This document shows positions 1 to 64,000 of a stretch of DNA of 64,000 bases, piece by piece. Numbering within the stretch: position 1 is the stretch's first letter; each line of letters begins with the position of its first letter. The translations under genes and the position numbers were made by a program. The stretch is from positions 82,101 to 146,100 of the forward strand of contig SUUO01000001.1 in the NCBI GenBank assembly GCA_015062485.1, given 5' to 3'. The notes beneath the pieces were generated by a model that had not been told where the DNA came from, made no database searches, and worked only from the letters and a program-made list of their open reading frames with translations. This stretch comes from Alphaproteobacteria bacterium. GTDB taxonomy: Bacteria; Pseudomonadota; Alphaproteobacteria; Rs-D84.

Positions 1-18
1 AACGAAAGGAAATATATT

Positions 19-1017
19 ATGTCAAAAGTAAGAGTTGCAATTAATGGCTTTGGTCGTATTGGCCGCTTGGTATTGCGCGCGGCGTTAGAGGCAAAACGCG
101 ACGACATCGAATTTGTTGCGGTTAATGATTTAGCACCGGCGGAACAGAATGCATATTTGTTAAAATATGATTCTGTGCACGGGAATTTGCCAATGGATGT
201 CACACTGGACGGTGAATACATCAACGTTGGGAACCAGCATATCAAGTGTATTGCCGAACGCGATCCGGCAAAATTGCCGTGGGGCGAATTAGATATTGAT
301 ATTGTTATGGAATGCACCGGTATCTTTACCGCCGCAGACAAGGCACGTGTGCACCTGGACGCGGGGGCGAAACGTGTTCTGGTGTCGGCACCATCGGCGG
401 GCGCAGATAAAACCATCGTATATGGCGTTAACCAAGATACATTGACGGCGGCGGACCTGATTGTGTCAAACGCATCGTGCACAACAAATTGCCTGGCGCC
501 GGTGGTCAAGGTGTTGAATGACACATTTGGCGTAAAATCAGGCTGGATGACAACGGTTCACGCATATACCGGTGACCAACAATTGTTGGATAAAAATCAC
601 AAGGATTTTCGTCGCGCACGTGCGGCAAACCTGTCTATGATTCCGACCAGCACCGGTGCCGCCAAGGCAATCGGATTGGTATTGCCGGAATTGGCGGGCA
701 AACTGGACGGGATGGCAATTCGCGTACCAACCCCAGACGTTTCGGTGGTTGAATTGGTTGCGAACCTGGAAAAAGACGCAACGGTCGACGCGGTAAATGC
801 AGCAATGAAAGCCGCAGAATCCAAAACATTTGGATATAACGATTTGCCGTTGGTATCGATTGACTTTACCCACGATGCGCACAGTTCCATCTTTGACGCG
901 GGCCAGACCAAGGTCCTGGGGGATAAATTGGTTCACGTGACGGCCTGGTATGATAATGAATGGGGCTTTTCAAACCGTATGTGCGACACAGCGGTTGCAA
1001 TGGGTAAATTGATATAA
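19..1017 (+). CDS. gap: glyceraldehyde-3-phosphate dehydrogenase
   Basis: 332 aa with NGFGRIGR NAD-binding N-terminus and catalytic SCTTNCLAP motif; AAAGGA RBS upstream. Confidence 0.95.
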   Translation: MSKVRVAINGFGRIGRLVLRAALEAKRDDIEFVAVNDLAPAEQNAYLLKYDSVHGNLPMDVTLDGEYINVGNQHIKCIAERDPAKLPWGELDIDIVMECTGIFTAADKARVHLDAGAKRVLVSAPSAGADKTIVYGVNQDTLTAADLIVSNASCTTNCLAPVVKVLNDTFGVKSGWMTTVHAYTGDQQLLDKNHKDFRRARAANLSMIPTSTGAAKAIGLVLPELAGKLDGMAIRVPTPDVSVVELVANLEKDATVDAVNAAMKAAESKTFGYNDLPLVSIDFTHDAHSSIFDAGQTKVLGDKLVHVTAWYDNEWGFSNRMCDTAVAMGKLI

Positions 1018-1027
1018 GATGCCCACA

Positions 1028-1062
1028 ACATAAAAAATCCCGCATTTGCGGGATTTTTTATT
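1028..1062. terminator. bidirectional rho-independent terminator (cccgcaaatgcggg hairpin flanked by A/T runs)
   Basis: perfect stem-loop plus T-tract between convergent gap and the Cys-rich gene. Confidence 0.7.
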
Positions 1063-2014
1063 CACAACCCAAATCAGACCGCAAATCTGCATTCGTCGCG
1101 ACCGCATTTTTACATAATTTTGGGCAATTTAAACTACACAAACCAGCAATCGAAAAGTTTTGATAGAAAAAATTTTTATTTTCATCTACAACATTACACC
1201 AACATTTCGTGCCTTTTTCCTCTGTTTTGGTGCCGTTGATTATCTGATACTGTGTCCCAGATAAAGAATTACACACCCCAGTTACATTAGCGCACGTATC
1301 TGTATAATTACACGCTTCTTCATACGAATACATACCAGACTGGTCCATCATCCCATCAATCGGGCCAATACTGCAATCATATATTCCAACCACCGATGCC
1401 GGCGTGGTACCAGCAAGAACTACACTGGAATCAGCGGTCCTGGCCGACGGACACTGCGTGCACCCCGCGCTACAATTAAAACTAGCACTAAGCAAACCAC
1501 CGGTACCGCTTGATGTTGAGAATTCGCATTCTATATCAGATGAATGCCCGTAATATCCCGCAGCACAGCTAAAACTGTATTCGGTTGAACAGGTTGATGT
1601 TGTACTGTCTGGGTCGTTGCACACATCTAATCTTGTGTAATCATAGCCATCGGTTATAGGATACTGCATTATATAACCGGTCGGCTCGCAATCAGCATCA
1701 CTATCACATTCATCCTCGGTCTCTATTTCAACACACGTATCAACTGGCACAGATATTGGCGCGCCACACCCCGTAGCCATATAAACGGTAGATAATTCAT
1801 ATCCCGTCTTGCACGTTTGACACTCTGTCACTTGATATTGGGTAACATTATTAACTGTGGACGTACCAGAAACTTTGGTACATTTTGCAGCCTCATTCCG
1901 GATTGTTGTCAGGCAATTTTCCGCCAAAATCGATTGTATCAGCCCCCACGCATCACAAGACGCAAATATCCCCATCACCACCGCCGCAACCAAACCGACG
2001 TTTAGATTCGGCAC
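1058..2014 (-). CDS. secreted Cys/Ser/Thr/Gly-rich protein (family member A1)
   Basis: 318 aa with an N-terminal hydrophobic signal-like segment and ~30 Cys. N- and C-termini (MPNxxVGL... ...LGCE) are shared with 48624..49586. GTG start, no clear SD. Confidence 0.6.
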   Translation of the reverse strand: MPNLNVGLVAAVVMGIFASCDAWGLIQSILAENCLTTIRNEAAKCTKVSGTSTVNNVTQYQVTECQTCKTGYELSTVYMATGCGAPISVPVDTCVEIETEDECDSDADCEPTGYIMQYPITDGYDYTRLDVCNDPDSTTSTCSTEYSFSCAAGYYGHSSDIECEFSTSSGTGGLLSASFNCSAGCTQCPSARTADSSVVLAGTTPASVVGIYDCSIGPIDGMMDQSGMYSYEEACNYTDTCANVTGVCNSLSGTQYQIINGTKTEEKGTKCWCNVVDENKNFFYQNFSIAGLCSLNCPKLCKNAVATNADLRSDLGCE

Positions 2015-2020
2015 AAAAAA

Positions 2021-2150
2021 GAGGGATAAAATATGCAGAAATCAGGGATTTTTAATTATGAATTTATGCCGAGGAAAAACGTCCCATTGGATTCGGCATA
2101 TGTTTTTCGTCTCTATGCCGTGTATTATACCGTTTTGCGCGATTTTTATC
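2021..2150. promoter_or_regulatory. conserved ~130-nt 5' leader of the Cys-rich gene family (copy 1)
   Basis: near-identical to 49593..49722; core motif cgtcccattggattcggcat at 2080..2099. Confidence 0.6.
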
Positions 2151-2286
2151 AAGGCGTTTTTTGACATTTCAATGTTTTGATATCCGACCCCAGCAAATCT
2201 TGACAATTATCCTTTAAATTGCAACCGCCAAATTTAACAAACTGAACACGCATTTGATAAACAAGGTCAAATAATCAGAATAACAG

Positions 2287-2328
2287 AACGCCCACAATGG
2301 GGCGTTTGATTTTTGTGGCGGAGTATGA
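2287..2328. repeat. terminator-like repeat module aacgcccaNaNNgggcgtttgatttttgtggcggagta (copy 1)
   Basis: 25-nt exact identity (ggcgtttgatttttgtggcggagta) with 4165..4203; hairpin plus T-run. Confidence 0.5.
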
Positions 2329-2365
2329 TTTTATCACGACCAACCACATACAAATTCCAACCAAA

Positions 2366-3754
2366 CTATAAACAAACAATTCTGTCTATGTTGATATTTT
2401 TAGCAAATATCGTATCATGCGATACCAATAGAATCGCTCCGCGATATTGATTCAGCGCTTCTTCTAATATTGATATGCTTTTGATATCCAAATTGTTTGT
2501 TGGTTCATCCAGAATCAGTAAATCTGGTTGGTGGGGAGCACCTAATATCGTTGCCAATGTTGCCTTTAGTAATTCGCCACCTGATAATTGTCCCGCTTTC
2601 TTTTTGGATGCATCACCACGAAAACCAAAGTTTGCTGCGATTGCATGAGCATCATGTTTTAACACACCAGATATTGACATAATGTTTTCAACAACCGTCT
2701 TGTCGCAATCCAGCAGCGATAAATCCTGATCCAAATACACTATGCGACCAAAGGTTTTTATATCGCCCGACTGCGGATATAATTTGCCACAAATTATTTT
2801 TAAAAGGGTTGATTTTCCTGCTCCATTTTTTCCTGTCAGCCGAACACGTGTTGCACCATACATAGAAAAATCAAAATTGCTAAAAATTTGACTGTCTGCA
2901 TATGCGAAATACAACGAAGAAATTTTTATCAACTCTTTGCTGTAAAAGTCCTTGGACGGCAATGGAATCTTTATCATATCATCACGCATTTGACCAGATA
3001 ACATTTGCCGTTGCTGAATTTGGTCATTTAATTTTTTTTGAATTATTGCACGACGCTTTGATTCTGTTTCTTGACTTTTACCTTTTAGCGCATTTGCTTC
3101 AATTCTTGATCCTGATGCCTTATTCTTTTTGTCTTTAGCCTGTTTTGCAACATGGTGTTGGCGTGTATTTTGTGCAACCACCAACGTACCAGTTAAACGT
3201 GATATCTCTTTGGTACAGTCGATATATTTTGACTCTAGGTTGCGTTGTTCGGACTGTTTTTGCGCAACATAAAAATCATAATTACCACCATAGACACGAA
3301 TTTTACCGTTTGAAATTTCTGCTATCTTGTCCATATGCTGCAATAATTCACGGTCGTGCGACACAACCACAACACCAAACGGATATGTAATTAAAGCATC
3401 AAAAAAACGCGCCTTTGCATCTGCATCCAGATTGTTTGTTGGTTCATCCAACAGCAAAATTTCCGCATTACTATCAAACGCCCGCGCCAACAAATAACTT
3501 TGACGTTCGCCACCGCTTTTTTTATCAATCGAATTGAATTGATTTACCATATAGACATCTGCATTACGCGCAACCTGACCAGAATCTGGTGCAATGTCGC
3601 CATTTAGCAAACGCAACAATGTCGTCTTGCCCGAGCCATTGTCACCGACAATTGCGACTTTGTCTGTATTGTTAAAAACAATCGACGCACCGTCCAGCAA
3701 ATTGCTGTCCGTATCATAACTGAAAAACACATTAGAAAGTGATATAAATCCCAT
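2366..3754 (-). CDS. ABC-F family ATPase (two NBDs, no TMD)
   Basis: two Walker A motifs (GDNGSGKT, GKNGAGKS), two LSGGE signatures and a charged linker. Start taken at the internal Met (MGFISLSN). Confidence 0.85.
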   Translation of the reverse strand: MGFISLSNVFFSYDTDSNLLDGASIVFNNTDKVAIVGDNGSGKTTLLRLLNGDIAPDSGQVARNADVYMVNQFNSIDKKSGGERQSYLLARAFDSNAEILLLDEPTNNLDADAKARFFDALITYPFGVVVVSHDRELLQHMDKIAEISNGKIRVYGGNYDFYVAQKQSEQRNLESKYIDCTKEISRLTGTLVVAQNTRQHHVAKQAKDKKNKASGSRIEANALKGKSQETESKRRAIIQKKLNDQIQQRQMLSGQMRDDMIKIPLPSKDFYSKELIKISSLYFAYADSQIFSNFDFSMYGATRVRLTGKNGAGKSTLLKIICGKLYPQSGDIKTFGRIVYLDQDLSLLDCDKTVVENIMSISGVLKHDAHAIAANFGFRGDASKKKAGQLSGGELLKATLATILGAPHQPDLLILDEPTNNLDIKSISILEEALNQYRGAILLVSHDTIFAKNINIDRIVCL

Positions 3755-3997
3755 AACAAAAACCCTATAATATCGCAGTTGAACACCGTGCATTTTTACG
3801 CACTACATTTTGAAAAATACGATATTATCTACTCATTGGTTTTTGTCCTTATACTTGTTTGTATATACCTACTGTAGCATATCCATCATAAAAATCAACA
3901 AATTTACATCATTGCACATACTGGTAACCTTGTGGTGGGAAAGTGGCTGGAATCCGCCTAAAAACAAAGCCCCGACAGATTTTGTCGGGGCTTTGAT

Positions 3998-4017
3998 TAT
4001 TCCTGGCGGAGACGAAG
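3998..4017. repeat. attR-like direct repeat: 20-bp exact copy of the tRNA-Ser 3' end plus 6 nt
   Basis: tattcctggcggagacgaag is identical to 17871..17890, the last 14 nt of tRNA-Ser (minus strand) plus its flank. Confidence 0.8.
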
Positions 4018-4018
4018 T

Positions 4019-4160
4019 ATTCCCTCGCCCCGCGGGTGGCGGGGCTGTGGGGCATTCCTGACGGTTTTGCCGTACTATGTTTGCAAAACCTACTCATTGT
4101 CGAACCCACGCCACTATCGTGGCTTTACCGGGTTCGAACCCCGATTTCGGCACAAAAATA
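4019..4160. other. conserved island-end block (shared motifs with 29341..29458, 9470..9660 and 62800..63038)
   Basis: motifs gggttcgacaatgagta, gaatgcccc(a/g)cag and ggggcgaggg directly abutting the DR. Confidence 0.4.
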
Positions 4161-4164
4161 AAAC

Positions 4165-4203
4165 GCCCATATCGGGCGTTTGATTTTTGTGGCGGAGTAA
4201 GAC
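4165..4203. repeat. terminator-like repeat module (copy 2)
   Basis: see 2287..2328. Confidence 0.5.
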
Positions 4204-4491
4204 ATTTCTACGGTCATTTGCATACAACATCAGGGAATTTACAGGGAAATTTTGCCATTTTTGTCCCAAAAACCAATTTTGCACTGCGCCCGAGTCGCAT
4301 ATTATCCACTTCCCGTAAAAAATTCCCTAAATAAATAACAGGGAATTTATTTAAAAAGTGCTATAATTTTGTTGATTTTCTAACTAATTTTTGGTATAAT
4401 ACGACCCAAGTTAAGCAGGCGATTTTATCGCCTTTTTTATTTGCCCTGCCTGATATCGGTGGGGCTTTTTTATTACAAAAAAGGAATAATT

Positions 4492-5142
4492 ATGAAAAAG
4501 TCACACATCATCATTTCTGACATAACATGTATGAAAGAAAAATTCTGTATTGCAGGTTTTGATACATATGAAAAACGCATGAAACGTCTGATGATAGACG
4601 GCGGTTATTGGAACGCTAATCAGATTCCGACCAAATATTGTGAAATATTGGTCGACAATGAAGAATTTAAAGAACCACGAGATTACCCACACCGAACCGA
4701 AGATGTCAACATAGATATTAAATCTATAGAGATTTTGCAAGAATTTGAACCAGGAAAAGAGTTGGCAAACGCACTAAAAAGCAGCATATCAAAAGACATA
4801 CAAAGTATATTCCATCATCATGTCAAAGAAAATGCTTATGTGCCACAGAAAACCAAATGTCCTTCGTTGGGCGCCATATTGATTCCGGCACACAACATTG
4901 AATTCTTTACGGAAGATGGCAAGCTACGCGCCCGCATTACTGACTATTCTAAACAATTATATGAATTAAAGGTCAGTTGCAAATACCTGCGTGATATATT
5001 TGAAAAAGATAAAGATGTCAAAAATCTGAATAATGCCATTGCCGCTAGTCAGTATGCTCATTGTCGTATTGGATTGGCACGCAAGTTCCTGATGCAGGAA
5101 AATCATTGCTATTTAATGTTAAACGGGTTATTTTTATACTGA
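4492..5142 (+). CDS. hypothetical protein (island cargo)
   Basis: 216 aa (MKKSHIIISD...) with AAGGA RBS; no motif recognised; AT-rich. Confidence 0.5.
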   Translation: MKKSHIIISDITCMKEKFCIAGFDTYEKRMKRLMIDGGYWNANQIPTKYCEILVDNEEFKEPRDYPHRTEDVNIDIKSIEILQEFEPGKELANALKSSISKDIQSIFHHHVKENAYVPQKTKCPSLGAILIPAHNIEFFTEDGKLRARITDYSKQLYELKVSCKYLRDIFEKDKDVKNLNNAIAASQYAHCRIGLARKFLMQENHCYLMLNGLFLY

Positions 5143-5143
5143 T

Positions 5144-5569
5144 ATGACAAAGATTTTTACAATTGGTTTTAGTGGCAAAAAGCCCGATGATTTTTTGGAT
5201 ATCCTGAATGCAGCCAAGATAAACTGTGTTTGGGATATTCGGCTTTGGCGCACCAGCCGCTTTGTTCCGTTTTACAGTGGCACAAATTTGGCCGCAACAC
5301 TTGGTTCACGATACGAATATCATCCTGAATTTGCCCCAACGACAGATATCTTAGCGAGCTACAAAGATGGTTGCATCACCTGGCCTGATTATGAACGTAT
5401 GTATAGGGAATTATTGGCCACTCGCAACCCAACTGCGGGACTTGCCTTGAACTCTCTTGACCGCATATGCCTGCTTTGCACCGAAAAATCCGCAACACAA
5501 TGCCACCGCCGCCTAGCCGCAGAATATATCGCAGAACAATTTCCAGACATCGAAATTGTGCATTTATAA
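5144..5569 (+). CDS. DUF488-like protein
   Basis: 141 aa. N-terminus IFTIGFSGKKPDDFLDILNAAKINCVWDIRLWRTSR and ...YEYHPEFAP fit the DUF488 pattern (TIGxS..EeF...L..vDVR..P.S....LGG). Translationally coupled to the upstream ORF. Confidence 0.45.
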   Translation: MTKIFTIGFSGKKPDDFLDILNAAKINCVWDIRLWRTSRFVPFYSGTNLAATLGSRYEYHPEFAPTTDILASYKDGCITWPDYERMYRELLATRNPTAGLALNSLDRICLLCTEKSATQCHRRLAAEYIAEQFPDIEIVHL

Positions 5570-5586
5570 ATGAATAATTTTAGCAC

Positions 5587-8500
5587 TTAATAGCCCAACT
5601 CTTCTTCTTTTGCTACTTCTTGTTTGATGCATTCGTTCAGCCAGTCCAGCGAATCCTTTGCCCACATACGAACTAGTGGATTGGGATGCTCATGTAAATT
5701 CTGAAACAACGGAACATACTGTCTATAATAATCAGAAGTATTTCCCCACCAAGTATAATTATTTATACGGCTACTAATTATATTCAATTCATCCTTTGTT
5801 TCTGCTGTATCTATGAAATACTTTATTATTGGACTCCAATCTACTTGTTCGCATGAATTGTTTAATAGGCTCACTATTTCCATGATACAATTCCTGATAT
5901 TTTTTTGCATGTTTTTATCAACTGATTGTAAATATTCCGGAATCTGTTGATCTAAATGCATCGAAAACACATATGGCGACGCTCCATATTTACCATTAAA
6001 TCCATCCCCCAATAATCCCATCCATCCAGACAACCAAATACTATCTTCTTTAGCCATAGCGTTTAAAACATGCGGCAACATTACCGTAGGATGTTTTTTA
6101 ATTAAATTTTTTATTATTTTTGAAGCATCATTATTGTATTGCAATCCACGATAAGTGTCTGATGCGGCTGCCGTTTTAAACGCATCAAAAATAGTTAACG
6201 CCTCTTCTGGGTTCCAGTCTATTTTATGAATAATGTTACTTACATGATGCCCACTCATAGGATCTTTAAAAATAAATAGTATATTTTCTGTTTTTGCTAA
6301 GATATCAAATACCACTTTTTTACAATCTTCTGACAATACATTACCGCTATGCTGATAATAGTCCAGTGTTTCTACAATAAAACGACAAGAATCTGTTCCG
6401 AATGTATAGTATACCCCCCACAAGAAACTTATAACACGTTCTAAATCAACAGATTTTCTAAGATTGATACTAAGACCACCAATTTGTAATTGTAACAGTG
6501 AAATTTTTTTCTGTGCTATCAAGTCTAATATACTATCTACATCAGGATCCAAGAACCCACCATGAACGACCCAAATAAGCCTAATAATTCCATTTTTAGC
6601 TATCCATCTTTCATCTCCAAGAATCCTCGTTAGGATACCGTCTATATAAGAAGGATCTCGTTTCCATATTTCGTGCATAGCGACAGCGAGCAATGAATAA
6701 TTATCATTATCCATCGCCATATGTAACGCCATCAAACGATTTACAAACTCTTTATAATCCGTTATACAAGAGCCTATTCTGGATGCAAAATCATTAATAT
6801 TTCCAGCATTTTTACTTATGAAAAACGGCAATGAATCATATAAATGTTCTGGATTAGCCAAGTATGCGTCTGCAATTTCTTCCGATTTCTGCTTCATCAA
6901 AGAATGCGCATGTTTAAAATCTAGCTTGTCTTCTGTTTCCATAAAATACGCAACATCCCATTCTGATGGGACTATATAAAGCTCAAACAATGATTCTAGG
7001 TCTCTATCAGCTTTCGCCAGAAGCCTGTCTCTATACTCTATTAGTTTTTCAAAACCCTTGTCAGTGTTAAAACGTGAATTTGCTATAAAAGTTGGGATAT
7101 AATCCGGAAATTTTTCCAATAGAGATGAGACTAATGGTTCATATTTTTCAAATAATCCATTCATCAATAGAGGATTTGTTTTGTTACCTATGATCTTCAG
7201 CAAATCTTTTTTTAGCTCATCGTCGGCAGTATTGTTTATCTCTAGCAATATATTTCCCAAGGCGTCAAAATACGTTCCTACTTCAGACCATGTTTTTGGT
7301 TTATAATATGTTAGAGTTCGTGCCCCTTGAGATTCCGCTCCAGCCATACAGCTATAATGCCCACTGTTATCCAGACCTTTGTCTATCATTTTTAAGATTA
7401 TATTTTTTCCCTGCTTGAATTCTGGAATCAAAGATCGTAGCCAATTGATGCGTTGCTCCAAAGAGGCCTCTGTCGGGGCAAGAAAAACTTGCATTGTTTG
7501 AACCAACACACCTGTTGCATTATTTCCAATGCTCTCATTTTCTCCTTTTGCTAATCTGAACAAAAGTGCGGCTGCCCTTTCATACAAATCCCTATGAAAC
7601 ATTATTTTTTCTAATGTCCACACTATGCGTCTACGATGTTCAGAGATCTTATCCTTCATATCATCATCTGTCCACCCTTCAAAGGCATACTCTAATGAGT
7701 TCATTGCCAAGTCTGGTGCAATTTCAGCTAGTTGGCCGAATAACTCATTACTTGGCGAATTAAGCAATTCAGCATTAGAAAAAGGGGAAGTCTTGTCTCC
7801 GATGAAATATTTTACAAATTCTCTGACATTATCTAAAAATTTTATTTTTTTCATGAAACGCTCTTGCAAGGCAAAAGGCAACTCTTTGTAATATCTATTG
7901 ACCATATCTGGATGTGTTTTGTCATTCCACTCTCTTGCTAAATAAATAGCTAATGGAAACGGTTGCACAGAAATAGAAAATCCTTTTTGTTGTATTATTT
8001 TGCGTTCACTAAATTCGTTGTAAACTTCAAAAACTTTATTTTTATCAAGTTCGAATACCTCGATTATCTTGTCTATCTCATTTGGATCTGCCAACCCCAT
8101 ACCGCTATACCTACGTCCAGCAGACACCATTCCTGGCATACAGCCTATTTTAGTGAATAAAGACAAAACCCTAAGAATCTTTATTGTATCTGGTTCACAT
8201 TCACCCGTACGATCTCTCAAAAGCAATTTATATATGTCAGTATCCTTAAAACGCCCTAACTTTACAGTTTCGCCCCTTGACATAGCCTCTTTAATTTCTC
8301 GCGCAATATGTATCGCGAAGCGAGGAAAACCATCTGCGACCTTGACTACTGCCGCCCGCATATGCTCTTCAAGATCTGGAGCAATCTGCTTAACGATAGC
8401 AGCAACAACTTCATTAGATAACTTATTAAACTTTAGTTCTTCAGAATCATCATATGAATCATAATCTATTGTAACTAAAGTAATTTGGCCACCAGAAATA

Positions 8501-9369
8501 ATTCGTTTAATCGCTTGCAACTCATCTTTGTCACATTCATCAATAATTAATATAAACGGTTTATTTTGATCTAATGTTCTCAGAAACGGTATTAAAAAAA
8601 TTAGTTCGCATTTAGGCACATAAATTATTCTTCTCTTATCTTCTTTGGACATACGATTACACGCTTCCAAAACTGTGCGCGTTTTTCCTATTCCTGCCAA
8701 CCCACTAATATTAGATACTGGATTTTGTAATATACGAGCTTTTATCTCTTCAACAAAAGAATTTAGCCTATCATCTAATTGAAACTGATTTATGGCATCC
8801 CTAGCATTCCACTCATCAAGAGATTCGGCACCAACTTTAATCCACATCTCTCTCAAATCTGGCTTTAAATCGAAGATTATATCCTGATGCAAGTTAACCC
8901 AATTTTGCATATCTTCCGCATCTAGAAACACTGGGGTTGTGTTAGTAGCGCCAATATTATCTAGCTCATCTTGCATTGCTTTTATACGTGCTTCTTTAAG
9001 TTGTGATGGAATATGATCTTTTGTCGAAATAATAACAAAATCGTAGTCTGCTAACAATTTTTTGCACAATGCTGTATGGGCAGGACTAGCTATTTCCTCA
9101 GCACACTTGGCCGGCGACATACTCGTCGCCTTTAATTGAAAAATTGTTTGAGTTGACGGAATAAATTTATCTAGTACAGTTTTTATTTTACCATGTAAAA
9201 TGGCATCTATTCCCCCATCTCTAACGTTTTCGTTAGAACAGACCTCAAAATCCCAAGGCTTGAACCCCTCTGCAAACAACAGCTGTTTTGTGAGCCTAGT
9301 CAGTTCCACGTCATTTAAATTCTTAATAGTATCAATATCTATTTCATAGCAGCTCATATAATCTCCCAA
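5587..9369 (-). CDS. Mrr-like nuclease + P-loop (STAND-like) NTPase + long helical-repeat protein; Avs/antiviral-STAND-like defence candidate
   Basis: 1260 aa. aa51-55 DGGID and aa78-80 QLK match the Mrr_cat PD-(D/E)xK spacing. Walker A GLAGIGKT (aa223-230), Walker B ILIIDECD (aa273-280). About 950 aa of C-terminal repeats. ~35% GC. Confidence 0.6.
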   Translation of the reverse strand: MGDYMSCYEIDIDTIKNLNDVELTRLTKQLLFAEGFKPWDFEVCSNENVRDGGIDAILHGKIKTVLDKFIPSTQTIFQLKATSMSPAKCAEEIASPAHTALCKKLLADYDFVIISTKDHIPSQLKEARIKAMQDELDNIGATNTTPVFLDAEDMQNWVNLHQDIIFDLKPDLREMWIKVGAESLDEWNARDAINQFQLDDRLNSFVEEIKARILQNPVSNISGLAGIGKTRTVLEACNRMSKEDKRRIIYVPKCELIFLIPFLRTLDQNKPFILIIDECDKDELQAIKRIISGGQITLVTIDYDSYDDSEELKFNKLSNEVVAAIVKQIAPDLEEHMRAAVVKVADGFPRFAIHIAREIKEAMSRGETVKLGRFKDTDIYKLLLRDRTGECEPDTIKILRVLSLFTKIGCMPGMVSAGRRYSGMGLADPNEIDKIIEVFELDKNKVFEVYNEFSERKIIQQKGFSISVQPFPLAIYLAREWNDKTHPDMVNRYYKELPFALQERFMKKIKFLDNVREFVKYFIGDKTSPFSNAELLNSPSNELFGQLAEIAPDLAMNSLEYAFEGWTDDDMKDKISEHRRRIVWTLEKIMFHRDLYERAAALLFRLAKGENESIGNNATGVLVQTMQVFLAPTEASLEQRINWLRSLIPEFKQGKNIILKMIDKGLDNSGHYSCMAGAESQGARTLTYYKPKTWSEVGTYFDALGNILLEINNTADDELKKDLLKIIGNKTNPLLMNGLFEKYEPLVSSLLEKFPDYIPTFIANSRFNTDKGFEKLIEYRDRLLAKADRDLESLFELYIVPSEWDVAYFMETEDKLDFKHAHSLMKQKSEEIADAYLANPEHLYDSLPFFISKNAGNINDFASRIGSCITDYKEFVNRLMALHMAMDNDNYSLLAVAMHEIWKRDPSYIDGILTRILGDERWIAKNGIIRLIWVVHGGFLDPDVDSILDLIAQKKISLLQLQIGGLSINLRKSVDLERVISFLWGVYYTFGTDSCRFIVETLDYYQHSGNVLSEDCKKVVFDILAKTENILFIFKDPMSGHHVSNIIHKIDWNPEEALTIFDAFKTAAASDTYRGLQYNNDASKIIKNLIKKHPTVMLPHVLNAMAKEDSIWLSGWMGLLGDGFNGKYGASPYVFSMHLDQQIPEYLQSVDKNMQKNIRNCIMEIVSLLNNSCEQVDWSPIIKYFIDTAETKDELNIISSRINNYTWWGNTSDYYRQYVPLFQNLHEHPNPLVRMWAKDSLDWLNECIKQEVAKEEELGY

Positions 9370-9419
9370 AAAACGACTCTTATTGAGTAAGTATATATAA
9401 TATAATGTTCTAAAATCAA

Positions 9420-9660
9420 GCTATTAACATTCAACTTGATTTAATTTGTTTCTCGCGGTACACTTTCCTTGAATCCAATGGGAATTGGGTTCGGGGCTGT
9501 GGTGGCCCGCAGACGCGGCATTTGTCGTTAAAATCCCCCGACTTTGGTCGGGGAGCCGTTTGCTATAAAACAGGGCTTGCCCGAAGGCTGCGGAGCATTC
9601 GTTTGCTGACACCAACTCCCCGACCGTCAATTCCGTTGGCGGTCATTAATTTATAAAAAG
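9420..9660. other. structured non-coding leader upstream of the Avs-like gene
   Basis: hairpins ccccgactttggtcgggg and gggaattgggttc; motifs gaatgctccgcag and ccacagccccg shared with island-end blocks. Confidence 0.35.
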
Positions 9661-9670
9661 GGAGAAGCCA

Positions 9671-9919
9671 ATGGCAAAATCCGCAGGTGTATTACACTCT
9701 ACTATTGAGATTTCTGACAACATTCTGATTCAAGAAAGTACTTATTCATATATTGACGGTATAGACGCCAAAAGACCAAACGAAAAAACAGGCGTATCCA
9801 AACGCGGTTGGAGATGGCTTGGCTCCACAGAAGAAAGCAAAAAAGTCATTAATGGTGCTTTATGGATTGTGCGTGATATTTATATTAAGAACAGCAAAAA
9901 ATATAAGCTACCAAAATAA
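9671..9919 (+). CDS. hypothetical small protein
   Basis: 82-aa ORF with GGAG-like RBS. Confidence 0.35.
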   Translation: MAKSAGVLHSTIEISDNILIQESTYSYIDGIDAKRPNEKTGVSKRGWRWLGSTEESKKVINGALWIVRDIYIKNSKKYKLPK

Positions 9920-9930
9920 GGACGGATAAA

Positions 9931-10476
9931 ATGAAGAAGTTTAATCTATCTTTTTTAGCACTAGCTTTAACTGGGTGTATGGTACCAGATTACCCCGATG
10001 TCCCAAAATTGCAACCAGATTATACTGCCGACAATATAGAGGTATTGCAGGTTATTGATAACGATGAAATTCTTGCGTATTACAGGAATAACTTAGGGCA
10101 CTTTACAATAGACAACATGAAGTCAGATATTGTAGATGGTGGGGTGTATTCTGTAGACGGTGTAAAACAAGTTGGAGTATATCGCTATACGTCCGCATGG
10201 GGAACTGTAAAAACAGTTCCAGATTATACAATTCATAATGATATGGGACTAGAGGCAAAGTATAAGGAAGCGTTAGAAAAATACGACACAGACTTTCCAA
10301 AAGAAGAAAGAAAATATTACCAATCATTTTTTTGTGGCGGCGGTGCAACAATTGTTTATACACCACTTTCCGTATTATTTAGTCCAATATGTTTGTTAGA
10401 TAAAAATTGTTATTTTAAATTAAACTGTTTGTCTGATAGAGATAAGCGCGTTCCGTACAAAGACAGAAAAAGATAA
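9931..10476 (+). CDS. lipoprotein (hypothetical)
   Basis: signal peptide with lipobox LTGC. Confidence 0.55.
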   Translation: MKKFNLSFLALALTGCMVPDYPDVPKLQPDYTADNIEVLQVIDNDEILAYYRNNLGHFTIDNMKSDIVDGGVYSVDGVKQVGVYRYTSAWGTVKTVPDYTIHNDMGLEAKYKEALEKYDTDFPKEERKYYQSFFCGGGATIVYTPLSVLFSPICLLDKNCYFKLNCLSDRDKRVPYKDRKR

Positions 10477-10491
10477 AAAGTGGAAATAACA

Positions 10492-11058
10492 ATGAAAAAA
10501 TTATCGCCCGTTCTAACAATAATATTATTTGGTTGCGGATTGACTCAATCCCCTATATCCGACAATACAAAACCGAACATCCCCATAGAAAAACCATTGG
10601 CTAAATATCAAGAATGTATGGGATATTCTGATAAAACAATTATACACACAGAAGAAAGTCCAGGTAGATACATTGTCCTTGTTAGTGAAAAATCTGTTGA
10701 CCAACCCTGGACCAACAAGAAAGAGCAAGGACAAGTTTTCTATACCAGTTTGTTAGAATGTTCCGCAGGAAATTCTATAGATGAGTGCATGGACCAACAA
10801 CATCTTAGAGTTCGTAATATTGGCACAATGGATAAGTGGACGGTTGGGAGCATAAAACAGTTCAAAAATGCAGATTTTATGTTTGATAAAACCATACGCA
10901 CCGAAAGACTAAACGATGGCAGGTTTGTTGACATAACAAACTATTGTTATACAGATAGAAAAGATATAACCAAAAGTTATTGCGGTCACTTTGTTTATAC
11001 GGCCAACTGGCATTCTGAATGCAAGAACAAATTGATGGCGCCCGCCGACAACAAATAA
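10492..11058 (+). CDS. lipoprotein (hypothetical)
   Basis: MKKLSPVLTIILFGC lipobox; start at internal MKK. Confidence 0.55.
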   Translation: MKKLSPVLTIILFGCGLTQSPISDNTKPNIPIEKPLAKYQECMGYSDKTIIHTEESPGRYIVLVSEKSVDQPWTNKKEQGQVFYTSLLECSAGNSIDECMDQQHLRVRNIGTMDKWTVGSIKQFKNADFMFDKTIRTERLNDGRFVDITNYCYTDRKDITKSYCGHFVYTANWHSECKNKLMAPADNK

Positions 11059-11083
11059 TCAATGGGGCGAACACCCCATTGAT

Positions 11084-12535
11084 TCATGAATGTTGTACCA
11101 CATAATTTATACATTGTGTTAAGGCGTCAACTTGGTCTTTGTATTTACCATTAGGGAATCCTAATAGTTCTTTCTTGAAATCTGACAACCAAGGCGCCTC
11201 TTGTGGAAATCGTAATGTACCGTTTTCTATATAAGCACTAGCCCCCATTAATCTTGATGTTTTATCCGTATCAGGTTTTATTGGTTCAATTGCAAAATTG
11301 TATCCATGAGGGTCTCTTTGTGCCATTAGCATTTGTATCAATTGCGTTCCACTTGCCTTGTCTTCTATTAACAATCTTACCAAATGTCGTCCACCCATTT
11401 CATACTTCCAATAGCAATACACTTTTTCCACTTGTCTGATAAGGTCGGGCATTTCCCATTTGCCACGAACAACATCTAGCAGGTAGTATTTATACATATT
11501 GGATTCGCATGTCATCAATATAACACAGCAAGCGGAATATGCATTATTTGGCCCAGTTTTATTGGCGGTATCCCAGCTAAGGAAAATTCTGCGATACTTG
11601 ACAGGGTCTATGGATTCGCCCTGTGCCTTGGTATAGTAGTGCAGCCATGACTCTTTAATAATTCCGCCTTCTGGTGGACATGGATCTTGTTGATATTGAG
11701 CAACAAATGCATTTTCACCCATAGAGTTCTTTATGCTTGTTACAACATCCATATTTTCACGTTCTGCGTGCAGCAATTCGCCCTTGGCACGCGTAATTAC
11801 TCGCACTTTACCAGAAATGCGATTCTTGACCATCCAGTTTTCATCCTCGATTGCAATAATGGGCAGCTTAATGATATTGAACTGTTCACCCAACTCCAAC
11901 AAATGTCCAGTTAAATCATCCTGATGCAGACGTTGCATTACCAGTATAATTTTGCCATTTGCCTTGTCATTAAGACGCGAATACAACGTAGAGCCATACC
12001 ATTCATTCAATTTGGCACGCTGGGTTTCAGATGTTGCATCCACAGATTTCTGGGGATCGTCTATGATTATCCAATCTGCGCCACGACCGGTCAATGTTCC
12101 GCCAACAGATGTGGCTATGCGTCCGCCACCACGTGTGGTTGCAAAATCGTTTACAGCCTGCCTGGATTGATGCAGACGTGTCATTGGGAAAAGTTCACGA
12201 TACCAATCCGATTGCATAACGTCACGACAACTGATCGCGAATTTTTCTGCCAGTTCATCATTATAACTGACACAAAGGATTTGAGCCTTTGGGTTATGTC
12301 CCAGTATCCATGCCGGTAATGCGATTGAACATATCATACTTTTCATATACCGCGGTGGCATATTTATAATCTGGCGATTATGTCGCCCTTCGTACATATC
12401 CATAATTGCGTCACAAATGACATCAATATGCCAATTGTTCAGGTAATATGAACCAGGAGATACCTCGTTAAACACCTTTACCACAAAAGATTTAAAATCT
12501 GTGCGTAATATCGCATTCATAATTTCTTTATTCAT
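11084..12535 (-). CDS. phage terminase large subunit-like protein
   Basis: 483 aa; C-terminal RNaseH-like nuclease residues (KYKDQVDALTQ). Typical co-occurrence with upstream small protein and ParB-MTase in alphaproteobacterial phage elements. Confidence 0.6.
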   Translation of the reverse strand: MNKEIMNAILRTDFKSFVVKVFNEVSPGSYYLNNWHIDVICDAIMDMYEGRHNRQIINMPPRYMKSMICSIALPAWILGHNPKAQILCVSYNDELAEKFAISCRDVMQSDWYRELFPMTRLHQSRQAVNDFATTRGGGRIATSVGGTLTGRGADWIIIDDPQKSVDATSETQRAKLNEWYGSTLYSRLNDKANGKIILVMQRLHQDDLTGHLLELGEQFNIIKLPIIAIEDENWMVKNRISGKVRVITRAKGELLHAERENMDVVTSIKNSMGENAFVAQYQQDPCPPEGGIIKESWLHYYTKAQGESIDPVKYRRIFLSWDTANKTGPNNAYSACCVILMTCESNMYKYYLLDVVRGKWEMPDLIRQVEKVYCYWKYEMGGRHLVRLLIEDKASGTQLIQMLMAQRDPHGYNFAIEPIKPDTDKTSRLMGASAYIENGTLRFPQEAPWLSDFKKELLGFPNGKYKDQVDALTQCINYVVQHS

Positions 12536-12896
12536 TGTTGTTCTCCTTTAAATATTGTTTTAATATTTCTATGTCGTCCTGCCTAATAGCTGTGGCTGCT
12601 TTGGCAAGTTCTTCGTTTTTATTATCTGCTTCTGCCATCACAGGCAACAAAGTCTGCAACGCTTTTAAATCGCCTTGCACAGCCTTGTTTGTCGCCTGTA
12701 ATAGCATGGCTTGCTTTTTGCTTATTTTTACTGGCTTGCCATTTTTGGTCATTGGAATCTTTTCATTTACAATGTCATCCAGTAATTTATAAATATTTTT
12801 GCTGCCACTTGGTCGCCCCTTTGGGTTACCAGATTGGCCGGGTTTGAACTGTCCTGATTTAGGCGGTTTCATATAGCCCAATTCATAATCTGCCAT
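12528..12896 (-). CDS. small phage protein upstream of terminase (DUF5681/TerS-like)
   Basis: 122 aa, Lys/Gly-rich N-terminus; stop overlaps TerL start. Confidence 0.4.
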   Translation of the reverse strand: MADYELGYMKPPKSGQFKPGQSGNPKGRPSGSKNIYKLLDDIVNEKIPMTKNGKPVKISKKQAMLLQATNKAVQGDLKALQTLLPVMAEADNKNEELAKAATAIRQDDIEILKQYLKENNNE

Positions 12897-14200
12897 TACG
12901 ATACCTCTCGCTTTGCGGTTAATAATTCCGAATACGTTTTGCCAGACACTTGATGTACGGCATCGATATGAAACATTTCTAAAAACCTGCGGATAGCAGT
13001 ATCCACGTACAGTGGTTCCAGTTCAATGCCATAACAAATGCGTTTGGATTGGTGGGCGGCAATCAATGTACTGCCCGATCCAAGAAACGTATCCAACACA
13101 ACATCGCCACGCCGTGTGACGTCGAGCATCGCATCTTTCAGCATTTCAACCGGCTTTACAGTCGGATGCATTTGAATGTCTGACCTGTGCCTGCCGAACG
13201 CATTTACGCCCGCATACTGCCAAACATTTGTGCGATAACGCCCATTTTTACCAAGCTGAACATTATTGGTGTGTGATTCCTTGCCGTTTTTGAAAATAAA
13301 GCAGAGTTCGTGTTGACTACGATACAGACTGCCCATACCGCCCGAAGTCTTGCACCAAACACACATGTTTATCAGGCCTGAAAACGCGTCGGTTCCTGCG
13401 GACAATATTTCGCCCATGTGGCGCCAATCCATGAAATTGTACTGTAATGCCCCAGGGCGAGAATATTTCGCACACAATTCAAAGTTCTTGTGCAAAAACT
13501 GCGCGAACTCATCTGTACTCATCTCGCCAGATGCCATTTTAAACTCTTTATGCCGGATATTGCCCGAACTGCATACATGCCCTGATATTTTTACATTGTA
13601 TGGCGGATCTTGCAGAACCATATCTGCCTGACGCGTGCCAAGCAGCGTTTCAAAGGTCACAGCATCCAGACTGTTCCCGCAAATAATTCTATGGTCGCCA
13701 ATACACCACACATCACCGGGGCGTGTTACAATTTCGTTTTCTGGGATGTACGGCACATTATTTGCCTTGGAGTCCGCTGTCGTCCTATTATCCATAGTCA
13801 ATATATCCAGTTCAACATCTGAAAATCCCGTAATAGATACGTCCATATCGCCACAGATTTGTTCCAGTTCGGATATTTCTAACCGCAACAAATCCGCATT
13901 CCAACCACCGTTTTCGGCGATTTTGTTATCAGCCAGGCGATAGGCACGCTTTTGTGCATCTGATAAATGTGCCAGACGGATAACTGGCACGGTATCCAGC
14001 CCCAAAACTTGGGCGGCAGCCATACGACCGTGCCCGGCAATGATTTCCAGATTTTCGTCCACTAGTATCGGATTATTGAACCCAAACTGCTGAATAGATG
14101 CTGCTATCTGCTGGATTTGGCTTTCTGGATGATTTTTTGCGTTTTTCGCATAGGCGCGTATTTGATTTAGCGCCACGTTTTCTATTGTTAAAGTTTTCAT
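12896..14200 (-). CDS. ParB-like nuclease domain fused to DNA N6/N4 methyltransferase
   Basis: N-terminal ParB motif (GHGRMAAA). DPPY motif IV and FLGSGST motif I. Start taken at MKTLT with GGAG RBS. Confidence 0.75.
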   Translation of the reverse strand: MKTLTIENVALNQIRAYAKNAKNHPESQIQQIAASIQQFGFNNPILVDENLEIIAGHGRMAAAQVLGLDTVPVIRLAHLSDAQKRAYRLADNKIAENGGWNADLLRLEISELEQICGDMDVSITGFSDVELDILTMDNRTTADSKANNVPYIPENEIVTRPGDVWCIGDHRIICGNSLDAVTFETLLGTRQADMVLQDPPYNVKISGHVCSSGNIRHKEFKMASGEMSTDEFAQFLHKNFELCAKYSRPGALQYNFMDWRHMGEILSAGTDAFSGLINMCVWCKTSGGMGSLYRSQHELCFIFKNGKESHTNNVQLGKNGRYRTNVWQYAGVNAFGRHRSDIQMHPTVKPVEMLKDAMLDVTRRGDVVLDTFLGSGSTLIAAHQSKRICYGIELEPLYVDTAIRRFLEMFHIDAVHQVSGKTYSELLTAKREVS

Positions 14201-14386
14201 AAAAAAACTCCTTGGTTGTTGTTTAGATTGCAATACGGAGATTTTTTACTCGAATTGCTATATAATATACAGTGATTGCCAACTAGATTTTTTACAAACA
14301 CACAATATTTTTATAAAAACTTGATTTTCTGCTTGATTTAAGAAGCTTTGTAAGCAGTAATTGCACAACCCTAGAAGGAGGCATTT

Positions 14387-14887
14387 ATGGCAAAAATAGA
14401 ACTTCCAACTACACTGGATGCTCTGCGAGCAATGCCGTTTGCAGATCGGGCGACTCTTTGGGCTAAATACAGCCCACACCCATTCAAACGACAAATGCGG
14501 GCATTGTGGTACTATATTCAATGCGACCGCTTCAAACTGCGGATTGAACCAAAGTTCCTGACCAAGATAAAGAAATACAAAGACAATCCCACAGAATGTG
14601 TCACCCATGCGTATCATAATCGGTACTATATCCGTCCCGGCACGGTTATAACACGAACATTCCGCAGAATCATGCATGAAGTCATCGTCAATGACGACAA
14701 TACGTTCACGTATAATGGCGAAAAATATCGCACTTTATCCGCAATAGCCAAAGATATATCAGGCATCAAGATTTCGGGACCGGATTTCTTTGGCTTGTCA
14801 AAAAATTACAAACCAATCTTAATCAATAAAAACAATATGCATAGTAGAGCTGAAAAAAAATATACTTCTGCCCAATTTGCAAAATGA
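14387..14887 (+). CDS. DUF2924-like protein (recombinase-associated)
   Basis: 166 aa, AGGAGG RBS, directly upstream of the serine recombinase as is typical for DUF2924. Confidence 0.45.
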   Translation: MAKIELPTTLDALRAMPFADRATLWAKYSPHPFKRQMRALWYYIQCDRFKLRIEPKFLTKIKKYKDNPTECVTHAYHNRYYIRPGTVITRTFRRIMHEVIVNDDNTFTYNGEKYRTLSAIAKDISGIKISGPDFFGLSKNYKPILINKNNMHSRAEKKYTSAQFAK

Positions 14888-15078
14888 TCCGCTTTTCTAT
14901 CTGCCATGGCTATAGCAATACTCATTTCAATCCTATCTTGGACATCGGAAGACTTTTCATTATAGGTTGCAACGATATCTGCAATATTATTGTCCTGCTG
15001 TCTTGCCAACTTATTATTTTTGGCAGCAAACATAAAACCAGCAATAATACCTACAACCAAGAACAAATTAGAAATCAT
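14806..15078 (-). CDS. small membrane protein (hypothetical)
   Basis: 90 aa with two hydrophobic helices; overlaps the end of 14387..14887, so uncertain. Confidence 0.25.
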   Translation of the reverse strand: MISNLFLVVGIIAGFMFAAKNNKLARQQDNNIADIVATYNEKSSDVQDRIEMSIAIAMADRKADHFANWAEVYFFSALLCILFLLIKIGL

Positions 15079-15155
15079 GTATATCTCCTTTATTTATATA
15101 ACCTATTCTATAAGAACACAAAACTAGTATCAATTATAAAACCATAGGACTTAAA

Positions 15156-16745
15156 ATGACAATTAAATGTGCGATTTACACACGAAAGTCAACCGAGCAT
15201 GGACTTGATATGGAGTTCAATTCCCTGCAGAACCAAGAAGAGGCATGCAAGGCATATATTGCATCCCAATCATTCAATGGATGGCAATATTGTAAAACAT
15301 ACAGCGATGCGGCGATTTCAGGCGGAACTATGGAACGACCGGCATTAAAGCGAATGCTGGATGATATGGCACATGGGTTAGTAAATACTGTGGTAGTGTA
15401 TAAGGTTGACCGATTATCGCGTTCCATATTGGATTTTCATAAGATGATGCAGTATTTCAACAAGTATAATGCGAACTTTGTATCTATAACACAATCTTTT
15501 GATACCAGTACATCTATGGGTAAATTGACGCTGAATATGCTGTTATCATTTGCCCAGTTTGAACGCGAAGTTTCCAGCGAACGAGTACGAGATAAAATAC
15601 GTGCCAGTAAAGCCAAAGGCATATGGATGGGCGGCAATCCGCCGTTGGGTTATGATGTGATAAATAAAAAATTGATTCCGAATGAGGCTGAGGCCATGAC
15701 TGTTCGGACACTATTTGAAAAGTATCTAGAACTGCAATCTGTAAATGCACTGACCGAATATGCCGTGATGCATAATATATTCGCAAAACAATGGACGACA
15801 GCCAAAGGCATCACAAAGGGAGGCCGACCCATTGCCAAAATGAGTATGCATCGATTATTGCGTGACAGGATTTATATCGGCCAAATTGTAAACAAGACGA
15901 ATAATACTACTGCCCCGGGCGAGCATCAGGCGATATTACCCACAGAACTGTTTAATCGTGTACAAGCGGCCTTGCAAAACAACGCGAATAACAAGTCTGA
16001 AACACACGGTTCACCCAATTTGTTGACCGGCAAACTGTTTAATCACAACGGCGTACGCTTTACCAATCAACGAACATGTGGCAAAGGCAAAACCAACACC
16101 CATTATTATGCAACCCGTGGCTTTTATCTGCCAGCACCCCAGGTGGACGAAATCGCAATAAAAACCATAACGCGGTTCTCAGATGCAGATTTATCAGCGC
16201 TACCGTCCGCGACCGCAGATGCACTAAAATGCATTAACATCCAAAACGCGCCATACGCAGAAAAGAAAGCCTTTATTCAATCACTGATTGATAAGGTTAT
16301 ATACTCGCAGGATAAACTGATATTTTATCTGATACTAGACGTGGCAAAATTACAGTTGTTCGCGAAGGCCAACTTCATCAACCAGAAATCCGACCCGATG
16401 GAGTTCACGATCAGCGATAGACACATTGTAATAACCGTCCCAATCATCCTGCGTAAATACGTAAACACAGTGTTTGATAAAACCAAGAACGGTGTCCTGA
16501 CCATCACTGATAACAACCATCTAATCCTGAAAGCCTTCGCCACCGCTTGGCGATATCGTGAGATATACGAAGAATGCAGCGATGCAGACAAAATCATCGC
16601 ATCCGAACACACATCACCACGTCAGTTTTATAGATACCTTGACCTTGCATACATGAATCCAGAAACCGTCAACCGCATCCTATCCGGCGAACATAAAGTT
16701 AATGTTAAAGAATTGTTCCTGATTGCTAAAACTTCCAAAATGTAG
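15156..16745 (+). CDS. large serine recombinase (integrase)
   Basis: N-terminal resolvase domain AIYTRKST with catalytic Ser and VYKVDRLSRS; 529 aa with recombinase/zinc-ribbon extension. Confidence 0.9.
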   Translation: MTIKCAIYTRKSTEHGLDMEFNSLQNQEEACKAYIASQSFNGWQYCKTYSDAAISGGTMERPALKRMLDDMAHGLVNTVVVYKVDRLSRSILDFHKMMQYFNKYNANFVSITQSFDTSTSMGKLTLNMLLSFAQFEREVSSERVRDKIRASKAKGIWMGGNPPLGYDVINKKLIPNEAEAMTVRTLFEKYLELQSVNALTEYAVMHNIFAKQWTTAKGITKGGRPIAKMSMHRLLRDRIYIGQIVNKTNNTTAPGEHQAILPTELFNRVQAALQNNANNKSETHGSPNLLTGKLFNHNGVRFTNQRTCGKGKTNTHYYATRGFYLPAPQVDEIAIKTITRFSDADLSALPSATADALKCINIQNAPYAEKKAFIQSLIDKVIYSQDKLIFYLILDVAKLQLFAKANFINQKSDPMEFTISDRHIVITVPIILRKYVNTVFDKTKNGVLTITDNNHLILKAFATAWRYREIYEECSDADKIIASEHTSPRQFYRYLDLAYMNPETVNRILSGEHKVNVKELFLIAKTSKM

Positions 16746-17648
16746 CTATTGAGCGTTTTCGATAACCGATAACATAAACTCAGAAAACACCGCTGATGCA
16801 CCTACAGCTAACCGCGCATGCCTATCCAACATTGGCACACGCCTAGTTCCAAGTCCATGAGAGTCGCTAGCAATATTCCGTATATTAGAAATCGCATCAA
16901 CAATTTTGTTTAATCCAGATATCAGATTATTAATTTGCCTGTCGACATCTCCATCCTGATGCATATTGTAAAGATCTTTAACTTGCCTGTATAATCTCGT
17001 AATATCCCCTCTATCAGAAGGCGTTTCCCCTTTCTGCTCTATCGCGTAACAAAAAATTTCTTCTGTAACCGTTCTGGCCTTTGTTATGGCACTATCGTTA
17101 TTACCATTTGATATATCTTCAAACGCTCTATCAATTAATTGCCGTACATATTCTCTATCTATTCTATCCAAAGAAGGGGTTTCAACTGGAATTTCAACAT
17201 GTTGTGATTTTACATGATAGACACTACCTATTAATACCATTTCATTACCACTACACGATAAATACCCATTAATCTTTGATATAATGGTTGAAATTATTTG
17301 ATTGTATATGAAATCTATTTCATCAGGAGAATACCCACTAAATACATCCGTAAATCTTTCTTTTGAAAACATATATGTCAACAAATCTGAAATACGGTTA
17401 TTTTCGATACACCAATCTACTATCTTTTCCATATAAGCCCATCGACTTAAAGCCCCGCCGTAGGTATACGATAAAGCATACCCAAATCGACTGGCAATGT
17501 TACATATTGCAGAGCCCGTTAAATACGGCAATGCACACCTTACAGACCTACAATCGCTTTCTGATAATTTTATGTTATCAAAGTATGTATCCCCAATAAA
17601 AATATCCAGAATAAACCTGGCTTTTAATAAATCATACCGTTCATCCAT
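16746..17648 (-). CDS. Abi_C/HEPN-like abortive-infection candidate
   Basis: 300 aa; C-terminal R-x6-H motif (ISNIRNIASDSHGLG) typical of HEPN/Abi_C; AT-rich; att-proximal. Confidence 0.45.
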   Translation of the reverse strand: MDERYDLLKARFILDIFIGDTYFDNIKLSESDCRSVRCALPYLTGSAICNIASRFGYALSYTYGGALSRWAYMEKIVDWCIENNRISDLLTYMFSKERFTDVFSGYSPDEIDFIYNQIISTIISKINGYLSCSGNEMVLIGSVYHVKSQHVEIPVETPSLDRIDREYVRQLIDRAFEDISNGNNDSAITKARTVTEEIFCYAIEQKGETPSDRGDITRLYRQVKDLYNMHQDGDVDRQINNLISGLNKIVDAISNIRNIASDSHGLGTRRVPMLDRHARLAVGASAVFSEFMLSVIENAQ

Positions 17649-17876
17649 CTTACTTCACACCTATGTTTATTATTCTGTTGGTTATATAATGTCAACCTGA
17701 TGTTAATTCAATCCCCGAAGTGGCATCCATGTTTTGGGCAAGGTATGCAATGCGGGTGATTTTGGTAGGATTGTGCGCGATGCCGAGCATACACCAGTAC
17801 CATCGCGCAGAAAAACCCCCGGATTCTGGGGAAAAAGAAACATCCCGTGGGATTACCACGGGATGTTCAATATTCC

Positions 17877-17967
17877 TGGCGGAGACGAAGGGATTCGAAC
17901 CCTTGATACCCTTGCGAGTATACTACATTTCCAATGTAGCGCACTAGACCAACTATGCGACGTCTCC
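17877..17967 (-). tRNA. tRNA-Ser (anticodon GGA)
   Basis: 91 nt; 7-bp acceptor, anticodon loop TTGGAAA, long variable arm, T-loop GGTTCGAAT, encoded CCA. Confidence 0.9.
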
Positions 17968-17975
17968 GTATCCGT

Positions 17976-18368
17976 TTATTCTTCGTCAATGGACGCGTCG
18001 TCAGCCATTACTTCGTCCATAACGTCCGCGGCATCCGCAATCGGCGCATCGTCCGCCAAGGCATTTTCCAATTCCGCATCAATTTCACGCAGTAATGGAT
18101 CCTCGGTTCCGATTTCCAATGATTCTTCGCCATCTGCCAATGCAGGTGTTTCTTTGTAAGACTGAACAAATTCGTGACGTACGGCATTCACATCCAATTT
18201 ACCACTGGCAATTTCGCGCAGGGCAACAACCGTCAACTTGTCATTTTCTTTGTCCACAACTGCTTCCGCACCACCGTTCAAATCACGAACACGCTGAGAC
18301 GCCAACATCCCCAGTTCATAACGGCTTTCTACATATGGTAATGTATCAGAATTTGTTGTACGGGCCAT
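17976..18368 (-). CDS. rpoZ: DNA-directed RNA polymerase subunit omega
   Basis: ENDKLTVVALREIASGKL core with acidic C-terminal tail. Confidence 0.8.
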   Translation of the reverse strand: MARTTNSDTLPYVESRYELGMLASQRVRDLNGGAEAVVDKENDKLTVVALREIASGKLDVNAVRHEFVQSYKETPALADGEESLEIGTEDPLLREIDAELENALADDAPIADAADVMDEVMADDASIDEE

Positions 18369-18449
18369 TTTAAATCCTTTGTTGAAATCATTTTTAGCCT
18401 GGTTATAATGCCTTATAGATAGTAAAAATGCAAGCAGAAAAATAAAAAA

Positions 18450-19679
18450 ATGAGTATTAAAACATTATCTTTTGGTTGTAGGCTGAACGCATTGGAATCT
18501 GAAAAGATTCAAAGTATGCTGAAAAATGTCCTGGAAACCGCGATTGTCGTGAATACTTGCGCCGTCACAGGCGAAGCCGAACGGCAATCGGGACAATCCG
18601 TCCGACGCATCGCACGCGAGAATAAAAACACCCCAATATTCGTTACCGGGTGTGCGGCAACCCGTAACCCGGAAATGTTTTGCGACATACCAAATGTCAT
18701 CGTTGTTGATAATTTTCAAAAAAGAAATCTGAACGCATATATTGATGCAATGACGCGCACCCCGTGCAATATTGTTGGGGGCCCGACCATCGACAATTTT
18801 CGTGATACAGACGAGAAATTATCAAAAAAGTTTGTACAAATTCAAAACGGATGCAATCACGATTGCACATATTGTGTGACACGCCTGTTGCGGGGGCGCG
18901 CGGTATCATTTGAATACGACGAAATCTTGGCCGATGTGCGTGCGGCGGTGGACGCCGGGTTTGGCGAAATCGTCCTGACGGGGGTCGACATTGCATCATA
19001 TGCACGGGTGTATGATGGGCGGGCGTTTTTAATTTCTGATTTGTGCAAAAAATTACTGGCGGATGTGCCGGGGATACAGCGATTACGTTTGTCGTCAATG
19101 GATCCGGCGGTGCCGGAGGTTGGAAAAATTATAGACCTGATTAAATCCGATACACGTATGATGCCACATATGCATTTTTCAATGCAGTCAGGTTCGGACA
19201 CAATTTTAAAATCTATGCGTCGCCGTCATACCGCGGACACGGTTAGAAAATGGGTACAAATGGCCGGCGACAAAATAACTTTTAGTTGGGATATTATTTG
19301 CGGATTCCCCGGGGAAAGCGAAGAATTGTTTAACGAGACATTGGCACTGGTTCGCGAATTAAAGCCGATTAAGATTCACGCGTTTCCGTTCTCGCCCCGG
19401 CCCGATACGGTTGCAGCGACTATGCCAAACCAGGTTAATCGGGCAAATTCCAAACAACGTGTTAAAATAATAAATGAAGTGGCAAATGAAAATCGTGCCA
19501 ATTTTATGCAATCACAAGCGCGGCAAATCGTTCAAGTACTGGTAGAAGAGAACAACATCGCGCGCTGTCCACACGACATTTCCGTTAAAATTGTTGGCAC
19601 ACCTATTCCGCCACGGACAATTTGCAACACTGTTATAACCGAAATTCAGGGCGATGCATTTGTTGGAAAAATTCAATAA
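18450..19679 (+). CDS. mtaB: radical-SAM methylthiotransferase, MiaB/RimO/MtaB family
   Basis: N-terminal MTTase Cys triad; CNHDCTYC radical-SAM motif. Confidence 0.8.
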   Translation: MSIKTLSFGCRLNALESEKIQSMLKNVLETAIVVNTCAVTGEAERQSGQSVRRIARENKNTPIFVTGCAATRNPEMFCDIPNVIVVDNFQKRNLNAYIDAMTRTPCNIVGGPTIDNFRDTDEKLSKKFVQIQNGCNHDCTYCVTRLLRGRAVSFEYDEILADVRAAVDAGFGEIVLTGVDIASYARVYDGRAFLISDLCKKLLADVPGIQRLRLSSMDPAVPEVGKIIDLIKSDTRMMPHMHFSMQSGSDTILKSMRRRHTADTVRKWVQMAGDKITFSWDIICGFPGESEELFNETLALVRELKPIKIHAFPFSPRPDTVAATMPNQVNRANSKQRVKIINEVANENRANFMQSQARQIVQVLVEENNIARCPHDISVKIVGTPIPPRTICNTVITEIQGDAFVGKIQ

Positions 19680-19723
19680 AAAATATATTTGAAATGGCGT
19701 TTGATGTTGCTATTATCAGATCT

Positions 19724-20899
19724 ATGAAAAAGAAATTATTTACACTATTTTTGTTGTTAGCGTGTGGGGTGGCGAACGCCGCCGAATTTAAGACCAAAGC
19801 AAAGTCTGCATTCCTTATTGACTATGATTCCGGTGTCGAGATTGTGGCAAAAAATGCCGACAAACTGATGCCGCCATCATCAATGATTAAACTGATGACG
19901 TTGGCCGTATTGTTTGACGAGATAAAGGCCGGAAATCTGTCACTGGATGACCGGATTACAGTTGGGGAAAATGCAGATTACAATCGCCCAGAATGGTACC
20001 CAGCAAGCAAAATTTGCCTTAGTGCCGGTCAGACAATTACCGTACGTGATTTGATATTGGGCCTGATTGTGTTGTCGGGGGGCGACGCATCCGTTGTGGT
20101 GGCGGAAAAATTAGCCGGGTCCGAGGATGCATTCACACAGTTAATGGAGCAAAAGGCACGCAGTATTGGTATGGAACGGTCTATGTTCGGAAACGCCAGC
20201 GGTTTACCAAATCCAAACAATTTAATGACCAGTCGTGAATTGGCAACATTGGCGTTGCATTTGATTGGGGACTACCCGGACCTGTATCCGATGTTTGCGA
20301 CCAAGCGATTTGAATTTAATGAACACCAGACGGACTGGTGTCGTGAATGGGGGCGTACACATACGGTAAACTATAACAAATTGCTGTTTATTATGCCGGG
20401 GGCGGATGGCCTTAAAACCGGGCATACAAATGACGGTGGATACGGTATGGTTGCCAGTGCAAAGGTTGGTGGACGACGCCTGGTTGGGGTAATAAATGGA
20501 TTTAATGGCAAGGGGCACGATGCATTAGCGAACGAGATGAAAAAGTTATTAAACCACGGTTATTCGACCACAATGAACAAGGTTTTTTATCGTCCCGGGG
20601 ACAAGGTTGTTGATATTCCGGTATGGTATGGAAAACAAGACACCATTGCCGCAACGGTCGCCAAGCCATTCGCAATCACGGTTGATAAAAAAGACGGATT
20701 AAAAGATGTACGTGTATTGGCCCGATTTGATGAACCCATTGCCGCACCAATTGATGCAGGCGCGCAAGTCGGCGAAATAATCGCGGAACAAGACGGTCGT
20801 GTTATTGCACGGGCACCACTGGTTGCAAAGGAACGCGTACGCAAGATTCAATTTATGGGGCGCGTTATCAAGAATATTCGGGTAATGTTTGGGATTTAA
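19724..20899 (+). CDS. dacA: D-alanyl-D-alanine carboxypeptidase (PBP5/6 family)
   Basis: signal peptide; SMIK (SxxK) motif; PBP5-like C-terminal domain. Confidence 0.8.
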   Translation: MKKKLFTLFLLLACGVANAAEFKTKAKSAFLIDYDSGVEIVAKNADKLMPPSSMIKLMTLAVLFDEIKAGNLSLDDRITVGENADYNRPEWYPASKICLSAGQTITVRDLILGLIVLSGGDASVVVAEKLAGSEDAFTQLMEQKARSIGMERSMFGNASGLPNPNNLMTSRELATLALHLIGDYPDLYPMFATKRFEFNEHQTDWCREWGRTHTVNYNKLLFIMPGADGLKTGHTNDGGYGMVASAKVGGRRLVGVINGFNGKGHDALANEMKKLLNHGYSTTMNKVFYRPGDKVVDIPVWYGKQDTIAATVAKPFAITVDKKDGLKDVRVLARFDEPIAAPIDAGAQVGEIIAEQDGRVIARAPLVAKERVRKIQFMGRVIKNIRVMFGI

Positions 20900-20901
20900 A
20901 A

Positions 20902-21807
20902 ATGGCACCAAGAAAAAAGAAAACTTCTGAATATGTGTTTCCCCATCCAATGGAAAACGAATCCCTGGTGGGGCACGGGGATACACTGCGCACGTTTATG
21001 AATGCGTGGGAAAATCGTGATACGCATCCCATTCACCCGGTATGGATGTTAACCGGTCCGCGCGGAATTGGTAAAGCGACACTGGCATACAAAATCGCAA
21101 AAATGGTTTATGGAAATGTCGGGGATTTCTTTATCGTGGACCAAGACAGAAATATTGATAAAAACGGAAACATAAAATCCGACGGCAAGGTTATTTCTGT
21201 ATACACCGTACGCGCGATGATTGATAAAATGCAGATGTCGTCTATGTCGGGCGGATGGCGGGTTGTACTGATTGATTCTGTGGATGAATTAAATACAGCG
21301 GCATCGAATGCAATATTGAAGTTACTGGAAGAGCCACCGGCCCAGACATTATTCCTGTTGGTGGTGCACCAATTATCAAACGTATTACCGACGGTGCGTT
21401 CACGTGCGCGTGTGGAAAAAATGCGACCACTAACCATATCCCAGATGCGGGAACTGTGCGCGCGGTTTATGCCCGAAGATGATATCAGCACCGATACATT
21501 ACGCCTGGCGAATGGTTGTTTTGGTAAAATTGCGAATCTTAAATCATCGGGCGGGGATGAAATTTACGAACACCTGATTGATATACTTAATAACCCACGG
21601 GCAAACGCGGGCGATATGATGGCCATTGCAAAAAAGATTGCACCAAATCCGGAAATATATCAAATTCTGTTAGATGCGGTGGCGCATTTTGGCCTGGCGG
21701 ATTTATATCCGATGGTTACGCACGCAATCGCGGATGTTAATCGAATCTATCTGGAACCAGAAATTGCAATATTTAAAATAATAAGCGAAATAAAAAAATG
21801 TTTATAG
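20902..21807 (+). CDS. holB: DNA polymerase III delta' subunit
   Basis: AAA+ clamp-loader pattern HPVWMLTGPRGIGKATLA. Confidence 0.75.
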   Translation: MAPRKKKTSEYVFPHPMENESLVGHGDTLRTFMNAWENRDTHPIHPVWMLTGPRGIGKATLAYKIAKMVYGNVGDFFIVDQDRNIDKNGNIKSDGKVISVYTVRAMIDKMQMSSMSGGWRVVLIDSVDELNTAASNAILKLLEEPPAQTLFLLVVHQLSNVLPTVRSRARVEKMRPLTISQMRELCARFMPEDDISTDTLRLANGCFGKIANLKSSGGDEIYEHLIDILNNPRANAGDMMAIAKKIAPNPEIYQILLDAVAHFGLADLYPMVTHAIADVNRIYLEPEIAIFKIISEIKKCL

Positions 21808-22556
21808 ATACACACTGTCATTTAACCGACCGACATTGCGCTGATGGGGATGCAGACCGCGCAATCACAAATGCGATGGCCGCGGGCGTTGGCGTTATGA
21901 TTTGTCCCACCGCCGACCCGAATGATATTCCGGGCGCGTTGCATATTGCGCATATGCACGATAATGTTTTTTGCACAATTGGAATTCACCCAGAATATAT
22001 TAACGCAAATCCCGACGATTTGTTAACAGATGACATATTAAACGACCCGCGCGTTGTTGGGGTTGGGGAAATCGGTCTGGATTACCACTATAACGCGGAC
22101 ACACGTATGCAACAAATTGAATTATTCGAACGGCAATTGGCAATCGCAAAGAAATGCGCCCTGCCCGTCGCAATCCACACGCGCGAGGCCGAGGCCGACA
22201 CCGCACAAATTTTAACCGGTGATGTGTGTGGGGTTATGCATTGCTATACCAGTTCGTGGGATTTGGCAAAAAAAATGCTGGACCGTGGTTTTATGTTTTC
22301 AGCCAGTGGTATTTTGACATTTAAAAATTCGGGCGATATTCGTGAAACTTTTTCTAAAATTCCAATCGACCGGATTGTTATCGAAACCGACAGCCCATAT
22401 TGCGCCCCGGTGCCATATCGTGGCAAACCGTGCGAACCCGCAATGGTAATCGAGACCGCACGCGTATTGGCCGATATAAAGGGTGTAAATTTGTCAGAAC
22501 TGGAATATATTCTGGAACAAAACACAAAAAAGTTATATCCAAAGATTCAACTTTAA
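21798..22556 (+). CDS. tatD: TatD family deoxyribonuclease
   Basis: MFIDTHCHL start and metal-binding His/Asp/Glu pattern. Confidence 0.85.
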   Translation: MFIDTHCHLTDRHCADGDADRAITNAMAAGVGVMICPTADPNDIPGALHIAHMHDNVFCTIGIHPEYINANPDDLLTDDILNDPRVVGVGEIGLDYHYNADTRMQQIELFERQLAIAKKCALPVAIHTREAEADTAQILTGDVCGVMHCYTSSWDLAKKMLDRGFMFSASGILTFKNSGDIRETFSKIPIDRIVIETDSPYCAPVPYRGKPCEPAMVIETARVLADIKGVNLSELEYILEQNTKKLYPKIQL

Positions 22557-22618
22557 ATTCAACCTATGCATCTATTAAATTTGCAATCGGGTAATTATTG
22601 GTGTAAAATACGCGCATT

Positions 22619-23089
22619 ATGGCACGTCAGATTATAAAATTTGGTCAGGTTTCTGAAAATCGCAAGGCGCGGTTTAATTATTCTATTGAAGATACGATAG
22701 AGGCCGGCATTTCATTAACCGGCGCGGAAATAAAATCCATTCGATATGGTTTGGTGACCATTGTTGATGGATTTGTGCAACGGCGTGGCGATAATTTATT
22801 CCTGGCGGGGGTGGAAATTCAAAAATTACCAACCGCGGCACGCATTGTAAACTTTGACGAACGGCGCAGTCGCCAATTATTATTACACCGCAATCAAATC
22901 AACCGCTTAATCGGAAAATTACAAGAAAAAGGTGCAACGATTGTGCCCCTGAAGTTGTATTTTAATAATCGCGGAAAATTAAAGGTCTTGTTGGGCATTG
23001 GATACGGAAAAAACAAGGTCGACAAGCGTGAAACAATAAAACAGCGCGAATGGGATAAAAACAAAGCCCGCATTTTAAAAGGGAATTAA
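22619..23089 (+). CDS. smpB: SsrA-binding protein
   Basis: 156 aa; ARFNYSIEDTIEAGI...GAEIKSIR conserved core. Confidence 0.9.
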   Translation: MARQIIKFGQVSENRKARFNYSIEDTIEAGISLTGAEIKSIRYGLVTIVDGFVQRRGDNLFLAGVEIQKLPTAARIVNFDERRSRQLLLHRNQINRLIGKLQEKGATIVPLKLYFNNRGKLKVLLGIGYGKNKVDKRETIKQREWDKNKARILKGN

Positions 23090-23092
23090 AAA

Positions 23093-23122
23093 ACCGCCAA
23101 TCGGCGGATTTTTTTAATTCTG
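23093..23122. terminator. bidirectional terminator (ccgccaatcggcgg)
   Basis: hairpin plus T-run between convergent genes. Confidence 0.7.
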
Positions 23123-23134
23123 TTTACAAGTGGG

Positions 23135-24961
23135 CTAGCCCCGGCCCTTGTATTTTACGGTCCCAGAAGTTATTGGCAGGGTAAAACTAAAACCGCTGTC
23201 ATTGAATTTGGTCATCTTACTGACATAGCAATCGGTTATGGCACCGTCAACATCCTCGCTTCCTCCGGTACTGGTTGTGCCAGTGGGACACGGACTTGGT
23301 TCCACAGAATCCGCAGGACAGTAATAGCCGCCATCGCACGGGATTGGTTCTGAACTTTTTTCCGGGCAATAGAATCCAGCTGGACATTTTTCCTGGGCAG
23401 CACTGCCGGCGGGACAGTAATAGCCGCCATCGCACGGGATTGGTTCTGAACTTTTTTCCGGACAATAGTGCCCCGCGGGACACTGTGTTTGGGATGCGCT
23501 TTTGGCGGGACAATAATATCCGCCATCGCACGGGATTGGGGTTGTGGTCTTGACTGGGCAATAGTGGCCCGCATCACATTCGGTTTGAACATTATTTTTA
23601 CAATAATAGCCGGCCGGACAGTCCGTATAACTGGGGCTTAGGCTAACTTGATTACTGCTAAATTCACCAGATTGCGATTGTTCAATGGTCTTGAAATTAT
23701 CGCCAACGTTTATCACACGACCGGAATATGTCCAGTTTTTAAACAACTGACCACCGGGAACAGTGGTTGTCGGTGTATAATTAATCTCACAATTTGAATT
23801 ATATGTACACGTTTCCGTTTTATTGGAACCATCGGCATATTTTACCGTATAGTTTTTCCAAGAATATTGTCTGTATAAGTTTATTGTATCATATTCGTCT
23901 ATACTGCACTGCATAATACCGTTACAAGCGGTAATGATATCATCACTGTTGCTAAACGAATTTGTTGACCACATTGGTGCCCCACAAGCACTAGCACCGA
24001 TCCCATCAAGCATTGGGCAAAAATACCAACCAGTAAAATTTTGCTTGGGCACTGTAACGGTTACGACAGAATTCAAACTGGTCCCATCGTCACCGTATAC
24101 ACCATCTAAATCCAAATCGTATCCCGTGCCGGGCAGATATTTTATGTACCGACTGGATGTGGATGCAGAGGTACCAGTGTTCAAATAGATTTTATATGTT
24201 CGTTGCACACAGTTACGTTCCCCAATATTTGTGGTGTTCACCCGACCGGCAGTATCATAGTATCCGTATCCATCGTCACAGTCACAATTATTACCCGCGG
24301 CATTTGTGTGGGCGTTGGTACCACACGTGCCACAACCGTACATTTGACTGTCAACCATACCCGTATCTAGTATAAAAGTACTGGTTCCATCAGTATAATC
24401 ACGCTGATTAAGAACGTAAAACAGCCCATAATCCGAAGAGGTACTGGCCGCATACAGACGCACCAATCGGGTTTCACGATCAAATGTTCCCATAGAACAC
24501 TTTTCGCAACTAATCTGATAACGACAGTCTGATGTAGCATTTAACGCATTACATTTTGAGTTTATATAGAGTTTTAATCCATAGTCGGCGGGACACGAAA
24601 CCAAAATTGGGCAAAAACCATCCGTATTACCATATGCACGATAAGTGCCAGAGGAGTCAAGGTATTCTGTTGTAGCGGTTAGCCAAGAAATTGTAGGTTG
24701 AGTCTCTGTATAACTGGATACAAGAACACTATCAGTCAATGAATTGGTACACTCATAACACTTGTACGACAGCGGTCCATTGGTAAAATCGCGCGTATAT
24801 CCCCAATAGCACGTATAGGCATCCGATGCGCTGTTGCAATTCAACATAGTGTCATATCTCGTACATCCAGAGCCGGTTGTTCCCGTACCATCACCACCAA
24901 CAACCGCGAGCGCGCCGGATGTCACAAGGCAAAGAAAAGTCAGTAAAACTATCTTGTTCAT
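23135..24961 (-). CDS. secreted Cys-rich protein with tandem ephrin-receptor-like (GCC2/GCC3-type) repeats
   Basis: 608 aa, signal peptide; repeats CPAGHYCPEKSSEPIPCDGGYYCPA x4-5 near the C-terminus. Confidence 0.65.
   Translation of the reverse strand: MNKIVLLTFLCLVTSGALAVVGGDGTGTTGSGCTRYDTMLNCNSASDAYTCYWGYTRDFTNGPLSYKCYECTNSLTDSVLVSSYTETQPTISWLTATTEYLDSSGTYRAYGNTDGFCPILVSCPADYGLKLYINSKCNALNATSDCRYQISCEKCSMGTFDRETRLVRLYAASTSSDYGLFYVLNQRDYTDGTSTFILDTGMVDSQMYGCGTCGTNAHTNAAGNNCDCDDGYGYYDTAGRVNTTNIGERNCVQRTYKIYLNTGTSASTSSRYIKYLPGTGYDLDLDGVYGDDGTSLNSVVTVTVPKQNFTGWYFCPMLDGIGASACGAPMWSTNSFSNSDDIITACNGIMQCSIDEYDTINLYRQYSWKNYTVKYADGSNKTETCTYNSNCEINYTPTTTVPGGQLFKNWTYSGRVINVGDNFKTIEQSQSGEFSSNQVSLSPSYTDCPAGYYCKNNVQTECDAGHYCPVKTTTPIPCDGGYYCPAKSASQTQCPAGHYCPEKSSEPIPCDGGYYCPAGSAAQEKCPAGFYCPEKSSEPIPCDGGYYCPADSVEPSPCPTGTTSTGGSEDVDGAITDCYVSKMTKFNDSGFSFTLPITSGTVKYKGRG
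23300..23600. repeat. intragenic tandem repeat (~94-nt unit x3+) encoding the CxxGxYC repeats
   Basis: ccatcgcacgggattgg recurs at 23331, 23425 and 23520. Confidence 0.7.
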
Positions 24962-25095
24962 ACAATCCCCCCGAATGCCATCAATATGGATTCTTATACT
25001 GGAATCTTAGAACAACGGCCGATTAAATACAAGGGGAAAACACGAGCGTTTTTTATTATTGAATATTCGGGGATTTTTCACTAAATTTATATTGT

Positions 25096-27153
25096 ATGAA
25101 ACGTGAACTGATTGATTTTTTAAATACAGACCTGCAATTCATCAAGGGGGTGGGACCGGTTCTGGCGGCGCGCTTTGACGATGTGTTGGGGGGACGACGT
25201 GTGTTGGATTTTTTATTGCATCGTCCGGCATATGTGCGTGCGCGCGATATAACCGACAATGTTATGGATGCAACCCCGGGGGATGTGATAACAATCCCAT
25301 TGTTGGTTAAAAGCCACAAGTCCGGCGGTGTCTTTCGTGGTCGCCGTCGTCCGACCCAGATACTGTGCAACGATAAAATGGGTAACGCGGTTGTGATTCA
25401 GTTCTTTAATGTGAACTATCTGGATTATTGGTTAAAGAAATTACCAATCGGTGATTGGCGTATGATTTCGGGCAAACTGGAACGTGGGGCGCGCCCAACA
25501 ATCAGTCATCCAGACTTTATCGAAGAAATGCAAAATGCGTCCAAGATACCGTCTATTCAGGCGATTTATCCCGCGGGCGAGGGATTAACCCAGAAAGTGT
25601 TCGCCAACGTCCGTGACAAGATATTTGAAATATTGCCCGACAAATTACGTGGCGAGGACGAAGAACGCGTCTTGGAATTTTTTGATGCGTTGCAACATAT
25701 TCATTTCCCCACGTCCGCCGATGATTTAATGCCAAATGCGACCTATATGGCGAAATTGGCGTATTGTGAATTATTCGCGCACCAGTCTGCGATTGTAATC
25801 AGTCGTCGTAATCGTGCCGACGTCAAGAATCGTCGCGTTGTGCGTCCAAAAAAATATGATTTGATGGAAAAGTTTTATGACGCATTACCCTTTGAAATGA
25901 CGGGCGCGCAAAGTCGTACGTGCGATGAAATTTTCGATGACTTGCAAAAGAATGTGCCGATGATGCGCCTGGTCCAGGGGGATGTGGGATCGGGAAAAAC
26001 GATTGTTGCCTTGGCGGCGGCGGTTAAAATGGCGGAAACGGGCGCGGCCACGGCTTTGTTGGCACCAACCGATACCCTGGCCCAGCAGCACTTTGCCAAA
26101 TTAAAGCCAATGTGTGATAAAATTGGGATTGTGTGTGATATTCTAACGGGGCGCGACAAAGGTGTGGCCCGTCGTGAAAAGTTAATATCGTTAAAGTCGG
26201 GGCGGACACGTTTGGTTGTTGGGACGCACGCATTATTTTCGGCGGACGTTGAATACCGCGATTTGGGCCTGGTTATTATTGATGAACAGCATCGCTTTGG
26301 CGTGGCCCAGCGCGAAGCCCTGAGACAAAAAGGAAACAATCCAGATTTGTTGGCGTTATCTGCGACGCCGATTCCGCGAACACTGTCTATGACGATGTAT
26401 GGCGATATGGATGTATCGATTATTAACGAGAAACCCGCCGGACGTAAACCGATTAAAACAACCAAGTTACCAATGATGCGTATAAACGAACTGGTGGGGC
26501 GGTTGCAGATGCAAATTGCCACCGGGGCCAAGGTTTTCTGGGTATGCCCCCTGGTCGAAGAATCAGAAAATGGTGATGCCAATATGACGGCGGTGGTCGA
26601 ACGGCACAAGATGTTGTGCCAATATTTTCCGACGGCGGGCCTGGTTCATGGGCAAATGGACAAGAAACAGCGCGACACAGTTATGGAAAAATTTGCCGAT
26701 AATGATTCTGATATGCGTATCCTGGTTGCGACCACGGTCATAGAGGTTGGAATTGACGTACCCCGTGCATCTATCATCGTTATTGAGAATGCCGAACGGT
26801 TCGGTTTGGCGGCCTTGCACCAGCTGCGTGGGCGTGTCGGACGCGGCAACACGCAATCGTATTGTGTTTTAATCTTTGGCAATAACCTGTCTGATGACGG
26901 AATAAAGCGTCTGGACGTCCTGTGCGAGACAGATGATGGCTTTGTTATCGCGGAACAGGATTTAATGATGCGTGGCGTTGGTGAATTGATGGGCACCCGT
27001 CAAAGCGGTTGGATACAATATCATTTTGTAGATTATCGTGAACATCGTGATTTATTTAAACTGGCGGCGAATGCGGCACGCGATAATGATGCCGACGAAT
27101 GGACGCGCGATTTAATGTACATATTTGACCGTGGGGTGATTCAGGGTGCGTAA
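25096..27153 (+). CDS. recG: ATP-dependent DNA helicase RecG
   Basis: wedge domain plus SF2 motifs (GDVGSGKT, DEQHRFG). Confidence 0.9.
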   Translation: MKRELIDFLNTDLQFIKGVGPVLAARFDDVLGGRRVLDFLLHRPAYVRARDITDNVMDATPGDVITIPLLVKSHKSGGVFRGRRRPTQILCNDKMGNAVVIQFFNVNYLDYWLKKLPIGDWRMISGKLERGARPTISHPDFIEEMQNASKIPSIQAIYPAGEGLTQKVFANVRDKIFEILPDKLRGEDEERVLEFFDALQHIHFPTSADDLMPNATYMAKLAYCELFAHQSAIVISRRNRADVKNRRVVRPKKYDLMEKFYDALPFEMTGAQSRTCDEIFDDLQKNVPMMRLVQGDVGSGKTIVALAAAVKMAETGAATALLAPTDTLAQQHFAKLKPMCDKIGIVCDILTGRDKGVARREKLISLKSGRTRLVVGTHALFSADVEYRDLGLVIIDEQHRFGVAQREALRQKGNNPDLLALSATPIPRTLSMTMYGDMDVSIINEKPAGRKPIKTTKLPMMRINELVGRLQMQIATGAKVFWVCPLVEESENGDANMTAVVERHKMLCQYFPTAGLVHGQMDKKQRDTVMEKFADNDSDMRILVATTVIEVGIDVPRASIIVIENAERFGLAALHQLRGRVGRGNTQSYCVLIFGNNLSDDGIKRLDVLCETDDGFVIAEQDLMMRGVGELMGTRQSGWIQYHFVDYREHRDLFKLAANAARDNDADEWTRDLMYIFDRGVIQGA

Positions 27154-28441
27154 AATATTTGCATTTTTGTTATCTGTTTTTATGGTGATGCCGACATTTG
27201 GGGCAACACTTATTAACGATACAGAGACCGAGCATTTTTTATCAGAACTGGTTACGCCACTGGGGACGGCGGCCGATATTGGGGCGGGACGCTTGAATGT
27301 TCATATCATAGACGATGATGATTTTAACGCGTTTGTGCGCGGTGGCGAAGATGTCTATGTGTACACGGGCCTGCTTAAACAAATAAAAAATCCAGATGCA
27401 TTGTTGGCGGTGATTGCGCACGAATTGGGGCACACCATTGGTGGACATATGGCGCAATTATCGGCACGGTCGGACGCAGAAATGAAACGCACAATGCTGA
27501 TTCAGGCATTGGGGGTCGGCTTAATGGTTGCCGGGGGTAATCCATCACTGGGGGCGGGGGTGCTGGCGGGTTCGTCCGGGGTTGCAACCCAGTCTTTGTT
27601 GGCATTTTCCCGGGACGAAGAACGTATTGCGGATAACCTGGGGATTGATTTGATGATACACGCCGGGCAAAACCCAAATGGATTTATAACCGTCTTTGAA
27701 CAGATGAACGATTTAACCGGTGCGATGGAAAATACAATAAATCCAAATCGAATAAATCACCCACTTACACGTGAACGGTTAAAGAACGCACGCGAATATA
27801 TTGCCGAACACGCACCAAATTATCACGCGCCCGATACCACCACCCGTGATGCACAATATGAATTGGTGCGGGCCAAGTTGGTTGGATATTTGGACGATGC
27901 TAAAAACGTTCTGGCAAAATATCCATATGCAGATAAATCAGATGCGGCCCTTTATGCACGTGCAATCGCGAATATGCGCGGGGGAAATCTGGATGGGGCA
28001 CGAATGGGAACCCAGACACTGATTTCCCGCAACCCCGACAATGGATATTTCTATGAATTATTGGGGGACATTGAATTTCAGTTTGGACACTATGATGACA
28101 GTGTGCGCGCATATGAAAAATCATTGGCGTTGGTAAAAGACGCCCCCCAGATTGAAACGGCGTTGGCGTTGGTGCTGGCGGAACGGGGCAAGCCGGGTGA
28201 CAACACACGTGCGATTGAATTATCCAAGCGTGTAATTTTAACCCAGGCAACCCCATTGGCGTATTGGGTTCTGGCGCGATGCTATGGCGATGCGGATGCG
28301 GGGCGTCACGCGTGGGCAATGGCGGAATATTATGCGATGCGTGGTGATGATGAACAGGCGTCCGAATATGCACGCCGCGCGCAAAAATATTTAAAGAAAA
28401 CCGATGCCGAATACATAAAATCTGGGGATTTAATAAAATAA
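27146..28441 (+). CDS. M48-family metalloprotease with TPR region (BepA-like)
   Basis: signal peptide; HELGHTIGGH zinc motif; overlaps recG stop. Confidence 0.75.
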   Translation: MRKIFAFLLSVFMVMPTFGATLINDTETEHFLSELVTPLGTAADIGAGRLNVHIIDDDDFNAFVRGGEDVYVYTGLLKQIKNPDALLAVIAHELGHTIGGHMAQLSARSDAEMKRTMLIQALGVGLMVAGGNPSLGAGVLAGSSGVATQSLLAFSRDEERIADNLGIDLMIHAGQNPNGFITVFEQMNDLTGAMENTINPNRINHPLTRERLKNAREYIAEHAPNYHAPDTTTRDAQYELVRAKLVGYLDDAKNVLAKYPYADKSDAALYARAIANMRGGNLDGARMGTQTLISRNPDNGYFYELLGDIEFQFGHYDDSVRAYEKSLALVKDAPQIETALALVLAERGKPGDNTRAIELSKRVILTQATPLAYWVLARCYGDADAGRHAWAMAEYYAMRGDDEQASEYARRAQKYLKKTDAEYIKSGDLIK

Positions 28442-28467
28442 AAAACCCGCCGGGTGGCGGGATTTTT

Positions 28468-28845
28468 TTATTGAACCTCTATTACAACCATTGCGGCGCA
28501 ATAATCCCCCTGGTCCGTAAGGGAAAGGTGTATGCGCGCATCCGTGCCGGCAATTTGCTTTAATATCGCACGGGCACCACCGGATATAACCAATTCGGGA
28601 CGACCTGCATCGTTATGGGCAACCGATACATCTGAAAAAGAAATATCATCGCCAAAGCCCGTGCCAAGCGCTTTTAAGAAAGCCTCGCGCGCGGCCCAGA
28701 AATTCGCCAAGTGTTTTTCCGAATTTGCATTGTCGTTGTCGGCGTATTCTAATTCCTTCTTTGTGAATATGCGCTGTTTCTTGAATGCAGACCAATCCAG
28801 AAAACGGTCGCATTCAACCAAGTCAATTCCGATGCCAACTATCAT
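28468..28845 (-). CDS. acpS: holo-[acyl-carrier-protein] synthase
   Basis: MIVGIGIDLVECDRF N-terminus, 125 aa. Confidence 0.85.
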   Translation of the reverse strand: MIVGIGIDLVECDRFLDWSAFKKQRIFTKKELEYADNDNANSEKHLANFWAAREAFLKALGTGFGDDISFSDVSVAHNDAGRPELVISGGARAILKQIAGTDARIHLSLTDQGDYCAAMVVIEVQ

Positions 28846-28967
28846 AACGATTTCTCCCTTCGTTGTGTGATTTAAGTTAAACTTGATATGCGCATACTAG
28901 TAATATTTATCCGATTCGTGCAAGCATAAAATATATAAAAATACCGGCAAAAAATTGCCGGTATGAT

Positions 28968-29075
28968 TTATTTATCACATTTCTTTTTGTCGCCCCCAGA
29001 TTTCTTGTCTTCGTGGCCAGAATTTAAACCACTGCAATTCTTGCATTTACACTGTTTATCATCATTTTTTGACAT
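28968..29075 (-). CDS. small Lys-rich 4-Cys peptide (35 aa; MSKNDDKQCKCKNCSGLNSGHEDKKSGGDKKKCDK), not in ORF track
   Basis: AAGGAT RBS 6 nt upstream; ccggcaaaaaattgccgg terminator downstream. Confidence 0.4.
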   Translation of the reverse strand: MSKNDDKQCKCKNCSGLNSGHEDKKSGGDKKKCDK

Positions 29076-29220
29076 TTTATATCCTTTTTGTTTTGTTGTT
29101 ATTTAATTAAAGTCCGGACAGATAAATAATACAACACCCCGCCCCACCCCACAATATGCAAGAATTCCAAAATAAATAGTTTGTGTTTTATTAAAAACTG
29201 TTATATGATGCGCGTTATGT

Positions 29221-29297
29221 CGGGGTGTAGCTCAGCCTGGTAGAGTACTTGCATGGGGTGCAAGGGGTCGCAGGTTCGAATCCTGTCACCCCGACCA
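29221..29297 (+). tRNA. tRNA-Pro (anticodon GGG)
   Basis: 77 nt cloverleaf; anticodon loop ATGGGGT; CCA encoded; terminator 29306..29330. Confidence 0.85.
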
Positions 29298-29340
29298 TAT
29301 AAATTTAAACGGGTCTTGTACCCGTTTTAATTTATATCAG

Positions 29341-29480
29341 TGAGTATGTCGGTTCGATACATCGCAACGCAGTTGCCAGGTTCGACAATGAGTAAGCGAG
29401 AACGAACGCAGTGAAGTTCGAGTGCTAACGAATGCCCCGCAGGGCACAAGCCCGAGGGAATCCTGTCACCCCGACCATAC
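29341..29480. repeat. partial duplicate of the tRNA-Pro 3' end (gaatcctgtcaccccgaccata, 29459..29479) preceded by a conserved element-end block
   Basis: 21-nt copy of 29277..29297; block shares ggttcgacaatgagta, gaatgccccgcag and gaggg with 4019..4160; downstream terminator also duplicated. Confidence 0.6.
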
Positions 29481-29536
29481 TTCGCCAAGGCTTCGTATGA
29501 CAAGCCATATAAATTTAAACGGGGCTTGGGCCCGTT

Positions 29537-29986
29537 TTATTTTTTATAAATATCATATCCGCAATTGCTGCGAATCATATCGGCAATATGCATTTCCATT
29601 GCGTGGTGGCGACCGGTCTGGATTGCACACGGATCACAGGTGCGACGCAATTGGCCCGCGCGACACATAAATGGAACACCATCACAATATCCGGTTATTC
29701 GCGTTAAAACCGCATCATTGGAATATGCATCTGCAATCGTTTTATAGCGTGTGGGGATAAGTTCCTGGTTAAATGACCACATACGTGATACCGCGTCACG
29801 GGTTTGTTTCACACACGGATCATTATTCATAATGTACGTTATATTTGTACTGTTGAATTTTTGGGTGTTGTATCGATCAAGAATAAGCCAGGTGACAATA
29901 CTGGCACAGGTAACCGTTACCATAAACAATAAAATATAGTGTGCAATTGTAAAGACATTGGTTTGATATTCCATATTCTTGGCCAT
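29537..29986 (-). CDS. membrane-anchored hypothetical protein with Cys-rich C-terminus
   Basis: one TM helix; GGGGGG SD before MAKNMEY start. Confidence 0.4.
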   Translation of the reverse strand: MAKNMEYQTNVFTIAHYILLFMVTVTCASIVTWLILDRYNTQKFNSTNITYIMNNDPCVKQTRDAVSRMWSFNQELIPTRYKTIADAYSNDAVLTRITGYCDGVPFMCRAGQLRRTCDPCAIQTGRHHAMEMHIADMIRSNCGYDIYKK

Positions 29987-30115
29987 TTTGTCCCCCCTGT
30001 TGTGGTAAAGCATAGCACGGGAAAAATAAACATTATACGGGTTTATATTCCGCGGGAAAGTCTTGCAATTTAAAATTTAAAGGGTAAAATATGACGACAA
30101 TCATAAACAAAGGGG

Positions 30116-31006
30116 GTGCGGATGTTTGTAACAGAAAAACTGGAAAATTTTTCGTGGGTAAATGTTGGCAATCCCGATCATAAAGATTTTGAAAAATTAC
30201 AAAACGAATACAAAATTGACGAAGATACTATTTCCGACATTCTGGACCCGGATGAACAGCCACGCTTTGAAATCGAAGATGATTACAAGGTTATAATTGT
30301 GCGTTTCCCAATTATTAACCGTGAAAATGACACCCTGTGGCATACAGAGCCGTTGTCTATTATCTACACGTCTAATCGTGTTATAACCGTTTGCCGCAAG
30401 CGGTGTGATTTGTTGGATAAAATTAAAAAATCTGAAAAAACATCACGCGAAGAATTTATATTAAACATCATATACTATATCGCGGAATCATATTTGCGTA
30501 TGTTAAAGGAATTGAACAAGCGTGTTCTGGCGTCAAAACGCGTGTTATTGGAACGCATCCGCAAAAAAGAATTGATGGATTTATTAGAGGTTGAAAACAG
30601 TTATACCCTTTATATGGCCGGAATCAAGGGGAATGTAGCGGTGCTGGACAAGTTGGAAAAGGTTCGTGGTTTTGTTAAAACGGATGAGGCCAAAGAACTG
30701 GCCGAGGATGCACGCATTGAATTGGCCCAGGCGACCGAGGTTGTGACATCATATAGCAAAATGTTGAAAGCAATCAAAGAAACATTCGAAAGTGTTATCA
30801 ATATGGATTCTAATACCAACATTAACCGTTTAACGATGTGGAATATTGTGTTGGTGATTCCGACGGTGATTGTTGGATACTATGGAATGAATATGCAATT
30901 ACCATTCGCAGAAAACCCCAAAATGGCGGTTTCTATATTTATTGCAATTATGGTGTTACTGGTTGGATTTGCATTATTTGGCGCAATCAAAAGAAGAATT
31001 ATATAA
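30116..31006 (+). CDS. corA: CorA-family Mg2+/Co2+ transporter
   Basis: YGMNM (GMN) motif before two C-terminal TM helices. Confidence 0.8.
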   Translation: MRMFVTEKLENFSWVNVGNPDHKDFEKLQNEYKIDEDTISDILDPDEQPRFEIEDDYKVIIVRFPIINRENDTLWHTEPLSIIYTSNRVITVCRKRCDLLDKIKKSEKTSREEFILNIIYYIAESYLRMLKELNKRVLASKRVLLERIRKKELMDLLEVENSYTLYMAGIKGNVAVLDKLEKVRGFVKTDEAKELAEDARIELAQATEVVTSYSKMLKAIKETFESVINMDSNTNINRLTMWNIVLVIPTVIVGYYGMNMQLPFAENPKMAVSIFIAIMVLLVGFALFGAIKRRII

Positions 31007-31008
31007 AA

Positions 31009-31869
31009 ATGATACAAGATTTTACGCTGCATACACATACAGTTGGTTTTGACGGGCGAAACACCCCCGAACAAATGATTGTCGCGGCACGAGATGCCGG
31101 GTTCAAGGCAATCGGAATATCAAATCACTTTATCGTACATCCCGAAATTCGACATACAAAATTATACGGCGCGGCCGTGGCACGTGGGTATGAAACGATG
31201 TATAACGCCAGTTTTGATGAGGCCTTGACCAAGTTTCAGCCACACTATGATGAATTGGCACGCCTGCAAGATAAAAACCCAGACATACGTATTTTACGTG
31301 GGATGGAGGTTGATCGTTTCCCAACAGATGCCTGGGCGGATGGCTTTGCACGTGCGTGCGAAATATTAAAGCCAGACTATCTTATCGGGGCCGCGCATTT
31401 TGTTGAATATGGTGGTACGGTCTGTAATGTACACGATATGGCGGCGGTGGATGCGAAAACACGCGACGAAATGCTGAATATTTATTGGAAAAACATCCAA
31501 GAACTGGTAAAAAGCGGTATGTTTAATTGGATTGCGCACCTGGATTTACCAAAGAAGAAAAACCTGGGGGAACATAAAAAATGGGATGGGGTAAAACGCG
31601 AAACGGTTAAATTAATCGCCAAATCCGGCGTACCCGTCGAAATTAACACCAGCGGATATAAAATCGGAACCCATCAGCCATATCCGGGAACAAATATAAT
31701 GAAAATGATTGCAGAATATAATATCCCGGTATTGATATCTGATGATGCACACGACATCAATCGCATCGGGCGCGATTTTGGTCAGGCATCCGTTCAGGCA
31801 CACAACAGTGGCATTAAAAACTTTATTAATTTAGAGAAATTACTTGATTTTCGCAAAAAAACACTATAA
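31009..31869 (+). CDS. PHP-domain phosphoesterase (histidinol-phosphatase family)
   Basis: HTHTVGFDG start typical of PHP metal site; start at MIQDF. Confidence 0.65.
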   Translation: MIQDFTLHTHTVGFDGRNTPEQMIVAARDAGFKAIGISNHFIVHPEIRHTKLYGAAVARGYETMYNASFDEALTKFQPHYDELARLQDKNPDIRILRGMEVDRFPTDAWADGFARACEILKPDYLIGAAHFVEYGGTVCNVHDMAAVDAKTRDEMLNIYWKNIQELVKSGMFNWIAHLDLPKKKNLGEHKKWDGVKRETVKLIAKSGVPVEINTSGYKIGTHQPYPGTNIMKMIAEYNIPVLISDDAHDINRIGRDFGQASVQAHNSGIKNFINLEKLLDFRKKTL

Positions 31870-31987
31870 ACTGTGCGCGCTGGGTAATCAGAACTGATTA
31901 AACGGTGGTGCGTTTTTGGTCCCATTCGTGATAAGGATTCTGTTAAAATATTCGGCACAAGTAAAAACCAAAAAAAGGATATAAACA

Positions 31988-32620
31988 ATGGCAAGAGCAG
32001 GCGCAAAGCGCAATACTCGTAAATTAAAGATTGGACGTTCATTGGGCGTTAATCTGTGGGGCCAGGCTAAATCCCCATTTAACAAACGTAAATACAAACC
32101 GGGCCAGCACGGTCCAACATCACGTGGTGGAAATTCGTCTGATTACGCAAAACAGATGCGTGCAAAACAGACTTTGAAGGGATACTATGGCAATATTGGC
32201 GAAAAGAAGTTCCGTGCGTATTATTTGGAAGCAAATAATATGAAGGGCGACACACCAGAAAACTTAATCGGTTTGCTGGAACGCCGTTTGGATGCGGTTG
32301 TATATCGTGCAAAATTGGCACCAACTGTATTTAGTTCCCGTCAGTTAATCAGCCACGGTCACATCTATGTAAACGGTCAGCGCGTTAAGATTGCATCATA
32401 TCGCGTTAAACCGGGTGACGTTATCACAGTCAGCGAAAAAGCAAAACAGATGCCATTGGTTGTTTTGGCATTGGAATCTGCGGAACGCAATTTTGCAGAC
32501 TATGTTTCTGTGGACAGTGCGAACTTTACAGCGACATTCGTACGCGTACCAGCGTTCGAAGATGTTCCATATCCGGTTCAGATGTTCCCAGAATTGGTTG
32601 TCGAATTCTATTCTCGTTAA
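31988..32620 (+). CDS. rpsD: 30S ribosomal protein S4
   Basis: 210 aa; KPGQHG motif and S4 domain; terminator 32640..32668. Confidence 0.9.
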
Positions 32621-32662
32621 TAGAGAAAGGAAAAGTAAAAAATCCCCCGTTTGGGGGATTTT

Positions 32663-32932
32663 TTATGACATTGGACACACGTTGGTATATTCATACGTCC
32701 CGGATTCATCCGTAAAAGACATACCCGCCGGCGCATACAGCCAACAATCATACGTTGCATTATTCAGGCAGGAATTTAACTTTCTTGCCGCCACATATCC
32801 CGTTGGACACGCAGTCGCCATAATAAAATTAGAACGCGTAACGGTTATATACCCTGTGGGGCAACTGGTGGATGGGGCGACGGAATATGCACACATCGGC
32901 ATAAACGCAATTATAAATGCTATTTTTTTCAT
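32663..32932 (-). CDS. small secreted 8-Cys protein (cassette copy 1, gene 2)
   Basis: paralog of 53024..53299 (APSTSCP..YIT...CP.G...DCW.YAP.GMSFTD.SGTYE..VC). Confidence 0.6.
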   Translation of the reverse strand: MKKIAFIIAFMPMCAYSVAPSTSCPTGYITVTRSNFIMATACPTGYVAARKLNSCLNNATYDCWLYAPAGMSFTDESGTYEYTNVCPMS

Positions 32933-32944
32933 TTTTCCCCCCAA

Positions 32945-33382
32945 CTAGTCAGAGATTAAATTTGGTAAATAGTAATCATTTACAAGATCTTTGCTGTAAA
33001 AAAGCCCCAAATCGGTGTCACCCCAAGAACAACGTTGGGAACACGTATAAAATCCACCAAAACCCGGCGTATACCCAACCGAAACCCATTTTGATTCCAC
33101 CGGATATGTCATTTTACACCAACAGCCATCATCCACCCTATGTGAGTCATCTGCAACACCCGTTTCCAGACTATCTGCGGTGCTGCCCTCAGGTTGATAT
33201 TCACCAAGGAAAATGACCCCTCTGTATCTTTGCCCGCCACACTGAATTATCCAATCCGAATTTCCATTGGTTAAATTCGTACAGGGGGTATTTGCATCAA
33301 CCTGCTTAACGCATTGGGTTGCGGCGATTGCCGGCGTGGCAAGAATCGTACCAAGCGCGGTTAAGGTTAAAAGTTTTTTCAT
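32945..33382 (-). CDS. secreted Cys-rich protein (cassette copy 1, gene 1)
   Basis: AAGGAG RBS, signal peptide ending ATPAIAATQC; counterpart at 53304..53756. Confidence 0.55.
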   Translation of the reverse strand: MKKLLTLTALGTILATPAIAATQCVKQVDANTPCTNLTNGNSDWIIQCGGQRYRGVIFLGEYQPEGSTADSLETGVADDSHRVDDGCWCKMTYPVESKWVSVGYTPGFGGFYTCSQRCSWGDTDLGLFYSKDLVNDYYLPNLISD

Positions 33383-33444
33383 TTGTCTACTCCTTTTCTT
33401 TTGTTTTATTCGCGAAAAAACAAAAACCACCGAATAAATTCAAG

Positions 33445-33513
33445 TGGTCAGGAGGTTAGAAACAATCTTACGAATTGTGTGCTTATTCAATATATTCGCA
33501 ACCCTCCTGACCA
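33445..33513. promoter_or_regulatory. conserved palindromic leader element gtcaggaggtt-N42-aaccctcctgac (copy 1)
   Basis: 11/12-bp inverted repeat; whole ~70 nt conserved with 53807..53876. Confidence 0.55.
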
Positions 33514-33680
33514 ATAAAGTTCAGGAGTTTTATTTCATCAAAACACAACCGTCCGGCATATTGCCGCTTATTTATGTTTCGACGCGTAAGTCGGGTTTCT
33601 ACACCCCATTATGGCAAAGTCACCATAACAATCACATTATAACCAAATGTTTCCCCTTACGCAATCGCTTAGATAAACTT

Positions 33681-33938
33681 TTATTTAATAACTGCGCCTT
33701 TTATCAGGTTCAGGTCTTCTTTGATATCGTCTATTTTTATTTGAATCTGGCCGATACCCGTTTCCAAGACCGTTGTGCGATTTTCAAGCGATGTTATACG
33801 GGCATCAACACGTTCCAGTTCCGCAACGGACGAATCCTGGCGCGCAACCCAGTAGACACACCCCGCAATAAAGGCGATTAAAAACCAACTGTCGCGTAAA
33901 AAATCTAGGATGCCAATGGCACTGGGTTGCGTCGTCAT
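33681..33938 (-). CDS. small phage-like membrane/coiled-coil protein
   Basis: 85 aa, TM helix then coiled coil. Confidence 0.3.
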   Translation of the reverse strand: MTTQPSAIGILDFLRDSWFLIAFIAGCVYWVARQDSSVAELERVDARITSLENRTTVLETGIGQIQIKIDDIKEDLNLIKGAVIK

Positions 33939-33940
33939 TT

Positions 33941-34135
33941 TTATTTCCCCCGTTCTATCATATTTTCAATTTGGTGAACAAGGGCACGTTGGGCCTCAAC
34001 CCCGCGCAATTCTGCGTCCGTCGCGTTCGCCCCCAGTACCCGTTCAATAGTTATTTTGCGTAAATGCGCAATCACACGCGCACCCGATGGGGTGCAAAAT
34101 GTGCGCGCAAAATCTTGTGCGATATTTTCTGACAT
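33941..34135 (-). CDS. small phage-associated protein
   Basis: 64 aa, co-oriented in the phage block. Confidence 0.3.
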   Translation of the reverse strand: MSENIAQDFARTFCTPSGARVIAHLRKITIERVLGANATDAELRGVEAQRALVHQIENMIERGK

Positions 34136-34138
34136 TTA

Positions 34139-35368
34139 TTACACCCCCGCAATTGATTCCAGCGCAACCATTTGTGCAATTGGTGCAATGTATTTTAATT
34201 CTGCATCCCCGTGCAGGGTTATTGGTTCAATCACACCACGACGTGATAAAATCTGCAAGCCGCGTTCGCATAGTGGCCTTATAAATTCGTGCAGTAATCG
34301 ACCATACGTCGCACCCAAGATTCGCATCATATCGGAATTACGGGCCATAATCTCGGTTGCGGTCATTTCTTTTTCACTTAACAGTCCCAACCGGTCCGCC
34401 AACAATGCGTGACGGATGCGTTCCCGCAGGTCTTTTAAAATAATCTGGGAAACGTCAAAGTTTGCACCACTGGTCAATGGTGTCAAGCCCGATGAACCAA
34501 CCGCCTTTGGTATAATCGCACCCGGCGTCAGGCTGATGTTATTCAAATTTATCACACCGTCATCGTCCGCCATCCAGATACCAGATACGGATATCGTCGC
34601 GTTTTTCAAGACCAATTCTACAACCTTGTTCGCGGTTTTAATATCTGGCAACGCACGCAAGACCGGCCCACGCCCGTAAATTTCGCCGGACGTCACCGAC
34701 CAACGGAAAATTAAATACGGATTTGTTTCAAATGTTCCCGTTGCAACAATGTTATTTTCAATATCGCCACCAGCATCCAACCACGCTGTAAATTCAGTTC
34801 CAACCAAACTCTGTACCAGTTTAATTGGGGTGTCGGGGTCTTGTTTTATTGTATCACGCAGGTTTGCCGGCACCGTCCAGGTTGGATATTTTTCCATCGC
34901 ATCACGCGCGGACATTGATGTGGTGTGAAATACCGCGTTTGGTAAAATTGCGATATCTGACATTGGAATCGCGGTGAACGAAAATGCAGACGATGCACCA
35001 ATCGGATTTTCCGCCATAAACAAGCACGCCGTTCCCAATGTGACCAGATCCAAATAACACTGGTGCACGGTTGTATAAAAATTAGAGTCATTTAAGTTTG
35101 CACGCAGTGCATCCGTCGCGGTGCCTGCGTCGGGTGACAAATCACTTTCCGGGACCAGGTTCAGCCACAATGATTCCGGTGGGGTCAATAATGTATAAAG
35201 TGATGCCGCCAGATTATCAACCGCATCCATTGCGGTTGCATCAAACAGCGTTGCCGTGTCGTCATCGGTTTCCGGCATTGTATACCGGCGTGCATCCGCC
35301 CAACGACGCAACCACGGATCGCGCATATCCAGCGCACGTTTGTACATTTGCAATAAATTAGATTGCAT
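34139..35368 (-). CDS. phage portal-like protein
   Basis: 409 aa immediately downstream of the terminase nuclease fragment. Confidence 0.4.
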   Translation of the reverse strand: MQSNLLQMYKRALDMRDPWLRRWADARRYTMPETDDDTATLFDATAMDAVDNLAASLYTLLTPPESLWLNLVPESDLSPDAGTATDALRANLNDSNFYTTVHQCYLDLVTLGTACLFMAENPIGASSAFSFTAIPMSDIAILPNAVFHTTSMSARDAMEKYPTWTVPANLRDTIKQDPDTPIKLVQSLVGTEFTAWLDAGGDIENNIVATGTFETNPYLIFRWSVTSGEIYGRGPVLRALPDIKTANKVVELVLKNATISVSGIWMADDDGVINLNNISLTPGAIIPKAVGSSGLTPLTSGANFDVSQIILKDLRERIRHALLADRLGLLSEKEMTATEIMARNSDMMRILGATYGRLLHEFIRPLCERGLQILSRRGVIEPITLHGDAELKYIAPIAQMVALESIAGV

Positions 35369-35394
35369 ATTTTATCCTTTTTGTTTGTGTTGTT

Positions 35395-36291
35395 TTATAT
35401 TGTGAAATTTGTATTTGCATAAACTGGACGGGACATCCCCCCGGACGGACGCAGGACAATCGGCGTTTGTGCAATCGCACCCGCAATCGCATCCAGGCCG
35501 TCATCGTGCCCCACCCCGCCAACAGGTGACCAACCCAGCATTTCCGACAACAGTGGCGTATGTTGCACACGCATATTGGCATACAGGTGCCCCGAGGTCA
35601 GCAAGGGTTCAATCGCGTCCAAGATTCTGTCGGATTTATTCCGGTTATTGGTGATTTTGTTTACGTATATGTTTTGACCCCGACGCACCGCCACATCGCG
35701 CATTATTTCCGGCAATGCATTGCCCAGTCCATTTGTCTCGATTGTTATTCGGCGCATACCGTATCGGTGCATAAAATCAATCACGCGTTCACACTGGGCA
35801 TTCAAGGGGTGGGTTTCGGTATCAGAAACCGTCATATACATAACGTCGTGTATAAAAACATTATGATTTTTATCATCACGATATATCAGAACACAAACAC
35901 TGTGGTCTGATTTATGGCGGCCGGTGGATGGATCCCAATACACAGACGCACCCGTTATCAAATGCGGCCCCAGACGTGCCGAATGCATATCCAGCATATC
36001 TTCGTAAAAGTGTATTTGCCCCGGGTCCAGACGAATACGTTCAGGTGGCACAAATTCCAGCATCATTTGTGCCGAAAAATGCCGGGGGCCGACGATTTGT
36101 CGCATCTGGGCCACCTTTTCAATCGGGAAAAGTTCCGGCCACGCGGGCGTGCCATTGGCGTCAACTATCGGAATTTTCAATATTTTATATCCCGATAAAA
36201 AAGGCATTGAAAAAGCATTTTTTTCATATACCATTGGCGTTAAGGAAAAGGATTTTGACATGGATTTTACCCCTAAGACTTTGCCAACCAA
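35395..36291 (-). pseudogene. phage terminase large subunit, C-terminal nuclease half (split gene)
   Basis: RNaseH-like fold residues (VGGVGHDDGLDAIAGA); lacks ATPase domain; true start uncertain (overlaps dnaB start). Confidence 0.55.
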
Positions 36292-37816
36292 TCTGGAAGC
36301 AGAACAGGCCGTACTGGCCGCGGTGTTGATGAATAATCGCGCGTTGGAACGTGTGTCAGAATTCTTGAATGCGGAACACTTTTCACATCCCGCACACCAG
36401 GAAATTTATAAACTGGCGGAACGTCAATTTGCCGCCGGTATCCCGTTCGATATTATTACCGCTAAAAACTATCTGGACCAACAGGGGGTCTTGGAATCGG
36501 TGGGTGGTGTGGATTACCTGACCCAATTATCGGGTGCGGGGGCAACCGTTGTTAATGTTGAACAATATGGTCGCATCGTATACGAACACGCACAAAGACG
36601 TCAATTAATTAACCTGGCCCAGGATATTATGGATGGCGCGTTTGTCGAAGACCTGGACAACCCAGTTAATCGACAAATAGAGGTTGCCGAACAGAAATTA
36701 TTCGATATGGCAACCACGGGTTCGTCCGAACGTGACGTTGTTTCAATCGCAACCGCATTACAGGCCGCATTAAGGGAAGCCGAAACCGCGTACAAGGCCG
36801 ACGGACAATTATCGGGTCTGACAACGGGATTGACGGCACTGGACAAATCAATCAGTGGTCTGCACCATTCGGATTTAATTATCGTAGCGGGTCGTCCGGC
36901 GATGGGTAAAACCACGTTGGCGATGAATATCGCATTTAATGCGGCAAATGCAATACACTATGGCACGGCCAATAAAAATTACAAGGGCGCCGTCGTATTT
37001 TTCAGTCTTGAAATGTCGCATTCCCAATTGGCGGCACGTGTTTTATCATCCCAGTCCAAGGTTCCCGCATCCGCAATGCGCGAGGGAAACCTGACGGATG
37101 AAGATATGCTTAAAATGACACAATACGCCGACGCAATCAGCAAGATTCCACTGTGCATTGATGATACGCCGGGTATGTCGGTACCAATGATGCGTACACG
37201 TGCAAGACGCCTGGCACGGAAATACGGCGGACTTGCGTTGATTGTGGTGGATTACCTGCAATTGATGACGTCCCCCGGTGGCAAGCGCAATGACAACCGC
37301 GTCCAAGAAATTTCCGAAATTACACGAGGGCTAAAAATGTTGGCCAAGGAATTGGATGTGCCGGTAATTGCCCTGTCACAGTTGTCGCGTAGTGTTGAAC
37401 AGCGCGATGACAAACGTCCACAACTGGCGGACTTGCGTGAATCTGGGTCCATTGAACAAGACGCCGACATTGTTATGTTTACGTACCGCGAAGAATACTA
37501 TCTGGCGAACCGTAATCCATCAGAAAGAATTTCAAACACAACAAATTCCGCAATGGTAGAATCGTGGCAAAAACGTTATGAACAATCCCGTGGCAAGGCC
37601 GATATTATCATCGGAAAAAACCGTCACGGACGTCCGGAAACCGTACGCACCGCATTCTTTGGCGATTACAGTTTGTTCGACAATCTGCCGGATGAATTTG
37701 ACACACGCGGTGAAAACGTCACATCACAACCAACCGCCAGCATACCATTGGATGGATCTGAATTTTCACCAACGCCCATTGATATCGACGCAATCCCGGA
37801 TGATATGCCACTGTAA
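36260..37816 (+). CDS. dnaB: replicative DNA helicase DnaB
   Basis: LEAEQAVLAAVL N-domain, Walker A GRPAMGKT, RecA-like core; unusual ~60-aa acidic C-terminal tail. Confidence 0.85.
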   Translation: MDFTPKTLPTNLEAEQAVLAAVLMNNRALERVSEFLNAEHFSHPAHQEIYKLAERQFAAGIPFDIITAKNYLDQQGVLESVGGVDYLTQLSGAGATVVNVEQYGRIVYEHAQRRQLINLAQDIMDGAFVEDLDNPVNRQIEVAEQKLFDMATTGSSERDVVSIATALQAALREAETAYKADGQLSGLTTGLTALDKSISGLHHSDLIIVAGRPAMGKTTLAMNIAFNAANAIHYGTANKNYKGAVVFFSLEMSHSQLAARVLSSQSKVPASAMREGNLTDEDMLKMTQYADAISKIPLCIDDTPGMSVPMMRTRARRLARKYGGLALIVVDYLQLMTSPGGKRNDNRVQEISEITRGLKMLAKELDVPVIALSQLSRSVEQRDDKRPQLADLRESGSIEQDADIVMFTYREEYYLANRNPSERISNTTNSAMVESWQKRYEQSRGKADIIIGKNRHGRPETVRTAFFGDYSLFDNLPDEFDTRGENVTSQPTASIPLDGSEFSPTPIDIDAIPDDMPL

Positions 37817-37891
37817 GTGATTATTTACTTGCGCAAGTCTTAAAAATTGACTATTATTTTGTCAAGATTATAGTTTTTAAGGAGTTGCACA

Positions 37892-38899
37892 ATGGCCCAA
37901 GAAGAAATTATTTTTCCAAATAATATCAGAAACATCCGCCTGAAAAATGGGATGAAGATGACGGAACTGGCGCGACGCGCGGGTTTGTCATTGTCCGCAG
38001 TTTCAAAAATTGAAAAGGGTGTACGCCGCTTGAACCAGAAACAGTTGCTGAATATCTGTAATATCTTGGGGTGCAAACTGTCCGATATTTTCATCAAAGA
38101 ATCTGACGAGGTTGCAGAACAATGGCAAACCGAAATCAAACGCCGTCTGAACGATAACGAAGATGGTGGCCTGAAAATTTTCGGCAGTGGTCTGCGCAAA
38201 ATTCGCCAGCAATCTGGAAAAACTATCGCACGTGCCGCCAAAGATGCCGGTATGACATTGTCTGTATATCATAAAATCGAGGTTGGACAACGCGAAATCT
38301 ATGAAAATGAAATCGAACCATTGGCGCAATCATTCGCGATGACGGTTGAAAGTATGTTTGATAAAATCGCAACCCTGTACAAAAGTGGCGAATTAAACAA
38401 ACAGATTAACAAGGTCAAAGAACGTGTTAAATCTGTGCTGGAACCGGGCAATCCATTATCTGGCATTGATATGAGTGGCGGTTTGTATGGCGCAAAATTG
38501 TATGACAGTGCGCGCAAAAAACTGGTTCCAGTGTTTGGTATGCCATCTGGTAAATCAATCGCGTTTAAAAAATCTGACAAAACGATGATTGTTGCCCCAA
38601 TGTCATTAGAGGGACGCAGTGGTATTTACGCGGTTATGCCAAACTCAAAGCGTTTGGGCGGATTTATCCCTGAAAAATCATACGTATTTGCCGATGTAGA
38701 TGCACCAATTGTGCCAGGTGATTTGGCGGTATGCATTGATACGGATTTTGATGCGTTGGATTCAGAAACAACCGTCAATGCGCAAATTGTTAGTGTACGC
38801 CAAGATTCCAAAGGGAAAATATACGGTCAAATATCCAGCCCAGAGGAAAAAATTAACGCGCAAACAATGCACAAAGTTGTTATGATTGTGATGGAATAA
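37892..38899 (+). CDS. tandem HTH_XRE transcriptional regulator with C-terminal domain
   Basis: two Cro/C1-type HTH segments (aa 10-65 and 95-150). Confidence 0.55.
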   Translation: MAQEEIIFPNNIRNIRLKNGMKMTELARRAGLSLSAVSKIEKGVRRLNQKQLLNICNILGCKLSDIFIKESDEVAEQWQTEIKRRLNDNEDGGLKIFGSGLRKIRQQSGKTIARAAKDAGMTLSVYHKIEVGQREIYENEIEPLAQSFAMTVESMFDKIATLYKSGELNKQINKVKERVKSVLEPGNPLSGIDMSGGLYGAKLYDSARKKLVPVFGMPSGKSIAFKKSDKTMIVAPMSLEGRSGIYAVMPNSKRLGGFIPEKSYVFADVDAPIVPGDLAVCIDTDFDALDSETTVNAQIVSVRQDSKGKIYGQISSPEEKINAQTMHKVVMIVME

Positions 38900-38933
38900 T
38901 TCATCAACATAATACCGGAGAGAGAGGCACATT

Positions 38934-39590
38934 ATGAAAGCACGTATCGCCGCCACGGCACAAAGATTGTTAAACCTTTATCGCCAGGAACACGTTATCG
39001 TTGGCGGATGGTCTGCGATTAACCCAGTCTTTATAGACGAGGCCACCGATGACGTAATCAAAGAGTTGCGCGAAATGCCAACCGGTAAAATGCTTATCCG
39101 GCATATTGAAAATCTGCGCAGTGGCAAAACACCAATGGATTCCATTGAACCAGAATTGATTCCATATGGTGGATTGATGACACAATCCAGTGTGACCGAC
39201 ACCATTTTGTCCCAGAAAGATATCGCCGAATTACAATCTGTGTTAAATTCTTTTACCCCCGATCCAGACGGCCTGAATCGTATACGTGGTCTGAATGTGG
39301 TACGCAGATTTGGCGAAGAATGGGCAAACGCAATTCACGATGCACTGGACAAACATCCAGATATGCAAAATCAATGGGCGGTTGTTACAAAAACATATCG
39401 CGCGTATCAATTGTGGGATATGGCGAATCAAATTATTAACGCACCACTGGATGAACGTGCACGCGCAGAAATCCAGGCCGATATGCCAGAATATGAAACA
39501 TACCTGCCGATGTTTGGGGATGCGGGGAATGATTTACTGGGGCGGTTGCGCACATTTATCAGTTCGGTAAAAGCCGAAGATAACGCCTAG
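38934..39590 (+). CDS. hypothetical protein
   Basis: 218-aa ORF with GGAGAGAGG RBS. Confidence 0.4.
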   Translation: MKARIAATAQRLLNLYRQEHVIVGGWSAINPVFIDEATDDVIKELREMPTGKMLIRHIENLRSGKTPMDSIEPELIPYGGLMTQSSVTDTILSQKDIAELQSVLNSFTPDPDGLNRIRGLNVVRRFGEEWANAIHDALDKHPDMQNQWAVVTKTYRAYQLWDMANQIINAPLDERARAEIQADMPEYETYLPMFGDAGNDLLGRLRTFISSVKAEDNA

Positions 39591-40228
39591 TTATCACCGG
39601 TACGATAAATCGTATCCATTGTATGTGGTGTGCCGATATAAATCATCGTGCCCGTGGGTGACAAGATAAAATCCAGTTCACGTAACCTTTCACGCAGATT
39701 TTCACGCTTTTGCGGGGTATTCGATGTGTTTGGCACCTCTACATCATCGCAGATTATTAAATCTGCGCGCATCCCGGTGATGTTGCCGTGGATGCCCTGG
39801 CATATTACAGACGGTTCGCGTATGCCTATTGGTCGGTTGATAGTAATGTGTCCCGACGACCAATCGCGACGCGATGTGGGCAGCAAATCCGTACACCAGG
39901 GATGATTTTCCAAGATATGTCTGATATGCCCGACCATTCGCGATGCCAATGTCGTGTGCGCCGATAAAATCAATATTCGTGTGCACGGGAACAGGTACAA
40001 TGTACACGCTGCAAAAATCCCGACAACGGTCGATTTGCCCGAATGTCGAAACGCCATCAGCAGCCCCCTGTGCATATCGTCCCCAAAAACATCCACCAAA
40101 AATTCCATTATTTTGCGGTGGTGTGTGGGGGTTGTCTGCCCCAGGGTGTGGTTCCACGTATCCATAAAATTACAATAATCCGTAATCGTCGCACGTGGCG
40201 TCGTCGGCCGAATCCGTAATGTATCCAT
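39587..40228 (-). pseudogene. phage terminase large subunit, N-terminal ATPase half (split gene)
   Basis: Walker A FRHSGKST and Walker B LIICDDV; only 213 aa; complement of 35395..36291. Confidence 0.55.
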
Positions 40229-40718
40229 AGTCGTTAATAAGATTTGGTAATGCGTTATCCAGCACCGCTATTAAATTGCGATAAATCCCCAGCACACCAC
40301 CACCGGTTAGTTTATCTTGGATTAAACTGTTCGTGTATTCCAAGAAATTCACCACGTTTGTGTGCGTGTTACGCCAGGCCTCGATATCAACATCGGGTGC
40401 GTGAAGGTCTTTTAGGGCCTCGATTAAAAAATTAAAGTCCGAATTTAGATGCTCTGGGTCTATTTTTGCGGTTGGCTGATAATCTATGACGCGCGACAAT
40501 GCGACAACGCGATAGATATCAATACGTGTGTCCGCGGTGGGCGCGACATTAAACACAATGCGTCCACCATCAAAAGACACGTTTTCAACAACCGAATATT
40601 CATCAGCGGTTAAAACAACCTCGTCCTTGGCGACGCGGATATCTGCCGCCTGAAAAAACGGAAAAGCAAATTCAAATTCGGTCGTGACACCATCTGCTAT
40701 ATAAGAGATTTTATGCAT
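40170..40718 (-). CDS. phage tail-fibre N-terminal-domain-like protein
   Basis: 182 aa with weak resemblance to podovirus tail-fibre N-domain. Confidence 0.3.
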   Translation of the reverse strand: MHKISYIADGVTTEFEFAFPFFQAADIRVAKDEVVLTADEYSVVENVSFDGGRIVFNVAPTADTRIDIYRVVALSRVIDYQPTAKIDPEHLNSDFNFLIEALKDLHAPDVDIEAWRNTHTNVVNFLEYTNSLIQDKLTGGGVLGIYRNLIAVLDNALPNLINDYGYITDSADDATCDDYGLL

Positions 40719-40735
40719 AATTATCCCCCCTATTC

Positions 40736-41083
40736 CTAGCCGACTAAGTCATCAAAGCGCGACAATATTGTTTTTAATAAATTAGGTTTCTTGGCACGTG
40801 TTGATTTTAATTTTTTCAAATTCGCATTGCGTTTTTCAGTGTATGGTTTTTCGGTTTCTGATTTCAACCGCGCAAGGACCGCCCCCTGGCTTAGCCCACG
40901 CGACGACACGCCCGATGCGCCATATTTTGCACGCTGGGTCGCCAACACCTTTTTGACCAGGTTTGTTTTTTCGGCATCGTCTGCGGCCATCTGTTTCAAG
41001 ATTTCCTGACGGGCAGATTTTGCCTGTTTCTTTTCATCTTTGTAATCCAAGATTTCACTAACATCTGATACAAGTTGTCCCAT
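40736..41083 (-). CDS. hypothetical phage protein (Lys-rich)
   Basis: 115 aa. Confidence 0.3.
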   Translation of the reverse strand: MGQLVSDVSEILDYKDEKKQAKSARQEILKQMAADDAEKTNLVKKVLATQRAKYGASGVSSRGLSQGAVLARLKSETEKPYTEKRNANLKKLKSTRAKKPNLLKTILSRFDDLVG

Positions 41084-41107
41084 AGTAAATTCCTTTTGTT
41101 GTATTGA

Positions 41108-42835
41108 TTAAACGCTGTATCCGCCGGACACACAAACAGATAAAACCGTTATTGGCTGGGGCTCGTTCCCGTGTATGGTCCAATATGGCGACAAGCACGA
41201 TTGGCACCCACCCAGCAAACTTACAGATACATCCCCGGAATAGCCCGGATGATTTTCTGAATAAATTTCATTTGGCAATGTGGCACGCGCGCCATTTATA
41301 AATACTGATTTAGTATTCAGCAGGCGCAGTGACACCCGGCGAATGCGCAAACGCGACACATTGTGATGCGACACACGAAACGGCAAAGACGCCGCCCGGT
41401 ATGCAAAATCATATTTATCTGCATCTTGCATCACAGAATCTGAAAAACATTCAATGTTATACGCATCATCACGCAGCGATACGACATATGTTTTCCCGTC
41501 TACAACCGTTACAGATATAAATTTGCCATATGTTTTGTATTCGGCCCACGCCGATATCCCCAATGCCCCATTCTGGTTCAAGACAGCCATATTACCGTCT
41601 GATTGGACCACGAATAATTGCCGGGTGGCATCGTTGTACGCCATATCCACCGGTGATGTCATTAAATGCTTGGCAAAAGCACACAAATCAGTTGCGTTAT
41701 AATTTTCACCCAAAGCATCCAATGATAATTCGCGAATATCACGCATTGTCTTGGACACGAATATGGTTGCACCCTCTATCTTCTGGGGTGGTAAATATCG
41801 CGATGCACAAGATCCGACGGATGTGTGTTGCTTAATATCAATGACCGATGGCGTTAATGGTTTACTGGAAATCGCCCATTCGCCATCTGTGGTCAGAATT
41901 TGAAGATTATCGCCACTGACCACGGTACAAATTTGTTGTCGCTGCTGGGACAGCAGGGTTATAAAAATGGCTTCATCATCCAGACCGGTGCCAATGTTAA
42001 AGTTTTTATGTTGACCAACACGGGACATCCATACGCCCGCCGGATAGGAACGCGAACCACCGAAAACCAATCGATCTTGGTGAAATGTTATACTGCACGG
42101 CCAGCCACGCGGGGTACTGAACGCGGATTCAAACCAGTCGCTTACCGGCGCACCGGGCGCGGTGTAAGTACCGTTGACATATGCGATAACCTCGGTTGGA
42201 CTGATGTATTCATCAATTATCCACTGACGGTCCAACAACATAAAGCGCGTTCGCACATATTCAGGTGTCCAGAAATCTGAACTGGTCGTGAATTTAGCAT
42301 AGTTGTTGCCGCGGTCACTGGTGCTGACTGAAATTTTTATATCAGACGTATCTTCGAACCGCATAAATGGAATATTCATTGACATATCATCGTCATTGCG
42401 CGCAAATATAAAGTCAACCAATTCAAAGCCCGTTTCGGTTTTTTTCAAAATTTGCGGACGATAATCTGGGTGCACAAATATCATTGTGTCAAAACGCTGG
42501 GCGTATTGCAGGCGCGATAAATCGTCCGCCCCCCAGGGTGCAAACAAATCACCCATCATTTGCGTACCAGAATAAATAATTATATGCCCCGATGTTATTG
42601 CCAGGACATAGTTTTCTGTTTCCGATACAGAAAATGGCACCAGGCGCGCAACACCTGGCAATTCCGCAATATGCGTCAAACCGCGCCGACGTGTCAGACC
42701 GCCCCCCGGCAAAACATCCATATTTTCAAGGCACGACAATCCGTTAATATCATCACGCGTAAAAAACTCAGATGACACCACACCGTGGGCAAAAGAATTC
42801 TGTGTTTTAATAAAATTTGCCATTTTGCCCCCCAT
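41108..42835 (-). CDS. phage structural protein (tail tubular/adaptor-like)
   Basis: 575 aa in T7-like late-gene order between capsid-like and tail-fibre-like genes. Confidence 0.4.
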   Translation of the reverse strand: MGGKMANFIKTQNSFAHGVVSSEFFTRDDINGLSCLENMDVLPGGGLTRRRGLTHIAELPGVARLVPFSVSETENYVLAITSGHIIIYSGTQMMGDLFAPWGADDLSRLQYAQRFDTMIFVHPDYRPQILKKTETGFELVDFIFARNDDDMSMNIPFMRFEDTSDIKISVSTSDRGNNYAKFTTSSDFWTPEYVRTRFMLLDRQWIIDEYISPTEVIAYVNGTYTAPGAPVSDWFESAFSTPRGWPCSITFHQDRLVFGGSRSYPAGVWMSRVGQHKNFNIGTGLDDEAIFITLLSQQRQQICTVVSGDNLQILTTDGEWAISSKPLTPSVIDIKQHTSVGSCASRYLPPQKIEGATIFVSKTMRDIRELSLDALGENYNATDLCAFAKHLMTSPVDMAYNDATRQLFVVQSDGNMAVLNQNGALGISAWAEYKTYGKFISVTVVDGKTYVVSLRDDAYNIECFSDSVMQDADKYDFAYRAASLPFRVSHHNVSRLRIRRVSLRLLNTKSVFINGARATLPNEIYSENHPGYSGDVSVSLLGGCQSCLSPYWTIHGNEPQPITVLSVCVSGGYSV

Positions 42836-43440
42836 TAAAATCGTGCATTTATTAACGAAAAATTGTCTATTTTTGCACCGGGTGCGGTTGTGCTGTCGAT
42901 GAATTTTGCTGACTGTAATTCTGATTCATAAAGTGCCGCCAGCATTCTGAACACGGTCTGGTCACCAGAAAGCGGGATACAAAATTCCATCGCCAATTTT
43001 GTCGCCACCAATGACACAAAATAGCCCGGAAACATATCAACCCCAACACGTGTACAGGCCGTTATTGTCAGGTTATCTGTTGGTGCAACAATCTTGTTGC
43101 CAACAATATCACCGCCCGATTTCAGTACCCGTAAAACGTCTGATGGAATCAAGAAATCACCATCTGAATTTTTGGTCAATGTTAATTGACGGGTTGCAAA
43201 ACGCCACGGATGCGACGCAATCAATGCATCTGTTATTGGATCAAATAATGTTCGTGCCAACTGTGCGGTGGCGGTATCGTCACTGAAAGACTGAATTGGT
43301 TGTTCCCCCAGTTTTAATAGTGCCATTGAACATAAATCTATTTTTGTAAGCATAATTGCCCCCACTGTTGTTAATAAAAAATATTGGTGGTGCAAAATTG
43401 CACCACCATTTGACGATAATAAATAATTATGCCAATGCAC
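42835..43440 (-). CDS. hypothetical phage protein
   Basis: 201-aa ORF abutting the downstream gene. Confidence 0.3.
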   Translation of the reverse strand: MHWHNYLLSSNGGAILHHQYFLLTTVGAIMLTKIDLCSMALLKLGEQPIQSFSDDTATAQLARTLFDPITDALIASHPWRFATRQLTLTKNSDGDFLIPSDVLRVLKSGGDIVGNKIVAPTDNLTITACTRVGVDMFPGYFVSLVATKLAMEFCIPLSGDQTVFRMLAALYESELQSAKFIDSTTAPGAKIDNFSLINARF

Positions 43441-43660
43441 CGGTTGTGACGTTGCTGGCCGTGATGTTTATTTTCTTGATTGCGGTGTTATCAGATGCGT
43501 TGATAATTACAACATCACCAATATTCATCAATGTTTTAACATCATTAAAAAAGCCGGTCGCAGAAATCGTCGCAATGGTTTCTGTTGCAGATGCATAATG
43601 CCACAATGTAAATCCATTTGCATACGCAATCACCGACAGATTTTTATTTTGAAATGCCAT
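43427..43660 (-). CDS. small hypothetical phage protein
   Basis: 77 aa. Confidence 0.25.
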   Translation of the reverse strand: MAFQNKNLSVIAYANGFTLWHYASATETIATISATGFFNDVKTLMNIGDVVIINASDNTAIKKINITASNVTTGALA

Positions 43661-43698
43661 AAGATTTATCCTTTGGTTAAAGTGGTTGTTTTTTACAC

Positions 43699-44526
43699 CT
43701 AGGCAGCGGGCGCATCAGAACATTTGACACGAACGATACCGTCATTGTCGATTAAAACGGCACCCTGGGACATACTGTTGCTGATGAAATGCGCCGCACG
43801 TTCACCGTGCCAAGAAATGTCTGTTTTTACTTCCTGGCCACAGGCGTGCCCAACGCTGGACGCGTGATAGATAAAGCAATCTCGGTTCGTTTGGGATACC
43901 GGCAATGCGTTATGCAGAACCCATGTAATACCCAACCATTTTTTTGCCTCAAAACCATTTACCAATGGGTTTGCATCGCCAACATAATCGGCCGATACAA
44001 ATTCATCCATCGACAACAGTTCATTCCACTGGTGTACGCCAATAACCGCAAAGCGACGACCATCGTCTGGGACATCGTTTGTGTTTAAAATTTCAACCGC
44101 TGATAAAATCAAATCTTTGGTCAAGCCGGTTGTATAATCACCAACAGACAATGTTGATGTGTTCATTGCATCGATAATCAATTCGTCTGTCTTGCGCCCC
44201 AGAGCATACGCACCAGCAGACGCAACAACACGGCGTTCATCAATATTTACCTTTAATTCATCCAATGCATCAACCCAATCACCCGCATAGTAATCAGTTA
44301 ACATACATTCCACAGGTTCGTGGTTCAAATTCATTACCGGTACAATACCGTGACGTGATTTTGTGCTGGCGGTGCCACGACCAACCTTTTGGAATGTGGT
44401 AGATGCGCCAACAACACCTGATTTGCTGCGAACGGTTGAACGCAGTTTTGTGCCCATCTGTTGATAGGCTAAATGAACATCGGCCTCGAATTGCTTTACG
44501 AAGACCTGATCAATTGAAACGGACAT
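43699..44526 (-). CDS. putative phage major capsid protein
   Basis: 275 aa; position after scaffold-like gene. Confidence 0.35.
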   Translation of the reverse strand: MSVSIDQVFVKQFEADVHLAYQQMGTKLRSTVRSKSGVVGASTTFQKVGRGTASTKSRHGIVPVMNLNHEPVECMLTDYYAGDWVDALDELKVNIDERRVVASAGAYALGRKTDELIIDAMNTSTLSVGDYTTGLTKDLILSAVEILNTNDVPDDGRRFAVIGVHQWNELLSMDEFVSADYVGDANPLVNGFEAKKWLGITWVLHNALPVSQTNRDCFIYHASSVGHACGQEVKTDISWHGERAAHFISNSMSQGAVLIDNDGIVRVKCSDAPAA

Positions 44527-44744
44527 ATTTATTTCCTTTGTTTGGTTAAATGAAAGATGCGCAATTTGCGCGACAATTTTATGAAACGGTTATGCAATAA
44601 ATGCGCCGTGAACATAAAATAAATGCGGGGTGGCAAGACTTGTCCGCAATAAAAAATTCAGTCAGACTGTATATTTCATCTGACTGAAATTTTCAAAAGA
44701 AAAACCCGAACGATTGTTCGGGTTAATAGTGTAAAGAAATTATA

Positions 44745-45218
44745 TTATTTCTTTTTTGCACATTTTTTTGCGCACGCTTTTTTTGCAACTGGTTTTGCAG
44801 CAACTTTTTTAACTGCAACTTTTTTCGCCGCTGGTTTTGCAGCAACTTTCTTCGCAGGTGCTTTTTTCGCAACCGGTTTTTTAACCGCTACTTTTTTCGC
44901 TGGTGCTTTCTTTGCAACCGGTTTTGCGGCTGGTTTCTTTGCAGGTGCTTTTTTTGCAACTGGTTTTTTAACCGCTACTTTTTTTGCAGGCGCTTTTTTC
45001 GCAACTGGCTTTTTTGCAGCAACTTTCTTTGCTGGTGCTTTCTTTGCAACCGGTTTTGCAGCAGCAACTTTTTTCGCAGGTGCTTTTTTTGCAACTGGCT
45101 TTTTTGCAGCAACTTTCTTTGCTGGCGCTTTCTTTGCAGGTTCTTTTTTTGCAACCGGTTTTGCGGCTGGTTTCACAACTGCTTTCTTTGCAGATTTTTT
45201 GAACAGGCCAAAGACCAT
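44745..45218 (-). CDS. histone H1-like Lys/Ala/Pro-rich DNA-binding protein
   Basis: KKPVAKKAPAKKVAAKKP repeats; GGAGAG RBS at internal Met; tandem 60-nt DNA repeats. Confidence 0.7.
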   Translation of the reverse strand: MVFGLFKKSAKKAVVKPAAKPVAKKEPAKKAPAKKVAAKKPVAKKAPAKKVAAAKPVAKKAPAKKVAAKKPVAKKAPAKKVAVKKPVAKKAPAKKPAAKPVAKKAPAKKVAVKKPVAKKAPAKKVAAKPAAKKVAVKKVAAKPVAKKACAKKCAKKK

Positions 45219-45327
45219 ATTTCTCTCCTTCTCTTCTATTTTTTGGATAGAACAAATTTGTTTTGTTCTTACTTGGTATTTTATATGAATATCAAAAATT
45301 AGTAAAGAAGAAAGTGAATTTTTTTTC

Positions 45328-45984
45328 TTATGAATATAATTTTTTAAAACCATTTTCTATTTTGCGTATGTATTCAGCATCACCATCACGCCAATATTTT
45401 GGATCACGCATCATACGTCGCAAATCTGAATCCGTTAAATTTTTTATTTCATTTTTTTCGGTTTCAACATTTGGTTCCATTGATTGCATCATACGATAAA
45501 TGCCTTGGATTCCCTGGGGTGAAGAGCACAGCTCATCAAATGCATCGGCGGGTAAAAACTTTTTTCCAAACGCATCAACCGCACGCAATGCATCATTCAT
45601 TTTTTCCGTTCCACCGAAAAAGTTTTTTAATTCTGCAAGTGCATTTTTTTCATTTTGCGTGTTGTATAAATCTGATATCACAGGCGCAAGAAATTCATTT
45701 GCAATATCATAAATTTTTTCAACCTGGGTTGATGTTAATCCAATTTCGTGAAATTTATTTTTTAAATTTTCATCATCAAATATTTCATTTGTTGGATATT
45801 CATCAGATGTTTCCGGCACACCAATCGCACGATTAAAACGCGCACGCACGTTTTCATCACATCCATCGGTTGGCACCGTTATCATTGTTCCAATTTTGCG
45901 TTCAAGTTCTGAATAAGATTTCATCAATGCATCTGCGTTTAATGTGCCGTCTTCGTTTAAAAATTTTTCTGGAACTTTATCCAT
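45328..45984 (-). CDS. hypothetical protein (possible phage scaffolding protein)
   Basis: 218 aa acidic/helical; position before capsid-like gene. Confidence 0.3.
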   Translation of the reverse strand: MDKVPEKFLNEDGTLNADALMKSYSELERKIGTMITVPTDGCDENVRARFNRAIGVPETSDEYPTNEIFDDENLKNKFHEIGLTSTQVEKIYDIANEFLAPVISDLYNTQNEKNALAELKNFFGGTEKMNDALRAVDAFGKKFLPADAFDELCSSPQGIQGIYRMMQSMEPNVETEKNEIKNLTDSDLRRMMRDPKYWRDGDAEYIRKIENGFKKLYS

Positions 45985-46174
45985 TTGATTTATCCTTTGG
46001 TTCATTCGATTTACGTAAAAAGAAAATTCCACCCAATGTAAAAATACTTTGCAGTGTTATGAAAATATCACTGTCTCCGACCGCATAGGCTGCAATCGCC
46101 GACAAGATTCCAACAGATGACATAATATATGTTCGATAGCCGCTTAGGAATCCGCCCTTGTAAAACTTGTTCAT
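45977..46174 (-). CDS. small membrane protein (holin-like?)
   Basis: 65 aa, two TM helices, adjacent to hydrolase gene. Confidence 0.3.
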   Translation of the reverse strand: MNKFYKGGFLSGYRTYIMSSVGILSAIAAYAVGDSDIFITLQSIFTLGGIFFLRKSNEPKDKSNG

Positions 46175-46187
46175 TTTTTATTTCCAC

Positions 46188-46598
46188 TTATAAATAAAAC
46201 AGCAATTCATCAATATCCAATATATACCCACGCGAACGTGCCCAATCTGGATTTACATCACCGTGATGAAAGCGTGTTGCCCCACGACACATATCCGGCA
46301 ATCCACCCATCAACATTCGACCAACAACCCGCAAGCACATTTGAAATCCGCGTGAAAGTGGGGGGGCCGATAACATTTCGTGACGAACGGATGTTTCATT
46401 TAACGATTCAAACATATCGGTATCAGATATTATTTGTGCGAAACTTCTGCCGCTGGCACGTGATGCATTGTTTATCATTGATACCAGTGCCTCGACCGCG
46501 GTCAGTGATGATGCGGATGTTTCCGCATAAACAACACGCGCAATTTGATATGATAACTTTTTCGTTTCGTCTGGATTTTTTATCAGTCTTAGATTCAT
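46188..46598 (-). CDS. SleB/CwlJ-type cell-wall hydrolase (phage endolysin-like)
   Basis: Hydrolase_2-like VVYAETSAS ... RFHHGDVNPDWA motifs. Confidence 0.55.
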   Translation of the reverse strand: MNLRLIKNPDETKKLSYQIARVVYAETSASSLTAVEALVSMINNASRASGRSFAQIISDTDMFESLNETSVRHEMLSAPPLSRGFQMCLRVVGRMLMGGLPDMCRGATRFHHGDVNPDWARSRGYILDIDELLFYL

Positions 46599-46786
46599 TT
46601 CTGAAAATCCCCCCATATGATTTGTGACAAATAAAAAAACCGCACAAAAATGTGCGGCTAAAAAACAGACAAAAAAAATCCCCAACAAATGTTGTGGGCA
46701 TAATTTATGTCTTTGATGGTGCAAAGTATATCATATTTTTAAATAAAAGTCAAGCACATATTTACAAAACCGCAGAAATCCGCCAC

Positions 46787-47473
46787 TTACAGCATTGTTA
46801 TTTCATCACCATACACCAATAAGTACCGTGTATCACGACGCAAAATCAATGCGCCGTTTTCATTTATTCCGATCAATTCGGCGGGCGCCCCCTGGTACAG
46901 AACATCTTTGTTTAAATGTTCAACCAACTGCATCCAACGGGCGCGTACAAGCGAAAATTCTGTGCGACGCCATTTATCCAAATTGCGCATCAACACCCCC
47001 AGCAATTCATTTGGTGACAAATCCGGGATATAATTATCCAACTTGGTCGTTTTGTATTCGCGTACCGTTGGGTTGGTCTGAATATTTATACCGATGCCCA
47101 CAATGACATAGGGGCCAGAATATTCGATTAAAATTCCACAAACCTTTTTACCATCAATCAAGATATCATTTGGCCATTTAATTGTTGGCGCAATGCCATA
47201 TGTTGCCAACGTTTCCGCCACCGCCACCGCCACCGCATACGCCAGGCGCCCATCACGCACATCGCAATCGTAAATAAAACTGACGTACAAATTACCGTGA
47301 TGTGATACCCATTTACGACGATGACGCCCCCGCCCCGCACTTTGCGCCTGGGCAACAACCGCCGTACGATTTGCACCGTGTCCGGTGGCAATTAATTCGT
47401 GCGCGGCGTCCTGGGTGCTGGGGATTTTATCAAAAGAAAATACCTTATATCCGGCCAAGTTTATACACCCCAT
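46787..47473 (-). CDS. birA: biotin--[acetyl-CoA-carboxylase] ligase
   Basis: GRGRHRRKW motif; no N-terminal HTH. Confidence 0.8.
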   Translation of the reverse strand: MGCINLAGYKVFSFDKIPSTQDAAHELIATGHGANRTAVVAQAQSAGRGRHRRKWVSHHGNLYVSFIYDCDVRDGRLAYAVAVAVAETLATYGIAPTIKWPNDILIDGKKVCGILIEYSGPYVIVGIGINIQTNPTVREYKTTKLDNYIPDLSPNELLGVLMRNLDKWRRTEFSLVRARWMQLVEHLNKDVLYQGAPAELIGINENGALILRRDTRYLLVYGDEITML

Positions 47474-47882
47474 TATTTGTAGTAATAAAATCGCGACCAA
47501 ATTTTCGGCGCAACTGATAAATCGCAGTATCCACCGTATGCGTAGATGTGTCCGCCGCATATCCCAACGCACGTTTCAAATCTGATGATGACATACCGCC
47601 ACTTTTATAAAGTGCGATTACCAATTTCCCCTGAATATACGGCAATGTTGTTGGCGTGCCAAAAATCTGGCCCAGCAAACGCGAATTATCCGTCGCCGAC
47701 AGTATTCGCGCCTTTAATTCCATTGGATGAACCGGGTCTGAGATGTCCAGATTCGCCATATCGACATCCGTTACCGTTGGCGCATCCAATACAGTGGCGT
47801 TTAATTCGGACAAAATTTGCCGCCAAATTGGATCATCTGCAAATATTCTTATTCCCGATAGCATATAGATACAATACCCCAT
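47445..47882 (-). CDS. OmpR/PhoB-type winged-helix DNA-binding protein without a canonical receiver domain
   Basis: C-terminal Trans_reg_C-like region (LKRALGYAAD..THTVDTAIYQLRRKFG..GVYKLG). Confidence 0.5.
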   Translation of the reverse strand: MGYCIYMLSGIRIFADDPIWRQILSELNATVLDAPTVTDVDMANLDISDPVHPMELKARILSATDNSRLLGQIFGTPTTLPYIQGKLVIALYKSGGMSSSDLKRALGYAADTSTHTVDTAIYQLRRKFGRDFITTNNGVYKLGRI

Positions 47883-47964
47883 AGCACCCCGATTGTCCAA
47901 CAAAAAACCACGTGCATAGTGCGCGTGGTTTTTGGGGTGTCGAAACCGTGCATAAAAAGTGTGC

Positions 47965-48213
47965 TTAGTCGCGTCCAGAATCCTGGGGCGAATCAATATA
48001 CTTGGTAAAGTCTTGGATTCGCGCCCCGGTCGACGACAAAATCTTGGAAATACTGTTTGTCGACGGCCATCTGGGCTGTCCTTCTTTGGACCAACGCTTG
48101 CTTTTATTAAAGGTTGTTGGGTCCAAACCACTGCACTTTGCCAACCCCGAACAAGACATACCGTGTTCGGTTGCAAAGCGTTCTATTGCCCGCCATACAT
48201 CTTCGTGGGTCAT
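47965..48213 (-). CDS. small HTH DNA-binding protein
   Basis: 82 aa; HTH near the N-terminus. Confidence 0.4.
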   Translation of the reverse strand: MTHEDVWRAIERFATEHGMSCSGLAKCSGLDPTTFNKSKRWSKEGQPRWPSTNSISKILSSTGARIQDFTKYIDSPQDSGRD

Positions 48214-48398
48214 TTTTCTCTCTCCTTCTTCGATATTCGCCAGAATCCATCAGAACGTTCCAGCACACCACAAATTTTATGCCCCGGCACCAATTCATAC
48301 AACAAGTACCATTTCCTAGGTTTTTAGGGATATTTCGGGCTTTTTTTAGGAATTTTTAGAAAAAAATGACAATACTAAAAATTTTTTTGACAAAACAC

Positions 48399-48427
48399 TT
48401 GACAAAAGCAAATATCTGTATTATATT
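48399..48427 (+). promoter_or_regulatory. sigma70-like promoter TTGACA-N17-TATATT
   Basis: consensus -35 (48399..48404) and -10 (48422..48427). Confidence 0.5.
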
Positions 48428-48433
48428 TCGATT

Positions 48434-48548
48434 CGTCAAAGGAAGCAAAGCCGATGACCAGGTGCGAAAGCATCTGTGGGGTCCAGGGATTCAGACTCCC
48501 TCCTACATTCTCTCTCCTCTGGACCGTGGACCCCAGAACATTTTTTTA
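48434..48548 (+). ncRNA. candidate small RNA (~115 nt)
   Basis: starts ~7 nt after the promoter; nested hairpins ending in a T7 run; no ORF. Confidence 0.35.
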
Positions 48549-48623
48549 GAATGCCCAATTTCTTTTTCTCCTTTCCTTCCTTTCGGGGCATTCGGAAATA
48601 CCGCCGGCAACGGCGGTATTTTT

Positions 48624-49586
48624 TTATTCATCACACCCCAATGTCGCACGAACATCTGGATTGGAACTTACCACACTTTTACACGCAGTTAGGCAACCAC
48701 TACTACACGCCGCATTTTGCCCACCAAAGGTACTAATAAACAAGTATTTGTCATTAACGTGGCACCAACAATTTGACCCCTGCGCAATAACTGGTTCGCC
48801 AATGGTATACGCTGCATCGGCGGTAGTACTGCTGCATACGCGTGTTATTTCTTCGCAAACGCCGACACCCGAATGCGGACAATATGTATCCATTACAAAT
48901 GTTCCGACCAAGTCCTCATACGTTCTGTATGCAACGGGAATAGAGGAAGAAGCGGGACCAATTTTACAATTCGCCAATGTGGTGCTGGGGGTCTTGGTAT
49001 TGTCGTTTAAAGAATAATAACCATTTGCCGTCCAACCACATAATTTTGTGTTGGTGTTTTGACCGTATGTATCCGGCAAGCAGGGACATTTTGTACAGTC
49101 CCCCGATGCAGACGCGGATAATGTTTTACGTTCACCATAATACTGACTATCACAAAAACAGTACGAATTAGAGCATGTAAATGTAAGAATTTCACCATCG
49201 CCCTCACCAACAGACTTAACTGTGTATGCAATCCCGGCCACAGAGTCACTTGATTTATCTTGAATTGTCAACTGGTTAGGATCGGAACACTTACAGTTAT
49301 ATATTATGTCTGTTGCCGCCTTGTTTACACAACAATACAGATATTGCGTATCCTCTATGCCAATAATATCGCACCGTGTTGCCGCGACCGCGGTACCGTA
49401 ATATGTTGAACCATACTGATTTTGACACCATGTATTACACGCCGGCGCCAGTGACGCATCTGAATTTCCGGTCAGTAGACAAGGCTGCGCCCAACCAGTA
49501 TTTGATATATATTCACCTGCAAATGCACTTGACGAAACCAATCCTAATAATATTGCCGCAAACAAACCGACTTTTGGATTCGGCAC
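48624..49586 (-). CDS. secreted Cys/Ser/Thr-rich protein (family member A2)
   Basis: paralog of 1058..2014 with identical leader and GTG start. Confidence 0.6.
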   Translation of the reverse strand: MPNPKVGLFAAILLGLVSSSAFAGEYISNTGWAQPCLLTGNSDASLAPACNTWCQNQYGSTYYGTAVAATRCDIIGIEDTQYLYCCVNKAATDIIYNCKCSDPNQLTIQDKSSDSVAGIAYTVKSVGEGDGEILTFTCSNSYCFCDSQYYGERKTLSASASGDCTKCPCLPDTYGQNTNTKLCGWTANGYYSLNDNTKTPSTTLANCKIGPASSSIPVAYRTYEDLVGTFVMDTYCPHSGVGVCEEITRVCSSTTADAAYTIGEPVIAQGSNCWCHVNDKYLFISTFGGQNAACSSGCLTACKSVVSSNPDVRATLGCDE

Positions 49587-49592
49587 AAAAAC

Positions 49593-49722
49593 GGAGGATA
49601 AAATATGCAGAAATCAGGGATTTTTAATTATGAATTTATGCCGAGGAAAAACGTCCCATTGGATTCGGCATATGTTTTTCGTCTCTATGCCACGTATTAT
49701 AACGATTTGCGCGATTTTAGGC
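49593..49722. promoter_or_regulatory. conserved 5' leader (copy 2)
   Basis: ~92% identical to 2021..2150. Confidence 0.6.
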
Positions 49723-49726
49723 AAGG

Positions 49727-50650
49727 CTATTTTTCAAATACTGAAAAGATTTCCCAGTGCGTACTGCCCACGAATTGGTCGACCGGAATTAAAGTACACA
49801 GTTTATATCCGCCGCGTGTTAATATTTCCATATCACGACGAAATGTTTGCGGATTGCACGAAACATAAATCACACGCCCGACATTACTTTTTATCAATTC
49901 CCGACACTGGGCATCGGCACCGGCACGTGGCGGATCCATTACCACACAATCATATGTATTCAGCATTCCGACCGTTAAGGGGCGCTTGAACAAATCCCGC
50001 TTTGCCCCCGTACCAACAACATCAAAACCATCCGCATTCAGCGCGAATGTAAAATTCCCCAGTCCACAAAATAAATCCGCCACACGCCCCGCACCGTGCG
50101 CCGCGTGCACAACCATATTACGCAACGCATCCGCACCACTGATTGTGGGCTGTAAAAATGCGTGTGATGGATATTCAATGGTTTTATCACCAAAACTTAT
50201 TACGGGTTTAGATTTTTCAAAAATAATTTTATCGTTCCAGGTTACACGTAAAACGGGTAAATCTAGAATCGCGTTCCTTAATTCTGGGCCGACATACGGG
50301 ACAGACGATGTTATATTCACATCCACCCCATTATCACACACCGTCACCAGGCACGCCCCCGCACCCGTCCACGGTAATCCCGCCAATGCCGGCAAGACCG
50401 CGTTAATTTCCGGTGCCATATTTGGACAATGCGTTATTGGGATAATATTTTTTGTGCCGCCCTCAAACAAACCAAAGACACCCGGCGCAAAACAAAAGTC
50501 CCCACGACGGCGCAATCCCGCATCAATCCACACCGGTGCATCCGTCATTGGCAATTTTGGCAGTGTCGAAATCTTAGCATCGTGATAATCTGGGGCGGTA
50601 AAATCAAACTTGCACCCGCCACAGCGACCAAAAAAAGGACAGGTCTTCAT
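49727..50650 (-). CDS. SAM-dependent RNA (uracil-C5) methyltransferase, RlmD/TrmA family
   Basis: N-terminal Cys cluster FGRCGGCKF; methyltransferase motif DLFCGLGNF. Confidence 0.7.
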   Translation of the reverse strand: MKTCPFFGRCGGCKFDFTAPDYHDAKISTLPKLPMTDAPVWIDAGLRRRGDFCFAPGVFGLFEGGTKNIIPITHCPNMAPEINAVLPALAGLPWTGAGACLVTVCDNGVDVNITSSVPYVGPELRNAILDLPVLRVTWNDKIIFEKSKPVISFGDKTIEYPSHAFLQPTISGADALRNMVVHAAHGAGRVADLFCGLGNFTFALNADGFDVVGTGAKRDLFKRPLTVGMLNTYDCVVMDPPRAGADAQCRELIKSNVGRVIYVSCNPQTFRRDMEILTRGGYKLCTLIPVDQFVGSTHWEIFSVFEK

Positions 50651-50660
50651 CCCGCGCCCC

Positions 50661-51308
50661 TTAGAAGTTTATACGCACACCCGCACGAAACTGGTGCGCG
50701 ATGGGACTAAAATCAGCAATCGCGTCCAATCCCGGTTCAAACATATACATATAACGGTATCCAAAATCCAATGTAAAGTGTTCACCAAATTCAACCGCAA
50801 TCCCCGCCAGGGCCGCCGCCGCCGGACTAATCTTTTTATCCAGGTGTGCGCCATCTGCACTGTTCCAAGACAACCCCGCACCAAATCCAACGTATGGTAC
50901 AATCATCTGGGACCGGAAAAGACGATACATACTGTCGATTCTGGCATCAAATATGGCGTTTATAAATGCCATATCACCCGTTATCTTGAACGCATCCCAT
51001 TCGGCGTTGTTGCGGATATAGTTTGCCTCTAATCTAAAAGTGTCGTAAATACGGATACCGGCACTGACGTCAAATGACGAAGTATTTTTGCCGTTGACTG
51101 CAATTTGACCGTCATTATCATCAGACCACATTGAAAAATTATATGATGCGCCAATATAAAAACGATGTTCGCGCGCAAAAGATTCCGGATCGTTACCAGA
51201 TTCCGGGATTATAACCGGCATTTCAACCATTTCCACACGGTATGGAATTGCGGCATTTGCCACCACTGGCATTAACGCAAATACTGAAAATAAAACCTTT
51301 TTATTCAT
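50661..51308 (-). CDS. outer-membrane beta-barrel protein (OmpA-like/Omp25 family)
   Basis: signal peptide, alternating beta pattern, C-terminal Phe. Confidence 0.6.
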   Translation of the reverse strand: MNKKVLFSVFALMPVVANAAIPYRVEMVEMPVIIPESGNDPESFAREHRFYIGASYNFSMWSDDNDGQIAVNGKNTSSFDVSAGIRIYDTFRLEANYIRNNAEWDAFKITGDMAFINAIFDARIDSMYRLFRSQMIVPYVGFGAGLSWNSADGAHLDKKISPAAAALAGIAVEFGEHFTLDFGYRYMYMFEPGLDAIADFSPIAHQFRAGVRINF

Positions 51309-51323
51309 ATCCCATACCCCCAT

Positions 51324-52088
51324 TTAGAAATTCACCCGGAAGGATGCCATAATGTTACTTATGCTGTCCACACCACCACGTGGTGCATCCCAACCAAAAC
51401 CGTTGCCAATCATCATCTGGTACTGATAATAAACGTCCAGACCGATTAGGTCATTAAACATTACATTGAAACCCAATACCGCACGTGGCACCGCCAAAAT
51501 TGCACCATCCGCACCGTTTGCACCATTAAACCGATATGCACCAAACGCCGCACCAACACCCATAAATGGAACAAATGTACGACGATGTGTTATATCCCCC
51601 ATTTGGACATAGCGACGCGCCAAATCAAAGTACAACATTCCGCCAAGAGTCTGATAATTAGCGTCCATATTTTCAACGTCTGAAAATTTAAGTGTCGTTG
51701 TTTGAAAATCCAATTCTGTGCGAACAAAAGACGATAAATTCCACCCCAGGCCGATTTGTGTAGAATACGACCCCGAGGATTCATACCGAGCGCCATCATA
51801 CGTTGCGCGCGACGTCGCAAACCCCAGGTTTAATCCACCCCCCATACGCACATACATTGACGTTGGGATAAACATACGCATATCACCATTTTCGATTATG
51901 CCGGCGGTTTCATAAACCTCTGCCCCAAGGGCACCGGGCGCATCGTCAACAACATTTGGCGCAACACGTGGGGCGGCGACAACGTCAACACCGCGTGAAA
52001 CCTCATCAATAAACATATCTGCATCAATTTTTGCATATGACGGCGACGCCAGCATTGCAGACAGCAAAACATAAGATACTTTTTTCAT
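51324..52088 (-). CDS. outer-membrane beta-barrel protein
   Basis: signal peptide MKKVSYVLLSAMLASPSYA; C-terminal ...FRVNF. Confidence 0.6.
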   Translation of the reverse strand: MKKVSYVLLSAMLASPSYAKIDADMFIDEVSRGVDVVAAPRVAPNVVDDAPGALGAEVYETAGIIENGDMRMFIPTSMYVRMGGGLNLGFATSRATYDGARYESSGSYSTQIGLGWNLSSFVRTELDFQTTTLKFSDVENMDANYQTLGGMLYFDLARRYVQMGDITHRRTFVPFMGVGAAFGAYRFNGANGADGAILAVPRAVLGFNVMFNDLIGLDVYYQYQMMIGNGFGWDAPRGGVDSISNIMASFRVNF

Positions 52089-52173
52089 TACAATAACCCA
52101 GGTTTTATTTATATAGAATTTTAACATAAATTGAAACTTGATTCCAGTGCCTTTTATGCGTACCATTGGAATT

Positions 52174-52998
52174 ATGAAGAAAAACACAGATAAAAAAATA
52201 GCACTGGTTGCGGGGGCGTTGGACCTGCCGTTTTTTACGCGGGATGCACTGAAACGCGCGGGATGGGACGTGTTTGTTGTTGGGTTAAAGAATTTTGTTA
52301 ACCCGGAACTAAACCCCGATTTGACCGTACGCCTGGGGGGCAGCGGGCGCGCCATACGCGAATTTAAACGCCGCGGCATCAAAAAAATTACGATGGTTGG
52401 GGCGCTGGGGCATCCGAATTTTTCGGACATTCGACCGGACTGGTGGACATTTTGGACATTGTTAAAAATATTAAAAAATCAACGGGGGTATGATTCTATG
52501 GCGGTTGCATTAAATAGCGTTCTGGAAAAACAGGGATTTGAAATTGTCGCGGCCCAAGATTTGGCCCCAGAATTGGCCTTTGAAACGGCGGGTGTACAAA
52601 CCAAGACCAAACCAACCAGCGCCGACAAAAAGAACATTGAACGCGCAATAGAGGTTTCACACACCATTGGCGCCGCCGATATTGGCGCATCCGTCGTTGT
52701 TGATAAACAAGTTATCGCGGTCGAGGCCGCCGAGGGAACGGCACGTATGCTGAACCGTGTGGTTGAAATGCGCACAAATCACAAGCGTAAAAGCGGTGTC
52801 TTTGCAAAAATGACGAAACCCGGCCAGGACTTACGCATTGACATTCCGGCGATTGGCGTTGACACGGTGAATGCGGTGGCGGACGCAAACCTGCGTGGGA
52901 TTGTGGTAAATACCAAGACGTGCTTTGTCGTCAACAAACCCGCCGTTATAAAACAGGCCGACAAGCGTGGAATATTTATCGTCGCATTGGACGAATAA
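52174..52998 (+). CDS. lpxI: UDP-2,3-diacylglucosamine pyrophosphatase LpxI (DUF1009)
   Basis: KKIALVAGALDLP N-terminus and overall pattern. Confidence 0.65.
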   Translation: MKKNTDKKIALVAGALDLPFFTRDALKRAGWDVFVVGLKNFVNPELNPDLTVRLGGSGRAIREFKRRGIKKITMVGALGHPNFSDIRPDWWTFWTLLKILKNQRGYDSMAVALNSVLEKQGFEIVAAQDLAPELAFETAGVQTKTKPTSADKKNIERAIEVSHTIGAADIGASVVVDKQVIAVEAAEGTARMLNRVVEMRTNHKRKSGVFAKMTKPGQDLRIDIPAIGVDTVNAVADANLRGIVVNTKTCFVVNKPAVIKQADKRGIFIVALDE

Positions 52999-53023
52999 AA
53001 AATCCCGCGAAATGCGGGATATT

Positions 53024-53299
53024 TTAATCCATTGTGCATACGTCGGTAAATTCATATGTTCCAGAATTGTCTGTGAAAGACATTCCCACCGGCGCATACA
53101 TCCAGCAATCAATTGATGGATTCTGGGCCAGGCACGAATCTGCACTGCCCAAAGAAACTGCTCCTGATGGGCATGTTGTGGCGATTGTAATTTCTGGGGT
53201 GTCAATCGTGATGTATTCCGATGGACATGACGTTGATGGGGCCTCGGCAAATGCAGGCCAAGGCATCAATATAAATAATGCAATAATTTTGTGTTTCAT
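53024..53299 (-). CDS. small secreted 8-Cys protein (cassette copy 2, gene 2)
   Basis: paralog of 32663..32932. Confidence 0.6.
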   Translation of the reverse strand: MKHKIIALFILMPWPAFAEAPSTSCPSEYITIDTPEITIATTCPSGAVSLGSADSCLAQNPSIDCWMYAPVGMSFTDNSGTYEFTDVCTMD

Positions 53300-53303
53300 G
53301 TTT

Positions 53304-53756
53304 TTACTCTTTTATGTCTAAAATCAGATTACGAAAAGTTTCGTCTTGCATGAACGATTGTGCACAATTTCGCGCGCAATACGCCTCACCTGTATTGACA
53401 CCTACCTTAGGATGCGGTACAACGAAATATTTTCCTGTATATGGCTGTGTCATTTTGCAGACGCATATTGCCTGGTCGGTCATTCCTTGATAACTCTGAT
53501 CGTAAATATATTCGTTGGGTAATGCGTTATATAACCCTTCCATGCTGTAATTTGTAGTCATAACAGCAACACCACCTACAACAGATGGGCAATTATCAAC
53601 GTCCGATGCCACATTCCATAGCATCCCAGTATAATTGTTACCGTCTTCATAATAAAAATTACAATGGTCCCAATTGTTATTTATGCACCGTTGTGCCGCC
53701 GTAACTGGCGTGGCTAATAATGCGCCCGTCATTGATAGAATAAATATTTTTTTCAT
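53304..53756 (-). CDS. secreted Cys-rich protein (cassette copy 2, gene 1)
   Basis: AGGAG RBS; same gene order and leader as copy 1. Confidence 0.55.
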   Translation of the reverse strand: MKKIFILSMTGALLATPVTAAQRCINNNWDHCNFYYEDGNNYTGMLWNVASDVDNCPSVVGGVAVMTTNYSMEGLYNALPNEYIYDQSYQGMTDQAICVCKMTQPYTGKYFVVPHPKVGVNTGEAYCARNCAQSFMQDETFRNLILDIKE

Positions 53757-53806
53757 TGTTTTTTCTCCTGTTCTTTTACAAGTAAAAAACCACGCGCAAA
53801 AACGAG

Positions 53807-53876
53807 TGGTCAGGAGGTTAGTAACAATCAAGAAGAATTGTGTGCTTATTCGATATATTCGCAACCCTCCTGACAC
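53807..53876. promoter_or_regulatory. conserved palindromic leader element (copy 2)
   Basis: see 33445..33513. Confidence 0.55.
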
Positions 53877-54384
53877 CATATGTGTTTTCAGGAGTTTTTC
53901 TTATCTTTCGTCTGGGAATCATATGAAAAAACACGCCAATGGCGCGCCGGATTTCGATTCCAAACGCTTCTTGCACGGGTTACTACACCCCGTTATGGCA
54001 AACCGCCATAACACACCTATTATATCCGATTGTTTTTTTATATGCAAACAGTAAGATAAATAAAAGTTTAGTGTTAGTGGATAGTGTTTGTGTGGCACTT
54101 CATAGTGCTTCTACTCTCCACTTACGGCTCACCACTAATCACTAACATAAACTTTTATTTTGCGAAGTAATTAATATTAAAATTATAAAAAAATGGGAAC
54201 CTTGTTTTTATAAACAATCCATTGAAAATACGAAATAAAATCCTAAAAAACACTGCCGAATCCAAACGGTCCTTTGTTTTCAACATTTCTTAGGCTTATT
54301 TTACCCCAGTTTTGCGCCACCAGTCAACCAGATTTTATGCCGAATCCAAAGGACCGTTTTCCTGGGATTAAAGGAGGAAAGAAA

Positions 54385-55113
54385 ATGAAAAAATTGTTTT
54401 TAATCGCATTAGGACTGGCAATCTGGCCACCAGACACGTCCGCCACAACCGTCTATTGCAGTACGGTTACCTGTGGTGATTATGATGAAATAAACAGCGC
54501 AGGCTTCTGTGGCAGTTCATTCAAATGGTGCAAGCCCAGTTTTCAAAGCACATTTGGCAACACCACATATTACAGCGAATATAAGTACTGTATGCCATAT
54601 GGAGGGTATTATTTATACAACGGCGAGAATTACAAAGCTTCACACAACATTGTTTGTTATAGCGACCAAGAAATATGCGAAACAGTAGCCCAACTCCAAG
54701 TCCCGTGGACTGACTATGGAGACTATTCGCATCCTGCGAAAGGCTACTTTATCGGCGGCAAGGGTTGTACCAGTGGCACAACAAAAACATCAGACTATTC
54801 TGTTGACACTTATGGATGTCCCGCCGGCGAATACAATAGATATGGCGTCCGCGCAATTGAAAGCGATGGCTCATCAGGCTTGGGTTGCAGCAGCTGTTCC
54901 CAAGGATATTATTCTGGTCCTGCATCTATTTCATCAGATTGCGTACAATGCCCATTGGCAGAAGATATTTATACAGACTCTGCACTTAGCGAACTGCCAC
55001 GTGGCACAACAGGCACAAAACAAACAGCTAAAACCGATTGTTATTTACCAATTGGTACATATTATGATGAAACAGGCAAAATTAATATAAATACTACAGC
55101 GTGCACATATTAA
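54385..55113 (+). CDS. secreted Cys-rich protein (family member A3)
   Basis: AAGGAGG RBS, signal peptide; leader motifs at 54252..54271 and 54336..54355. Confidence 0.6.
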   Translation: MKKLFLIALGLAIWPPDTSATTVYCSTVTCGDYDEINSAGFCGSSFKWCKPSFQSTFGNTTYYSEYKYCMPYGGYYLYNGENYKASHNIVCYSDQEICETVAQLQVPWTDYGDYSHPAKGYFIGGKGCTSGTTKTSDYSVDTYGCPAGEYNRYGVRAIESDGSSGLGCSSCSQGYYSGPASISSDCVQCPLAEDIYTDSALSELPRGTTGTKQTAKTDCYLPIGTYYDETGKININTTACTY

Positions 55114-55174
55114 AAAACGCCGACCGTCACCCCGCGTAAACATTTGTTTGCGCGGGGCACAGATGGCGGGATTT

Positions 55175-55987
55175 TTAATTATCAAGATTCTTTAACAAAA
55201 TATCTTTCATTTCATTTGGCATCATACCGGTTGTGGAATAACCACAGTCGACGTGATGAACCTCGCCGGTGACGGCCGATGACAGGTCACTGAACAAATA
55301 CATTGCCGCACCCGAAACATCGTCCAGCGTCATATTGCGACGCAATGGTGTTTGTTCCGCATTCAGGCGCAACATCGCCTTGAACCCGCCAACCCCACTG
55401 GACGCCAGGGTCATAATCGGACCCGCACTGATTGCATTGACGCGAATACCGTCGCGCCCCAAATCAGATGCCAGGTAACGAACACTGCTGTCCAGGGCGG
55501 ATTTTGCCACACCCATTACGTTATAATTTGGCACGGATTTTTCCCCACCATAATATGTCAAGGTGACAATAGAACCACCATTGTCCATCAATTTAGATGC
55601 GCGACGCGTTAAGTCAACCAATGAATAGACAGAAATATCCATCGTATTCTTGAAATTATCACGTGTTGTATCGGCATAGCGGCCGGTTAATTCATTTTTA
55701 TCCGAAAATGCAATCGCGTGCAACATCCCGTCCAGGTGCCCCCATTCGGCCCCAATCTTATTAAACAAATCATCCAGTTGTTCATCGTTTTGAACGTTGC
55801 ATTCCTGAACAAATTTAGCCCCAATCGATTCTGCCAATGGACGAACACGTTTTTCCAATGCCGGCATCGCATATGGCATCGCGATTTCAGCCCCCATTTC
55901 CGACGCACGTTTGGCAATCGCCCACGCCATAGACCAATCGTTTGCAACGCCCGTGATTAAAATCTTTTTACCCTTTAATAACATCAA
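55175..55987 (-). CDS. fabI: enoyl-[acyl-carrier-protein] reductase (NADH)
   Basis: GKKILITGVAN...SIAWAIA Rossmann start; Tyr/Lys catalytic region. Confidence 0.9.
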   Translation of the reverse strand: MMLLKGKKILITGVANDWSMAWAIAKRASEMGAEIAMPYAMPALEKRVRPLAESIGAKFVQECNVQNDEQLDDLFNKIGAEWGHLDGMLHAIAFSDKNELTGRYADTTRDNFKNTMDISVYSLVDLTRRASKLMDNGGSIVTLTYYGGEKSVPNYNVMGVAKSALDSSVRYLASDLGRDGIRVNAISAGPIMTLASSGVGGFKAMLRLNAEQTPLRRNMTLDDVSGAAMYLFSDLSSAVTGEVHHVDCGYSTTGMMPNEMKDILLKNLDN

Positions 55988-56066
55988 ATATTCCTTTTTG
56001 TTATTTTTTATTGGACAGGTAAAAATATATCACTAAAATAATCGTCCCGCAACAGGTAAAAAAGAC

Positions 56067-56094
56067 TTGACATTTATTGTAATTTGTCTATACT
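56067..56094 (+). promoter_or_regulatory. sigma70-like promoter TTGACA-N16-TATACT
   Basis: consensus hexamers ~35 nt upstream of 56130. Confidence 0.5.
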
Positions 56095-56129
56095 AAATAT
56101 GCGAAAGATTTAACAACGGAGATACAAAA

Positions 56130-56648
56130 ATGGAAGATTTAGGATCTGTACCAGTAAACGAACAAATCGTAACGGAACAGCCGGTAAAAATCACGTTTAC
56201 ACCACGTTTTACCGCCGCAGACAAACGTTATAACTTTTATGTCTTGACAGACGCGCTGATTATCGCCCCTGCCAAAGATCGTAAATTTGCGAATAAGGTT
56301 ATTGCCGTTATTAACAACACAACAAAAATCACACATCGCAAGGATTTAGAATCCAAGAAGCGTGCAATGCCAACAGATATTTACGATGTTGATGATTTCA
56401 GACTGGAAATCGAAAACAAACAAGATCCAGAAAATAAACATAATTACGCGCAACCGCGCATTGTAACGGTCATTGACCGTAAATCTGGCAAGATTATTGA
56501 ACGCATAACCAAACCTTTCTTGGTTTCTCGCGTGACATCGGCGTTGTTTAAACGCGAAGATATGCTAGCAAAATCACAAGAAGCACTGGCATCCGCAAAA
56601 GAAACATTTAAAAAGATAACCGATGCTCAACAACAAAACCAGAAATAA
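56130..56648 (+). CDS. hypothetical protein
   Basis: 172-aa ORF with promoter, GGAG RBS and terminator. Confidence 0.5.
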   Translation: MEDLGSVPVNEQIVTEQPVKITFTPRFTAADKRYNFYVLTDALIIAPAKDRKFANKVIAVINNTTKITHRKDLESKKRAMPTDIYDVDDFRLEIENKQDPENKHNYAQPRIVTVIDRKSGKIIERITKPFLVSRVTSALFKREDMLAKSQEALASAKETFKKITDAQQQNQK

Positions 56649-56757
56649 TAAATAAGGCGTCGTTATAACCCGACGCTTTATTTTTTTATGGACAGGTGTA
56701 ATAAATTCGTTAAAATACCTGTCCCAAGATAAAAAAAGTAAGTAAAAGGAAAAATAT

Positions 56758-57108
56758 ATGAAAGATCAGTTCTTAGCATTGATTAATAACGTCGCCGTTC
56801 ATCGTGTTGATGTATTCTTGGATGGGACAAAAAACACACGTGATTATGCATACGGCAAGGCACACTATTCCGTTGGCGATAAATTCAAAGCGGAAATCAC
56901 ATTCGCCGACAAAGAAGAAACAATTGTTAAAAATATTGTTATTAAAAACAAAACATTTAACACAATCGTTGCAACATATAGCGATGCAGATTCAATGGCC
57001 GCGTTTAAACACGCATTGGACAATCGCGCAATGGTTACACGCTTTAATTCCACACGTGGCGCAGTAATGCAAAGCGAACTGGGGAAAATGGCAAATCGGT
57101 TGCACTAA
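56758..57108 (+). CDS. hypothetical protein
   Basis: 116-aa ORF with AAGGAAAAA RBS and terminator. Confidence 0.45.
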   Translation: MKDQFLALINNVAVHRVDVFLDGTKNTRDYAYGKAHYSVGDKFKAEITFADKEETIVKNIVIKNKTFNTIVATYSDADSMAAFKHALDNRAMVTRFNSTRGAVMQSELGKMANRLH

Positions 57109-57142
57109 GATTTAAAAAATCCCCCCGACCGGGGGGATTTTT

Positions 57143-59197
<2,055 letters not shown>

Positions 59198-59318
59198 TTA
59201 TTTATCGAATTATTTGCAATATGGTTTTTTGTGGGGTATAATTGACGGGTACTGAATGTTTTTGTTCAGTATGGGGTGTAAAGGCCCGCTCAAGAACGTC
59301 ATTGATGACGAAAAAAAT

Positions 59319-59396
59319 CTCCAACCGTCGGTTGGAGGGCTGTGAATATCCAATAAACAGCACTATCTATTCTTGAATAGTCTTTACCCTCCAACC
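59319..59396 (+). promoter_or_regulatory. three-segment alternative-hairpin (attenuator-like) leader
   Basis: ctccaacc / ggttggaggg / ccctccaacc can pair 1:2 or 2:3; U-rich tail follows. Confidence 0.35.
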
Positions 59397-59435
59397 GCTT
59401 TTGATTTTCAGATGCGGTTTTTATTTTTATAAACA

Positions 59436-59717
59436 ATGGGGGTAAACGATATGGATATTACAGAAGACACACTGGCGGATTTAGAGGCAGATTTCAAGGT
59501 TGCCGAAATGTATCGCCCGAAACAATCTGATTTATTAAGCGAAATTTTTTTGGCATATTCACAAATGGAACAAATATTTTATAGCCTGAAACGCACGTAC
59601 GAACGCGAGGCCCGATATCAGGAAACAAAAATAAGGTTAACAATTGCGCGTGATGAAATCTTTCGGCATTCGGATGCAAATCCCCTGAAACCAATGAAAA
59701 TACGAAGTAACGAATAA
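59436..59717 (+). CDS. hypothetical small protein
   Basis: 93-aa ORF plus terminator. Confidence 0.4.
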   Translation: MGVNDMDITEDTLADLEADFKVAEMYRPKQSDLLSEIFLAYSQMEQIFYSLKRTYEREARYQETKIRLTIARDEIFRHSDANPLKPMKIRSNE

Positions 59718-59756
59718 AAAATCCCCCGATTGGGGGATTTTTATCAGATATTGACT

Positions 59757-60080
59757 TTATTCTTCGATAATATCAACAACCGTCACCTTGAACACGACAT
59801 CTTTGCCCGCCAATTCTGGGACATATTCTGTTGGGAATGTGATGTTAACATCGCGTTCTTCGCCCTTTACCGCGCCAACCAGTTGTTCTTCGAAGCCAGG
59901 AACGAATTGACCGCTGCCCAATTTTAATGGAAAGCCCTCTGCGGTGCCGCCTGGGAACTGAACCCCGTCCAGATAGCCCGCAAAATTAATTACAACCGTG
60001 TCGCCATTTTGTGCGCCGGCATTACTGTCACAGGCACCCAATACACCACACAAACCCAATGCAATCATCAATTTTTTCAT
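59757..60080 (-). CDS. FKBP-type peptidyl-prolyl cis-trans isomerase (lipoprotein)
   Basis: lipobox LGAC; FKBP core [20 protein letters not shown]. Confidence 0.7.
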
Positions 60081-60112
60081 TTGCTTTCCTTTTGTTGTTT
60101 TGTTGTTCTTGT

Positions 60113-60673
60113 TTAGTTGTTATAGACACAGCGGAACCCATATTCGCGCATCGTGGATCCCTCGGCCTCTATCCGGTAATCAAAGTAAGGTGTTGGACGC
60201 ATAACATCAAACGACGGTTTGTCATAGACCATAACAATGCTGGACGCATTGCGGCCACAAACACGCTTCATTTCATAATCCGCAACCGCGGCCAATATGG
60301 TACGCGTGTCGCCATTGATATCCATACCGTCCGCATTCTGCATCAGGCGCAAACGCATTTCGCGCAGGTCCGAATTACCCAACAAAATCTGGACGCGGAC
60401 CATTGTGCCACGATATTCCTGCCAACGGGTTTCCATACGGGATGTATTCCAGCGGTTTGCGGTTTGTTCTTTTTCCGCGGCCGTTTTTGGTTTATACGAA
60501 TCAATGTTTGCAAACTGATTATCCGCCTGCATAAATGTACTGGTCCGTTCGTTATACAATGGCGCATCCGCACCACCGGTTGCAAAATCGTCAACGTTGT
60601 ATGGCGTATCGCCCGTTGTACACGCACCCAACGACAACACAGAACACAGTGCAAAAAGAATTGTTTTTTTCAT
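60113..60673 (-). CDS. lipoprotein (hypothetical)
   Basis: [18 protein letters not shown] lipobox. Confidence 0.5.
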
Positions 60674-60752
60674 CGTCCTTTCTCTCTTTTTTTTAATTTT
60701 AGCAAATAAACCTTTTTGATTCAAGTCACGATTTATGGTAAAATATACATAA

Positions 60753-61712
60753 ATGTCAAATGTAGTATTGGAATCTTTGTTGCGTCCACTGGAAGAATTC
60801 TATAAACCATCGTTTGTAGAAGAAATCGCAATCAACCACGCGGGCGAGGTTTGGATGCGCCTGCACGGGGCGCGCGTACCCTGGGTATCGTACCAGGCAG
60901 AGGTTTTATCTAAACAGTATTTAATCGACCTTATTCACACGGTTGCAAATATTTACGAACGTCCGTTTGACCCAATTCACGGAATGCCGGTGGTGTACGC
61001 GACATTGCCCGGCAACCATCGATTTACCGCCATTGCGGGACCAAACGTTCAATACGATGAAAATGACGTCACCGGCGGGGTGGCAATGAATATTCGCGGT
61101 GGTGGCGCACCGGAAACCAGTTTTGAAAACTATCACCTGGAACGGGGGCGTCCGTTGTTAAAGGTTAAACCACGCGAAAACGTTCGCCCAGACGACCCGT
61201 ACGAAAGACTGATGAGCGCAATCAATGACGGCAGTCCGATTTTGATTAGCGGCGCGACCGCAACCGGAAAGACAACGTTTTTGAACCATATGCTGACACT
61301 GATAGATAAAAACAGTCGCGTTATCACCGTCGAAGACGCGCGCGAAATACGTGTACCACAACAAAATCGCGTACACTTTGTATTATCGCGTACCGAACAG
61401 ACAAATGATATGAACTATGCACGATTATTGGATTTGGTTGTACGTATGACCCCGGACGTTATTATTGGCGGGGAAATTTCAACCGACAATGCATCTATTT
61501 TGTGGGAAATGTTGGGAACGGGACACGATCATTTCTATACCACAATTCACGCCGAAAGCGCCGAGGCCGCATACGCCGCATTCGCAGACCGCATCTTGCA
61601 CACCCAACCGGCATACGACCGCACAGATTTAATCGCGGAAATGAAAAAGAAAATCCGCGTTGTTCAATTATCACGCGACGGGGCCCTGCGCGCCGTTACA
61701 GAGGTGGTTTAA
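60753..61712 (+). CDS. VirB11/TrbB/CpaF-family secretion ATPase (orphan)
   Basis: Walker A ISGATATGKTT, Asp/Glu boxes, His box TGHDHFYTTIHA; 319 aa. Confidence 0.7.
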   Translation: MSNVVLESLLRPLEEFYKPSFVEEIAINHAGEVWMRLHGARVPWVSYQAEVLSKQYLIDLIHTVANIYERPFDPIHGMPVVYATLPGNHRFTAIAGPNVQYDENDVTGGVAMNIRGGGAPETSFENYHLERGRPLLKVKPRENVRPDDPYERLMSAINDGSPILISGATATGKTTFLNHMLTLIDKNSRVITVEDAREIRVPQQNRVHFVLSRTEQTNDMNYARLLDLVVRMTPDVIIGGEISTDNASILWEMLGTGHDHFYTTIHAESAEAAYAAFADRILHTQPAYDRTDLIAEMKKKIRVVQLSRDGALRAVTEVV

Positions 61713-61731
61713 TTTGATAAAGGAGAATCTT

Positions 61732-61977
61732 ATGGACGAAGATAACATCACAATCACAGACGCAAACTATCGCGAACCAATGGACGATAAAATGAGTCGC
61801 GAAATGAAAGAATACAGCGCAGAAAAACTGCGTCGCGCCGAAGAAAAAGAAAACGAAATGCTGGAACGCGCCTGGGAAAAGTCTGCAAAACGCGCCGAAA
61901 AGCGCAAGAAATTCTTTGCGGCGATAAAAAAGATATTCGTTAAAACAAATACACAAACCGATCAAAAAGAACGCTAA
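61732..61977 (+). CDS. small highly charged coiled-coil protein
   Basis: 81 aa, AAGGAG RBS. Confidence 0.35.
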   Translation: MDEDNITITDANYREPMDDKMSREMKEYSAEKLRRAEEKENEMLERAWEKSAKRAEKRKKFFAAIKKIFVKTNTQTDQKER

Positions 61978-62064
61978 ACAATCCCCAGTTTGGGGATTTT
62001 TATTTTTTTGAAAAAAAGTACTTGCATTTATTCCACCGACAATATATCATACGTAACGCTTTAA

Positions 62065-62141
62065 GGGGTTGTAGCTCAGCTGGTTAGAGCGTCTGCCTGT
62101 CACGCAGAAGGTCGCGGGTTCGAGCCCCGTCAATCCCGCCA
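62065..62141 (+). tRNA. tRNA-Asp (anticodon GTC)
   Basis: 77-nt cloverleaf, loop CTGTCAC, encoded CCA. Confidence 0.85.
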
Positions 62142-62233
62142 GTATTTACACCGTCATTCGACGGTGTTTTTTCTTATTTATTATTCTGATTTTTGGTCTA
62201 TAATGATTCTATACGAAGCAAAAGGAGCAATAT

Positions 62234-62656
62234 ATGAAATTTAAGTTATTCGCAATTGGCGCGTGCGCGATGGCATTGGCGGCCTGTGATATGAATACAC
62301 AAAACCCAGATATGTTAAAGGGGAAACACTTTGTCGCGAACCAGCCGGGCGCGACGGTCGTCCTGTCTTTTGCGCCGGATGAAATGCGCGTTAATGGCAA
62401 GGTTGTAAACCTTTATAACGGCGCATACACCGCCGACGGCGACAATATCAAATTTGATGGATTCGCATCCACGATGATGATGGGTGAACCGGGCGCAATG
62501 CAGACCGAAACCGAATACTTTCAATTTATGCCAACGGTCACAACATATGAATTGCGTGATGGGACGCTGGTCTTGACGTCTGACAACGGCACCGAAATCG
62601 TGTTCACAATGGTTGAATCCGACCCACTGGCAGCCGACGCGGCGCCGGCGGAATAA
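62234..62656 (+). CDS. META-domain (HslJ-like) lipoprotein
   Basis: lipobox LAAC; duplicated META-like motifs. Confidence 0.5.
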   Translation: MKFKLFAIGACAMALAACDMNTQNPDMLKGKHFVANQPGATVVLSFAPDEMRVNGKVVNLYNGAYTADGDNIKFDGFASTMMMGEPGAMQTETEYFQFMPTVTTYELRDGTLVLTSDNGTEIVFTMVESDPLAADAAPAE

Positions 62657-62720
62657 AAACTTGACACGGGGCAAAAATATATGTATAATTTGCCGGCGTT
62701 CATATGAACACGGCAGTTTT

Positions 62721-62796
62721 GGCCCCATCGTCTAGAGGCCTAGGACACCGCCCTTTCAAGGCGAGAACACCGGTTCGAATCCGGTTGGGGCTGCCA
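62721..62796 (+). tRNA. tRNA-Glu (anticodon TTC)
   Basis: 76 nt; loop CTTTCAA; CCA encoded; terminator 62797..62835. Confidence 0.85.
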
Positions 62797-63038
62797 AAAT
62801 AAAAGACCACCTTTTGGGTGGTTTTTATTTTTGTTAAAGCAGACCCAACCGGATACGCCAGAGTGCCGATATTGGTGCGTATGCACCATATGAAAACGCA
62901 GTTTTCGTGGGCAACGCCCACAGGCACGCAGGGCGAATACGCAGACGAACAATTAGCAAACCTGCAAAAACGGATATGGTTAATAGAGTTTTTGCGTCTA
63001 GGTTTGATTATTGGTTGGCAAGGGGCGATGTTGGGGCT

Positions 63039-63056
63039 GCCAAAAATTCAAACCGA
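63039..63056. repeat. partial duplicate of the tRNA-Glu 3' end (gttggggctgccaaaaat)
   Basis: 18-nt exact copy of 62782..62799, preceded by gggcgatg. Confidence 0.55.
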
Positions 63057-63073
63057 CCTTTTGGTCGGTTTTT

Positions 63074-63640
63074 TTATCTTGTGATGTATTTTCTAAACTT
63101 TATTAAATTTGTAATTGTTGGATTGCGACCGGATATTGGCACATTGTATTTTATGTCTTCAACCACATAATTGTTGCGATTCAACATAGCCTTTGATTTT
63201 TCGTTCGTATGAACAACACTGGCGTATAATGATTGTAAATTTAATTGGTTCAGTGAATAATCTTCTATTTTTTTAATCGATTGTGTGGCGACACAAAGCC
63301 CCTCGTTTTCTTGGGAAACCCAAAACCAAATCTCAGCATCGTGCGATATTGGGCTAATATTATCAAGACCAATCATCCCCGCAACTGAATCATCGCGCAT
63401 AATAATAAAAGGTATATCGTATGCATCGTTTGTTATTTTATATTTTATACGCTTAAACGATACCGTACAAACATATGCCACCATAAACAAAACCGTACTT
63501 GAAAGGTTTGGGGTTACACCCTTGCCCGCCCAGAAAAAATATGGGGCCAGGCGTTCACGATTCTTGTCAACAATACGATAAAAATCGTGCGCGCATCGCA
63601 TAATCATTGCAAAATTTAATTTTTTCAGTTCAATTTTCAT
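63074..63640 (-). CDS. GNAT-family N-acetyltransferase (RimJ/RimL-like)
   Basis: GNAT-like core (GMIGLDNISPISHDAEIWFWV...); start at internal Met. Confidence 0.45.
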   Translation of the reverse strand: MKIELKKLNFAMIMRCAHDFYRIVDKNRERLAPYFFWAGKGVTPNLSSTVLFMVAYVCTVSFKRIKYKITNDAYDIPFIIMRDDSVAGMIGLDNISPISHDAEIWFWVSQENEGLCVATQSIKKIEDYSLNQLNLQSLYASVVHTNEKSKAMLNRNNYVVEDIKYNVPISGRNPTITNLIKFRKYITR

Positions 63641-63807
63641 AGTCCAGACTGTAGCACATATATACAGTTTGTCAATTTTTATATTCCTGCAAAATTTCTT
63701 TCCTTGTTCACAAAAATTGTGCCAGTTGGCGGTTTGTAGGTTGAGCAAAAAAACCATTGACAAAAATAGTTTTTAGGATTATTATTTTGCTCAAAACGAG
63801 GCACAAA

Positions 63808-64000
63808 TATGCAAAAAACATACAGAATTTCACAAATTTACGATATCGCAACCGCTTTTATTACAGATGCAGGGTCTTTCGTAGAGATTTCACATAAGGA
63901 AAATCATATTCAATACAAATTCACGCAAAATCTGTTGAATATGGGAAAATATACATTGACCATTACACAACCAATCGGGGCCGCCGTTAAACCAAGCAAA
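63808..64000 (+). CDS. hypothetical protein, 5' partial (runs off window end)
   Basis: ATG with upstream A-rich region; open frame to window end. Confidence 0.25.

Follow-up and report, generated by a model that had tools for sequence, protein, structure and literature searches.

We consider it probable, though well short of certain, that the 64-kb stretch of DNA analysed here (the window) carries part of a co-regulated, diversifying and lineage-specific repertoire of exported, probably surface, modular proteins rich in cysteine. Eight open reading frames (A to D, s1, s2, t1 and t2; Table 1) represent this repertoire and occupy 9.2% of the window. Their source is an uncultured, reduced-genome gut alphaproteobacterium near 'Candidatus Enterousia' in the order Rs-D84: the window is syntenic with a 'Ca. 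Enterousia sp.' MAG at 83% nucleotide identity, and is 94-97% identical to RGIG5353. Genomes in Rs-D84 are smaller than 1 Mb, and dependence on a partner has been predicted for the lineage (PMC12306168).

Table 1. Cysteine-rich reading frames of the window with their modules and upstream leaders.
Feature	Positions (nt)	Strand	Residues (aa)	Description
A	1058..2014	-	318	exported (predicted), Cys-rich; N-domain + M1 + CWC/M2
CWC/M2 of A	1070-1279	-	246-315	
M1 of A	1304-1462	-	185-237	
Class I leader of A	2015..2152	-		putative TTGATA-17-TATAAT promoter and ~110-nt 5' region with motif ATGCCGAATCCAATGGGACGTTTTTCC
Recombinase	15156-16745			sole one found; in separate phage-like island adjoining tRNA-Ser
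D	23135..24961	-	608	exported (predicted), multi-domain
C-terminal module of D	23138..23290	-		CPTGTTS...DCYVS..T.F.D..F.F.LPI; homologous to M1
Repeat stalk of D	23291..23620	-	448-557	seven 16-aa C-x2-G-x-Y-C-P-x8 units
s1	32663..32932	-	89	exported (predicted); signal peptide + CPxGY units + M1
s2	32945..33382	-	145	exported (predicted), CWC-type
Class III leader of s2	33383..33560	-		11-bp GGUCAGGAGGG/CCUCCUGACC stem
B	48624..49586	-	320	paralogue of A; N-domain + M1 + CWC/M2
CWC/M2 of B	48639-48839	-	250-316	
M1 of B	48879-49097	-	164-236	
Class I leader of B	49587..49734	-		motif matches, identity to A upstream
t1	53024..53299	-	91	paralogue of s1 with M1
t2	53304..53756	-	150	paralogue of s2
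Class III leader of t2	53757..53898	-		similarity to s2 upstream
Class II leader of C	54253..54384	+		two TGCCGAATCCAA copies 84 nt apart, then Shine-Dalgarno and ATG
C	54385..55113	+	242	exported (predicted), Cys-rich; C-terminal M1 at 54940-55110

All of the reading frames picked out in an earlier sequence-only reading, the duplicated two-gene cassette included, proved real at the positions in Table 1, and the cysteine-rich, secreted character ascribed to them was borne out. Pooled, the eight contain 6.6% cysteine, whereas the figure for 22 phage and housekeeping proteins encoded in the window is 1.19%. A heuristic found a signal-peptide-like N-terminus in all eight, with a short n-region followed by a 10-residue hydrophobic core. 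By inspection, AXA-type SPase I sites were located in seven (ALA/V, AFA/G, TSA/T, AIA/A, AFA/E, VTA/A and AYS/V), and a lipobox-like FASC in A alone. Neither the eight proteins nor P0086 and P0094 scored above cutoff for any sorting-signal or family model of NCBIfam, the Mplas_variab_LP model reaching 15 bits on s2 (cutoff 22), and no secretion or anchoring system for the eight was identified. A structural model of B (AF2, pLDDT 82) had no fold match in PDB or BFVD.

The same reading had treated these proteins as one expanded family, which stands as regards shared modules and a shared leader but not as regards full-length homology. By BLASTP the set resolves into three pairs, A and B (26% identity, E 8e-13), s1 and t1 (52%), and s2 and t2 (28%), while C and D have no full-length relationship to the other members. 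Variable, cysteine-rich N-terminal regions are instead paired with two recurrent modules. M1, a C-terminal module of about 50-70 residues in A, B, C, D, s1 and t1, comprises an Ephrin_rec_like-type CxxCP unit followed by 'CY.PAG..F.D..G.Y.F...C.Y'; M2, a 'CWC' domain of about 70 residues, is borne by A and B and can be assigned by transitivity to s2 and t2. Pfam and NCBIfam list neither module, the second half of M1 and the CWC domain having no Pfam family. HMMs made from proteins outside the window detected M1 in B (E 4e-17), C (E 4.5e-7, or 8e-11 with the distant-relative set) and A (E 1e-5), and M2 in A (E 6e-9) and B (E 3e-8). Among the 368 ORFs of the window, the M1 model matched t1 at E 6e-4 to 7e-3 and s1 at E 4e-3 to 1e-2, the latter improving to 3e-4 to 7e-4 in a smaller sequence set. 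Direct tests for M2 were weak in s2 (E 0.06, rank 3 of 368) and t2 (E 0.27, though 0.0026 in the smaller set); the s2-like L037 protein, to which s2 is 33% identical, matches M2 at E 1e-11. The C-terminus of D aligns with M1 at 94.8% probability (hhalign, E 5.5e-8). The two modules are fused in A and B and sit on adjacent genes in the s2-s1 and t2-t1 cassettes, and CWC domains may stand by themselves, be joined to M1, or be repeated in tandem 2-5 times within large proteins; two CWC-domain proteins, P0085 and P0094, also have Flg_new.

A near-identical leader of about 120 nt is common to A, B and C. The regions upstream of A and B are 92% identical over 180 nt, far above the identity of the proteins themselves, and the start of the signal peptide is conserved along with the class I leader. 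The putative promoter of A matches at 11 of 12 positions, and a second TGCCGAATC lies at the GTG start. In the leader of C the two motif cores are mutually complementary, forming a 23-nt inverted repeat of 83% complementarity. The regions upstream of s2 and t2 are 83% identical over 116 nt (fold z-score of the s2 leader, -2.0), and a class I/II leader is absent upstream of D. Covariation support for an RNA structure was lacking in RNAalifold and pair counts. With Rfam 15, tRNAs alone reached the gathering score in the window, the leader of A gave nothing at E<=1 and that of s2 a single chance-level match. Neither inverted repeats bracketing the leader promoters nor long homopolymer tracts in the leaders were seen.

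Searches with the leader core motif extend these observations beyond the window. Species-representative genomes contain the motif at 28 loci, all of them in gut Alphaproteobacteria MAGs, where about one match would be expected by chance (estimated for 20 specified bases in 596 Gb); sixteen of these loci, on ten contigs, belong to RGIG4037. Each of the 24 complete ORFs 3' of the motif, otherwise unlike one another, has a hydrophobic N-terminus and 5.8-14% cysteine. When A, B and C are added, approximately 13 of the 27 leader-linked proteins carry M1 or M2 (HMM E<0.01), and a further four show C-terminal BLAST similarity. The one motif match in IMG/VR was due to chance, falling within a coding region of an unrelated contig of 59% GC. 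From its conservation we infer that the common leader may drive expression of these genes as one regulon.

Divergence or replacement of the coding regions far outpaces change in the leaders and in the housekeeping genes on either side. The dN/dS of D is 0.59, compared with 0.02-0.08 for RecG, an M48 peptidase and GAPDH at similar dS, and because dN/dS stays below 1 in both comparisons, relaxed constraint is inseparable from diversifying selection. B retains 53% amino acid identity where its annotated neighbours retain 85-92%, and at the locus of A, RGIG5353 has a different 302-aa cysteine-rich gene beside a GAPDH that is 99% identical.

D, the largest of the eight, has nine full-length homologues, with more than 20 invariant cysteines. 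Its architecture consists of a signal peptide, a cysteine-rich N-domain, two InlB-B-repeat-like domains, the repeat stalk and the M1-type C-terminus. The sequence-only reading had counted four to five tandem double units in the stalk; we find seven 16-residue units, or about 3.5 double units, and between 1 and 11 units among orthologues. At the DNA level, TRF reports a 96-nt period in 2.3-2.8 copies of 78-85% identity, and the stalk is modelled with pLDDT >90 (AF2). Residues ~250-440 are predicted to form two small beta-grasp-like domains, which match InlB B-repeat structures in Foldseek (prob 0.9-0.98, E ~1e-2) over ~100 residues only; neither D nor its orthologues have a Pfam match to PF09479 (Flg_new). 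As modelled, the InlB B-repeat-like domains and the stalk are surface-type folds.

Whether the stalk units are ephrin-receptor-like, as had been proposed from their Cys/Gly/Tyr spacing, depends on the level of comparison. Against PF07699 (Ephrin_rec_like, or GCC2_GCC3) the repeats of D score 7.1 bits (E 6.6), where the hmmscan gathering threshold is 23.1 bits; none of the full-length proteins A to D gave anything at E<=1, and the nine orthologues of D reached E 0.48 at best. Nor is the canonical cysteine pattern of the family, with its paired CxxC (C-x2-C-x2-G-x-[YF]-x(5-8)-C-x2-C), present in the stalk, where the spacing is C-x5-C-x8/9 and a cysteine directly follows the tyrosine. Such a unit does occur once in C ('CSSCSQGYY...CVQCP'; CSSCSQGYYSGPASISSDCVQCP), CxxCP is present in a single copy each in A and B, and two relatives of A and B, P0086 and P0087, exceed the PF07699 cutoff (26.8 and 30.9 bits). 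At the profile level homology is upheld: compared by hhalign with 13 Pfam-verified PF07699 instances, which were taken from proteins that searches with D or A/B had returned, the D repeats align at 98.3% (E 2.4e-14; reversed control E 0.22), the D C-terminus at 92% (E 6.7e-7) and M1 at 86% (E 4.6e-6), with reversed controls at E 0.2-0.4. A phmmer search with D likewise returned many PF07699-annotated eukaryotic and metagenomic proteins (E 1e-50 to 1e-15). In Foldseek, the best PDB match to the AF2 model of D was the Chlamydomonas mastigoneme protein Mst1 (E 9e-8), those to ELAPOR1 (E 7.5e-3), EphA4 (E 0.035), the EphA2 CRD (E 0.2) and 4-1BB (E 0.25) being weak and non-significant; global TM-scores are low (0.09-0.2) because a multi-domain model was searched whole. 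To judge from these profiles, the stalk units are distant relatives of eukaryotic GCC2/GCC3 repeats, an ephrin-receptor-like-related variant which falls short of Pfam membership. The sequence-only reading was to be given up if profile match and signal peptides were both absent; as signal-peptide-like N-termini are present, it survives in part, losing the single family, the unit count and the cysteine spacing.

If these elements are taken together, the proteins would leave the cytoplasm through Sec, be stabilised by disulfides, as we assume, and end up exposed on the cell envelope or shed from it, while the leader-linked genes would be expressed jointly through their common leader. They may act as adhesins or variable surface antigens contacting a partner cell or host that the dependent bacterium needs, and diversifying selection, along with recombination between leader-flanked genes, could give rise to strain-to-strain variation. 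With some 9% of the window given over to fast-evolving, exported, cysteine-rich proteins in so tiny a genome, these are the best candidates for contact with other cells. A role in host interaction is plausible in view of their rapid evolution and of the partner dependence predicted for a lineage with genomes below 1 Mb (PMC12306168), although the partner may be another microbe and not an animal.

The affinities of D invite the reading that its units, and the CxxC units of C and of the A/B relatives, came from animal or protist surface proteins by horizontal transfer and engage host receptors. PF07699 is considered to be of eukaryotic origin, and its rare bacterial cases have been attributed to horizontal transfer (PMC6993872); the D repeats, moreover, resemble the family at profile-profile and fold level and match PF07699 proteins of fish, molluscs and apicomplexans at E 1e-38 to 1e-23. 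Identity is nevertheless just 30-45% over low-complexity Cys/Gly/Pro/Tyr units, and the nearest non-orthologous matches are metagenomic proteins, one of which, P0010, has bacterial-type NHL or beta-propeller domains, as do two weaker matches, P0067 and P0072. As D also misses the Pfam threshold, differs in its cysteine pattern, and has its module within a lineage-specific family that has bacterial leaders and no flanking eukaryote-like domains, we regard such mimicry as unlikely. In a diderm cell a signal peptide ensures export to the periplasm only, and DsbB is normally reoxidised by respiratory chains. LpxI and an OMP beta-barrel gene are encoded here, and respiratory chains are absent from the Rs-D84 lineage (PMC12306168). 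The proteins might thus be at work in the periplasm, or serve as metal- or redox-active proteins, and not sit on the surface, with cysteines that bind metals or stay reduced in this anaerobe. Against this stand cysteines arranged in repeats, as is typical of disulfide ladders (C-x2-G-x-Y-C, CxxC...CxxC), structural matches to extracellular disulfide-rich proteins, the lack of His/Cys metal-site motifs and of cofactor-family matches, and an extreme variability in sequence and copy number that would be unusual for enzymes or metal carriers; we hold this reading to be slightly less likely still.

Fast evolution and the duplicated cassettes of small, cysteine-rich exported proteins would also suit a role as secreted toxins or effectors, or as bacteriocin-like peptides, directed against competitors or partner cells, each cassette being a toxin and its partner. 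This seems improbable to us given that signal peptides occur in both genes of a cassette, as do modules also seen in the large repeat-bearing proteins, that no toxin, bacteriocin or immunity family was matched in Pfam or NCBIfam, and that no immunity or transporter genes adjoin. We find it very improbable that the genes are moron or lysogenic-conversion cargo of the T7-like element in the window. The s2-s1 cassette does follow portal-Bbp19 directly on its 3' side, in the same orientation, and a LipB-scaffold-capsid-tail cluster has B upstream of it; the neighbourhood upstream of B is not alike in contigs L003 and L004. Yet A, C, D and t2-t1 lie amid housekeeping genes, the leader-linked genes of RGIG4037 are dispersed over its contigs, the leader motif had no match in IMG/VR beyond the chance one, the model of B had none in BFVD, and signal peptides and abundant cysteines are ill-suited to virion proteins assembled in the cytoplasm.

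A repertoire of modular, probably surface proteins, the reading we prefer, has partial counterparts in several known systems. Eukaryotic PF07699 proteins (SVEP1, MEGF-like proteins, ELAPOR1, the Eph receptor CRD and, by fold, Mst1) share with D short Cys/Gly/Tyr-rich units, an extended stalk and predicted disulfides, and its units align to a 'G-x-Y-C-P-x-G-S-x2-P-x2-C-P-x-G-T-Y' sub-type found inside Pfam-verified matches. Unlike those proteins, D combines stalk units that have no CxxC pair and score far under the Pfam threshold with a signal peptide, InlB-B-repeat-like domains and the lineage-specific M1, and has no EGF, CUB, Sushi or kinase domain. The beta-grasp-like region of D recalls the Listeria-Bacteroides repeat (InlB B-repeat, PF09479), to which the Flg_new domains of P0085 and P0094 belong, although D differs in having no Pfam match and a fold match of limited span. 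By analogy only, the manner in which a short C-terminal M1 ends many otherwise unrelated exported proteins, and CWC appears alone, fused or in tandem, resembles the cohesin-dockerin system; the likeness is purely a Rosetta-stone one, with no relationship in sequence or fold. Giardia VSPs and ciliate immobilisation antigens are similarly Cys-rich, Gly/Thr/Ser-rich secreted families whose C-terminal segment is conserved while the rest varies, but they are eukaryotic, TM- or GPI-anchored and under RNA-interference-type or epigenetic control. Other reduced-genome bacteria have multigene families of variable surface (lipo)proteins, of the Mycoplasma Vsp/Vsa/Vlp type. Our genes differ from these in being dispersed and not in one locus, in having a possible lipobox in A only, in that we found neither an invertible promoter nor inverted repeats on the flanks nor a homopolymer switch, and in encoding Cys-rich proteins, which Mycoplasma Vsps are not. 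They nonetheless resemble them in how many exported paralogues a very small genome encodes, in the conserved 5' region which precedes divergent, repeat-containing coding regions, and in repeat numbers which vary between strains.

The Cys-rich proteins of the window belong to a lineage-specific, multi-copy set of modular proteins with signal-peptide-like N-termini, a common leader and common C-terminal modules, varying repeat number and faster divergence. The large ORFs (A to D) which the sequence-only reading had claimed were all found where it placed them, the duplicated two-gene cassette (s2-s1 and t2-t1) is present as well (see table), and a third s2-like gene lies just beyond the window edge. 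Together the eight ORFs cover 9.2% of the window (GC ~43%), and their pooled products contain 6.6% Cys versus 1.19% in 22 housekeeping and phage proteins from the same window. Every N-terminus (8/8) comprises a short region followed by a 10-residue hydrophobic core; inspection by eye found AXA-type cleavage sites in seven and a lipobox-like FASC in A, and there are good grounds to predict that all eight proteins are exported. The exact D protein is recorded as E7009_00550 ('MAG: Alphaproteobacteria bacterium') and is present on 22 contigs read, while the exact product of A is absent from the records because gene callers picked other starts.

Coordinates of the Cys-rich genes, their leaders and the podovirus-like genes in the window
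Feature	Position	Strand	Remark
A	1058-2014	-	Cys-rich ORF
B	48624-49586	-	Cys-rich ORF
C	54385-55113	+	Cys-rich ORF
D	23135-24961	-	608-aa Cys-rich protein
s2	32945-33382	-	cassette s2/s1
s1	32663-32932	-	cassette s2/s1
t2	53304-53756	-	cassette t2/t1
t1	53024-53299	-	cassette t2/t1
Two direct TGCCGAATCC copies	2002-2099, 49574-49671, 54253-54349		84-85 nt apart
Class III leader	33383-33560 (s2), 53757-53898 (t2)		distinct from class I/II
Portal	34139-35368
TerL C-half	35395-36291
DnaB-like	36149-37816
HTH	37892-38899
TerL N-half	39587-40228
Tail-fibre N-terminus	40170-40718
Tail tube B	41108-42835
Tube A	42835-43440
Capsid	43699-44526
Scaffold	45328-46032

The notion of an expanded family fails at full length, where BLASTP among the eight proteins linked only A with B (26% identity, E 8e-13), s1 with t1 (52%) and s2 with t2 (28%), but holds at the level of common modules. 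A word-indexed homologue search returned one relative for B and four for the profile of M2, a ~70-aa 'CWC' domain; an exhaustive search of 1.84 billion representatives yielded 32 A/B relatives at E<=1e-3, which show that the proteins are modular. HMMs of M2 and of a second module, M1, were built from non-window proteins only and searched against the 368 window ORFs of at least 49 aa. M1 (CxxCP...SI..CY.PAG..F.D..G.Y.F...C.Y) was detected in B (4e-17), C (4.5e-7, or 8e-11 with the distant-relative set), A (1e-5), t1 (6e-4 to 7e-3) and s1 (4e-3 to 1e-2), and in no other window ORF below E 0.1; the D-family C-terminus aligned with it in hhalign at 94.8% probability (E 5.5e-8). M2 (G.P...G.NCWC[RK]...W[VF]F...C...C...C...R..L) matched A (6e-9) and B (3e-8), with s2 (0.06) and t2 (0.27) ranking next, non-significantly. 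In a smaller search, t2 reached 0.0026 and an s2-like protein of the sheep-colon MAG RGIG5353, 33% identical to s2, reached 1e-11. A and B thus consist of an N-domain followed by M1 and M2; C, D, s1 and t1 terminate in M1, and s2 and t2 count as M2 proteins. From this distribution, the cassettes look like the C-terminal half of A/B in split form. Pfam and NCBIfam contain no model of either module, and scans of both returned nothing significant for the eight window proteins. B, modelled confidently by AF2 (pLDDT 82), has no fold counterpart in PDB (best E 0.55) or BFVD (best E 0.38), and PDB sequence searches with D and with the A/B and CWC profiles recovered no relative.

A separate observation concerns P0085, a protein with three CWC domains encoded at 6001-8796 of contig L042 (1-14796), from an organism of 40% GC. 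It belongs to a run of giant proteins with Flg_new repeats (2332, 931, 301 and 2080 aa), and the Enterousia-type leader is absent at this locus.

The 150 nt upstream of A and B, with their first ~10 codons, are 92% identical, for proteins just 26% identical in amino acids, a feature that the sequence-only reading had missed. This class I leader carries a near-perfect sigma-70 promoter (TTGATA-17-TATAAT) and the motif ATGCCGAATCCAATGGGACGTTTTTCC, which can be read as a short uORF, MPNPMGRFSSA; 85 nt on, a second box, TGCCGAATC, falls at a GTG start (MPNLNVGL / MPNPKVGL) with no Shine-Dalgarno sequence ahead. The class II leader, upstream of C, has both boxes at a spacing of 84 nt, and behind them a Shine-Dalgarno sequence and an ATG. 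The cores after the TGCCGAATCC copies, AAACGGTCC and GGACCGTTT, are mutual reverse complements. The ORF of class I genes starts with the second copy, whose N-V-G synonymous positions (AAC GTC GGT) are invariant across genomes, which argues for constraint at the nucleotide level. No leader of class I, II or III lies upstream of D.

Scanning one genome per species for TGCCGAATCCAANGGNNCGTTTT returned 28 loci, 16 in RGIG4037 alone and all (28/28) in MAGs of gut Alphaproteobacteria (Enterousia sp. and isolates from roe deer, sheep and mouse), where by our estimate chance would give ~1 match (20 specified bases, 596 Gb). Each of the 24 complete ORFs downstream has a hydrophobic N-terminus and 5.8-14% Cys, and together they fall into many unrelated sequence groups. 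M1 or M2 was detected in ~13 of 27 leader-linked proteins (these 24 plus A, B and C; HMM E<0.01), with four more by C-terminal BLAST similarity; ~110 kb fetched from RGIG4037 held M1 in 9-13 ORFs and M2 in none. A scan of the metagenome collection gave six loci, two of which (L045, L046) have a class I leader resembling that of the mouse-gut MAG MGBC118324; on inspection, the other four appear to be chance matches.

A distinct class III leader, 83% identical over 116 nt and containing an 11-bp stem, precedes s2 and t2, whose proteins are only 28% identical; the region upstream of s2 is also kept in an Enterousia MAG (82% over 336 nt). The class III leader allows three pairings that exclude one another (CTCCTGA / GTCAGGAGG / CCTCCTGAC), and the weak hairpin and U-run behind them give it the look of an attenuator. 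A conserved RNA structure found no support in the class II leader: RNAalifold gave -6.4 kcal/mol with no covariation, and a candidate 8-bp hairpin fared no better than shuffles (80% of cells paired, one compensatory change). An invertible promoter or phase switch was sought and none was found, and no Rfam family matches any of the leaders. The leader could be bound by a regulator, serve as a translational switch linked to the uORF, or provide a homology arm for recombination; all three are candidate roles. A bidirectional terminator hairpin (ATAAAAAATCCCGCA/TGCGGGATTTTTTAT) 3' of A (1030-1061) recurs 3' of t1 (52993-53026; 94% identity over 34 nt), so that the variable genes have common 3' ends as well as 5' leaders.

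Related genomes allow the divergence of these genes to be gauged against their surroundings. Parts of RGIG5353 are 94-97% identical to the window in nucleotides, and a 'Candidatus Enterousia sp.' MAG is 83% identical with gene order kept. Relative to RGIG5353, GAPDH, RecG and an M48 peptidase show 97-99% amino acid identity and dN/dS of 0.02-0.08, versus 78% and 0.59 for the first 374 residues of D, at a dS similar to that of housekeeping genes. LipB was left out of the dN/dS comparison because its two sequences were out of register. At the A locus, nucleotide similarity ends exactly at the stop codon of A: RGIG5353 has the same leader there with another gene, whose Cys-rich, 302-aa product ends in M1 and is 33% identical to A, confined to the first ~95 residues. 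Relative to the Enterousia MAG, B is 53% identical and TrmA, OMP, LpxI and LipB are 85-92%; the window's LpxI and OMP beta-barrel genes imply a diderm envelope. MAG E7009 holds an extra paralogue (P0080, E7009_04460) elsewhere, a variant of which adjoins B on another contig. On contig L003 a 235-aa paralogue with a B-type N-domain and M1 (P0116, 9275-9982) precedes B, and housekeeping genes other than those on L004 stand there in place of TrmA; a rearrangement breakpoint falls exactly at B's leader.

In D, the sequence-only reading had counted four to five tandem units and likened them to the GCC2/GCC3 repeat (Ephrin_rec_like, PF07699). We count seven 16-aa units (C-x2-G-x-Y-C-P-x8, aa 448-557), encoded by a 96-nt tandem repeat (2.3-2.8 copies, 78-85% identity); D orthologues have 1, 4, 7 or 11 units, and stalk length is thus variable. 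As a Pfam assignment the likeness falls short: PF07699 scored 7.1 bits on the D repeats (cutoff 23.1) and at best E 0.48 on nine D orthologues, for which Pfam and NCBIfam scans were without significant match, and the units have no CxxC pair of the canonical repeat. Profile-to-profile relatedness is nonetheless supported, hhalign of the D repeat profile against 13 verified PF07699 instances giving 98.3% probability (E 2.4e-14; reversed control E 0.22), with the caveat that these instances were drawn from proteins retrieved with D or A/B. Phmmer with D retrieved many PF07699-annotated proteins (E 1e-50 to 1e-15; fish, molluscs, an apicomplexan, metagenomes), and the D units align to a 'G-x-Y-C-P-x-G-S-x2-P-x2-C-P-x-G-T-Y' sub-type located within Pfam's own PF07699 matches. 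Two A/B relatives with M1 and M2 (P0086, P0087) clear the Pfam threshold, the domain overlapping the start of M1. Modelled by AF2 (pLDDT 67 for the whole chain, >90 in the repeats), D best matched the Chlamydomonas mastigoneme Mst1 (E 9e-8), with far weaker matches to ELAPOR1 (E 7.5e-3), EphA4 (E 0.035), the EphA2 cysteine-rich domain (E 0.2) and 4-1BB (E 0.25), and a weak one to the InlB B-repeat (E 9e-3, prob 0.98). We judge the D units to be bacterial relatives of the GCC2/GCC3 class, a variant outside Pfam membership.

The window also contains a T7/BPP-1-like podovirus structural module (33900-48200), which is a prophage in decay or else a domesticated, GTA-like element. The N-terminal and C-terminal halves of its large terminase are separated by ~3.3 kb coded on the opposite strand, which hold genes for a DnaB-like helicase and an HTH protein as well as an ORF of 218 aa, and of the tail fibre the N-terminal adaptor alone remains. 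The cluster is the same on several contigs (L003-L005), and synteny at its B-LipB edge extends to an Enterousia MAG. A 202-aa Lys/Ala-rich ORF within it (44745-45353) consists of 15/45/90-nt tandem repeats, with 8.6 copies of 45 nt. A second phage-like island (5587-17967) ends at a tRNA-Ser (17877-17967) and encodes a terminase (11084-12535), DUF5681, a ParB-N6 methyltransferase, DUF2924, a large serine recombinase (15156-16745), Abi_C and a 1260-aa ORF without match in Pfam or PHROG. Elsewhere, the 3' end of a tRNA-Pro (29221-29297) is copied 210 nt downstream (29295-29337 / 29505-29547, 88% over 43 nt), an att-like scar adjoining a small membrane-protein ORF (29537-30013), and an 85% identical 53-nt direct repeat (2276-2328, 4151-4202) brackets the ABC-F gene region.

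The positions of s2-s1, after the portal gene, and of B, before the scaffold-capsid-tail cluster, could suggest that the Cys-rich genes are prophage cargo. Most members, however, lie among housekeeping genes, B has no viral fold match, and the sole IMG/VR motif match lies by chance within a gene on an unrelated contig of high GC; we regard this explanation as very improbable and reject it as a general one. That the proteins are toxins or effectors appears quite improbable, and a periplasmic or metal-binding role rather unlikely. PF07699 is treated as eukaryotic, its rare bacterial cases being put down to horizontal transfer (PMC6993872), and the D repeats might be read as host mimicry of eukaryotic derivation, which we also think unlikely.

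The reading we favour, and hold to be probable, is an exported Cys-rich repertoire of disulfide-stabilised proteins, located at the surface or extracellularly, which would be co-regulated via the common leader and serve attachment to, or evasion of, a partner or host. Such a role agrees with the reliance on other cells that is predicted for Rs-D84 bacteria: in Enterousia and the order Rs-D84, genomes are <1 Mb, a TCA cycle, respiratory chains and standard transporters are missing, and the predicted lifestyle is that of an obligate symbiont or parasite of other cells (PMC12306168). On their contact with partners, the same study names only 'hypothetical membrane-bound proteins'. Rs-D84/Enterousia are widespread in animal guts. 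The fast-evolving, leader-defined proteins offer a candidate list for the attachment or antigenic interface, and a single 20-base motif suffices to pull leader-linked genes from any genome of the lineage. Two modules new to Pfam and NCBIfam, a candidate cis-regulatory leader not in Rfam, and a bacterial lineage whose native multigene family includes Ephrin_rec_like-related repeats, a type usually deemed eukaryotic, are further outcomes.

A more speculative extension, which we consider doubtful, is that M1-to-CWC docking display and leader-mediated cassette exchange form a variation system undescribed in bacteria. Its whole basis is the fusion and split pattern of M1 and M2 and the ratio of many M1 to few M2. 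Dozens of variable, M1-tagged exported proteins would bind CWC-domain proteins non-covalently, in the manner of cohesin and dockerin, the two modules being fused in A/B, encoded by adjacent genes in s2-s1 and t2-t1, and CWC recurring in tandem in large scaffold-like proteins elsewhere. The hyper-conserved leader might have a double function. It would be a translational switch, made up of the uORF 'MPNPMGRFSSA', a pair of TGCCGAATCC boxes in competition and a start codon that lacks a Shine-Dalgarno sequence, and it would also supply the homology arm for swapping coding cassettes between loci. If true, this would amount to an antigenically variable attachment organelle for a partner-dependent bacterium of <1 Mb. 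The one paper analysing these genomes makes no mention of the modules, the A/B fold or the leader, and the libraries searched contain no description of them or of the lineage; variable exported families in reduced-genome bacteria and GCC2/GCC3-like Cys-rich repeats are already known.

Follow-up and report, generated by a model that had tools for sequence, protein, structure and literature searches.

The known systems closest to the locus reported here include phage satellites and prophages. PLEs are chromosomal elements of ~18 kb that integrate and excise by means of a large serine recombinase, have no capsid or tail genes of their own and protect their host against phage. They integrate into a repeat and not into a tRNA gene, however, and have their own replication module, no large terminase and a known helper, ICP1, whereas no helper or replication gene was found for our element, which has no sequence homology to PLEs beyond the recombinase fold. 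PICIs, cfPICIs and P4-like satellites are likewise integrative, often at tRNA genes; they carry exchangeable anti-phage genes and either interfere with packaging or redirect it, and cfPICIs have terminase genes. In contrast to our element, PICIs and P4 have tyrosine integrases with AlpA and primase modules, and cfPICIs have a tyrosine integrase and all the genes of a capsid set. In alphaproteobacterial prophages of the phage WO type, the end near the integrase is similar to ours, with a DUF2924 gene beside a large serine recombinase, then a methylase and a terminase; in WO these are followed by portal, capsid, baseplate and tail genes, whereas here two lipoprotein genes and defence cargo come after the terminase.

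Two more systems resemble the arrangement of the locus. In the accretion arrays of ICESt1 and ICESt3 with their CIMEs, several units stand in tandem with copies of a single attachment site between them, and the outer units have no recombinase; these elements are conjugative, have tyrosine integrases and occupy the fda gene, whereas our units lie at a tRNA 3' end and one of them measures just 190 bp. The rtT region of Escherichia coli tyrT consists of 178-bp repeats, each with the last 19 nt of tRNA-Tyr, and thus also presents short units downstream of a tRNA gene that end in a copy of its 3' end. Our mini-units differ in also containing the tRNA end in inverted form, along with a core that is structured and conserved, in being found at many tRNA genes and in showing no sequence or Rfam match.

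The locus belongs to an uncultured gut alphaproteobacterium (Alphaproteobacteria bacterium, Rs-D84, assembly GCA_015062485.1), a 'Candidatus Enterousia' genome from a little-studied, reduced-genome gut lineage. We analyzed positions 82,101 to 146,100 of contig SUUO01000001.1, forward strand, a stretch of 64,000 nt hereafter called the window. Our preferred explanation, to which we assign as a whole a probability of about 0.72, is that the 3' end of tRNA-Ser(GGA) is an integration hotspot holding a stack of three units, the newest closest to the tRNA. The three units are unrelated: a 13.7-kb recombinase island, a 190-bp mini-unit and a small ABC-F remnant. For the two older ones, the order of arrival is suggested by nesting alone. 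The stack and its junctions are as follows.

2285-2315: native tRNA terminator, displaced, inside the window to the left of the core copy at 2316-2323.
2316..3997, minus strand: oldest unit, with core (2316-2323), remnant left arm (2324-2355), ABC-F gene (2366-3793) and right end plus terminator (3906-3997).
3998..4189, minus strand: block B1, tRNA-flank mini-unit of 190 bp (fold z-score -3.5), with terminator (4154-4189), inverted degenerate T-arm and tRNA 3'-end copy (4128-4153), small hairpin (4110-4123), structured core (4018-4107) and displaced tRNA 3'-end copy (4004-4017).
4190..4197: left core TGGCGGAG, distal junction of the recombinase element, from L001 and L081.
4198..17876: serine-recombinase integrative element, 13,679 bp, absent from L001, its ends or core genes recurring in L081, L008 and L082.
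17838..17868, minus strand: element-borne terminator, now terminating the tRNA transcript; a right arm of this type is also present in L033, L051 and L071.
17877..17884: right core TGGCGGAG, complementary to CTCCGCCA at the 3' end of the tRNA, tRNA-proximal junction of the recombinase element.
17877..17967, minus strand: tRNA-Ser(GGA), the integration target, intact, with encoded CCA (ARAGORN; Rfam tRNA, 59 bits).

An initial annotation of this DNA had correctly recognized, at the tRNA-Ser 3' end, an element of low GC content that was acquired horizontally and encodes a large serine recombinase: GC content is 0.389 over 4198-17876 against 0.445-0.453 in the flanks. It had placed the ends at a 20-bp direct repeat, TATTCCTGGCGGAGACGAAG, which is indeed exact, has only two copies in the 64 kb (3998-4017 and 17871-17890; 0 expected from 100 shuffles) and covers, in its right copy, the last 14 nt of the tRNA. 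These ends are refuted by two sequences. The closest relative, L001 (MiaB-like neighbour protein 96% identical, flank 93.7% identical in nucleotides), is empty, with window positions 3906-4197 fused straight to 17877 onward. In L081, from IMG/VR, the left junction consists of unrelated DNA, a native-type terminator, TGGCGGAG and a homologous left arm, and the 4018-4189 block is absent. Because L001 joins 3906-4197 to the tRNA and L081 begins at TGGCGGAG without the block, the element extends from 4198 to 17876, and its left end is at 4190/4198 and not at the 20-bp repeat.

The 20-bp identity is a composite of 6 nt from the right arms of two related elements, the 8-nt core and 6 nt of tRNA at an older junction. 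The core had escaped the initial annotation and occurs four times in the window (2316, 4004, 4190 and 17877); the true direct-repeat pair that includes the tRNA end is the one at 4190 and 17877. This short 8-bp core is all that the attachment sites share, and serine recombinases require just a short core common to both sites. A homologous left arm directly follows TGGCGGAG at three other junctions: in L081, at window position 2324 (core 2316) and in L005 (position 5641). The element directly abuts the 3' end of the tRNA, whose gene remains intact. It would have been moved by its own large serine recombinase, probably together with the adjoining DUF2924 DNA-binding protein, and would have recombined with the native junction of terminator and tRNA inside the core, the new terminator for the tRNA being supplied by the element. 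The exact crossover position and any current activity we infer; IMG/VR yielded neither an excised circle nor a sequence with the ends joined (attP), which counts against our explanation. A further observation against it comes from L033, where a 6-kb element of this recombinase family opens, right behind a 19-bp tRNA-end repeat, with mini-unit sequence of a related type, B2, an arrangement that does not fully fit the 8-bp-core rule.

The suggestion that two elements had accreted in tandem holds insofar as elements did accrete; their junctions lie at 3998-4017, at 4190-4197 and, for an older one, at 2316-2323, and not at 9470-9660 as had been supposed. That mid-island region is the boundary between variable cargo and conserved core, a site of cargo exchange and not an attachment site, and its alleged likeness to the distal block at 4019-4160 amounts to ~10 common bases, GGGGCTGTGG. 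The distal block itself is real, being present and conserved in other genomes.

At the bottom of the stack, 2316-3997 is probably what is left of an earlier element from this recombinase family, reduced to its two ends and the ABC-F gene. Three distant genomes, L026, L037 and L033, share positions 2333-4017 at 95-96% identity. The ABC-F gene scores 379.5 bits against NCBIfam NF000355 (ribosomal-protection-like; cut-off 380) and far under the cut-offs of the models specific for Vga, Msr, Lsa, Sal and OptrA; its product may be of a ribosome-protection, antibiotic-resistance-like type.

The second unit, B1, is independent of the recombinase element: it adjoins the tRNA with varying downstream neighbours, and in four loci (L017, L036, L055 and L073) the mini-unit has the tRNA on one side and, on the other, a right arm like that of our element, in the order opposite to that of the window. 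Copies 91-98% identical to B1 are found in 11 Enterousia loci with differing neighbours, and the family occurs in gut metagenomes beside at least 15 different tRNA genes or species with no recombinase element there. Three of the four tRNA genes in the window have such mini-units. In every member of the family the 3' end of its own neighbouring tRNA is present twice, once inverted and once direct, around a structured core whose stems covary. B1 would be an independent unit that was already in place when the recombinase element arrived.

We also considered that the 190-bp block may be the decayed leftover of a larger island, a recombinase-less remnant mobilisable in cis, and not a unit of its own. 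The left end of the L033 island consists of the left 130 nt of B2, the related block, and tandem arrays of full and decayed elements on one attachment site occur in Streptococcus thermophilus (ICESt1/CIME). We regard this as unlikely: the units vary little in size, the repeat lying 170-196 nt downstream at six tRNA species and 153-195 nt in 47 distinct units; 15 different tRNA species are involved; the stems covary; no protein gene is linked to the mini-unit in any case; and the sequence of the neighbouring tRNA is present in both orientations in every copy. Rfam 15, searched at E<=1 to 10, returned nothing relevant for the window block, the B2 block or a tRNA-Pro unit, and a literature search turned up no paper describing the family. 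Tentatively, and at somewhat less than even odds, we propose for B1 an undescribed class of ~150-200 bp tRNA-flank elements, located just past the terminator on the tRNA strand, in which the tRNA copies would enclose one of several conserved structured cores at the T-loop position. Such elements may be mobile with re-templated ends, or may form a small-RNA family built on a tRNA-3'-half scaffold. If mobile, they would move between tRNA genes and have their ends re-templated from each new target, possibly through a folded single strand whose stem mimics a duplex target, as in CTX-phage integration, or through RNA- or reverse-transcript-mediated copying from the CCA end.

The third and newest unit, the recombinase element, has the following content.

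4198..4350, plus strand: left arm, beginning TAAGACATTTCTACGGTCATTTGCATACAACA, with four CAGGGAAWTT motifs at 4231, 4242, 4320 (inverted) and 4339.
4441..5569, plus strand: candidate defence pair of a DuOB-domain gene (4441-5142) and a DUF488 gene (5144-5569) (PADLOC PDC-M45C; Pfam).
5587..9369, minus strand: PD-Lambda-4_A-like defence protein of 1260 aa in a variable cargo slot (PADLOC, E=4.9e-47, residues 5-731).
9455..9670, plus strand: GC-rich structured leader upstream of the o82 operon (fold z-score -3.4).
9671..11058, plus strand: o82 (9671-9919) and two lipoprotein genes, 9931-10476 (LTGC) and 10480-11058 (LFGC lipobox), from translations and alignment.
11084..14233, minus strand: phage-type packaging module with large terminase, TerL (11084-12535), DUF5681 gene (12528-12896) and ParB-N6/N4 methylase (12896-14233) (Pfam, PHROG, NCBIfam).
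14387..16745, plus strand: integration module with DUF2924 gene (14387-14887) and large serine recombinase of 529 aa (15156-16745) (Pfam).
16746..17648, minus strand: AbiJ-like abortive-infection gene in a second variable slot, beside the tRNA (PADLOC, E=2.2e-71).

All three exact CAGGGAAWTT matches in the window cluster in the left arm, and the motifs are likely protein-binding sites. Both members of the integration module had been named in the initial annotation, and Pfam agrees. The recombinase has an N-terminal resolvase domain (PF00239, E=4.4e-39), whose catalytic serine (S11, within YTRKST) aligns with the catalytic domain of TP901-1 integrase, and a recombinase domain (PF07508, E=7.2e-11), which in such enzymes comes after the long helix; there is a weak match to the C-terminal region of the A118 integrase. 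The usual zinc-ribbon domain with four cysteines that carries the coiled coil (PF13408) gave no match, and residues 280-340 contain one cysteine only, another point against our explanation. Relatives of the recombinase have mosaic C-terminal domains and different arms; over the C-terminal 190 residues they are 41-52% identical.

Recombinases of this family lie beside the tRNA in 9 of 80 related loci (L003, L004, L007, L008, L010, L025, L033, L051 and L071), accompanied by a DUF2924 gene wherever upstream DNA is visible. Cargo varies among the nine and is mostly defence: DRT8, AIPR with DUF4420 and a C5 methylase, a KAP NTPase, ApeA and restriction-modification. The core of our element is 97% identical in nucleotides to L008 and L081, whereas the chromosomal flank is 84% identical to that of L008, a contrast that reflects horizontal spread. 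The core common to L008 and L081 starts at the structured leader, homology beginning at 9431/9469. The conserved part comprises the recombinase, DUF2924, ParB-methylase, DUF5681, large terminase and two lipoproteins; o82 and the lipoprotein genes, in every case adjoining the large terminase gene, may serve in surface exclusion. Two swappable slots hold anti-phage genes: L081 has a type II restriction-modification set in place of 5587..9369, and other genes replace the AbiJ-like one in L008, L003, L004 and L033. The DuOB and DUF488 pair is retained in L081 at 88% nucleotide identity. With it, the PD-Lambda-4-like and AbiJ genes bring the candidate defence modules to three.

The packaging genes suggest how the element may spread. 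The ParB-methylase, DUF5681 (likely the small terminase) and large terminase are under purifying selection, with dN/dS of 0.15-0.16, 0.02-0.03 and 0.08, respectively, in a comparison of three copies, none of which has structural genes. A scaffold from a human faecal virome keeps the order recombinase, DUF2924, ParB-methylase, DUF5681 and large terminase at 45-57% amino acid identity. No portal, capsid, tail or lysis gene was detected in any ORF with Pfam and PHROGs, and the element is not a complete temperate prophage; the analysis also turned up no helper phage, no cos or pac site and no gene for replication. Since packaging genes are under selection and capsid and tail genes are absent, we infer packaging into capsids of a helper phage: like a satellite, the element may have its own DNA packaged there. 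From its gene content it is a candidate phage satellite that would depend on such a helper, although the terminase module could have a purpose other than self-packaging. The SatelliteFinder marker sets (tyrosine integrase with AlpA and primase; the capsid set; psu/delta/sid; PLE genes) gave no Pfam or PHROGs match, which places the element outside the PICI, cfPICI, P4 and PLE definitions, and its likeness to those satellites is one of general logic only: an integrase, packaging genes and no virion genes.

Alternatively, 4198-17876 may be the dead stump of a WO-like temperate phage that lost head, tail and lysis genes and gathers defence genes as an immobile, unpackaged relic. The order of recombinase, DUF2924, ParB-methylase and terminase is also how alphaproteobacterial prophages begin, for example Wolbachia phage WO, whose resolvase-family integrase, gp31, is 41% identical; a DUF2924 gene adjoins the recombinase in WO regions (PMC10299305), and structural, lysis and replication genes are all absent from the element. 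This is rather improbable, as the same truncated architecture is shared by at least three genomes, each of which has other cargo, its 97% identity against 84% in the flanks arguing for spread after truncation. The low dN/dS of the packaging genes (0.02-0.16) and the missing element in the closest relative speak against it as well. That a single 13.9-kb island extends from 4018 to 17870 between the 20-bp repeats, with 4019-4160 as its distal end and block-only genomes as deletion products, has in its favour the exactness and uniqueness of the repeat and the small L033 element that begins with mini-unit sequence directly after the 19-bp repeat, but it is already contradicted, and very improbable, given an element without the block (L081), a block without the element (L001), the block on its own in at least 11 further genomes and next to 15 other tRNA species that lack a recombinase element, the left arm recurring right behind TGGCGGAG at three further junctions and the sufficiency of a short core for serine recombinases.

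The island itself is of a familiar kind, a mobile defence island at a tRNA gene. Under our three-unit explanation, the locus illustrates that an exact 20-bp repeat can mislead where the real serine-recombinase junctions have 8 bp in common, and it yields, as a pair taken from nature, the attP and attB of a serine recombinase that would target a tRNA 3' end while restoring both gene and terminator. It also provides a candidate type of satellite that retains both terminase genes yet no capsid genes. The more surprising result is the 190-bp unit, which matched no family that we could find and which would represent mini-elements carrying the tRNA 3' end in both orientations.

The main feature of the window is a tRNA-targeting serine-recombinase defence island that retains a packaging module and lies within a three-unit accretion array at the 3' end of tRNA-Ser(GGA). 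The facts described in the initial annotation, which placed an island at 3998-17890 between 20-bp repeats, are correct, and its interpretation was right in part. Within the window, the exact 20-mer TATTCCTGGCGGAGACGAAG has only two copies (3998-4017 and 17871-17890), where none is expected by chance. The interval is poorer in GC (0.389) than its flanks (0.445-0.453), with minima of 0.362 at 4198-9430 and 0.378 at 16746-17876. ARAGORN and Rfam place tRNA-Ser, CCA encoded, on the minus strand at 17877-17967; the right 20-mer copy therefore spans the final 14 nt of this gene and 6 nt past its end, as had been noted.

Serine recombinases use a short shared core. In L001, the closest relative, which lacks the element (neighbor protein 96% identical, flank 93.7% identical in nucleotides), the sequence of window 3906-4197 abuts 17877 onward directly, so that the insertion relative to L001 is 4198-17876, with an 8-bp core on both sides. 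This 8-mer, TGGCGGAG, complements the tRNA 3' end and has four copies in the window, at 2316, 4004, 4190 and 17877. A further copy of the element lies on the IMG/VR contig L081 (98% identity in the terminase, 88% in nucleotides over the DuOB/DUF488 region). At its left junction, unrelated DNA is followed by a terminator of the type found after tRNA-Ser in many relatives, then by TGGCGGAG and the homologous left arm, which reads GTGGACAATTCTACGGTTATTTGCATACAACA in L081 and TAAGACATTTCTACGGTCATTTGCATACAACA in the window; this junction lacks the block at 4018-4189. A left arm of the same type also follows TGGCGGAG at window position 2316 and at 5641 in the related locus L005. Since the L001 and L081 junctions place the ends at the 8-bp core, the 20-bp identity is composite: two related element right arms end in TATTCC, TGGCGGAG makes up the core, and ACGAAG is tRNA sequence kept at the older junction between an ABC-F unit and a 190-bp block. 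One 6-kb relative does not fit this simple picture: the element at L033 397-6485, which carries DRT8 (reverse transcriptase and PD-(D/E)XK nuclease), begins after a 19-bp tRNA-end repeat, and its first 130 nt belong to the B2 type of mini-unit, related to the 190-bp block.

Units of the array at tRNA-Ser, from the tRNA outward
4198-17876: recombinase element, nearest the tRNA, with its own terminator at 17838-17868
4190: core copy between the recombinase element and the 190-bp block
3998-4189: 190-bp block, with its own native-type terminator copy (4154-4189); its outer end is the displaced tRNA 3' end (4004-4017)
3997 down to 2324: remnant of a second element, consisting of a right end with terminator (3906-3997), an ABC-F gene (minus strand, 2366-3793) and 30 nt of left arm
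2316: core copy outside the second element remnant
2285-2315: displaced original terminator, outermost

Accretion at this site thus involves three units. Tandem accretion had been proposed from a supposed likeness between 4019-4160 and 9470-9660; the principle holds, with the actual junctions at 3998-4017, 4190-4197 and, for an older event, 2316-2323. The two blocks share only about 10 bases, on the antisense strand of the structured core of the 190-bp block, and 9470-9660 was rejected as a second attachment site on that ground. The remnant's right end (3906-3997) serves as the right end of recombinase elements in five related loci (L003, L004, L007, L008 and L025). Segment 2333-4017 is 95-96% identical in L026, L037 and L033, whose housekeeping neighbor is only 66-80% identical; the ABC-F unit has therefore also spread horizontally. 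Its low-GC gene (0.38) scores 379.5 bits against a cut-off of 380 with an NCBIfam ribosomal-protection-like model and, given this disparity in identity, looks like a mobile resistance-type gene of ruminant gut bacteria. Further out, a 318-aa ORF (1058-2014, minus strand) has no Pfam, NCBIfam or PADLOC match and no counterpart in 80 related loci. The whole stretch from the GAPDH gene to tRNA-Ser has a hypervariable appearance.

Genes of the interval, left to right, annotated with Pfam, PHROGs, PADLOC and NCBIfam
DuOB-domain protein and DUF488 protein (PADLOC PDC-M45C), leftmost
PD-Lambda-4_A-like protein of 1260 aa, next to the right
three small genes (o82, o181 and o192), the last two encoding lipoproteins (lipoboxes LTGC and LFGC)
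large terminase (phrog_38, E=1e-110), then DUF5681 and a ParB-N6/N4 methylase
DUF2924 and the large serine recombinase (529 aa)
AbiJ-like protein (E=2e-71), rightmost

These four resources detected no gene for a portal, capsid or tail, or for lysis, replication or conjugation, in the interval. The recombinase has its catalytic serine as well as the recombinase domain and lacks the usual four-cysteine zinc ribbon. A homolog search with the lipoprotein o192, like o181 a lipoprotein, returned eight proteins, without any domain. A promoter-like site at 4372-4400 (TTGATT-17-TATAAT with TG) precedes a tandem pair of terminator-like hairpins (4417-4433 and 4443-4465) immediately ahead of the DuOB gene, a layout kept in L081; together (4372-4470) they may form an attenuator-type leader for the DuOB/DUF488 defence pair. 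A GC-rich leader at 9455-9675, ahead of the o82 operon, folds far more stably than shuffled sequences (z = -3.4) and ends in a hairpin (9622-9644) right before the ribosome-binding site; its copies are 97% identical, too alike for a covariation test. Between DUF2924 and the recombinase lies a 268-bp AT-rich spacer (14888-15155; nominal ORF 14884-15147) that L008 and L081 lack. The product of this ORF shares 99% identity with its counterpart in L004, while the flanking genes reach only 66-78%; the spacer is either a patch left by recombination or regulatory sequence that has been conserved.

A scan for the MiaB-like neighbor gene yielded 80 loci, all from uncultured gut alphaproteobacteria, mostly ruminant, labeled 'Candidatus Enterousia' or Alphaproteobacteria bacterium. 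A recombinase of this element family lies beside the same tRNA-Ser in nine of them, with DUF2924 wherever the upstream sequence is covered. Cargo differs among the nine: DRT8 with its nuclease (L033), AIPR, DUF4420 and a C5 methylase (L003), a C5 methylase and DUF6339 (L004), a KAP NTPase (L025), and ApeA with a D12 methylase (L051). The slot between recombinase and tRNA also varies: AbiJ in the window, DUF2806 in L008 and L010, and elsewhere a pair including an HNH protein. The recombinases are mosaic, with identities of 92-98% in the catalytic domain, 62-95% in the middle domain and 41-52% in the C-terminal 190 residues; right-arm types differ among relatives as well. Homology to L008 and L081 begins at 9431-9469. 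To the left, L081 keeps DuOB and DUF488, and a restriction-modification set replaces the PD-Lambda-4-like gene. This position is the boundary of a cargo hotspot and not an attachment site.

The terminase module defines a subfamily (the window, L008, L081, L082, L231 and L232) whose members all have the same junction between lipoprotein genes and terminase, and in none of which structural genes were seen. The core of the element is 97% identical among the window, L081 and L008, against about 84% identity to L008 in the chromosomal flanks; yet cargo varies between copies. In the same three, the large terminase has a dN/dS of 0.08, DUF5681 one of 0.02-0.03 and the ParB-methylase one of 0.15-0.16. 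A 5.4-kb scaffold from a human faecal virome (MT839917) encodes recombinase, DUF2924, ParB-methylase, DUF5681 and large terminase in the same order at 45-57% amino acid identity; the linkage is therefore old. Gene order is also similar to that at the integrase end of phage WO-like prophages (gp31 of WO shows 41% identity), and in Wolbachia prophage regions a DUF2924 gene adjoins the recombinase (PMC10299305). In our reading, a WO-like phage lineage gave rise to a reduced element retaining integration and packaging functions, which, we infer, relies on a helper phage for capsids. Our searches turned up neither a helper phage nor a packaging site, an excised form or a gene for replication. In IMG/VR, the joined-ends (attP) pattern had no match and the recombinase matched only two contigs, both already matched through the terminase. 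The right end of L233 breaks off short of the junction. Literature on DUF2924, terminase-bearing satellites and tRNA-flank repeats provided context only.

The 190-bp block is an independent unit, as argued by its varied neighbors and reversed order. Copies of 4018-4189, 91-98% identical, adjoin tRNA-Ser in 11 other Enterousia loci, and two more have diverged or partial copies; outer neighbors vary, and in some of these genomes the neighboring protein is only about 65-70% identical. In L017, L036, L055 and L073 the block sits between the tRNA and this element's right-arm type, the reverse of the window order. In L055 (9000-9450), one B1-type mini-unit, as in the window, and one of type B2 lie in tandem from an element right arm to tRNA-Ser, each with an identical native-type terminator copy, which shows that insertion at the same tRNA end was repeated.

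A pattern search with the conserved core recovered 87 metagenome loci. Loci that include a tRNA usually have the core on the strand of an intact tRNA gene and 58-105 nt downstream of it, or more if other units intervene. Fifteen tRNA species are concerned: Ser (GGA, TGA, CGA, GCT), Arg (ACG, CCG, CCT), Gln (TTG), Pro (GGG, CGG), Lys (CTT), Val (CAC), Gly (CCC), Met and Tyr. In each unit, the tRNA is followed by a terminator, an inverted degenerate copy (about 28 nt) of its own T-arm and 3' end, GGTTCGA with an approximately 85-nt core, a direct repeat of the tRNA's last 14-19 nt, and a second terminator often identical to the first. At least three other core families share this layout. Three of the window's four tRNA genes (Ser, Pro and Glu) have mini-units beside them. 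After tRNA-Pro (29221-29297), the unit at 29298-29477 comprises a terminator, a core of the 3998-4189 family (caggttcgacaatgagtaag...cccgaggga), a repeat of the final 18 nt of the tRNA (29460-29477; original 29280-29297) and a near-duplicate terminator. After tRNA-Glu (62721-62796), the unit at 62797-63045 is laid out alike around a different, longer core with GAATACGCAGACGAACAATTAGCAAA, an inverted tRNA-Glu end at about 62844-62860 and a direct copy, GTTGGGGCTGCCA, at 63031-63043; this core family also follows tRNA-Ser in L018, L023, L031, L053, L057, L065, L074 and L077. Rfam gave no relevant family for window 1-22000, one B2 block and the tRNA-Pro unit, the block motif had two IMG/VR matches, both by chance inside coding sequence, and no description of the mini-units was found in the literature on tRNA-flank repeats. 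Nor is any protein gene linked to them, recurring neighbors being only genes syntenic with each tRNA.

The core hairpin shows compensatory changes in 7 of 10 pairs, with G-U and without A-C pairs on the tRNA strand. A second hairpin varies in length, and a long-range 3-bp helix has seven Watson-Crick variants, with complete pairing in 66 of 86 modules, compared with 35.9 ± 2.9 in shuffles. The folded form is either RNA or single-stranded DNA. Specific pairing of the closing stem with the cognate tRNA end is partly supported, more clearly by alignment scores of the inverted copy (19.6 for cognate, 14.7 for non-cognate tRNAs) than by duplex energies (-16.0 versus -13.7 kcal/mol). That the block is a second T-arm with an insert, the 5' strand of the T-stem being duplicated too, was not supported. 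As to how the ends match each new tRNA, the mini-unit layout is what a folded single strand, its stem mimicking the target, would leave on recombining with the tRNA 3' end; copying from the CCA end of the tRNA could instead account for it. This family of tRNA-flank mini-units is the most interesting by-product of our analysis.

Follow-up and report, generated by a model that had tools for sequence, protein, structure and literature searches.

A divergent Avs8-like STAND protein from an uncultured gut alphaproteobacterium is probably a single-protein antiviral immune receptor

The stretch of DNA analysed here, 64,000 nucleotides in all and referred to below as the window, carries on its minus strand an uninterrupted open reading frame (5587..9369 in the ORF list) that encodes 1260 amino acids when it is read from a TTG codon. 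An earlier reading of the window, made from the sequence alone, had described this frame as a candidate 1260-aa antiviral gene of the Avs (STAND) type. The frame itself is real and intact but the TTG start at 9369 is probably wrong: the ATG at 9357, before which the TTG would add four codons, is the likelier start on sequence grounds, because GGGAG lies 5 nt upstream of it and because the resulting 1256 aa is the length in every database gene call. The identical 1256-aa product has been called on 23 public contigs. The gene and its upstream elements are as follows, in window coordinates:

5587..9357, minus strand: complete coding sequence of an Avs8-like STAND protein, 1256 aa plus stop (from the ORF, homolog gene calls and dN/dS)
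9363..9367, minus strand: Shine-Dalgarno-like GGGAG, 5 nt upstream of the ATG, read directly in the sequence
9390..9419, minus strand: best sigma-70-like promoter candidate, TTGATT-18-TATACT, putative and from its consensus match only

The AT-rich block of the promoter candidate is also recognisable upstream of a homolog, 73% identical, at another locus (L001). The GC content of the gene, which had been put at about 35%, is 35.7% by measurement, against 39.3% for the island in which it lies and 44.5% for the remainder of the window. A GC-rich, structured and single-copy block at ~9440-9650 had been taken for a long structured leader of the gene, an assignment which we reject on the position of the block relative to the promoter-like site and on its absence from locus L001. 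It is probably not a leader of the Avs8-like gene: the best promoter-like site (9419-9390) lies downstream of the block, which is moreover missing from the homolog locus, abuts the Shine-Dalgarno sequence and ATG of a divergent ORF at 9671 on the plus strand, and folds better as the plus strand. Rfam holds no family for the block at either the gathering or the E≤1 threshold.

The protein divides into an N-terminal effector, a central STAND-type P-loop NTPase with its helical and winged-helix modules, and a long C-terminal sensor:

8833..9357, minus strand: effector domain at the N-terminus, aa 1-175, with a nuclease fold of the Mrr-like PD-(D/E)xK type
9205..9219, minus strand: first part of the catalytic motif, DGGID, aa 47-51 (D47 to D51)
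9130..9138, minus strand: second part of the catalytic motif, QLK, aa 74-76, the (E/Q)xK of the PD-(D/E)xK signature, on strand β3
8368..8745, minus strand: nucleotide-binding domain of the STAND NTPase, aa ~205-330
8680..8703, minus strand: Walker A, GLAGIGKT, aa 219-226
8530..8553, minus strand: Walker B, ILIIDECD, aa 269-276
7912..8367, minus strand: helical domain with a GxP-type motif and winged-helix-like module, aa 331-482 (from motif conservation and modelled secondary structure)
5590..7911, minus strand: C-terminal sensor, aa 483-1256, an all-α HEAT/ARM-like solenoid (from the model, Foldseek and conservation)

The four short motifs are present as the sequence-only reading had given them, and their key residues are conserved. 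D47, G48, G49, D51, Q74 and K76 are invariant across 22 diverse N-terminal domains, each of which is just 17-28% identical to that of the window protein, whilst G219, G222, G224, K225, T226, R227 and D273 are invariant throughout the superfamily in an alignment of 18 sequences, canonical Avs8A among them, and C275 is nearly so. Because of this invariance among diverged homologs the nuclease and Walker motifs, judged by their sequences, are not chance occurrences. The GxP-type motif, D342-G-F-P-R-F-A348, is invariant within the clade, and across the superfamily its G343 hardly varies.

The structure was predicted in two parts. In the model of the N-terminal part (pLDDT 86.6) a nuclease core of αβββαβ topology (H16-29, E37-39, E52-54, E71-76, H82-90, E106-111) carries Q74 and K76 on the strand E71-76 and stands alongside an NB-ARC-like core, and the best fold matches of this model are Avs3, Apaf-1, CED-4, plant NLRs, Avs5 and Avs4. 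General-purpose profiles see little of this. The Mrr_cat (PF04471) and NACHT profiles, which had been proposed as checks, did not reach significance on their own: Mrr_cat scores 12.7 bits (E 0.14) on the window protein, below its gathering threshold of 21 bits, and gives similarly weak matches in 3 of the 22 homologs. The 'Mrr-like' label thus derives from the motif, from the topology and from the way in which Avs8A is annotated in the literature, and not from Pfam membership. Further weak N-terminal matches, Cap4_nuclease (E 0.077) and DUF4365 (E 0.0039), are likewise to PD-(D/E)xK families. A Pfam scan of the full-length protein returned only sub-threshold matches, to AAA_16 (E 0.016), nSTAND_NTPase5 (E 0.029) and HEAT_2, and an NCBIfam scan of the protein returned nothing meaningful.

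Some 950 aa of helical repeats had been proposed to follow the Walker motifs. The sensor is shorter, at ~770 aa (483-1256), with residues 277-482 instead forming the rest of the NTPase, helical and winged-helix modules. The sensor model (aa 520-1256) is all-helical, with a pLDDT of 86.3, and in Foldseek it matches importins, CAND1 and SF3B1, with no match to the TPR sensors of EcAvs4 and SeAvs3. The proximal sensor, aa 483-727, is conserved (N612, N613, T629 and R636 are invariant or nearly so); the distal sensor, aa 728-1256, evolves faster than any other part of the protein (dN/dS 0.21-0.22), and a W-x-G…W motif at its end (G1205, W1232) is conserved.

A single profile matches the protein significantly. 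This is the PADLOC model PD-Lambda-4_A, with an E-value of 4.8e-47 and 158 bits over aa 1-727, or 58% of the model, compared to the 1777-2107 bits which the same model gives on canonical members. The PD-λ-4A system of Vassallo et al. 2022 has since been renamed Avs8A (bioRxiv 10.1101/2025.07.02.662641; bioRxiv 10.64898/2026.01.04.697583). By BLASTP the window protein is 21-23% identical to canonical Avs8A, the alignment taking in the proximal sensor (483-730) and ending near residue ~730; by hhalign the profiles of the clade and of canonical Avs8A are colinear from 1-1251 to 1-1271, with a probability of 99.8% and an E-value of 4.6e-30. A bridging protein, from a Pseudanabaena plasmid, aligns at full length both with the window protein (23% identity, E 1e-61) and with the PD-Lambda-4_A model. 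On this sequence evidence the clade, which is rare, probably branches deeply within the PD-λ-4A/Avs8 superfamily and so does not fall outside described families, contrary to the suggestion that it might be an undescribed clade; its protein is a distant relative of Avs8 and not a new kind of system.

The likeness to Avs8A extends to length (1256 aa against 1283 aa for Avs8A of E. coli ECOR07, WP_000963924.1), to the order of the domains, from Mrr-like PD-(D/E)xK nuclease through STAND NTPase to long helical sensor, and to identical catalytic D…D…QxK and Walker A/B residues. The nuclease domains are homologous, and the catalytic residues are intact in the window protein. Avs8A works as a single gene in E. 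coli, where Avs8B is dispensable (bioRxiv 10.1101/2025.07.02.662641), and the window locus likewise has no Avs8B: none of the neighbouring window ORFs matches the PD-Lambda-4_B model, the genes on either side are convergent or divergent, and Avs8B was not detected beside the canonical genes inspected either. The two differ in that canonical proteins have DGNARVS where the window clade keeps the classical GxP motif DGFPRFA, in that canonical hosts are Gammaproteobacteria whereas the clade's host is an uncultured gut alphaproteobacterium, and in their abundance, since the clade amounts to one 50%-identity cluster and the canonical family to at least 3355 90%-identity clusters. The superfamily of the capsid-sensing Avs8 is extended into the uncultured gut Alphaproteobacteria ('Candidatus Enterousia') by a lineage too divergent for standard annotation, with nothing significant from Pfam or NCBIfam and a partial PADLOC match with no B partner.

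Other STAND systems are more remote. EcAvs4 and SeAvs3 (AVAST types 4 and 3; PDB 8DGF, 8DGC) likewise join a nuclease effector to a STAND NTPase and a helical sensor, and their logic of a DNase activated by tetramerisation would be expected of the window protein too, but there is no match at the sequence level and the PADLOC models of Avs1-5 do not match the window protein. Avs1-4 sense the terminase or the portal of the phage. CED-4, Apaf-1 and the plant NLR resistosomes, which are eukaryotic NB-ARC proteins, are similar in fold only (10-14% identity) and their effectors and sensors differ from those of the window protein. Nothing relevant came from sequence searches of the PDB with the clade profile, canonical Avs8A or a nuclease-domain profile, and a tblastn search of 50,697 phage records brought up no homolog of the window protein either.

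The clade is tiny and was found in 'Candidatus Enterousia' gut metagenome-assembled genomes; a second, word-indexed homolog search (a 28-sequence alignment) recovered nearly the same set, with two new proteins, both distant. Against its homologs the gene is under purifying selection (dN/dS 0.16-0.18). It lies on an island, lower in GC than the chromosome, that carries a serine recombinase and phage genes, including a large terminase (TerL, 11084-12535), and amongst the neighbours of the gene are AbiJ (E 2e-71), a mad3-like ABC ATPase and a DUF488/DuOB pair that corresponds to PDC-M45, a candidate system. The loci of homologs are also rich in defence genes, with AIPR, Fic, NERD and a methylase. 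These observations bear on the reading of the gene as a non-immune STAND NTPase, signalling or regulatory, or as a decaying and non-functional gene. Such a reading could draw on the lack of a significant Pfam domain and on the switching of STAND clades between defence and non-defence roles, yet the protein has no DNA-binding regulator domain, its nuclease residues are invariant, the frame is intact at full length on 23 contigs, the dN/dS argues against decay, a role in defence is proven for the closest characterised homolog, and the neighbourhood is rich in defence genes. We consider it very improbable.

The same island raises the question of whom the gene serves. The gene is always within ~2 kb of a module of ParB-methylase, DUF5681 and large terminase, with the serine recombinase, in two versions of the island which are rearranged relative to each other. 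This constancy, together with the lowered GC of the island, would suit a gene acting mainly for its carrier, a terminase-bearing but capsid-less element that is possibly a phage satellite, as a weapon between elements or an addiction function aimed, for example, at competing or helper phages, and so outside host immunity in the strict sense. We hold this to be improbable: the mechanism would still be an Avs-type defence, as the host too gains protection from defence genes that satellites and prophages carry as cargo, and the island may be merely a decayed prophage. The description of the island as integrative fits its recombinase and phage genes but gained no proof from an empty site, as a search of identical gapA contexts found none and the island is on every contig long enough to show the downstream flank of gapA. 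In either case the locus is an example of defence cargo travelling on small phage-derived islands.

The gene very probably encodes an immune receptor of the antiviral STAND (Avs) type that works as a single protein and belongs to a deep branch, seldom met with, of the PD-λ-4A/Avs8 superfamily, and that it is an Avs-type nuclease receptor we regard with high confidence. The architecture of effector nuclease, STAND NTPase and C-terminal repeat sensor, first proposed from the letters alone, is borne out by the PADLOC match, by the Avs and NLR fold matches, by the all-helical solenoid model, by the defence-rich neighbourhood and by effector swapping, for in relatives which share the NTPase and sensor the nuclease gives way to a metallophosphatase or to other N-termini that are not homologous.

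The mechanism that we propose is drawn by homology from the characterised Avs8A and from Avs3 and Avs4. Avs8A is an Mrr-nuclease/STAND protein that binds the HK97-fold major capsid protein, at ~127 nM, and then degrades double-stranded DNA in a Mg/ATP-dependent manner; it is sufficient for defence alone, and defence is lost in nuclease mutants (bioRxiv 10.1101/2025.07.02.662641). Avs8 wraps the A-domain of the capsid protein (bioRxiv 10.64898/2026.01.04.697583). By analogy, the window protein would be an auto-inhibited monomer in the uninfected cell, and upon infection its ~770-aa HEAT-like solenoid would wrap a newly made, unassembled and conserved phage protein. Binding would free the NB-ARC-type NTPase (219-226, 269-276) for ATP-dependent assembly into an oligomer, probably a tetramer, in which the N-terminal PD-(D/E)xK domains (D47, D51, Q74, K76) are brought together, and the juxtaposed nucleases would then degrade double-stranded DNA indiscriminately and abort the infection.

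The leading candidate for the ligand is the HK97-fold major capsid protein, because Avs8A binds it, and we tentatively propose it as the trigger. The terminase or portal named in the sequence-only reading is not the best guess, given that the nearest characterised relative senses the capsid. A broadly capsid-reactive sensor would, however, need to tolerate the resident T7-type capsid encoded on the same chromosome (43699-44526 in the window, where a portal gene lies at 34139-35368). This resident gene is also one of the reasons for entertaining the same Avs8-like scaffold and nuclease output with a distal sensor directed to some other phage protein, such as a portal, terminase or tail component, which we judge a real possibility though short of probable. 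Different Avs families recognise 13 or more different phage proteins with similar helical sensors, and the distal sensor, besides being the part that evolves fastest, is essentially unalignable to that of canonical Avs8A: hmmsearch with residues 728-1256 finds no match, and hhalign of the distal halves alone gives a colinear alignment at P≈9e-4 (8.6e-4), with 24% probability and 14% identity. With a similarity so marginal, ligand specificity is not confidently transferable from Avs8A. A new specificity of this kind, for a different conserved phage component, combined with carriage on a previously undescribed integrative element of uncultured gut Alphaproteobacteria, satellite-like in having a terminase without capsid genes, seems to us rather unlikely. 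No new principle is at stake, since the architecture, likely mechanism and family have all been described, and the interest of such divergent outliers is that they help to map how a pattern-recognition scaffold drifts with its target kept or changed.

What speaks for continuity with the capsid-binding sensor is that the two sensors are colinear and joined by intermediates. A profile of the sensor alone picks out 330 representatives among 1.84 billion, each of them colinear at the C-terminal end of a protein of 1240-1350 aa; of the relatives fetched, 85 of 149 also match canonical Avs8A by BLASTP, one of them being 33% identical to it over the full length.

PD-λ-4, which was discovered in a functional screen in E. 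coli, has since been renamed Avs8; its component Avs8A has been described as an Mrr nuclease combined with a STAND NTPase that defends alone, Avs8B being dispensable, and that binds λ gpE and other HK97-fold capsid proteins with an affinity of ~127 nM. Capsid-bound Avs8A degrades dsDNA, for which it needs Mg²⁺ and ATP, and mutations of the nuclease active site abolish defence (bioRxiv 10.1101/2025.07.02.662641). The capsid trigger was confirmed in an independent screen, and the sensor has been modelled as wrapping the capsid A-domain (bioRxiv 10.64898/2026.01.04.697583). Our analysis supports placing the Avs8-like gene of the window within this superfamily, Avs8/PD-λ-4A, which has been both described and characterised by experiment. 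The novelty lies in a rare and deeply divergent Avs8-like lineage from uncultured gut Alphaproteobacteria, in the strong divergence of its distal sensor and in the unusual element that carries it.

The ORF finder returns an uninterrupted minus-strand ORF from 9369 to 5587 with a TTG start. Since an ATG at 9357, four codons downstream, is preceded at 5 nt by GGGAG, and since every public gene call gives a product of 1256 aa, we take the gene as 5587-9357. The ORF and motifs listed in the sequence-only reading are confirmed, the latter being visible in the translation (1256-aa numbering):

aa 47-51, DGGID
aa 74-76, QLK
aa 219-226, GLAGIGKT
aa 269-276, ILIIDECD

Nothing in Pfam or NCBIfam exceeds threshold for the protein; the weak Pfam hints are to AAA_16, nSTAND_NTPase5 and a C-terminal HEAT repeat. 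The Mrr_cat profile, proposed earlier as a check on the nuclease domain, gives a match of just E 0.14, and the remaining weak Pfam matches of this domain are likewise to PD-(D/E)xK families. The single strong match is to the PADLOC model PD-Lambda-4_A (E 4.8e-47), pairing residues 1-727 with positions 1-745 of 1283. In a structural model of residues 1-560 (pLDDT 86.6), residues 16-111 form an αβββαβ unit with D51 placed where the second strand starts and Q74/K76 within the third, a predicted placement that is the PD-(D/E)xK arrangement. C-terminal to the unit, the model shows a P-loop domain of five strands, then a helical domain and a winged-helix-like module. The top Foldseek match of this model in the PDB is Avs3-terminase (1.1e-8), followed by Apaf-1, a STAND-TPR protein, SAMD9, NLR resistosomes and Avs5. 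Residues 520-1256 are modelled (pLDDT 86.3) as wholly helical, resembling the cargo-wrapping HEAT/ARM solenoids of importins, CAND1 and SF3B1. Residues L26, D47, G48, G49, D51, Q74 and K76 are invariant in 22 N-terminal domains with 17-28% identity to that of the window, and G219, G222, G224, K225, T226, R227 and D273 show no variation among the members of the clade, the intermediates and the canonical proteins. Together, the PADLOC match, invariant residues and models support the architecture first proposed, of nuclease, STAND NTPase and C-terminal sensor.

Against canonical Avs8A members, the protein shows 21-23% identity by BLASTP, with the alignment ending at ~residue 700-730; two such members, on an Enterobacter plasmid and the E. 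coli chromosome, score 1777 and 2107 bits with PD-Lambda-4_A. The canonical family comprises at least 3355 clusters at 90% identity, whereas the close relatives of the window protein form 11 clusters (49-100% identity, all about 1256-1260 aa) and reduce to one representative in a set of 1.84 billion proteins clustered at 50% identity; the species-level genomes in which the gene occurs are MAGs, either of "Candidatus Enterousia" or of unnamed Alphaproteobacteria. An hmmsearch with clade residues 728-1256 did not reach canonical Avs8A and matched intermediate proteins colinearly. With hhalign, the whole clade alignment is colinear with the canonical profile from end to end (1-1251 against 1-1271, E 4.6e-30); the C-terminal halves alone are also colinear, but with P≈9e-4 and 14% identity only. 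A cyanobacterial plasmid protein can be aligned along its whole length with the window protein (23% identity, E 1e-61) and likewise with the PD-Lambda-4_A model. An exhaustive search with the sensor-half profile gave 330 representatives, all matched at the C-terminus of proteins of 1240-1350 aa; 85 of the 149 fetched also match canonical Avs8A by BLASTP, and one of the 149, P0311, is 33% identical to it over its full length. We read these sequence comparisons as suggesting one superfamily with a continuum of divergence, in which the window clade is a deep branch rather than a separate invention.

Relatives sharing the NTPase and sensor have metallophosphatase or other unrelated N-termini. In the distant relatives P0015, P0016, P0020, P0025, P0027, P0028 and P0029 the Mrr-like domain is replaced, in some by a metallophosphatase (PF00149; the N-terminus of PADLOC PDC-S60) and elsewhere by other domains, one with an HTH. 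These replacements show that effectors are shuffled among members of the Avs8-like superfamily, in the modular way that typifies Avs families. No Avs8B-like partner was found among the neighbouring ORFs, which is not disqualifying because Avs8B is dispensable.

Selection is uneven along the protein. Overall dN/dS is 0.16 against an 86%-identical homolog and 0.18 against a 73%-identical one; constraint is strongest at residues 483-727 (0.08-0.11) and weakest at residues 728-1256 (0.21-0.22). Superfamily-wide invariants are N612, T629 and R636 in the proximal sensor and G1205 and W1232 at the C-terminal end. By homology, a capsid protein is our best guess for the putative trigger, at somewhat under an even chance; a phage protein other than capsid is a live alternative.

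The gene lies in a low-GC element (gene 35.7% GC, surrounding island 39.3%, remaining window 44.5%). Public contigs with the identical protein give the order rpoZ, tRNA-Ser, AbiJ, large serine recombinase, DUF2924, ParB-methyltransferase, DUF5681, full-length large terminase, three small ORFs, the Avs8-like gene, DUF488 and DuOB, ABC-F-type ATPase, a 305-aa unknown and gapA. The main features are:

~1018-17876, low-GC element of ~17 kb with a full-length phage-type large terminase and defence-like cargo
2366-3793, minus strand, two-cassette ABC-F-type ATPase, 475 aa (PADLOC mad3 of the MADS system, E 2e-46)
4441-5569, plus strand, DuOB and DUF488 pair (PADLOC candidate PDC-M45B/C, E 3e-32)
9931-11058, plus strand, two adjacent small proteins of 181 and ~188 aa with lipoprotein-like N-termini (…LTGC, …LFGC)
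16746-17648, minus strand, AbiJ, 300 aa (PADLOC AbiJ E 2e-71, Pfam Abi_C)

The 73%-identical homolog is carried by a rearranged form of the element, adjoining Fic, AIPR, methylase and NERD genes; in L001, a locus carrying this homolog, the core proteins are 48-67% identical and differently arranged. The earlier term 'integrative island' is reasonable, given the recombinase-bearing gene order, the terminase and this rearranged relative, although no empty integration site was found. No capsid, portal or tail genes occur in the ~17-kb stretch, which is the remnant of a prophage or else a satellite-like element. AbiJ stands at the island edge, adjoining the recombinase and tRNA-Ser (17877-17967 in the window). 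The DuOB and DUF488 pair is convergent with the Avs8-like gene; loci L001-L005, which carry the 73%-identical homolog, have just broken DUF488 fragments directly 3' of its stop codon, and therefore the junction is ancestral and the partner decayed there. The ABC-F-type ATPase may belong to the island cargo or be a translation factor of the host. The 181-aa and ~188-aa proteins, which match no database family and lack conservation in the homologous island, may act at the surface or as exclusion factors.

The long structured leader proposed for the Avs8-like gene was not supported. Within the 313 nt upstream, an AT-rich divergent intergenic region, a single-copy block of ~200 nt at about 9440-9650 is GC-rich (52-60%) and folds better than shuffled sequence (z -3.2 on the gene's strand, -5.6 on the plus strand). 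We take the block as probably not belonging to the gene because the best promoter-like site (9419-9390) lies downstream of it, because L001 shares the AT-rich promoter-proximal sequence and lacks the block, and because the block ends with a hairpin that immediately precedes the SD/ATG of a divergent small ORF (9671-9919, plus strand). It matched no Rfam family. It may represent a cis-regulatory RNA of no known class, or else a small RNA of the plus-strand operon.

A second phage-like region is a compact resident element:

~33940-46000, podovirus-like region
34139-35368, T7-type portal
35395-36234, 279-aa gene with solely a T7 terminase nuclease domain
43699-44526, Phage_capsid_2 major capsid protein, 275 aa
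45328-45984, T7-type scaffold

Its other genes include Bbp19-like, DnaB, HTH regulator, tail-fibre-like and tube genes. This podovirus-like element appears to lack a complete terminase; the complete terminase in the island, at 11-12.5 kb, is of a different type. A resident capsid gene beside an Avs8-like sensor in one genome raises a possible issue of self-recognition.

Follow-up and report, generated by a model that had tools for sequence, protein, structure and literature searches.

The 64,000-nt stretch of DNA analysed here (the window) contains two copies of a family of small elements tied to tRNA genes. Positions 29298-29547, behind a tRNA-Pro(GGG) gene, are one complete copy and positions 3960-4189 are a second one. 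At the centre of each lies a hairpin-rich module of ~85 bases, core E, which measures 81-97 nt across the family. Judging from its pattern of conservation, we suggest that this core is no decaying scar but a maintained element that works in folded, single-stranded form, most probably as a structured RNA. The family (about 170-250 bp, protein-less) is apparently undescribed, and no description of such an element was found in the literature searched. The features of both copies, and of a third unit with a different core, are collected in Table 1.

Table 1. Positions of the tRNA-linked units and neighbouring features in the window
Feature	Positions	Strand	Evidence
tRNA-Pro(GGG), intact, CCA encoded	29221-29297	+	ARAGORN; Rfam tRNA 61.2 bits
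T1, terminator-like hairpin directly 3′ of tRNA-Pro; stem-loop 29307-29327	29298-29337	+	terminator scan; 88% repeat of 29505-29547
5′ arm; GUAUGUCGG (29344-29352) can pair with CCGA(C)CAUAC closing the tRNA-end copy	29338-29353	+	MFE fold
P0 hairpin GCAAC-GCA-GUUGC, just 5′ of the core	29354-29366	+	hairpin position kept in relatives
Conserved core E	29379-29459	+	CM match 75.4 bits, E=1e-20; covariation
Core E, invariant GGUUCGACAAUGAGUA	29379-29394	+	
Core E, P2	29395-29426	+	
Core E, AAC-GAAUGCCCCGCAG	29427-29442	+	
Core E, P3 hairpin	29443-29452	+	
Core E, CGAGGGA	29453-29459	+	
tRNA-Pro 3′-end copy, T-loop G57 to CCA plus 2 nt, identical to 29278-29299	29458-29479	+	
Extra module past the tRNA-Pro-end copy: hairpin CCAUA-CUUCG-CC-AA-GG-CUUCG-UAUG, sequesters CCA	29475-29504	+	
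T2, second terminator-like hairpin; stem-loop 29517-29537; presumed original tRNA-Pro terminator	29505-29547	+	
tRNA-Ser 3′-end copy (4004-4020; 14 nt identical to the tRNA) and terminator T_C (3960-4003)	3960-4020	-	
Second copy of core E, resident unit of tRNA-Ser(GGA)	4021-4106	-	CM match 85.5 bits, E=1.2e-23
Terminator T_B, 5′ arm and P0 (GCCACGAUAGUGGC, 4110-4123) of the tRNA-Ser unit	4107-4189	-	
13.7-kb island: large serine recombinase, terminase, ParB-methylase, Abi	4198-17876	-	Pfam; sequences; island-free relatives
Unit behind tRNA-Glu(UUC), different ~170-nt core	62797-63075	+	repeat/fold analysis
tRNA-Glu unit, T1	62797-62833	+	
tRNA-Glu unit, 5′ arm GCAGACCCAACCGGAUACG, antisense of the tRNA-Glu 3′ end	62839-62857	+	
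tRNA-Glu unit, tRNA-end copy GUUGGGGCUGCCA	63030-63042	+	
tRNA-Glu unit, T2	to 63075	+	

The 3′ end of tRNA-Pro, GAATCCTGTCACCCCGACCATA, occurs twice, at 29278-29299 and again at 29458-29479. An earlier sequence-only reading of this DNA had recognised the duplication but given its length as 21 nt; the repeat is 22 nt long. That the terminator is duplicated as well, as the same reading proposed, was borne out: 29295-29337 is repeated at 29505-29547 with 88% identity, and both copies score as terminator-like in the terminator scan. Absent from that reading is an extra 30-nt hairpin module separating the second tRNA-Pro end from the second terminator; the same design, with other stem sequences, is seen in L045, L086, L119, L039, L043, L055 and L061. 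The acceptor part of the copy differs in conspecific contigs (CAACGGUGACCA, CUACGGCGACCA). Within the core, CCC at 29436-29438 pairs with GGG at 29456-29458. The 5′ arm is weak in this unit, and many relatives carry a longer, degenerate antisense of the tRNA 3′ end in its place. The two tRNA-Pro-end repeats are 160 bp apart, and the longest overlapping open reading frame (58 aa, 29327-29503, minus strand) overruns both ends.

The tRNA-Pro block shares the exact 16-mer GGTTCGACAATGAGTA with 4091-4106 on the minus strand, and the sole other match to this 16-mer in the window needs three mismatches. Both blocks also contain GAATGCCCC[G/A]CAG and CGAGGGA, and the order and orientation of the shared strings relative to the partial tRNA end match, in agreement with the sequence-only reading. 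A local alignment of the blocks scored 32, compared with a maximum of 25 in 500 dinucleotide shuffles. Searching the window with a covariance model built from relatives yielded exactly the two cores listed in Table 1, the next match having an E-value of 0.27. By all these comparisons, the tRNA-Pro and tRNA-Ser blocks are homologous.

In the window, the tRNA-Ser copy is separated from its tRNA (17877-17967) by the 13.7-kb island, which is flanked by the 8-bp sequence TGGCGGAG at 4190-4197 and 17877-17884. In L090, L094, L109 and related loci, tRNA-Ser(GGA), the terminator/5′ region and the core adjoin each other directly, without the island. The 83 nt at 4107-4189, which hold T_B, the arm and P0, recur without change directly 3′ of tRNA-Ser(GGA) in L090, and almost without change in L094, L109 and L121. 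Because island-free relatives keep both tRNA-Ser and the block, the sequences indicate that the island is a later insertion between tRNA-Ser and its resident unit and stands outside the element family. For the same reason 4021-4160 does not represent the tRNA-Ser island end, as had been assumed. The island in the window used the tRNA itself as its site; in L070, cargo interrupts the tRNA-end copy.

More than 220 copies of the family were found in Enterousia-like gut Alphaproteobacteria, in more than 100 genomes. The genome scan gave at least 125 pattern matches in at least 117 loci, and 109 further matches came from 105 metagenome loci. Apart from a few exceptions, the genome-scan loci listed belong to Enterousia or other alphaproteobacterial gut MAGs. 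Units typically lie 60-90 nt 3′ of tRNA genes, covering about 20 anticodons: a tRNA was present ≤100 nt upstream in 74 of the 112 units in the genome loci listed, and ≤110 nt upstream for 71 of the 109 metagenome matches. Among 92 core-bearing tRNAs in relatives, 63 are intact and have a direct repeat of their own 3′ end. No larger element carrying the core was seen in 222 loci. The block had been interpreted either as the scar or remnant of a larger element or as a very small satellite. Relatives show the identical arrangement, which recurs in more than 100 species-level genomes without a larger element and with an invariant, covarying core, and thus the first interpretation fails; the second survives, with the arrangement as the trace left by a very small element that associates with tRNA 3′ ends.

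Tandem arrays of up to three units occur, and single genes occasionally sit between the units (a methyltransferase in L070, an HNH protein in L127). For 39% of the cores the nearest neighbour is located at a different tRNA type, and cores can be swapped or can pass from one tRNA type to another, by a mechanism outside the model proposed below. Copies that are truncated or have lost the tRNA-end copy were found in L111, L038 and L085; selection is therefore not universal. With flank identity measured by BLAST synteny, the units of the two best conserved groups, tRNA-Ser GGA and tRNA-Gln UUG, are 84-89% identical compared with 70-74% for the aligned coding flanks, while unit identity in the remaining tRNA groups is near 70%.

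Across the family the order of parts is tRNA, T1, 5′ arm, P0, core, tRNA-end copy to CCA, T2. The copy after each core consists of the last 14-20 nt of the local tRNA, including CCA, and tracks its T-loop variants; the left part of the copy is element-specific (GAAUUGAGUGCGC vs GAAUCCGUGCGC in the tRNA) and the right part is identical to the tRNA. Per tRNA type, T1 is conserved between genomes with the unit, whereas T2 varies. Empty orthologous sites were found at tRNA-Pro GGG in L130, tRNA-Val in L044 and tRNA-Ser CGA in L135. No distal tRNA-end copies were detected past the cargo genes of L127, L123, L097, L085 and L038 within the 8-kb pieces. Family-wide, the 5′ arm is predicted to form a duplex of -15.9 kcal/mol with the 3′ end of its own tRNA vs -11.8 kcal/mol with other tRNAs (p=6e-12), a significance that arises only in the RNA-duplex test, which permits G.U pairs: DNA identity between the arm and the antisense of the last 16 tRNA nt (5.5) is barely above that for other tRNAs (4.8). 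In L126, a near-identical conspecific of the tRNA-Pro unit, the arm-duplex rank is only 0.88, and the arm:copy helix is weak in some units, among them the tRNA-Pro unit of the window. The idea that the 5′ region is a degenerate tRNA 5′ half with a T-loop intron was rejected, as similarity to the D- and anticodon arms is absent and the arm begins with the complement of CCA.

The core itself consists of invariant stretches, GGUUCGACAAUGAGUA (16 nt), GAAUGCC and CGAGGGA (7 nt), separated by the strongly covarying helices P2, P3 and P3a. The 15 modelled pairs are paired in 88% of cases vs 69% in shuffles, and the covariation score is 0.508 vs 0.172 for shuffled alignments; none of 500 shuffles reaches it, and slid controls stay at or below 0.143. 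Double changes are seen at 12 of the 15 pairs; pair 62-100, for example, is CG 58, AU 5 and GC 2 times. Among the pair types in the alignment, G.T exceeds A.C (18 vs 6, p=0.02) and G.A/A.G exceeds C.T (95 vs 3), and the two central P2 pairs are UA+UA in 26 sequences and tandem GA+AG in 25. The G.U and tandem G.A pairs suggest that it is the tRNA-sense strand that folds. Minimum free energies of sense and antisense cores did not differ significantly, whereas the pair-type counts did discriminate. Upstream of the core, a P0 hairpin of at least 4 bp is present in 47 of 51 distinct long-type 5′ regions, with many stem sequences. In the alignment GGTTCGA always precedes CAATGAGTA, and conserved family sequence extends upstream of GGTTCGA. 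A K-turn in P2 was considered and rejected (the bulge is on the wrong side, and Rfam gives no support), as were the known ribozyme classes, again without Rfam support.

At the Rfam gathering threshold only four tRNAs pass in the window, and nothing relevant appears at E≤10 over 29100-29700 and 3800-4400. The core is absent from Rfam 15; no tmRNA was found by ARAGORN, and the unit is matched by neither the tRNA nor the tmRNA model of Rfam. The family has no match in 2.9 million viral contigs, phage records and plasmids, and phage and plasmid BLAST gave none. The bare 16-mer matches IMG/VR 17 times, in each case in unrelated coding sequence, and these matches were discarded. No protein recurred across the neighbourhoods, the first downstream ORFs of 90 loci forming 68 clusters, and among the 25 most-shared families listed for 148 neighbouring proteins scanned there was no recombinase family common to at least two. 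An exact-protein look-up of a 158-aa neighbour returned no match. A sense-strand promoter-like site for the unit was not found; terminator-like hairpins lie on both sides.

The same layout also occurs with other cores. The unit behind tRNA-Glu(UUC) has a fold z-score of -3.9 and relatives in L066, L081 and L103, and its block shows no significant similarity to the tRNA-Pro and tRNA-Ser blocks when aligned against shuffles. Including this one, two core types besides core E have the common arms layout.

We propose, with about even confidence, that the family is a non-autonomous element that enters tRNA 3′ ends by recombination and has a core acting as a folded single strand, most likely RNA. The element would arrive by recombination within the last ~8-15 nt of the tRNA gene, giving the tRNA a new 3′ end and T1 and displacing the original 3′ end and its terminator (T2) downstream. 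As the unit encodes no recombinase, this enzyme would have to act in trans. In what is the weakest step of the model, selection would then keep the core as a folded tRNA-sense strand. Since T1 stands between tRNA and unit and no promoter-like site is seen, transcription of the unit would depend on read-through of T1, most likely from the tRNA promoter. The RNA is predicted to fold as a multi-helix junction closed by the arm:copy helix; it would end in the same CCA and terminator as the tRNA, so that the tRNA end-processing machinery could trim it, and the trimmed RNA may serve as a mimic or partner of the acceptor end, specific to each tRNA. Against the RNA model we count that the covariation is also explained by a function of folded DNA.

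Among known RNAs, tRNA-like molecules (the tRNA-like domain of tmRNA, minihelix substrates of RNase P and the CCA enzyme) share with the unit a closing helix whose 3′ strand is a genuine T-stem/acceptor ending in NCCA, but the unit has no coding part and the identity of its helix changes with the neighbouring tRNA. As a lead only, GGUUCGAC of the unit resembles the GGAUUCGAC of tmRNA 5′ regions. Orphan motifs that often lie near tRNAs (HEARO, GOLLD, ROOL) are likewise defined by covariation and invariant junction nucleotides and are linked to tRNAs or mobile DNA, whereas the core of the unit is much smaller and is placed between antisense and sense copies of the adjacent tRNA 3′ end. A broader reading, which we hold tentatively and think rather improbable, is a class of tRNA-directed RNAs: a conserved scaffold flanked by tRNA 3′-end segments, antisense 5′ and sense 3′, would guide an unlinked protein to tRNA genes or 3′ ends beside the T-loop motif, or would act as an isoacceptor-specific acceptor-arm mimic. 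If so, a layout common to at least three unrelated cores would be a general, unrecognised way to build tRNA-linked elements, and the guide version would mean RNA-guided homing or recombination at tRNA genes.

Alternatively, core and arms might serve as folded single-stranded DNA of a miniature mobile element, without an RNA function, which we regard as unlikely. The unit would be an attC or CTXφ attP(+)-type site in which arm and copy mimic the tRNA gene 3′ end, or an IS200/IS605-PATE/REPIN-like element served by a trans-acting HUH or tyrosine enzyme. CTXφ-type integration gives an inverted-arm/loop/copy topology, and the arrangement of the unit, a tRNA followed by T1, an inverted arm, a loop of ~100 nt, the sense copy and T2, is the one found in an integrated CTX-type element. 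Structure confined to one strand (the hairpins covary on one strand only) and tandem arrays with occasional single genes between units are shared with attC and attP(+) sites. Imperfect inverted repeats around a ~100-nt loop may be a further likeness: the complementarity of arm and tRNA end is specific but weak in many units, the tRNA-Pro unit included. In addition, empty sites exist and three unrelated cores have the arms layout in common. The hairpins are subterminal, as in PATEs, REPINs and the ω/reRNA of TnpB, with P2 9 nt from the invariant junction between GGTTCGA and C and P3 7 nt from the right end. Further likenesses to this group are the pairing of CCNC 5′ of P3 with the terminal GNG, like the guide/cleavage-site pairing of IS608, an invariant pentanucleotide-like TTCGA at the left junction, and a scaffold followed by a flank-derived 3′ segment.

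Against this reading, the neighbourhoods of the units showed no integrase, Xer-type site, Y1/HUH transposase or IntI, nor were attI, a dif/Xer context, TnpA, RAYT or TnpB seen near them. R/L boxes are lacking, with no GTTRRRY (attC R-box) motif at the stem base in the alignment. Conservation is highest in the interior and lowest in the arms, contrary to the pattern in MITEs and attC sites; the loop sequence is strongly conserved where attC has a variable loop, and the stem copies a tRNA end. Sequence conserved in the family, the 5′ arm and P0, precedes what would be the target motif, the tRNA gene serving as target is intact beside the unit, viral contigs, phage records and plasmids are without a match, and an appreciable minority of units have a weak arm or none.

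It is very doubtful that the core is the scaffold of a guide RNA in which the tRNA-derived segment (the 18-nt 3′ copy or the antisense 5′ arm) directs an unlinked protein, in the manner of OMEGA/TnpB reRNA or bridge RNA. IS200/IS605-TnpB systems combine a scaffold with a guide whose target lies beside a TAM. A scaffold followed by 16-20 nt identical to the target flank has this TAM/guide logic, the target being preceded by an invariant TTCGA, in whose place the unit has GAGGGA, and the invariant blocks, if single-stranded as predicted, would suit protein binding. Yet every unit would target the intact tRNA gene next to it and the 5′ arm can base-pair the ‘guide’; no TnpB, IscB or IS110 gene was found adjoining the units, and HEARO and IS605-orfB RNAs gave no Rfam match.

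A decayed attP/arm remnant, left by deletion of a larger integrase-bearing island related to the tRNA-Ser island, is highly improbable and largely refuted. Direct repeats of a tRNA 3′ end are a classic signature of island integration (PMC9897764; bioRxiv 10.1101/2020.12.28.424599), and the second copy is found immediately within the distal repeat of the 13.7-kb island. On the other hand, the same tRNA-Ser unit is present in island-free relatives, the island has its own 8-bp repeat and serine recombinase, conservation and covariation of the unit extend over more than 100 genomes where no larger element occurs, and double-stranded arm sites are not expected to show hairpin covariation. Integrase islands at tRNA 3′ ends (P4-like, tycheposons) and CIMEs resemble the unit in combining an intact tRNA with a downstream 3′-end repeat, in the supplied replacement 3′ end, in tandem accretion at one tRNA and in a recombinase acting in trans. 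Unlike them, the unit amounts to no more than ~170-250 bp between or around its repeats, holds a structured core of invariant and covarying sequence in place of protein-binding arm sites, has an added inverted arm and occurs with the same core at about 20 anticodons; a cognate autonomous element was not found. Of the marks of a tyrosine-integrase island, the tRNA-Pro unit has the direct 3′-end repeat and lacks the integrase gene, and it does not carry the att sites or arms of an autonomous element that define a CIME, the sole nearby island having its own repeat and a serine recombinase. The 88% identity of the terminators could also speak for mere coincidence or for a simple tandem duplication confined to the tRNA-Pro 3′ region. 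This reading is refuted by CM E-values of 1e-20 and 1e-23 and by hundreds of homologous copies at other tRNAs, and its probability is negligible.

The family is a well-supported structured element from uncultured, genome-reduced gut bacteria: its copies number in the hundreds, its covariation is clear, and Rfam, phage and plasmid searches gave no match. Its linkage to tRNAs, with one core at about 20 anticodons and each copy bearing its own tRNA 3′ end, is not known from any other element. An RNA core would be a candidate guide or mimic of tRNA ends; a DNA core would represent a new kind of miniature site-specific element. The family is directly testable with metatranscriptomes. It explains many ‘partial tRNA’ matches in these gut alphaproteobacterial genomes, and the extra tRNA 3′-end copies could serve islands as integration sites (compare the cargo in L070).

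The sequence-only reading had described a 21-nt stretch of the tRNA-Pro 3′ end as duplicated together with its terminator. The duplication holds, but the string is 22 nt long: GAATCCTGTCACCCCGACCATA, reaching from T-loop G57 to the CCA and two further bases, is present at 29278–29299 and 29458–29479. The sequence 29295–29337, which includes a terminator-like hairpin, is repeated at 29505–29547 with 88% identity (repeat family D16). An extra 30 nt (29475–29504), which form a hairpin involving the CCA, separate the second tRNA end from the second terminator. The arrangement is identical on five conspecific metagenome contigs; in conspecific contigs of this locus, CAACGGUGACCA or CUACGGCGACCA is present in the copy. 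On one of them (L001, 3060–3671) a gene for a 203-aa methyltransferase is inserted upstream of tRNA-Pro; it is absent from the window and the four other contigs. No plausible ORF was found in this small tRNA-tail element, hereafter the unit: the repeats lie only 160 bp apart, and the longest overlapping ORF (58 aa, minus strand) overruns both ends.

The block between the two tRNA-Pro ends had been likened to one at tRNA-Ser (4018–4160, minus strand), and this likeness is above chance, with a local alignment score of 32 compared with at most 25 in 500 shuffles. The exact 16-mer GGTTCGACAATGAGTA, GAATGCCCC[G/A]CAG and CGAGGGA are common to both in identical order and, as had been noticed, in the same orientation relative to the partial tRNA end; at tRNA-Ser this partial 3′ end (4004–4017) comes immediately downstream of them.

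The block also occurs behind many other tRNA types. A genome scan (one genome per species) with the pattern GGTTCGACAATGAGN{25,50}GAATGCC matched at least 117 loci, and 105 metagenome loci contain it as well; five of the genome matches are obvious chance matches in coding sequence. Among the genome loci listed, all but a handful belong to Candidatus Enterousia or to unnamed gut Alphaproteobacteria MAGs, and MAGs with the family come from ruminants, horse, chicken and human. In oriented loci the motif lies 60–90 nt 3′ of the tRNA gene. A tRNA is found within 100 nt upstream in 74 of 112 units of the genome loci, and within 110 nt in 71 of 109 metagenome-locus matches. The tRNAs concerned are Pro (GGG, CGG, UGG), Tyr, Gln (CUG, UUG), Arg (ACG, CCU, UCU, CCG), Ser (GGA, UGA, CGA, GCU), Lys (UUU, CUU), Val (CAC, UAC), Met and Asn. 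What follows the core is a copy of the 3′ end of the specific local tRNA, which tracks T-loop variants (GAGGGA plus UUCC, GUCC or ACCC where the tRNA has GAUUCC, GAGUCC or GAACCC, respectively). A covariance model built on 65 distinct cores found exactly two copies in the window and, in relatives, 116 copies across 100 loci, divergent ones included. Units also form tandem arrays of up to three, as in L184.

Features of the window discussed in the text
Feature	Position	Strand	Remarks
tRNA-Pro(GGG)	29221–29297	+	ARAGORN, Rfam
Core behind tRNA-Pro	29379–29459	+	covariance model, E=1e-20
Core at tRNA-Ser	4021–4106	−	covariance model, E=1.2e-23
Island	4198–17876		13.7 kb, between tRNA-Ser and the 4107–4189 stretch; 8-bp repeat TGGCGGAG at 4190–4197 and 17877–17884
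1260-aa protein	5587–9369		in island; no Pfam match
Large serine recombinase	15156–16745		in island
tRNA-Glu(UUC)	62721–62796
Unit of like layout, tRNA-Glu	62797–63075

Three core copies lie on Bacteroidota-binned contigs (L101 and L105, Muribaculaceae MAGs; L132, Bacteroides fragilis bin), the first two being the most divergent at 35–40 bits. Either these contigs are mis-binned alphaproteobacterial ones or the host range is wider. Divergent core sub-families (GGUUCAAAACAAGUA ... GGUUUCCCC) and fused double modules, with AAACAAGUA-P2′-GUCACGGUUUCCCC directly after CGAGGGA, were seen in L084 (1100–1930, minus strand), L103 (2046–2126), L189 and L204; the fused modules suggest a duplication of the core domain.

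The alignments gave the anatomy of a unit. It opens directly 3′ of the tRNA's CCA with a terminator-like hairpin, T1, followed by a 5′ arm, a hairpin P0 in ‘long’ units only, and the invariant GGUUCGACAAUGAGUA. Next comes P2, a 7–9-bp stem with two inner pairs and a small loop, and 3′ of it GUYAS-GAAUG, CCNC, RCAG, the variable hairpin P3 and (UG)CGA-GNG-A. The 3′ end consists of the tRNA-end copy, an optional CCA-sequestering hairpin (CCANN-CUUCG-stem-CUUCG-N′N′UGG) and a second terminator-like hairpin, T2. P0 is formed in 47 of 51 distinct long 5′ regions by about 30 different stems; ‘short’ units have instead ...GGAUGAGAACC-NNN-GGUUCGAC, where GAACC is able to pair with GGUUC.

RNAalifold predicted P2, its inner pairs, the helix P3a (CCNC with GNG) and the base of P3, with double compensatory changes in 9 of the 12 pairs. 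For a 15-pair structure, 88.1% of cells are paired, compared with 69.0% in shuffles, and the covariation score is 0.508, compared with 0.172; neither value was reached in any of 500 shuffles, and all slid controls scored at most 0.143. P3a covaries as CCCC/GGG (58 sequences), CCAC/GUG (5) and CCGC/GCG (2), and the central two pairs of P2 are either U-A and U-A (26 sequences) or tandem G.A and A.G (25). A 16-nt and a 7-nt block are invariant in all 65 sequences. The pair types are asymmetric between the strands (G.T 18 versus A.C 6, p=0.02; G.A/A.G 95 versus C.T 3), so that the strand that folds is the tRNA-sense one; the MFE of whole cores gave no separation of the two strands. In the two best conserved groups, tRNA-Ser(GGA) and tRNA-Gln(UUG), whole units are 84–89% identical between species, compared with 70–74% for the aligned upstream coding flanks. 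As units at the remaining tRNAs are near 70%, the contrast does not hold throughout the family. A functional folded single strand looks like this, with covariation, junction nucleotides that do not vary and G.U/G.A pairs confined to one strand, and we conclude that selection most probably maintains the core in such a form.

The T run of T1 is followed immediately by the 5′ arm, whose first bases are often UGG and which resembles the antisense of the tRNA 3′ end up to T-loop positions 59–60 (GGAU, or GGAC for tRNAs with GU). At the level of DNA identity this likeness is barely above background. As an RNA duplex, the pairing is specific: the arm reaches −15.9 kcal/mol when its partner is the tRNA end of the same unit and −11.8 when the partner comes from a tRNA for another amino acid (Wilcoxon p=6e-12), and in 45% of units the own tRNA is among the best-ranked 5%. 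The arm of the tRNA-Pro unit in the window is weak, its pairing being limited to GUAUGUCGG with CCGA(C)CAUAC. By these predicted duplexes the arm could pair with the downstream copy and so close a four-way junction, or with the 3′ end of the real tRNA across T1.

Several observations bear on how units reach their sites. Units at one tRNA type share a conserved T1 and 5′ region between genomes, and their T2 is often unrelated, most clearly at tRNA-Gln(UUG) (L030, L045, L048, L074, L079, L091). Synteny is seen in the flanks upstream of the tRNA and usually not in those downstream of the unit. In its left part the copy has sequence particular to the element (AUUGAGUGCGC versus AUCCGUGCGC in tRNA-Gln(UUG), AUACUUCG versus AUCCCUUCG in tRNA-Ser, AUCAGCUG versus AUCCAGCUG in tRNA-Gln(CUG)), and its final 8–15 nt match the tRNA; in L121 the copy retains another species' allele (CUUCAUCUCC) next to a tRNA reading CUUCGACUCC. 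Orthologous tRNAs free of a unit were also found: tRNA-Pro(GGG) in L130, with an identical 3′ end and syntenic upstream flank, tRNA-Val in L044 and tRNA-Ser(CGA) in L135. All this agrees with a crossover within the last nucleotides of the tRNA, as in integrase-type integration, by which the element would give the tRNA its CCA and T1 and push the old end and T2 away. A Pfam scan of 148 representative neighbours identified no recombinase for this step: among the 25 most-shared families listed, no recombinase, transposase or RT family occurs in two or more neighbours.

We favour a core that acts as a putative RNA combined with this insertion history, and give the two jointly about an even chance. 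Invariant junctions, freely covarying stems and an interior conserved above the ends are the pattern of RNA motifs. Known tRNA-maturation enzymes could define the 3′ end of such an RNA, since a tRNA 3′ end and a terminator close the unit. A folded-DNA element resembling attC, CTX attP or IS200/IS605 would fit the topology, the arrays, the empty sites and the subterminal hairpins, and T1 would obstruct transcription of the unit; we keep it as an unlikely second reading. A guide RNA is attractive in form, with a scaffold and, next to the universal TTCGA (swapped for GAGGGA within the unit), an 18-mer derived from the tRNA. It has no candidate protein, and self-targeting is a problem for it. The sequence-only reading of the block as a scar or remnant of a tRNA-targeting element is rejected, because double-stranded integrase arm sites would not, to our knowledge, yield such covariation, invariant junctions and strand-specific pairs. 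Partial tRNA genes are well-known integration footprints (PMC9897764; tycheposons, bioRxiv 10.1101/2020.12.28.424599). Our literature searches yielded no account of a small, conserved and structured core that has the 3′ end of the adjacent tRNA in antisense on one side and in sense on the other. The nearest known kinds are a tRNA-end-associated non-autonomous element and an orphan structured RNA, and we doubt that the family is something categorically new.

The tRNA-Ser block had been taken for the end of an island. In L090 the 83 nt directly after tRNA-Ser(GGA) are identical to 4107–4189 (minus strand), and in L094, L109 and L121 nearly so; in all four, tRNA, 83 nt, core and copy are contiguous. 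These relatives are island-free; it follows that the island came in later and independently, and that the block is a resident unit rather than the end of the island. The island also encodes an Abi_C protein, a terminase large subunit, a ParB-N6/N4 methylase, DUF5681 and DUF488. A 57-nt repeat (77% identity; TTGTATG...TA-CTCCGCCA and terminator) lies at 4171–4227, the distal junction of the island, and at 2297–2353, downstream of an ABC-F ATPase gene (2366–3793), and may be left over from an earlier event at this tRNA-Ser end.

The unit matches no Rfam family, is absent from IMG/VR, where 16-mer matches are unrelated, and was not found in phage and plasmid collections. No neighbour recurs, the first downstream ORFs forming 68 clusters over 90 loci. 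Single cargo genes lie between or right after some units, reminiscent of a cassette array: a methyltransferase (L070, 4899–6300), which splits the first unit's tRNA-end copy, an HNH-domain protein (L127, 4458–6088) and an alpha/beta hydrolase (L113, 1394–3310).

At tRNA-Glu(UUC) in the window, T1 is followed by the arm GCAGACCCAACCGGAUACG (antisense of the tRNA-Glu end), an unrelated core of ∼170 nt, the 13-nt copy GUUGGGGCUGCCA and T2; the fold, closed by arm and copy, has z=−3.9. Relatives of this core are found in L066 (after a unit of the tRNA-Pro type at tRNA-Ser(CGA)), L081 and L103, and a third core type in L127 (4490–4610). Among bystander tRNAs lacking the tRNA-Pro-type core, 4 of 23 have a downstream copy of their own end. 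Thus, the layout is more general than any single core.

Other repeats in the window include a gene of 15/27/45-nt repeats (44745–45353, minus strand; families D1, D2), whose product appears to be a Lys/Ala-rich, histone-H1-like protein, and three tandem 96-nt repeats (65–81% identity; 23313–23600) within a 608-aa ORF (23135–24961). Dispersed repeats of 40–214 nt with 73–98% identity (1954–2167/49526–49739, 32637–32761/52998–53122 and 33472–33511/53835–53874) are located around the starts and ends of paralogous genes.
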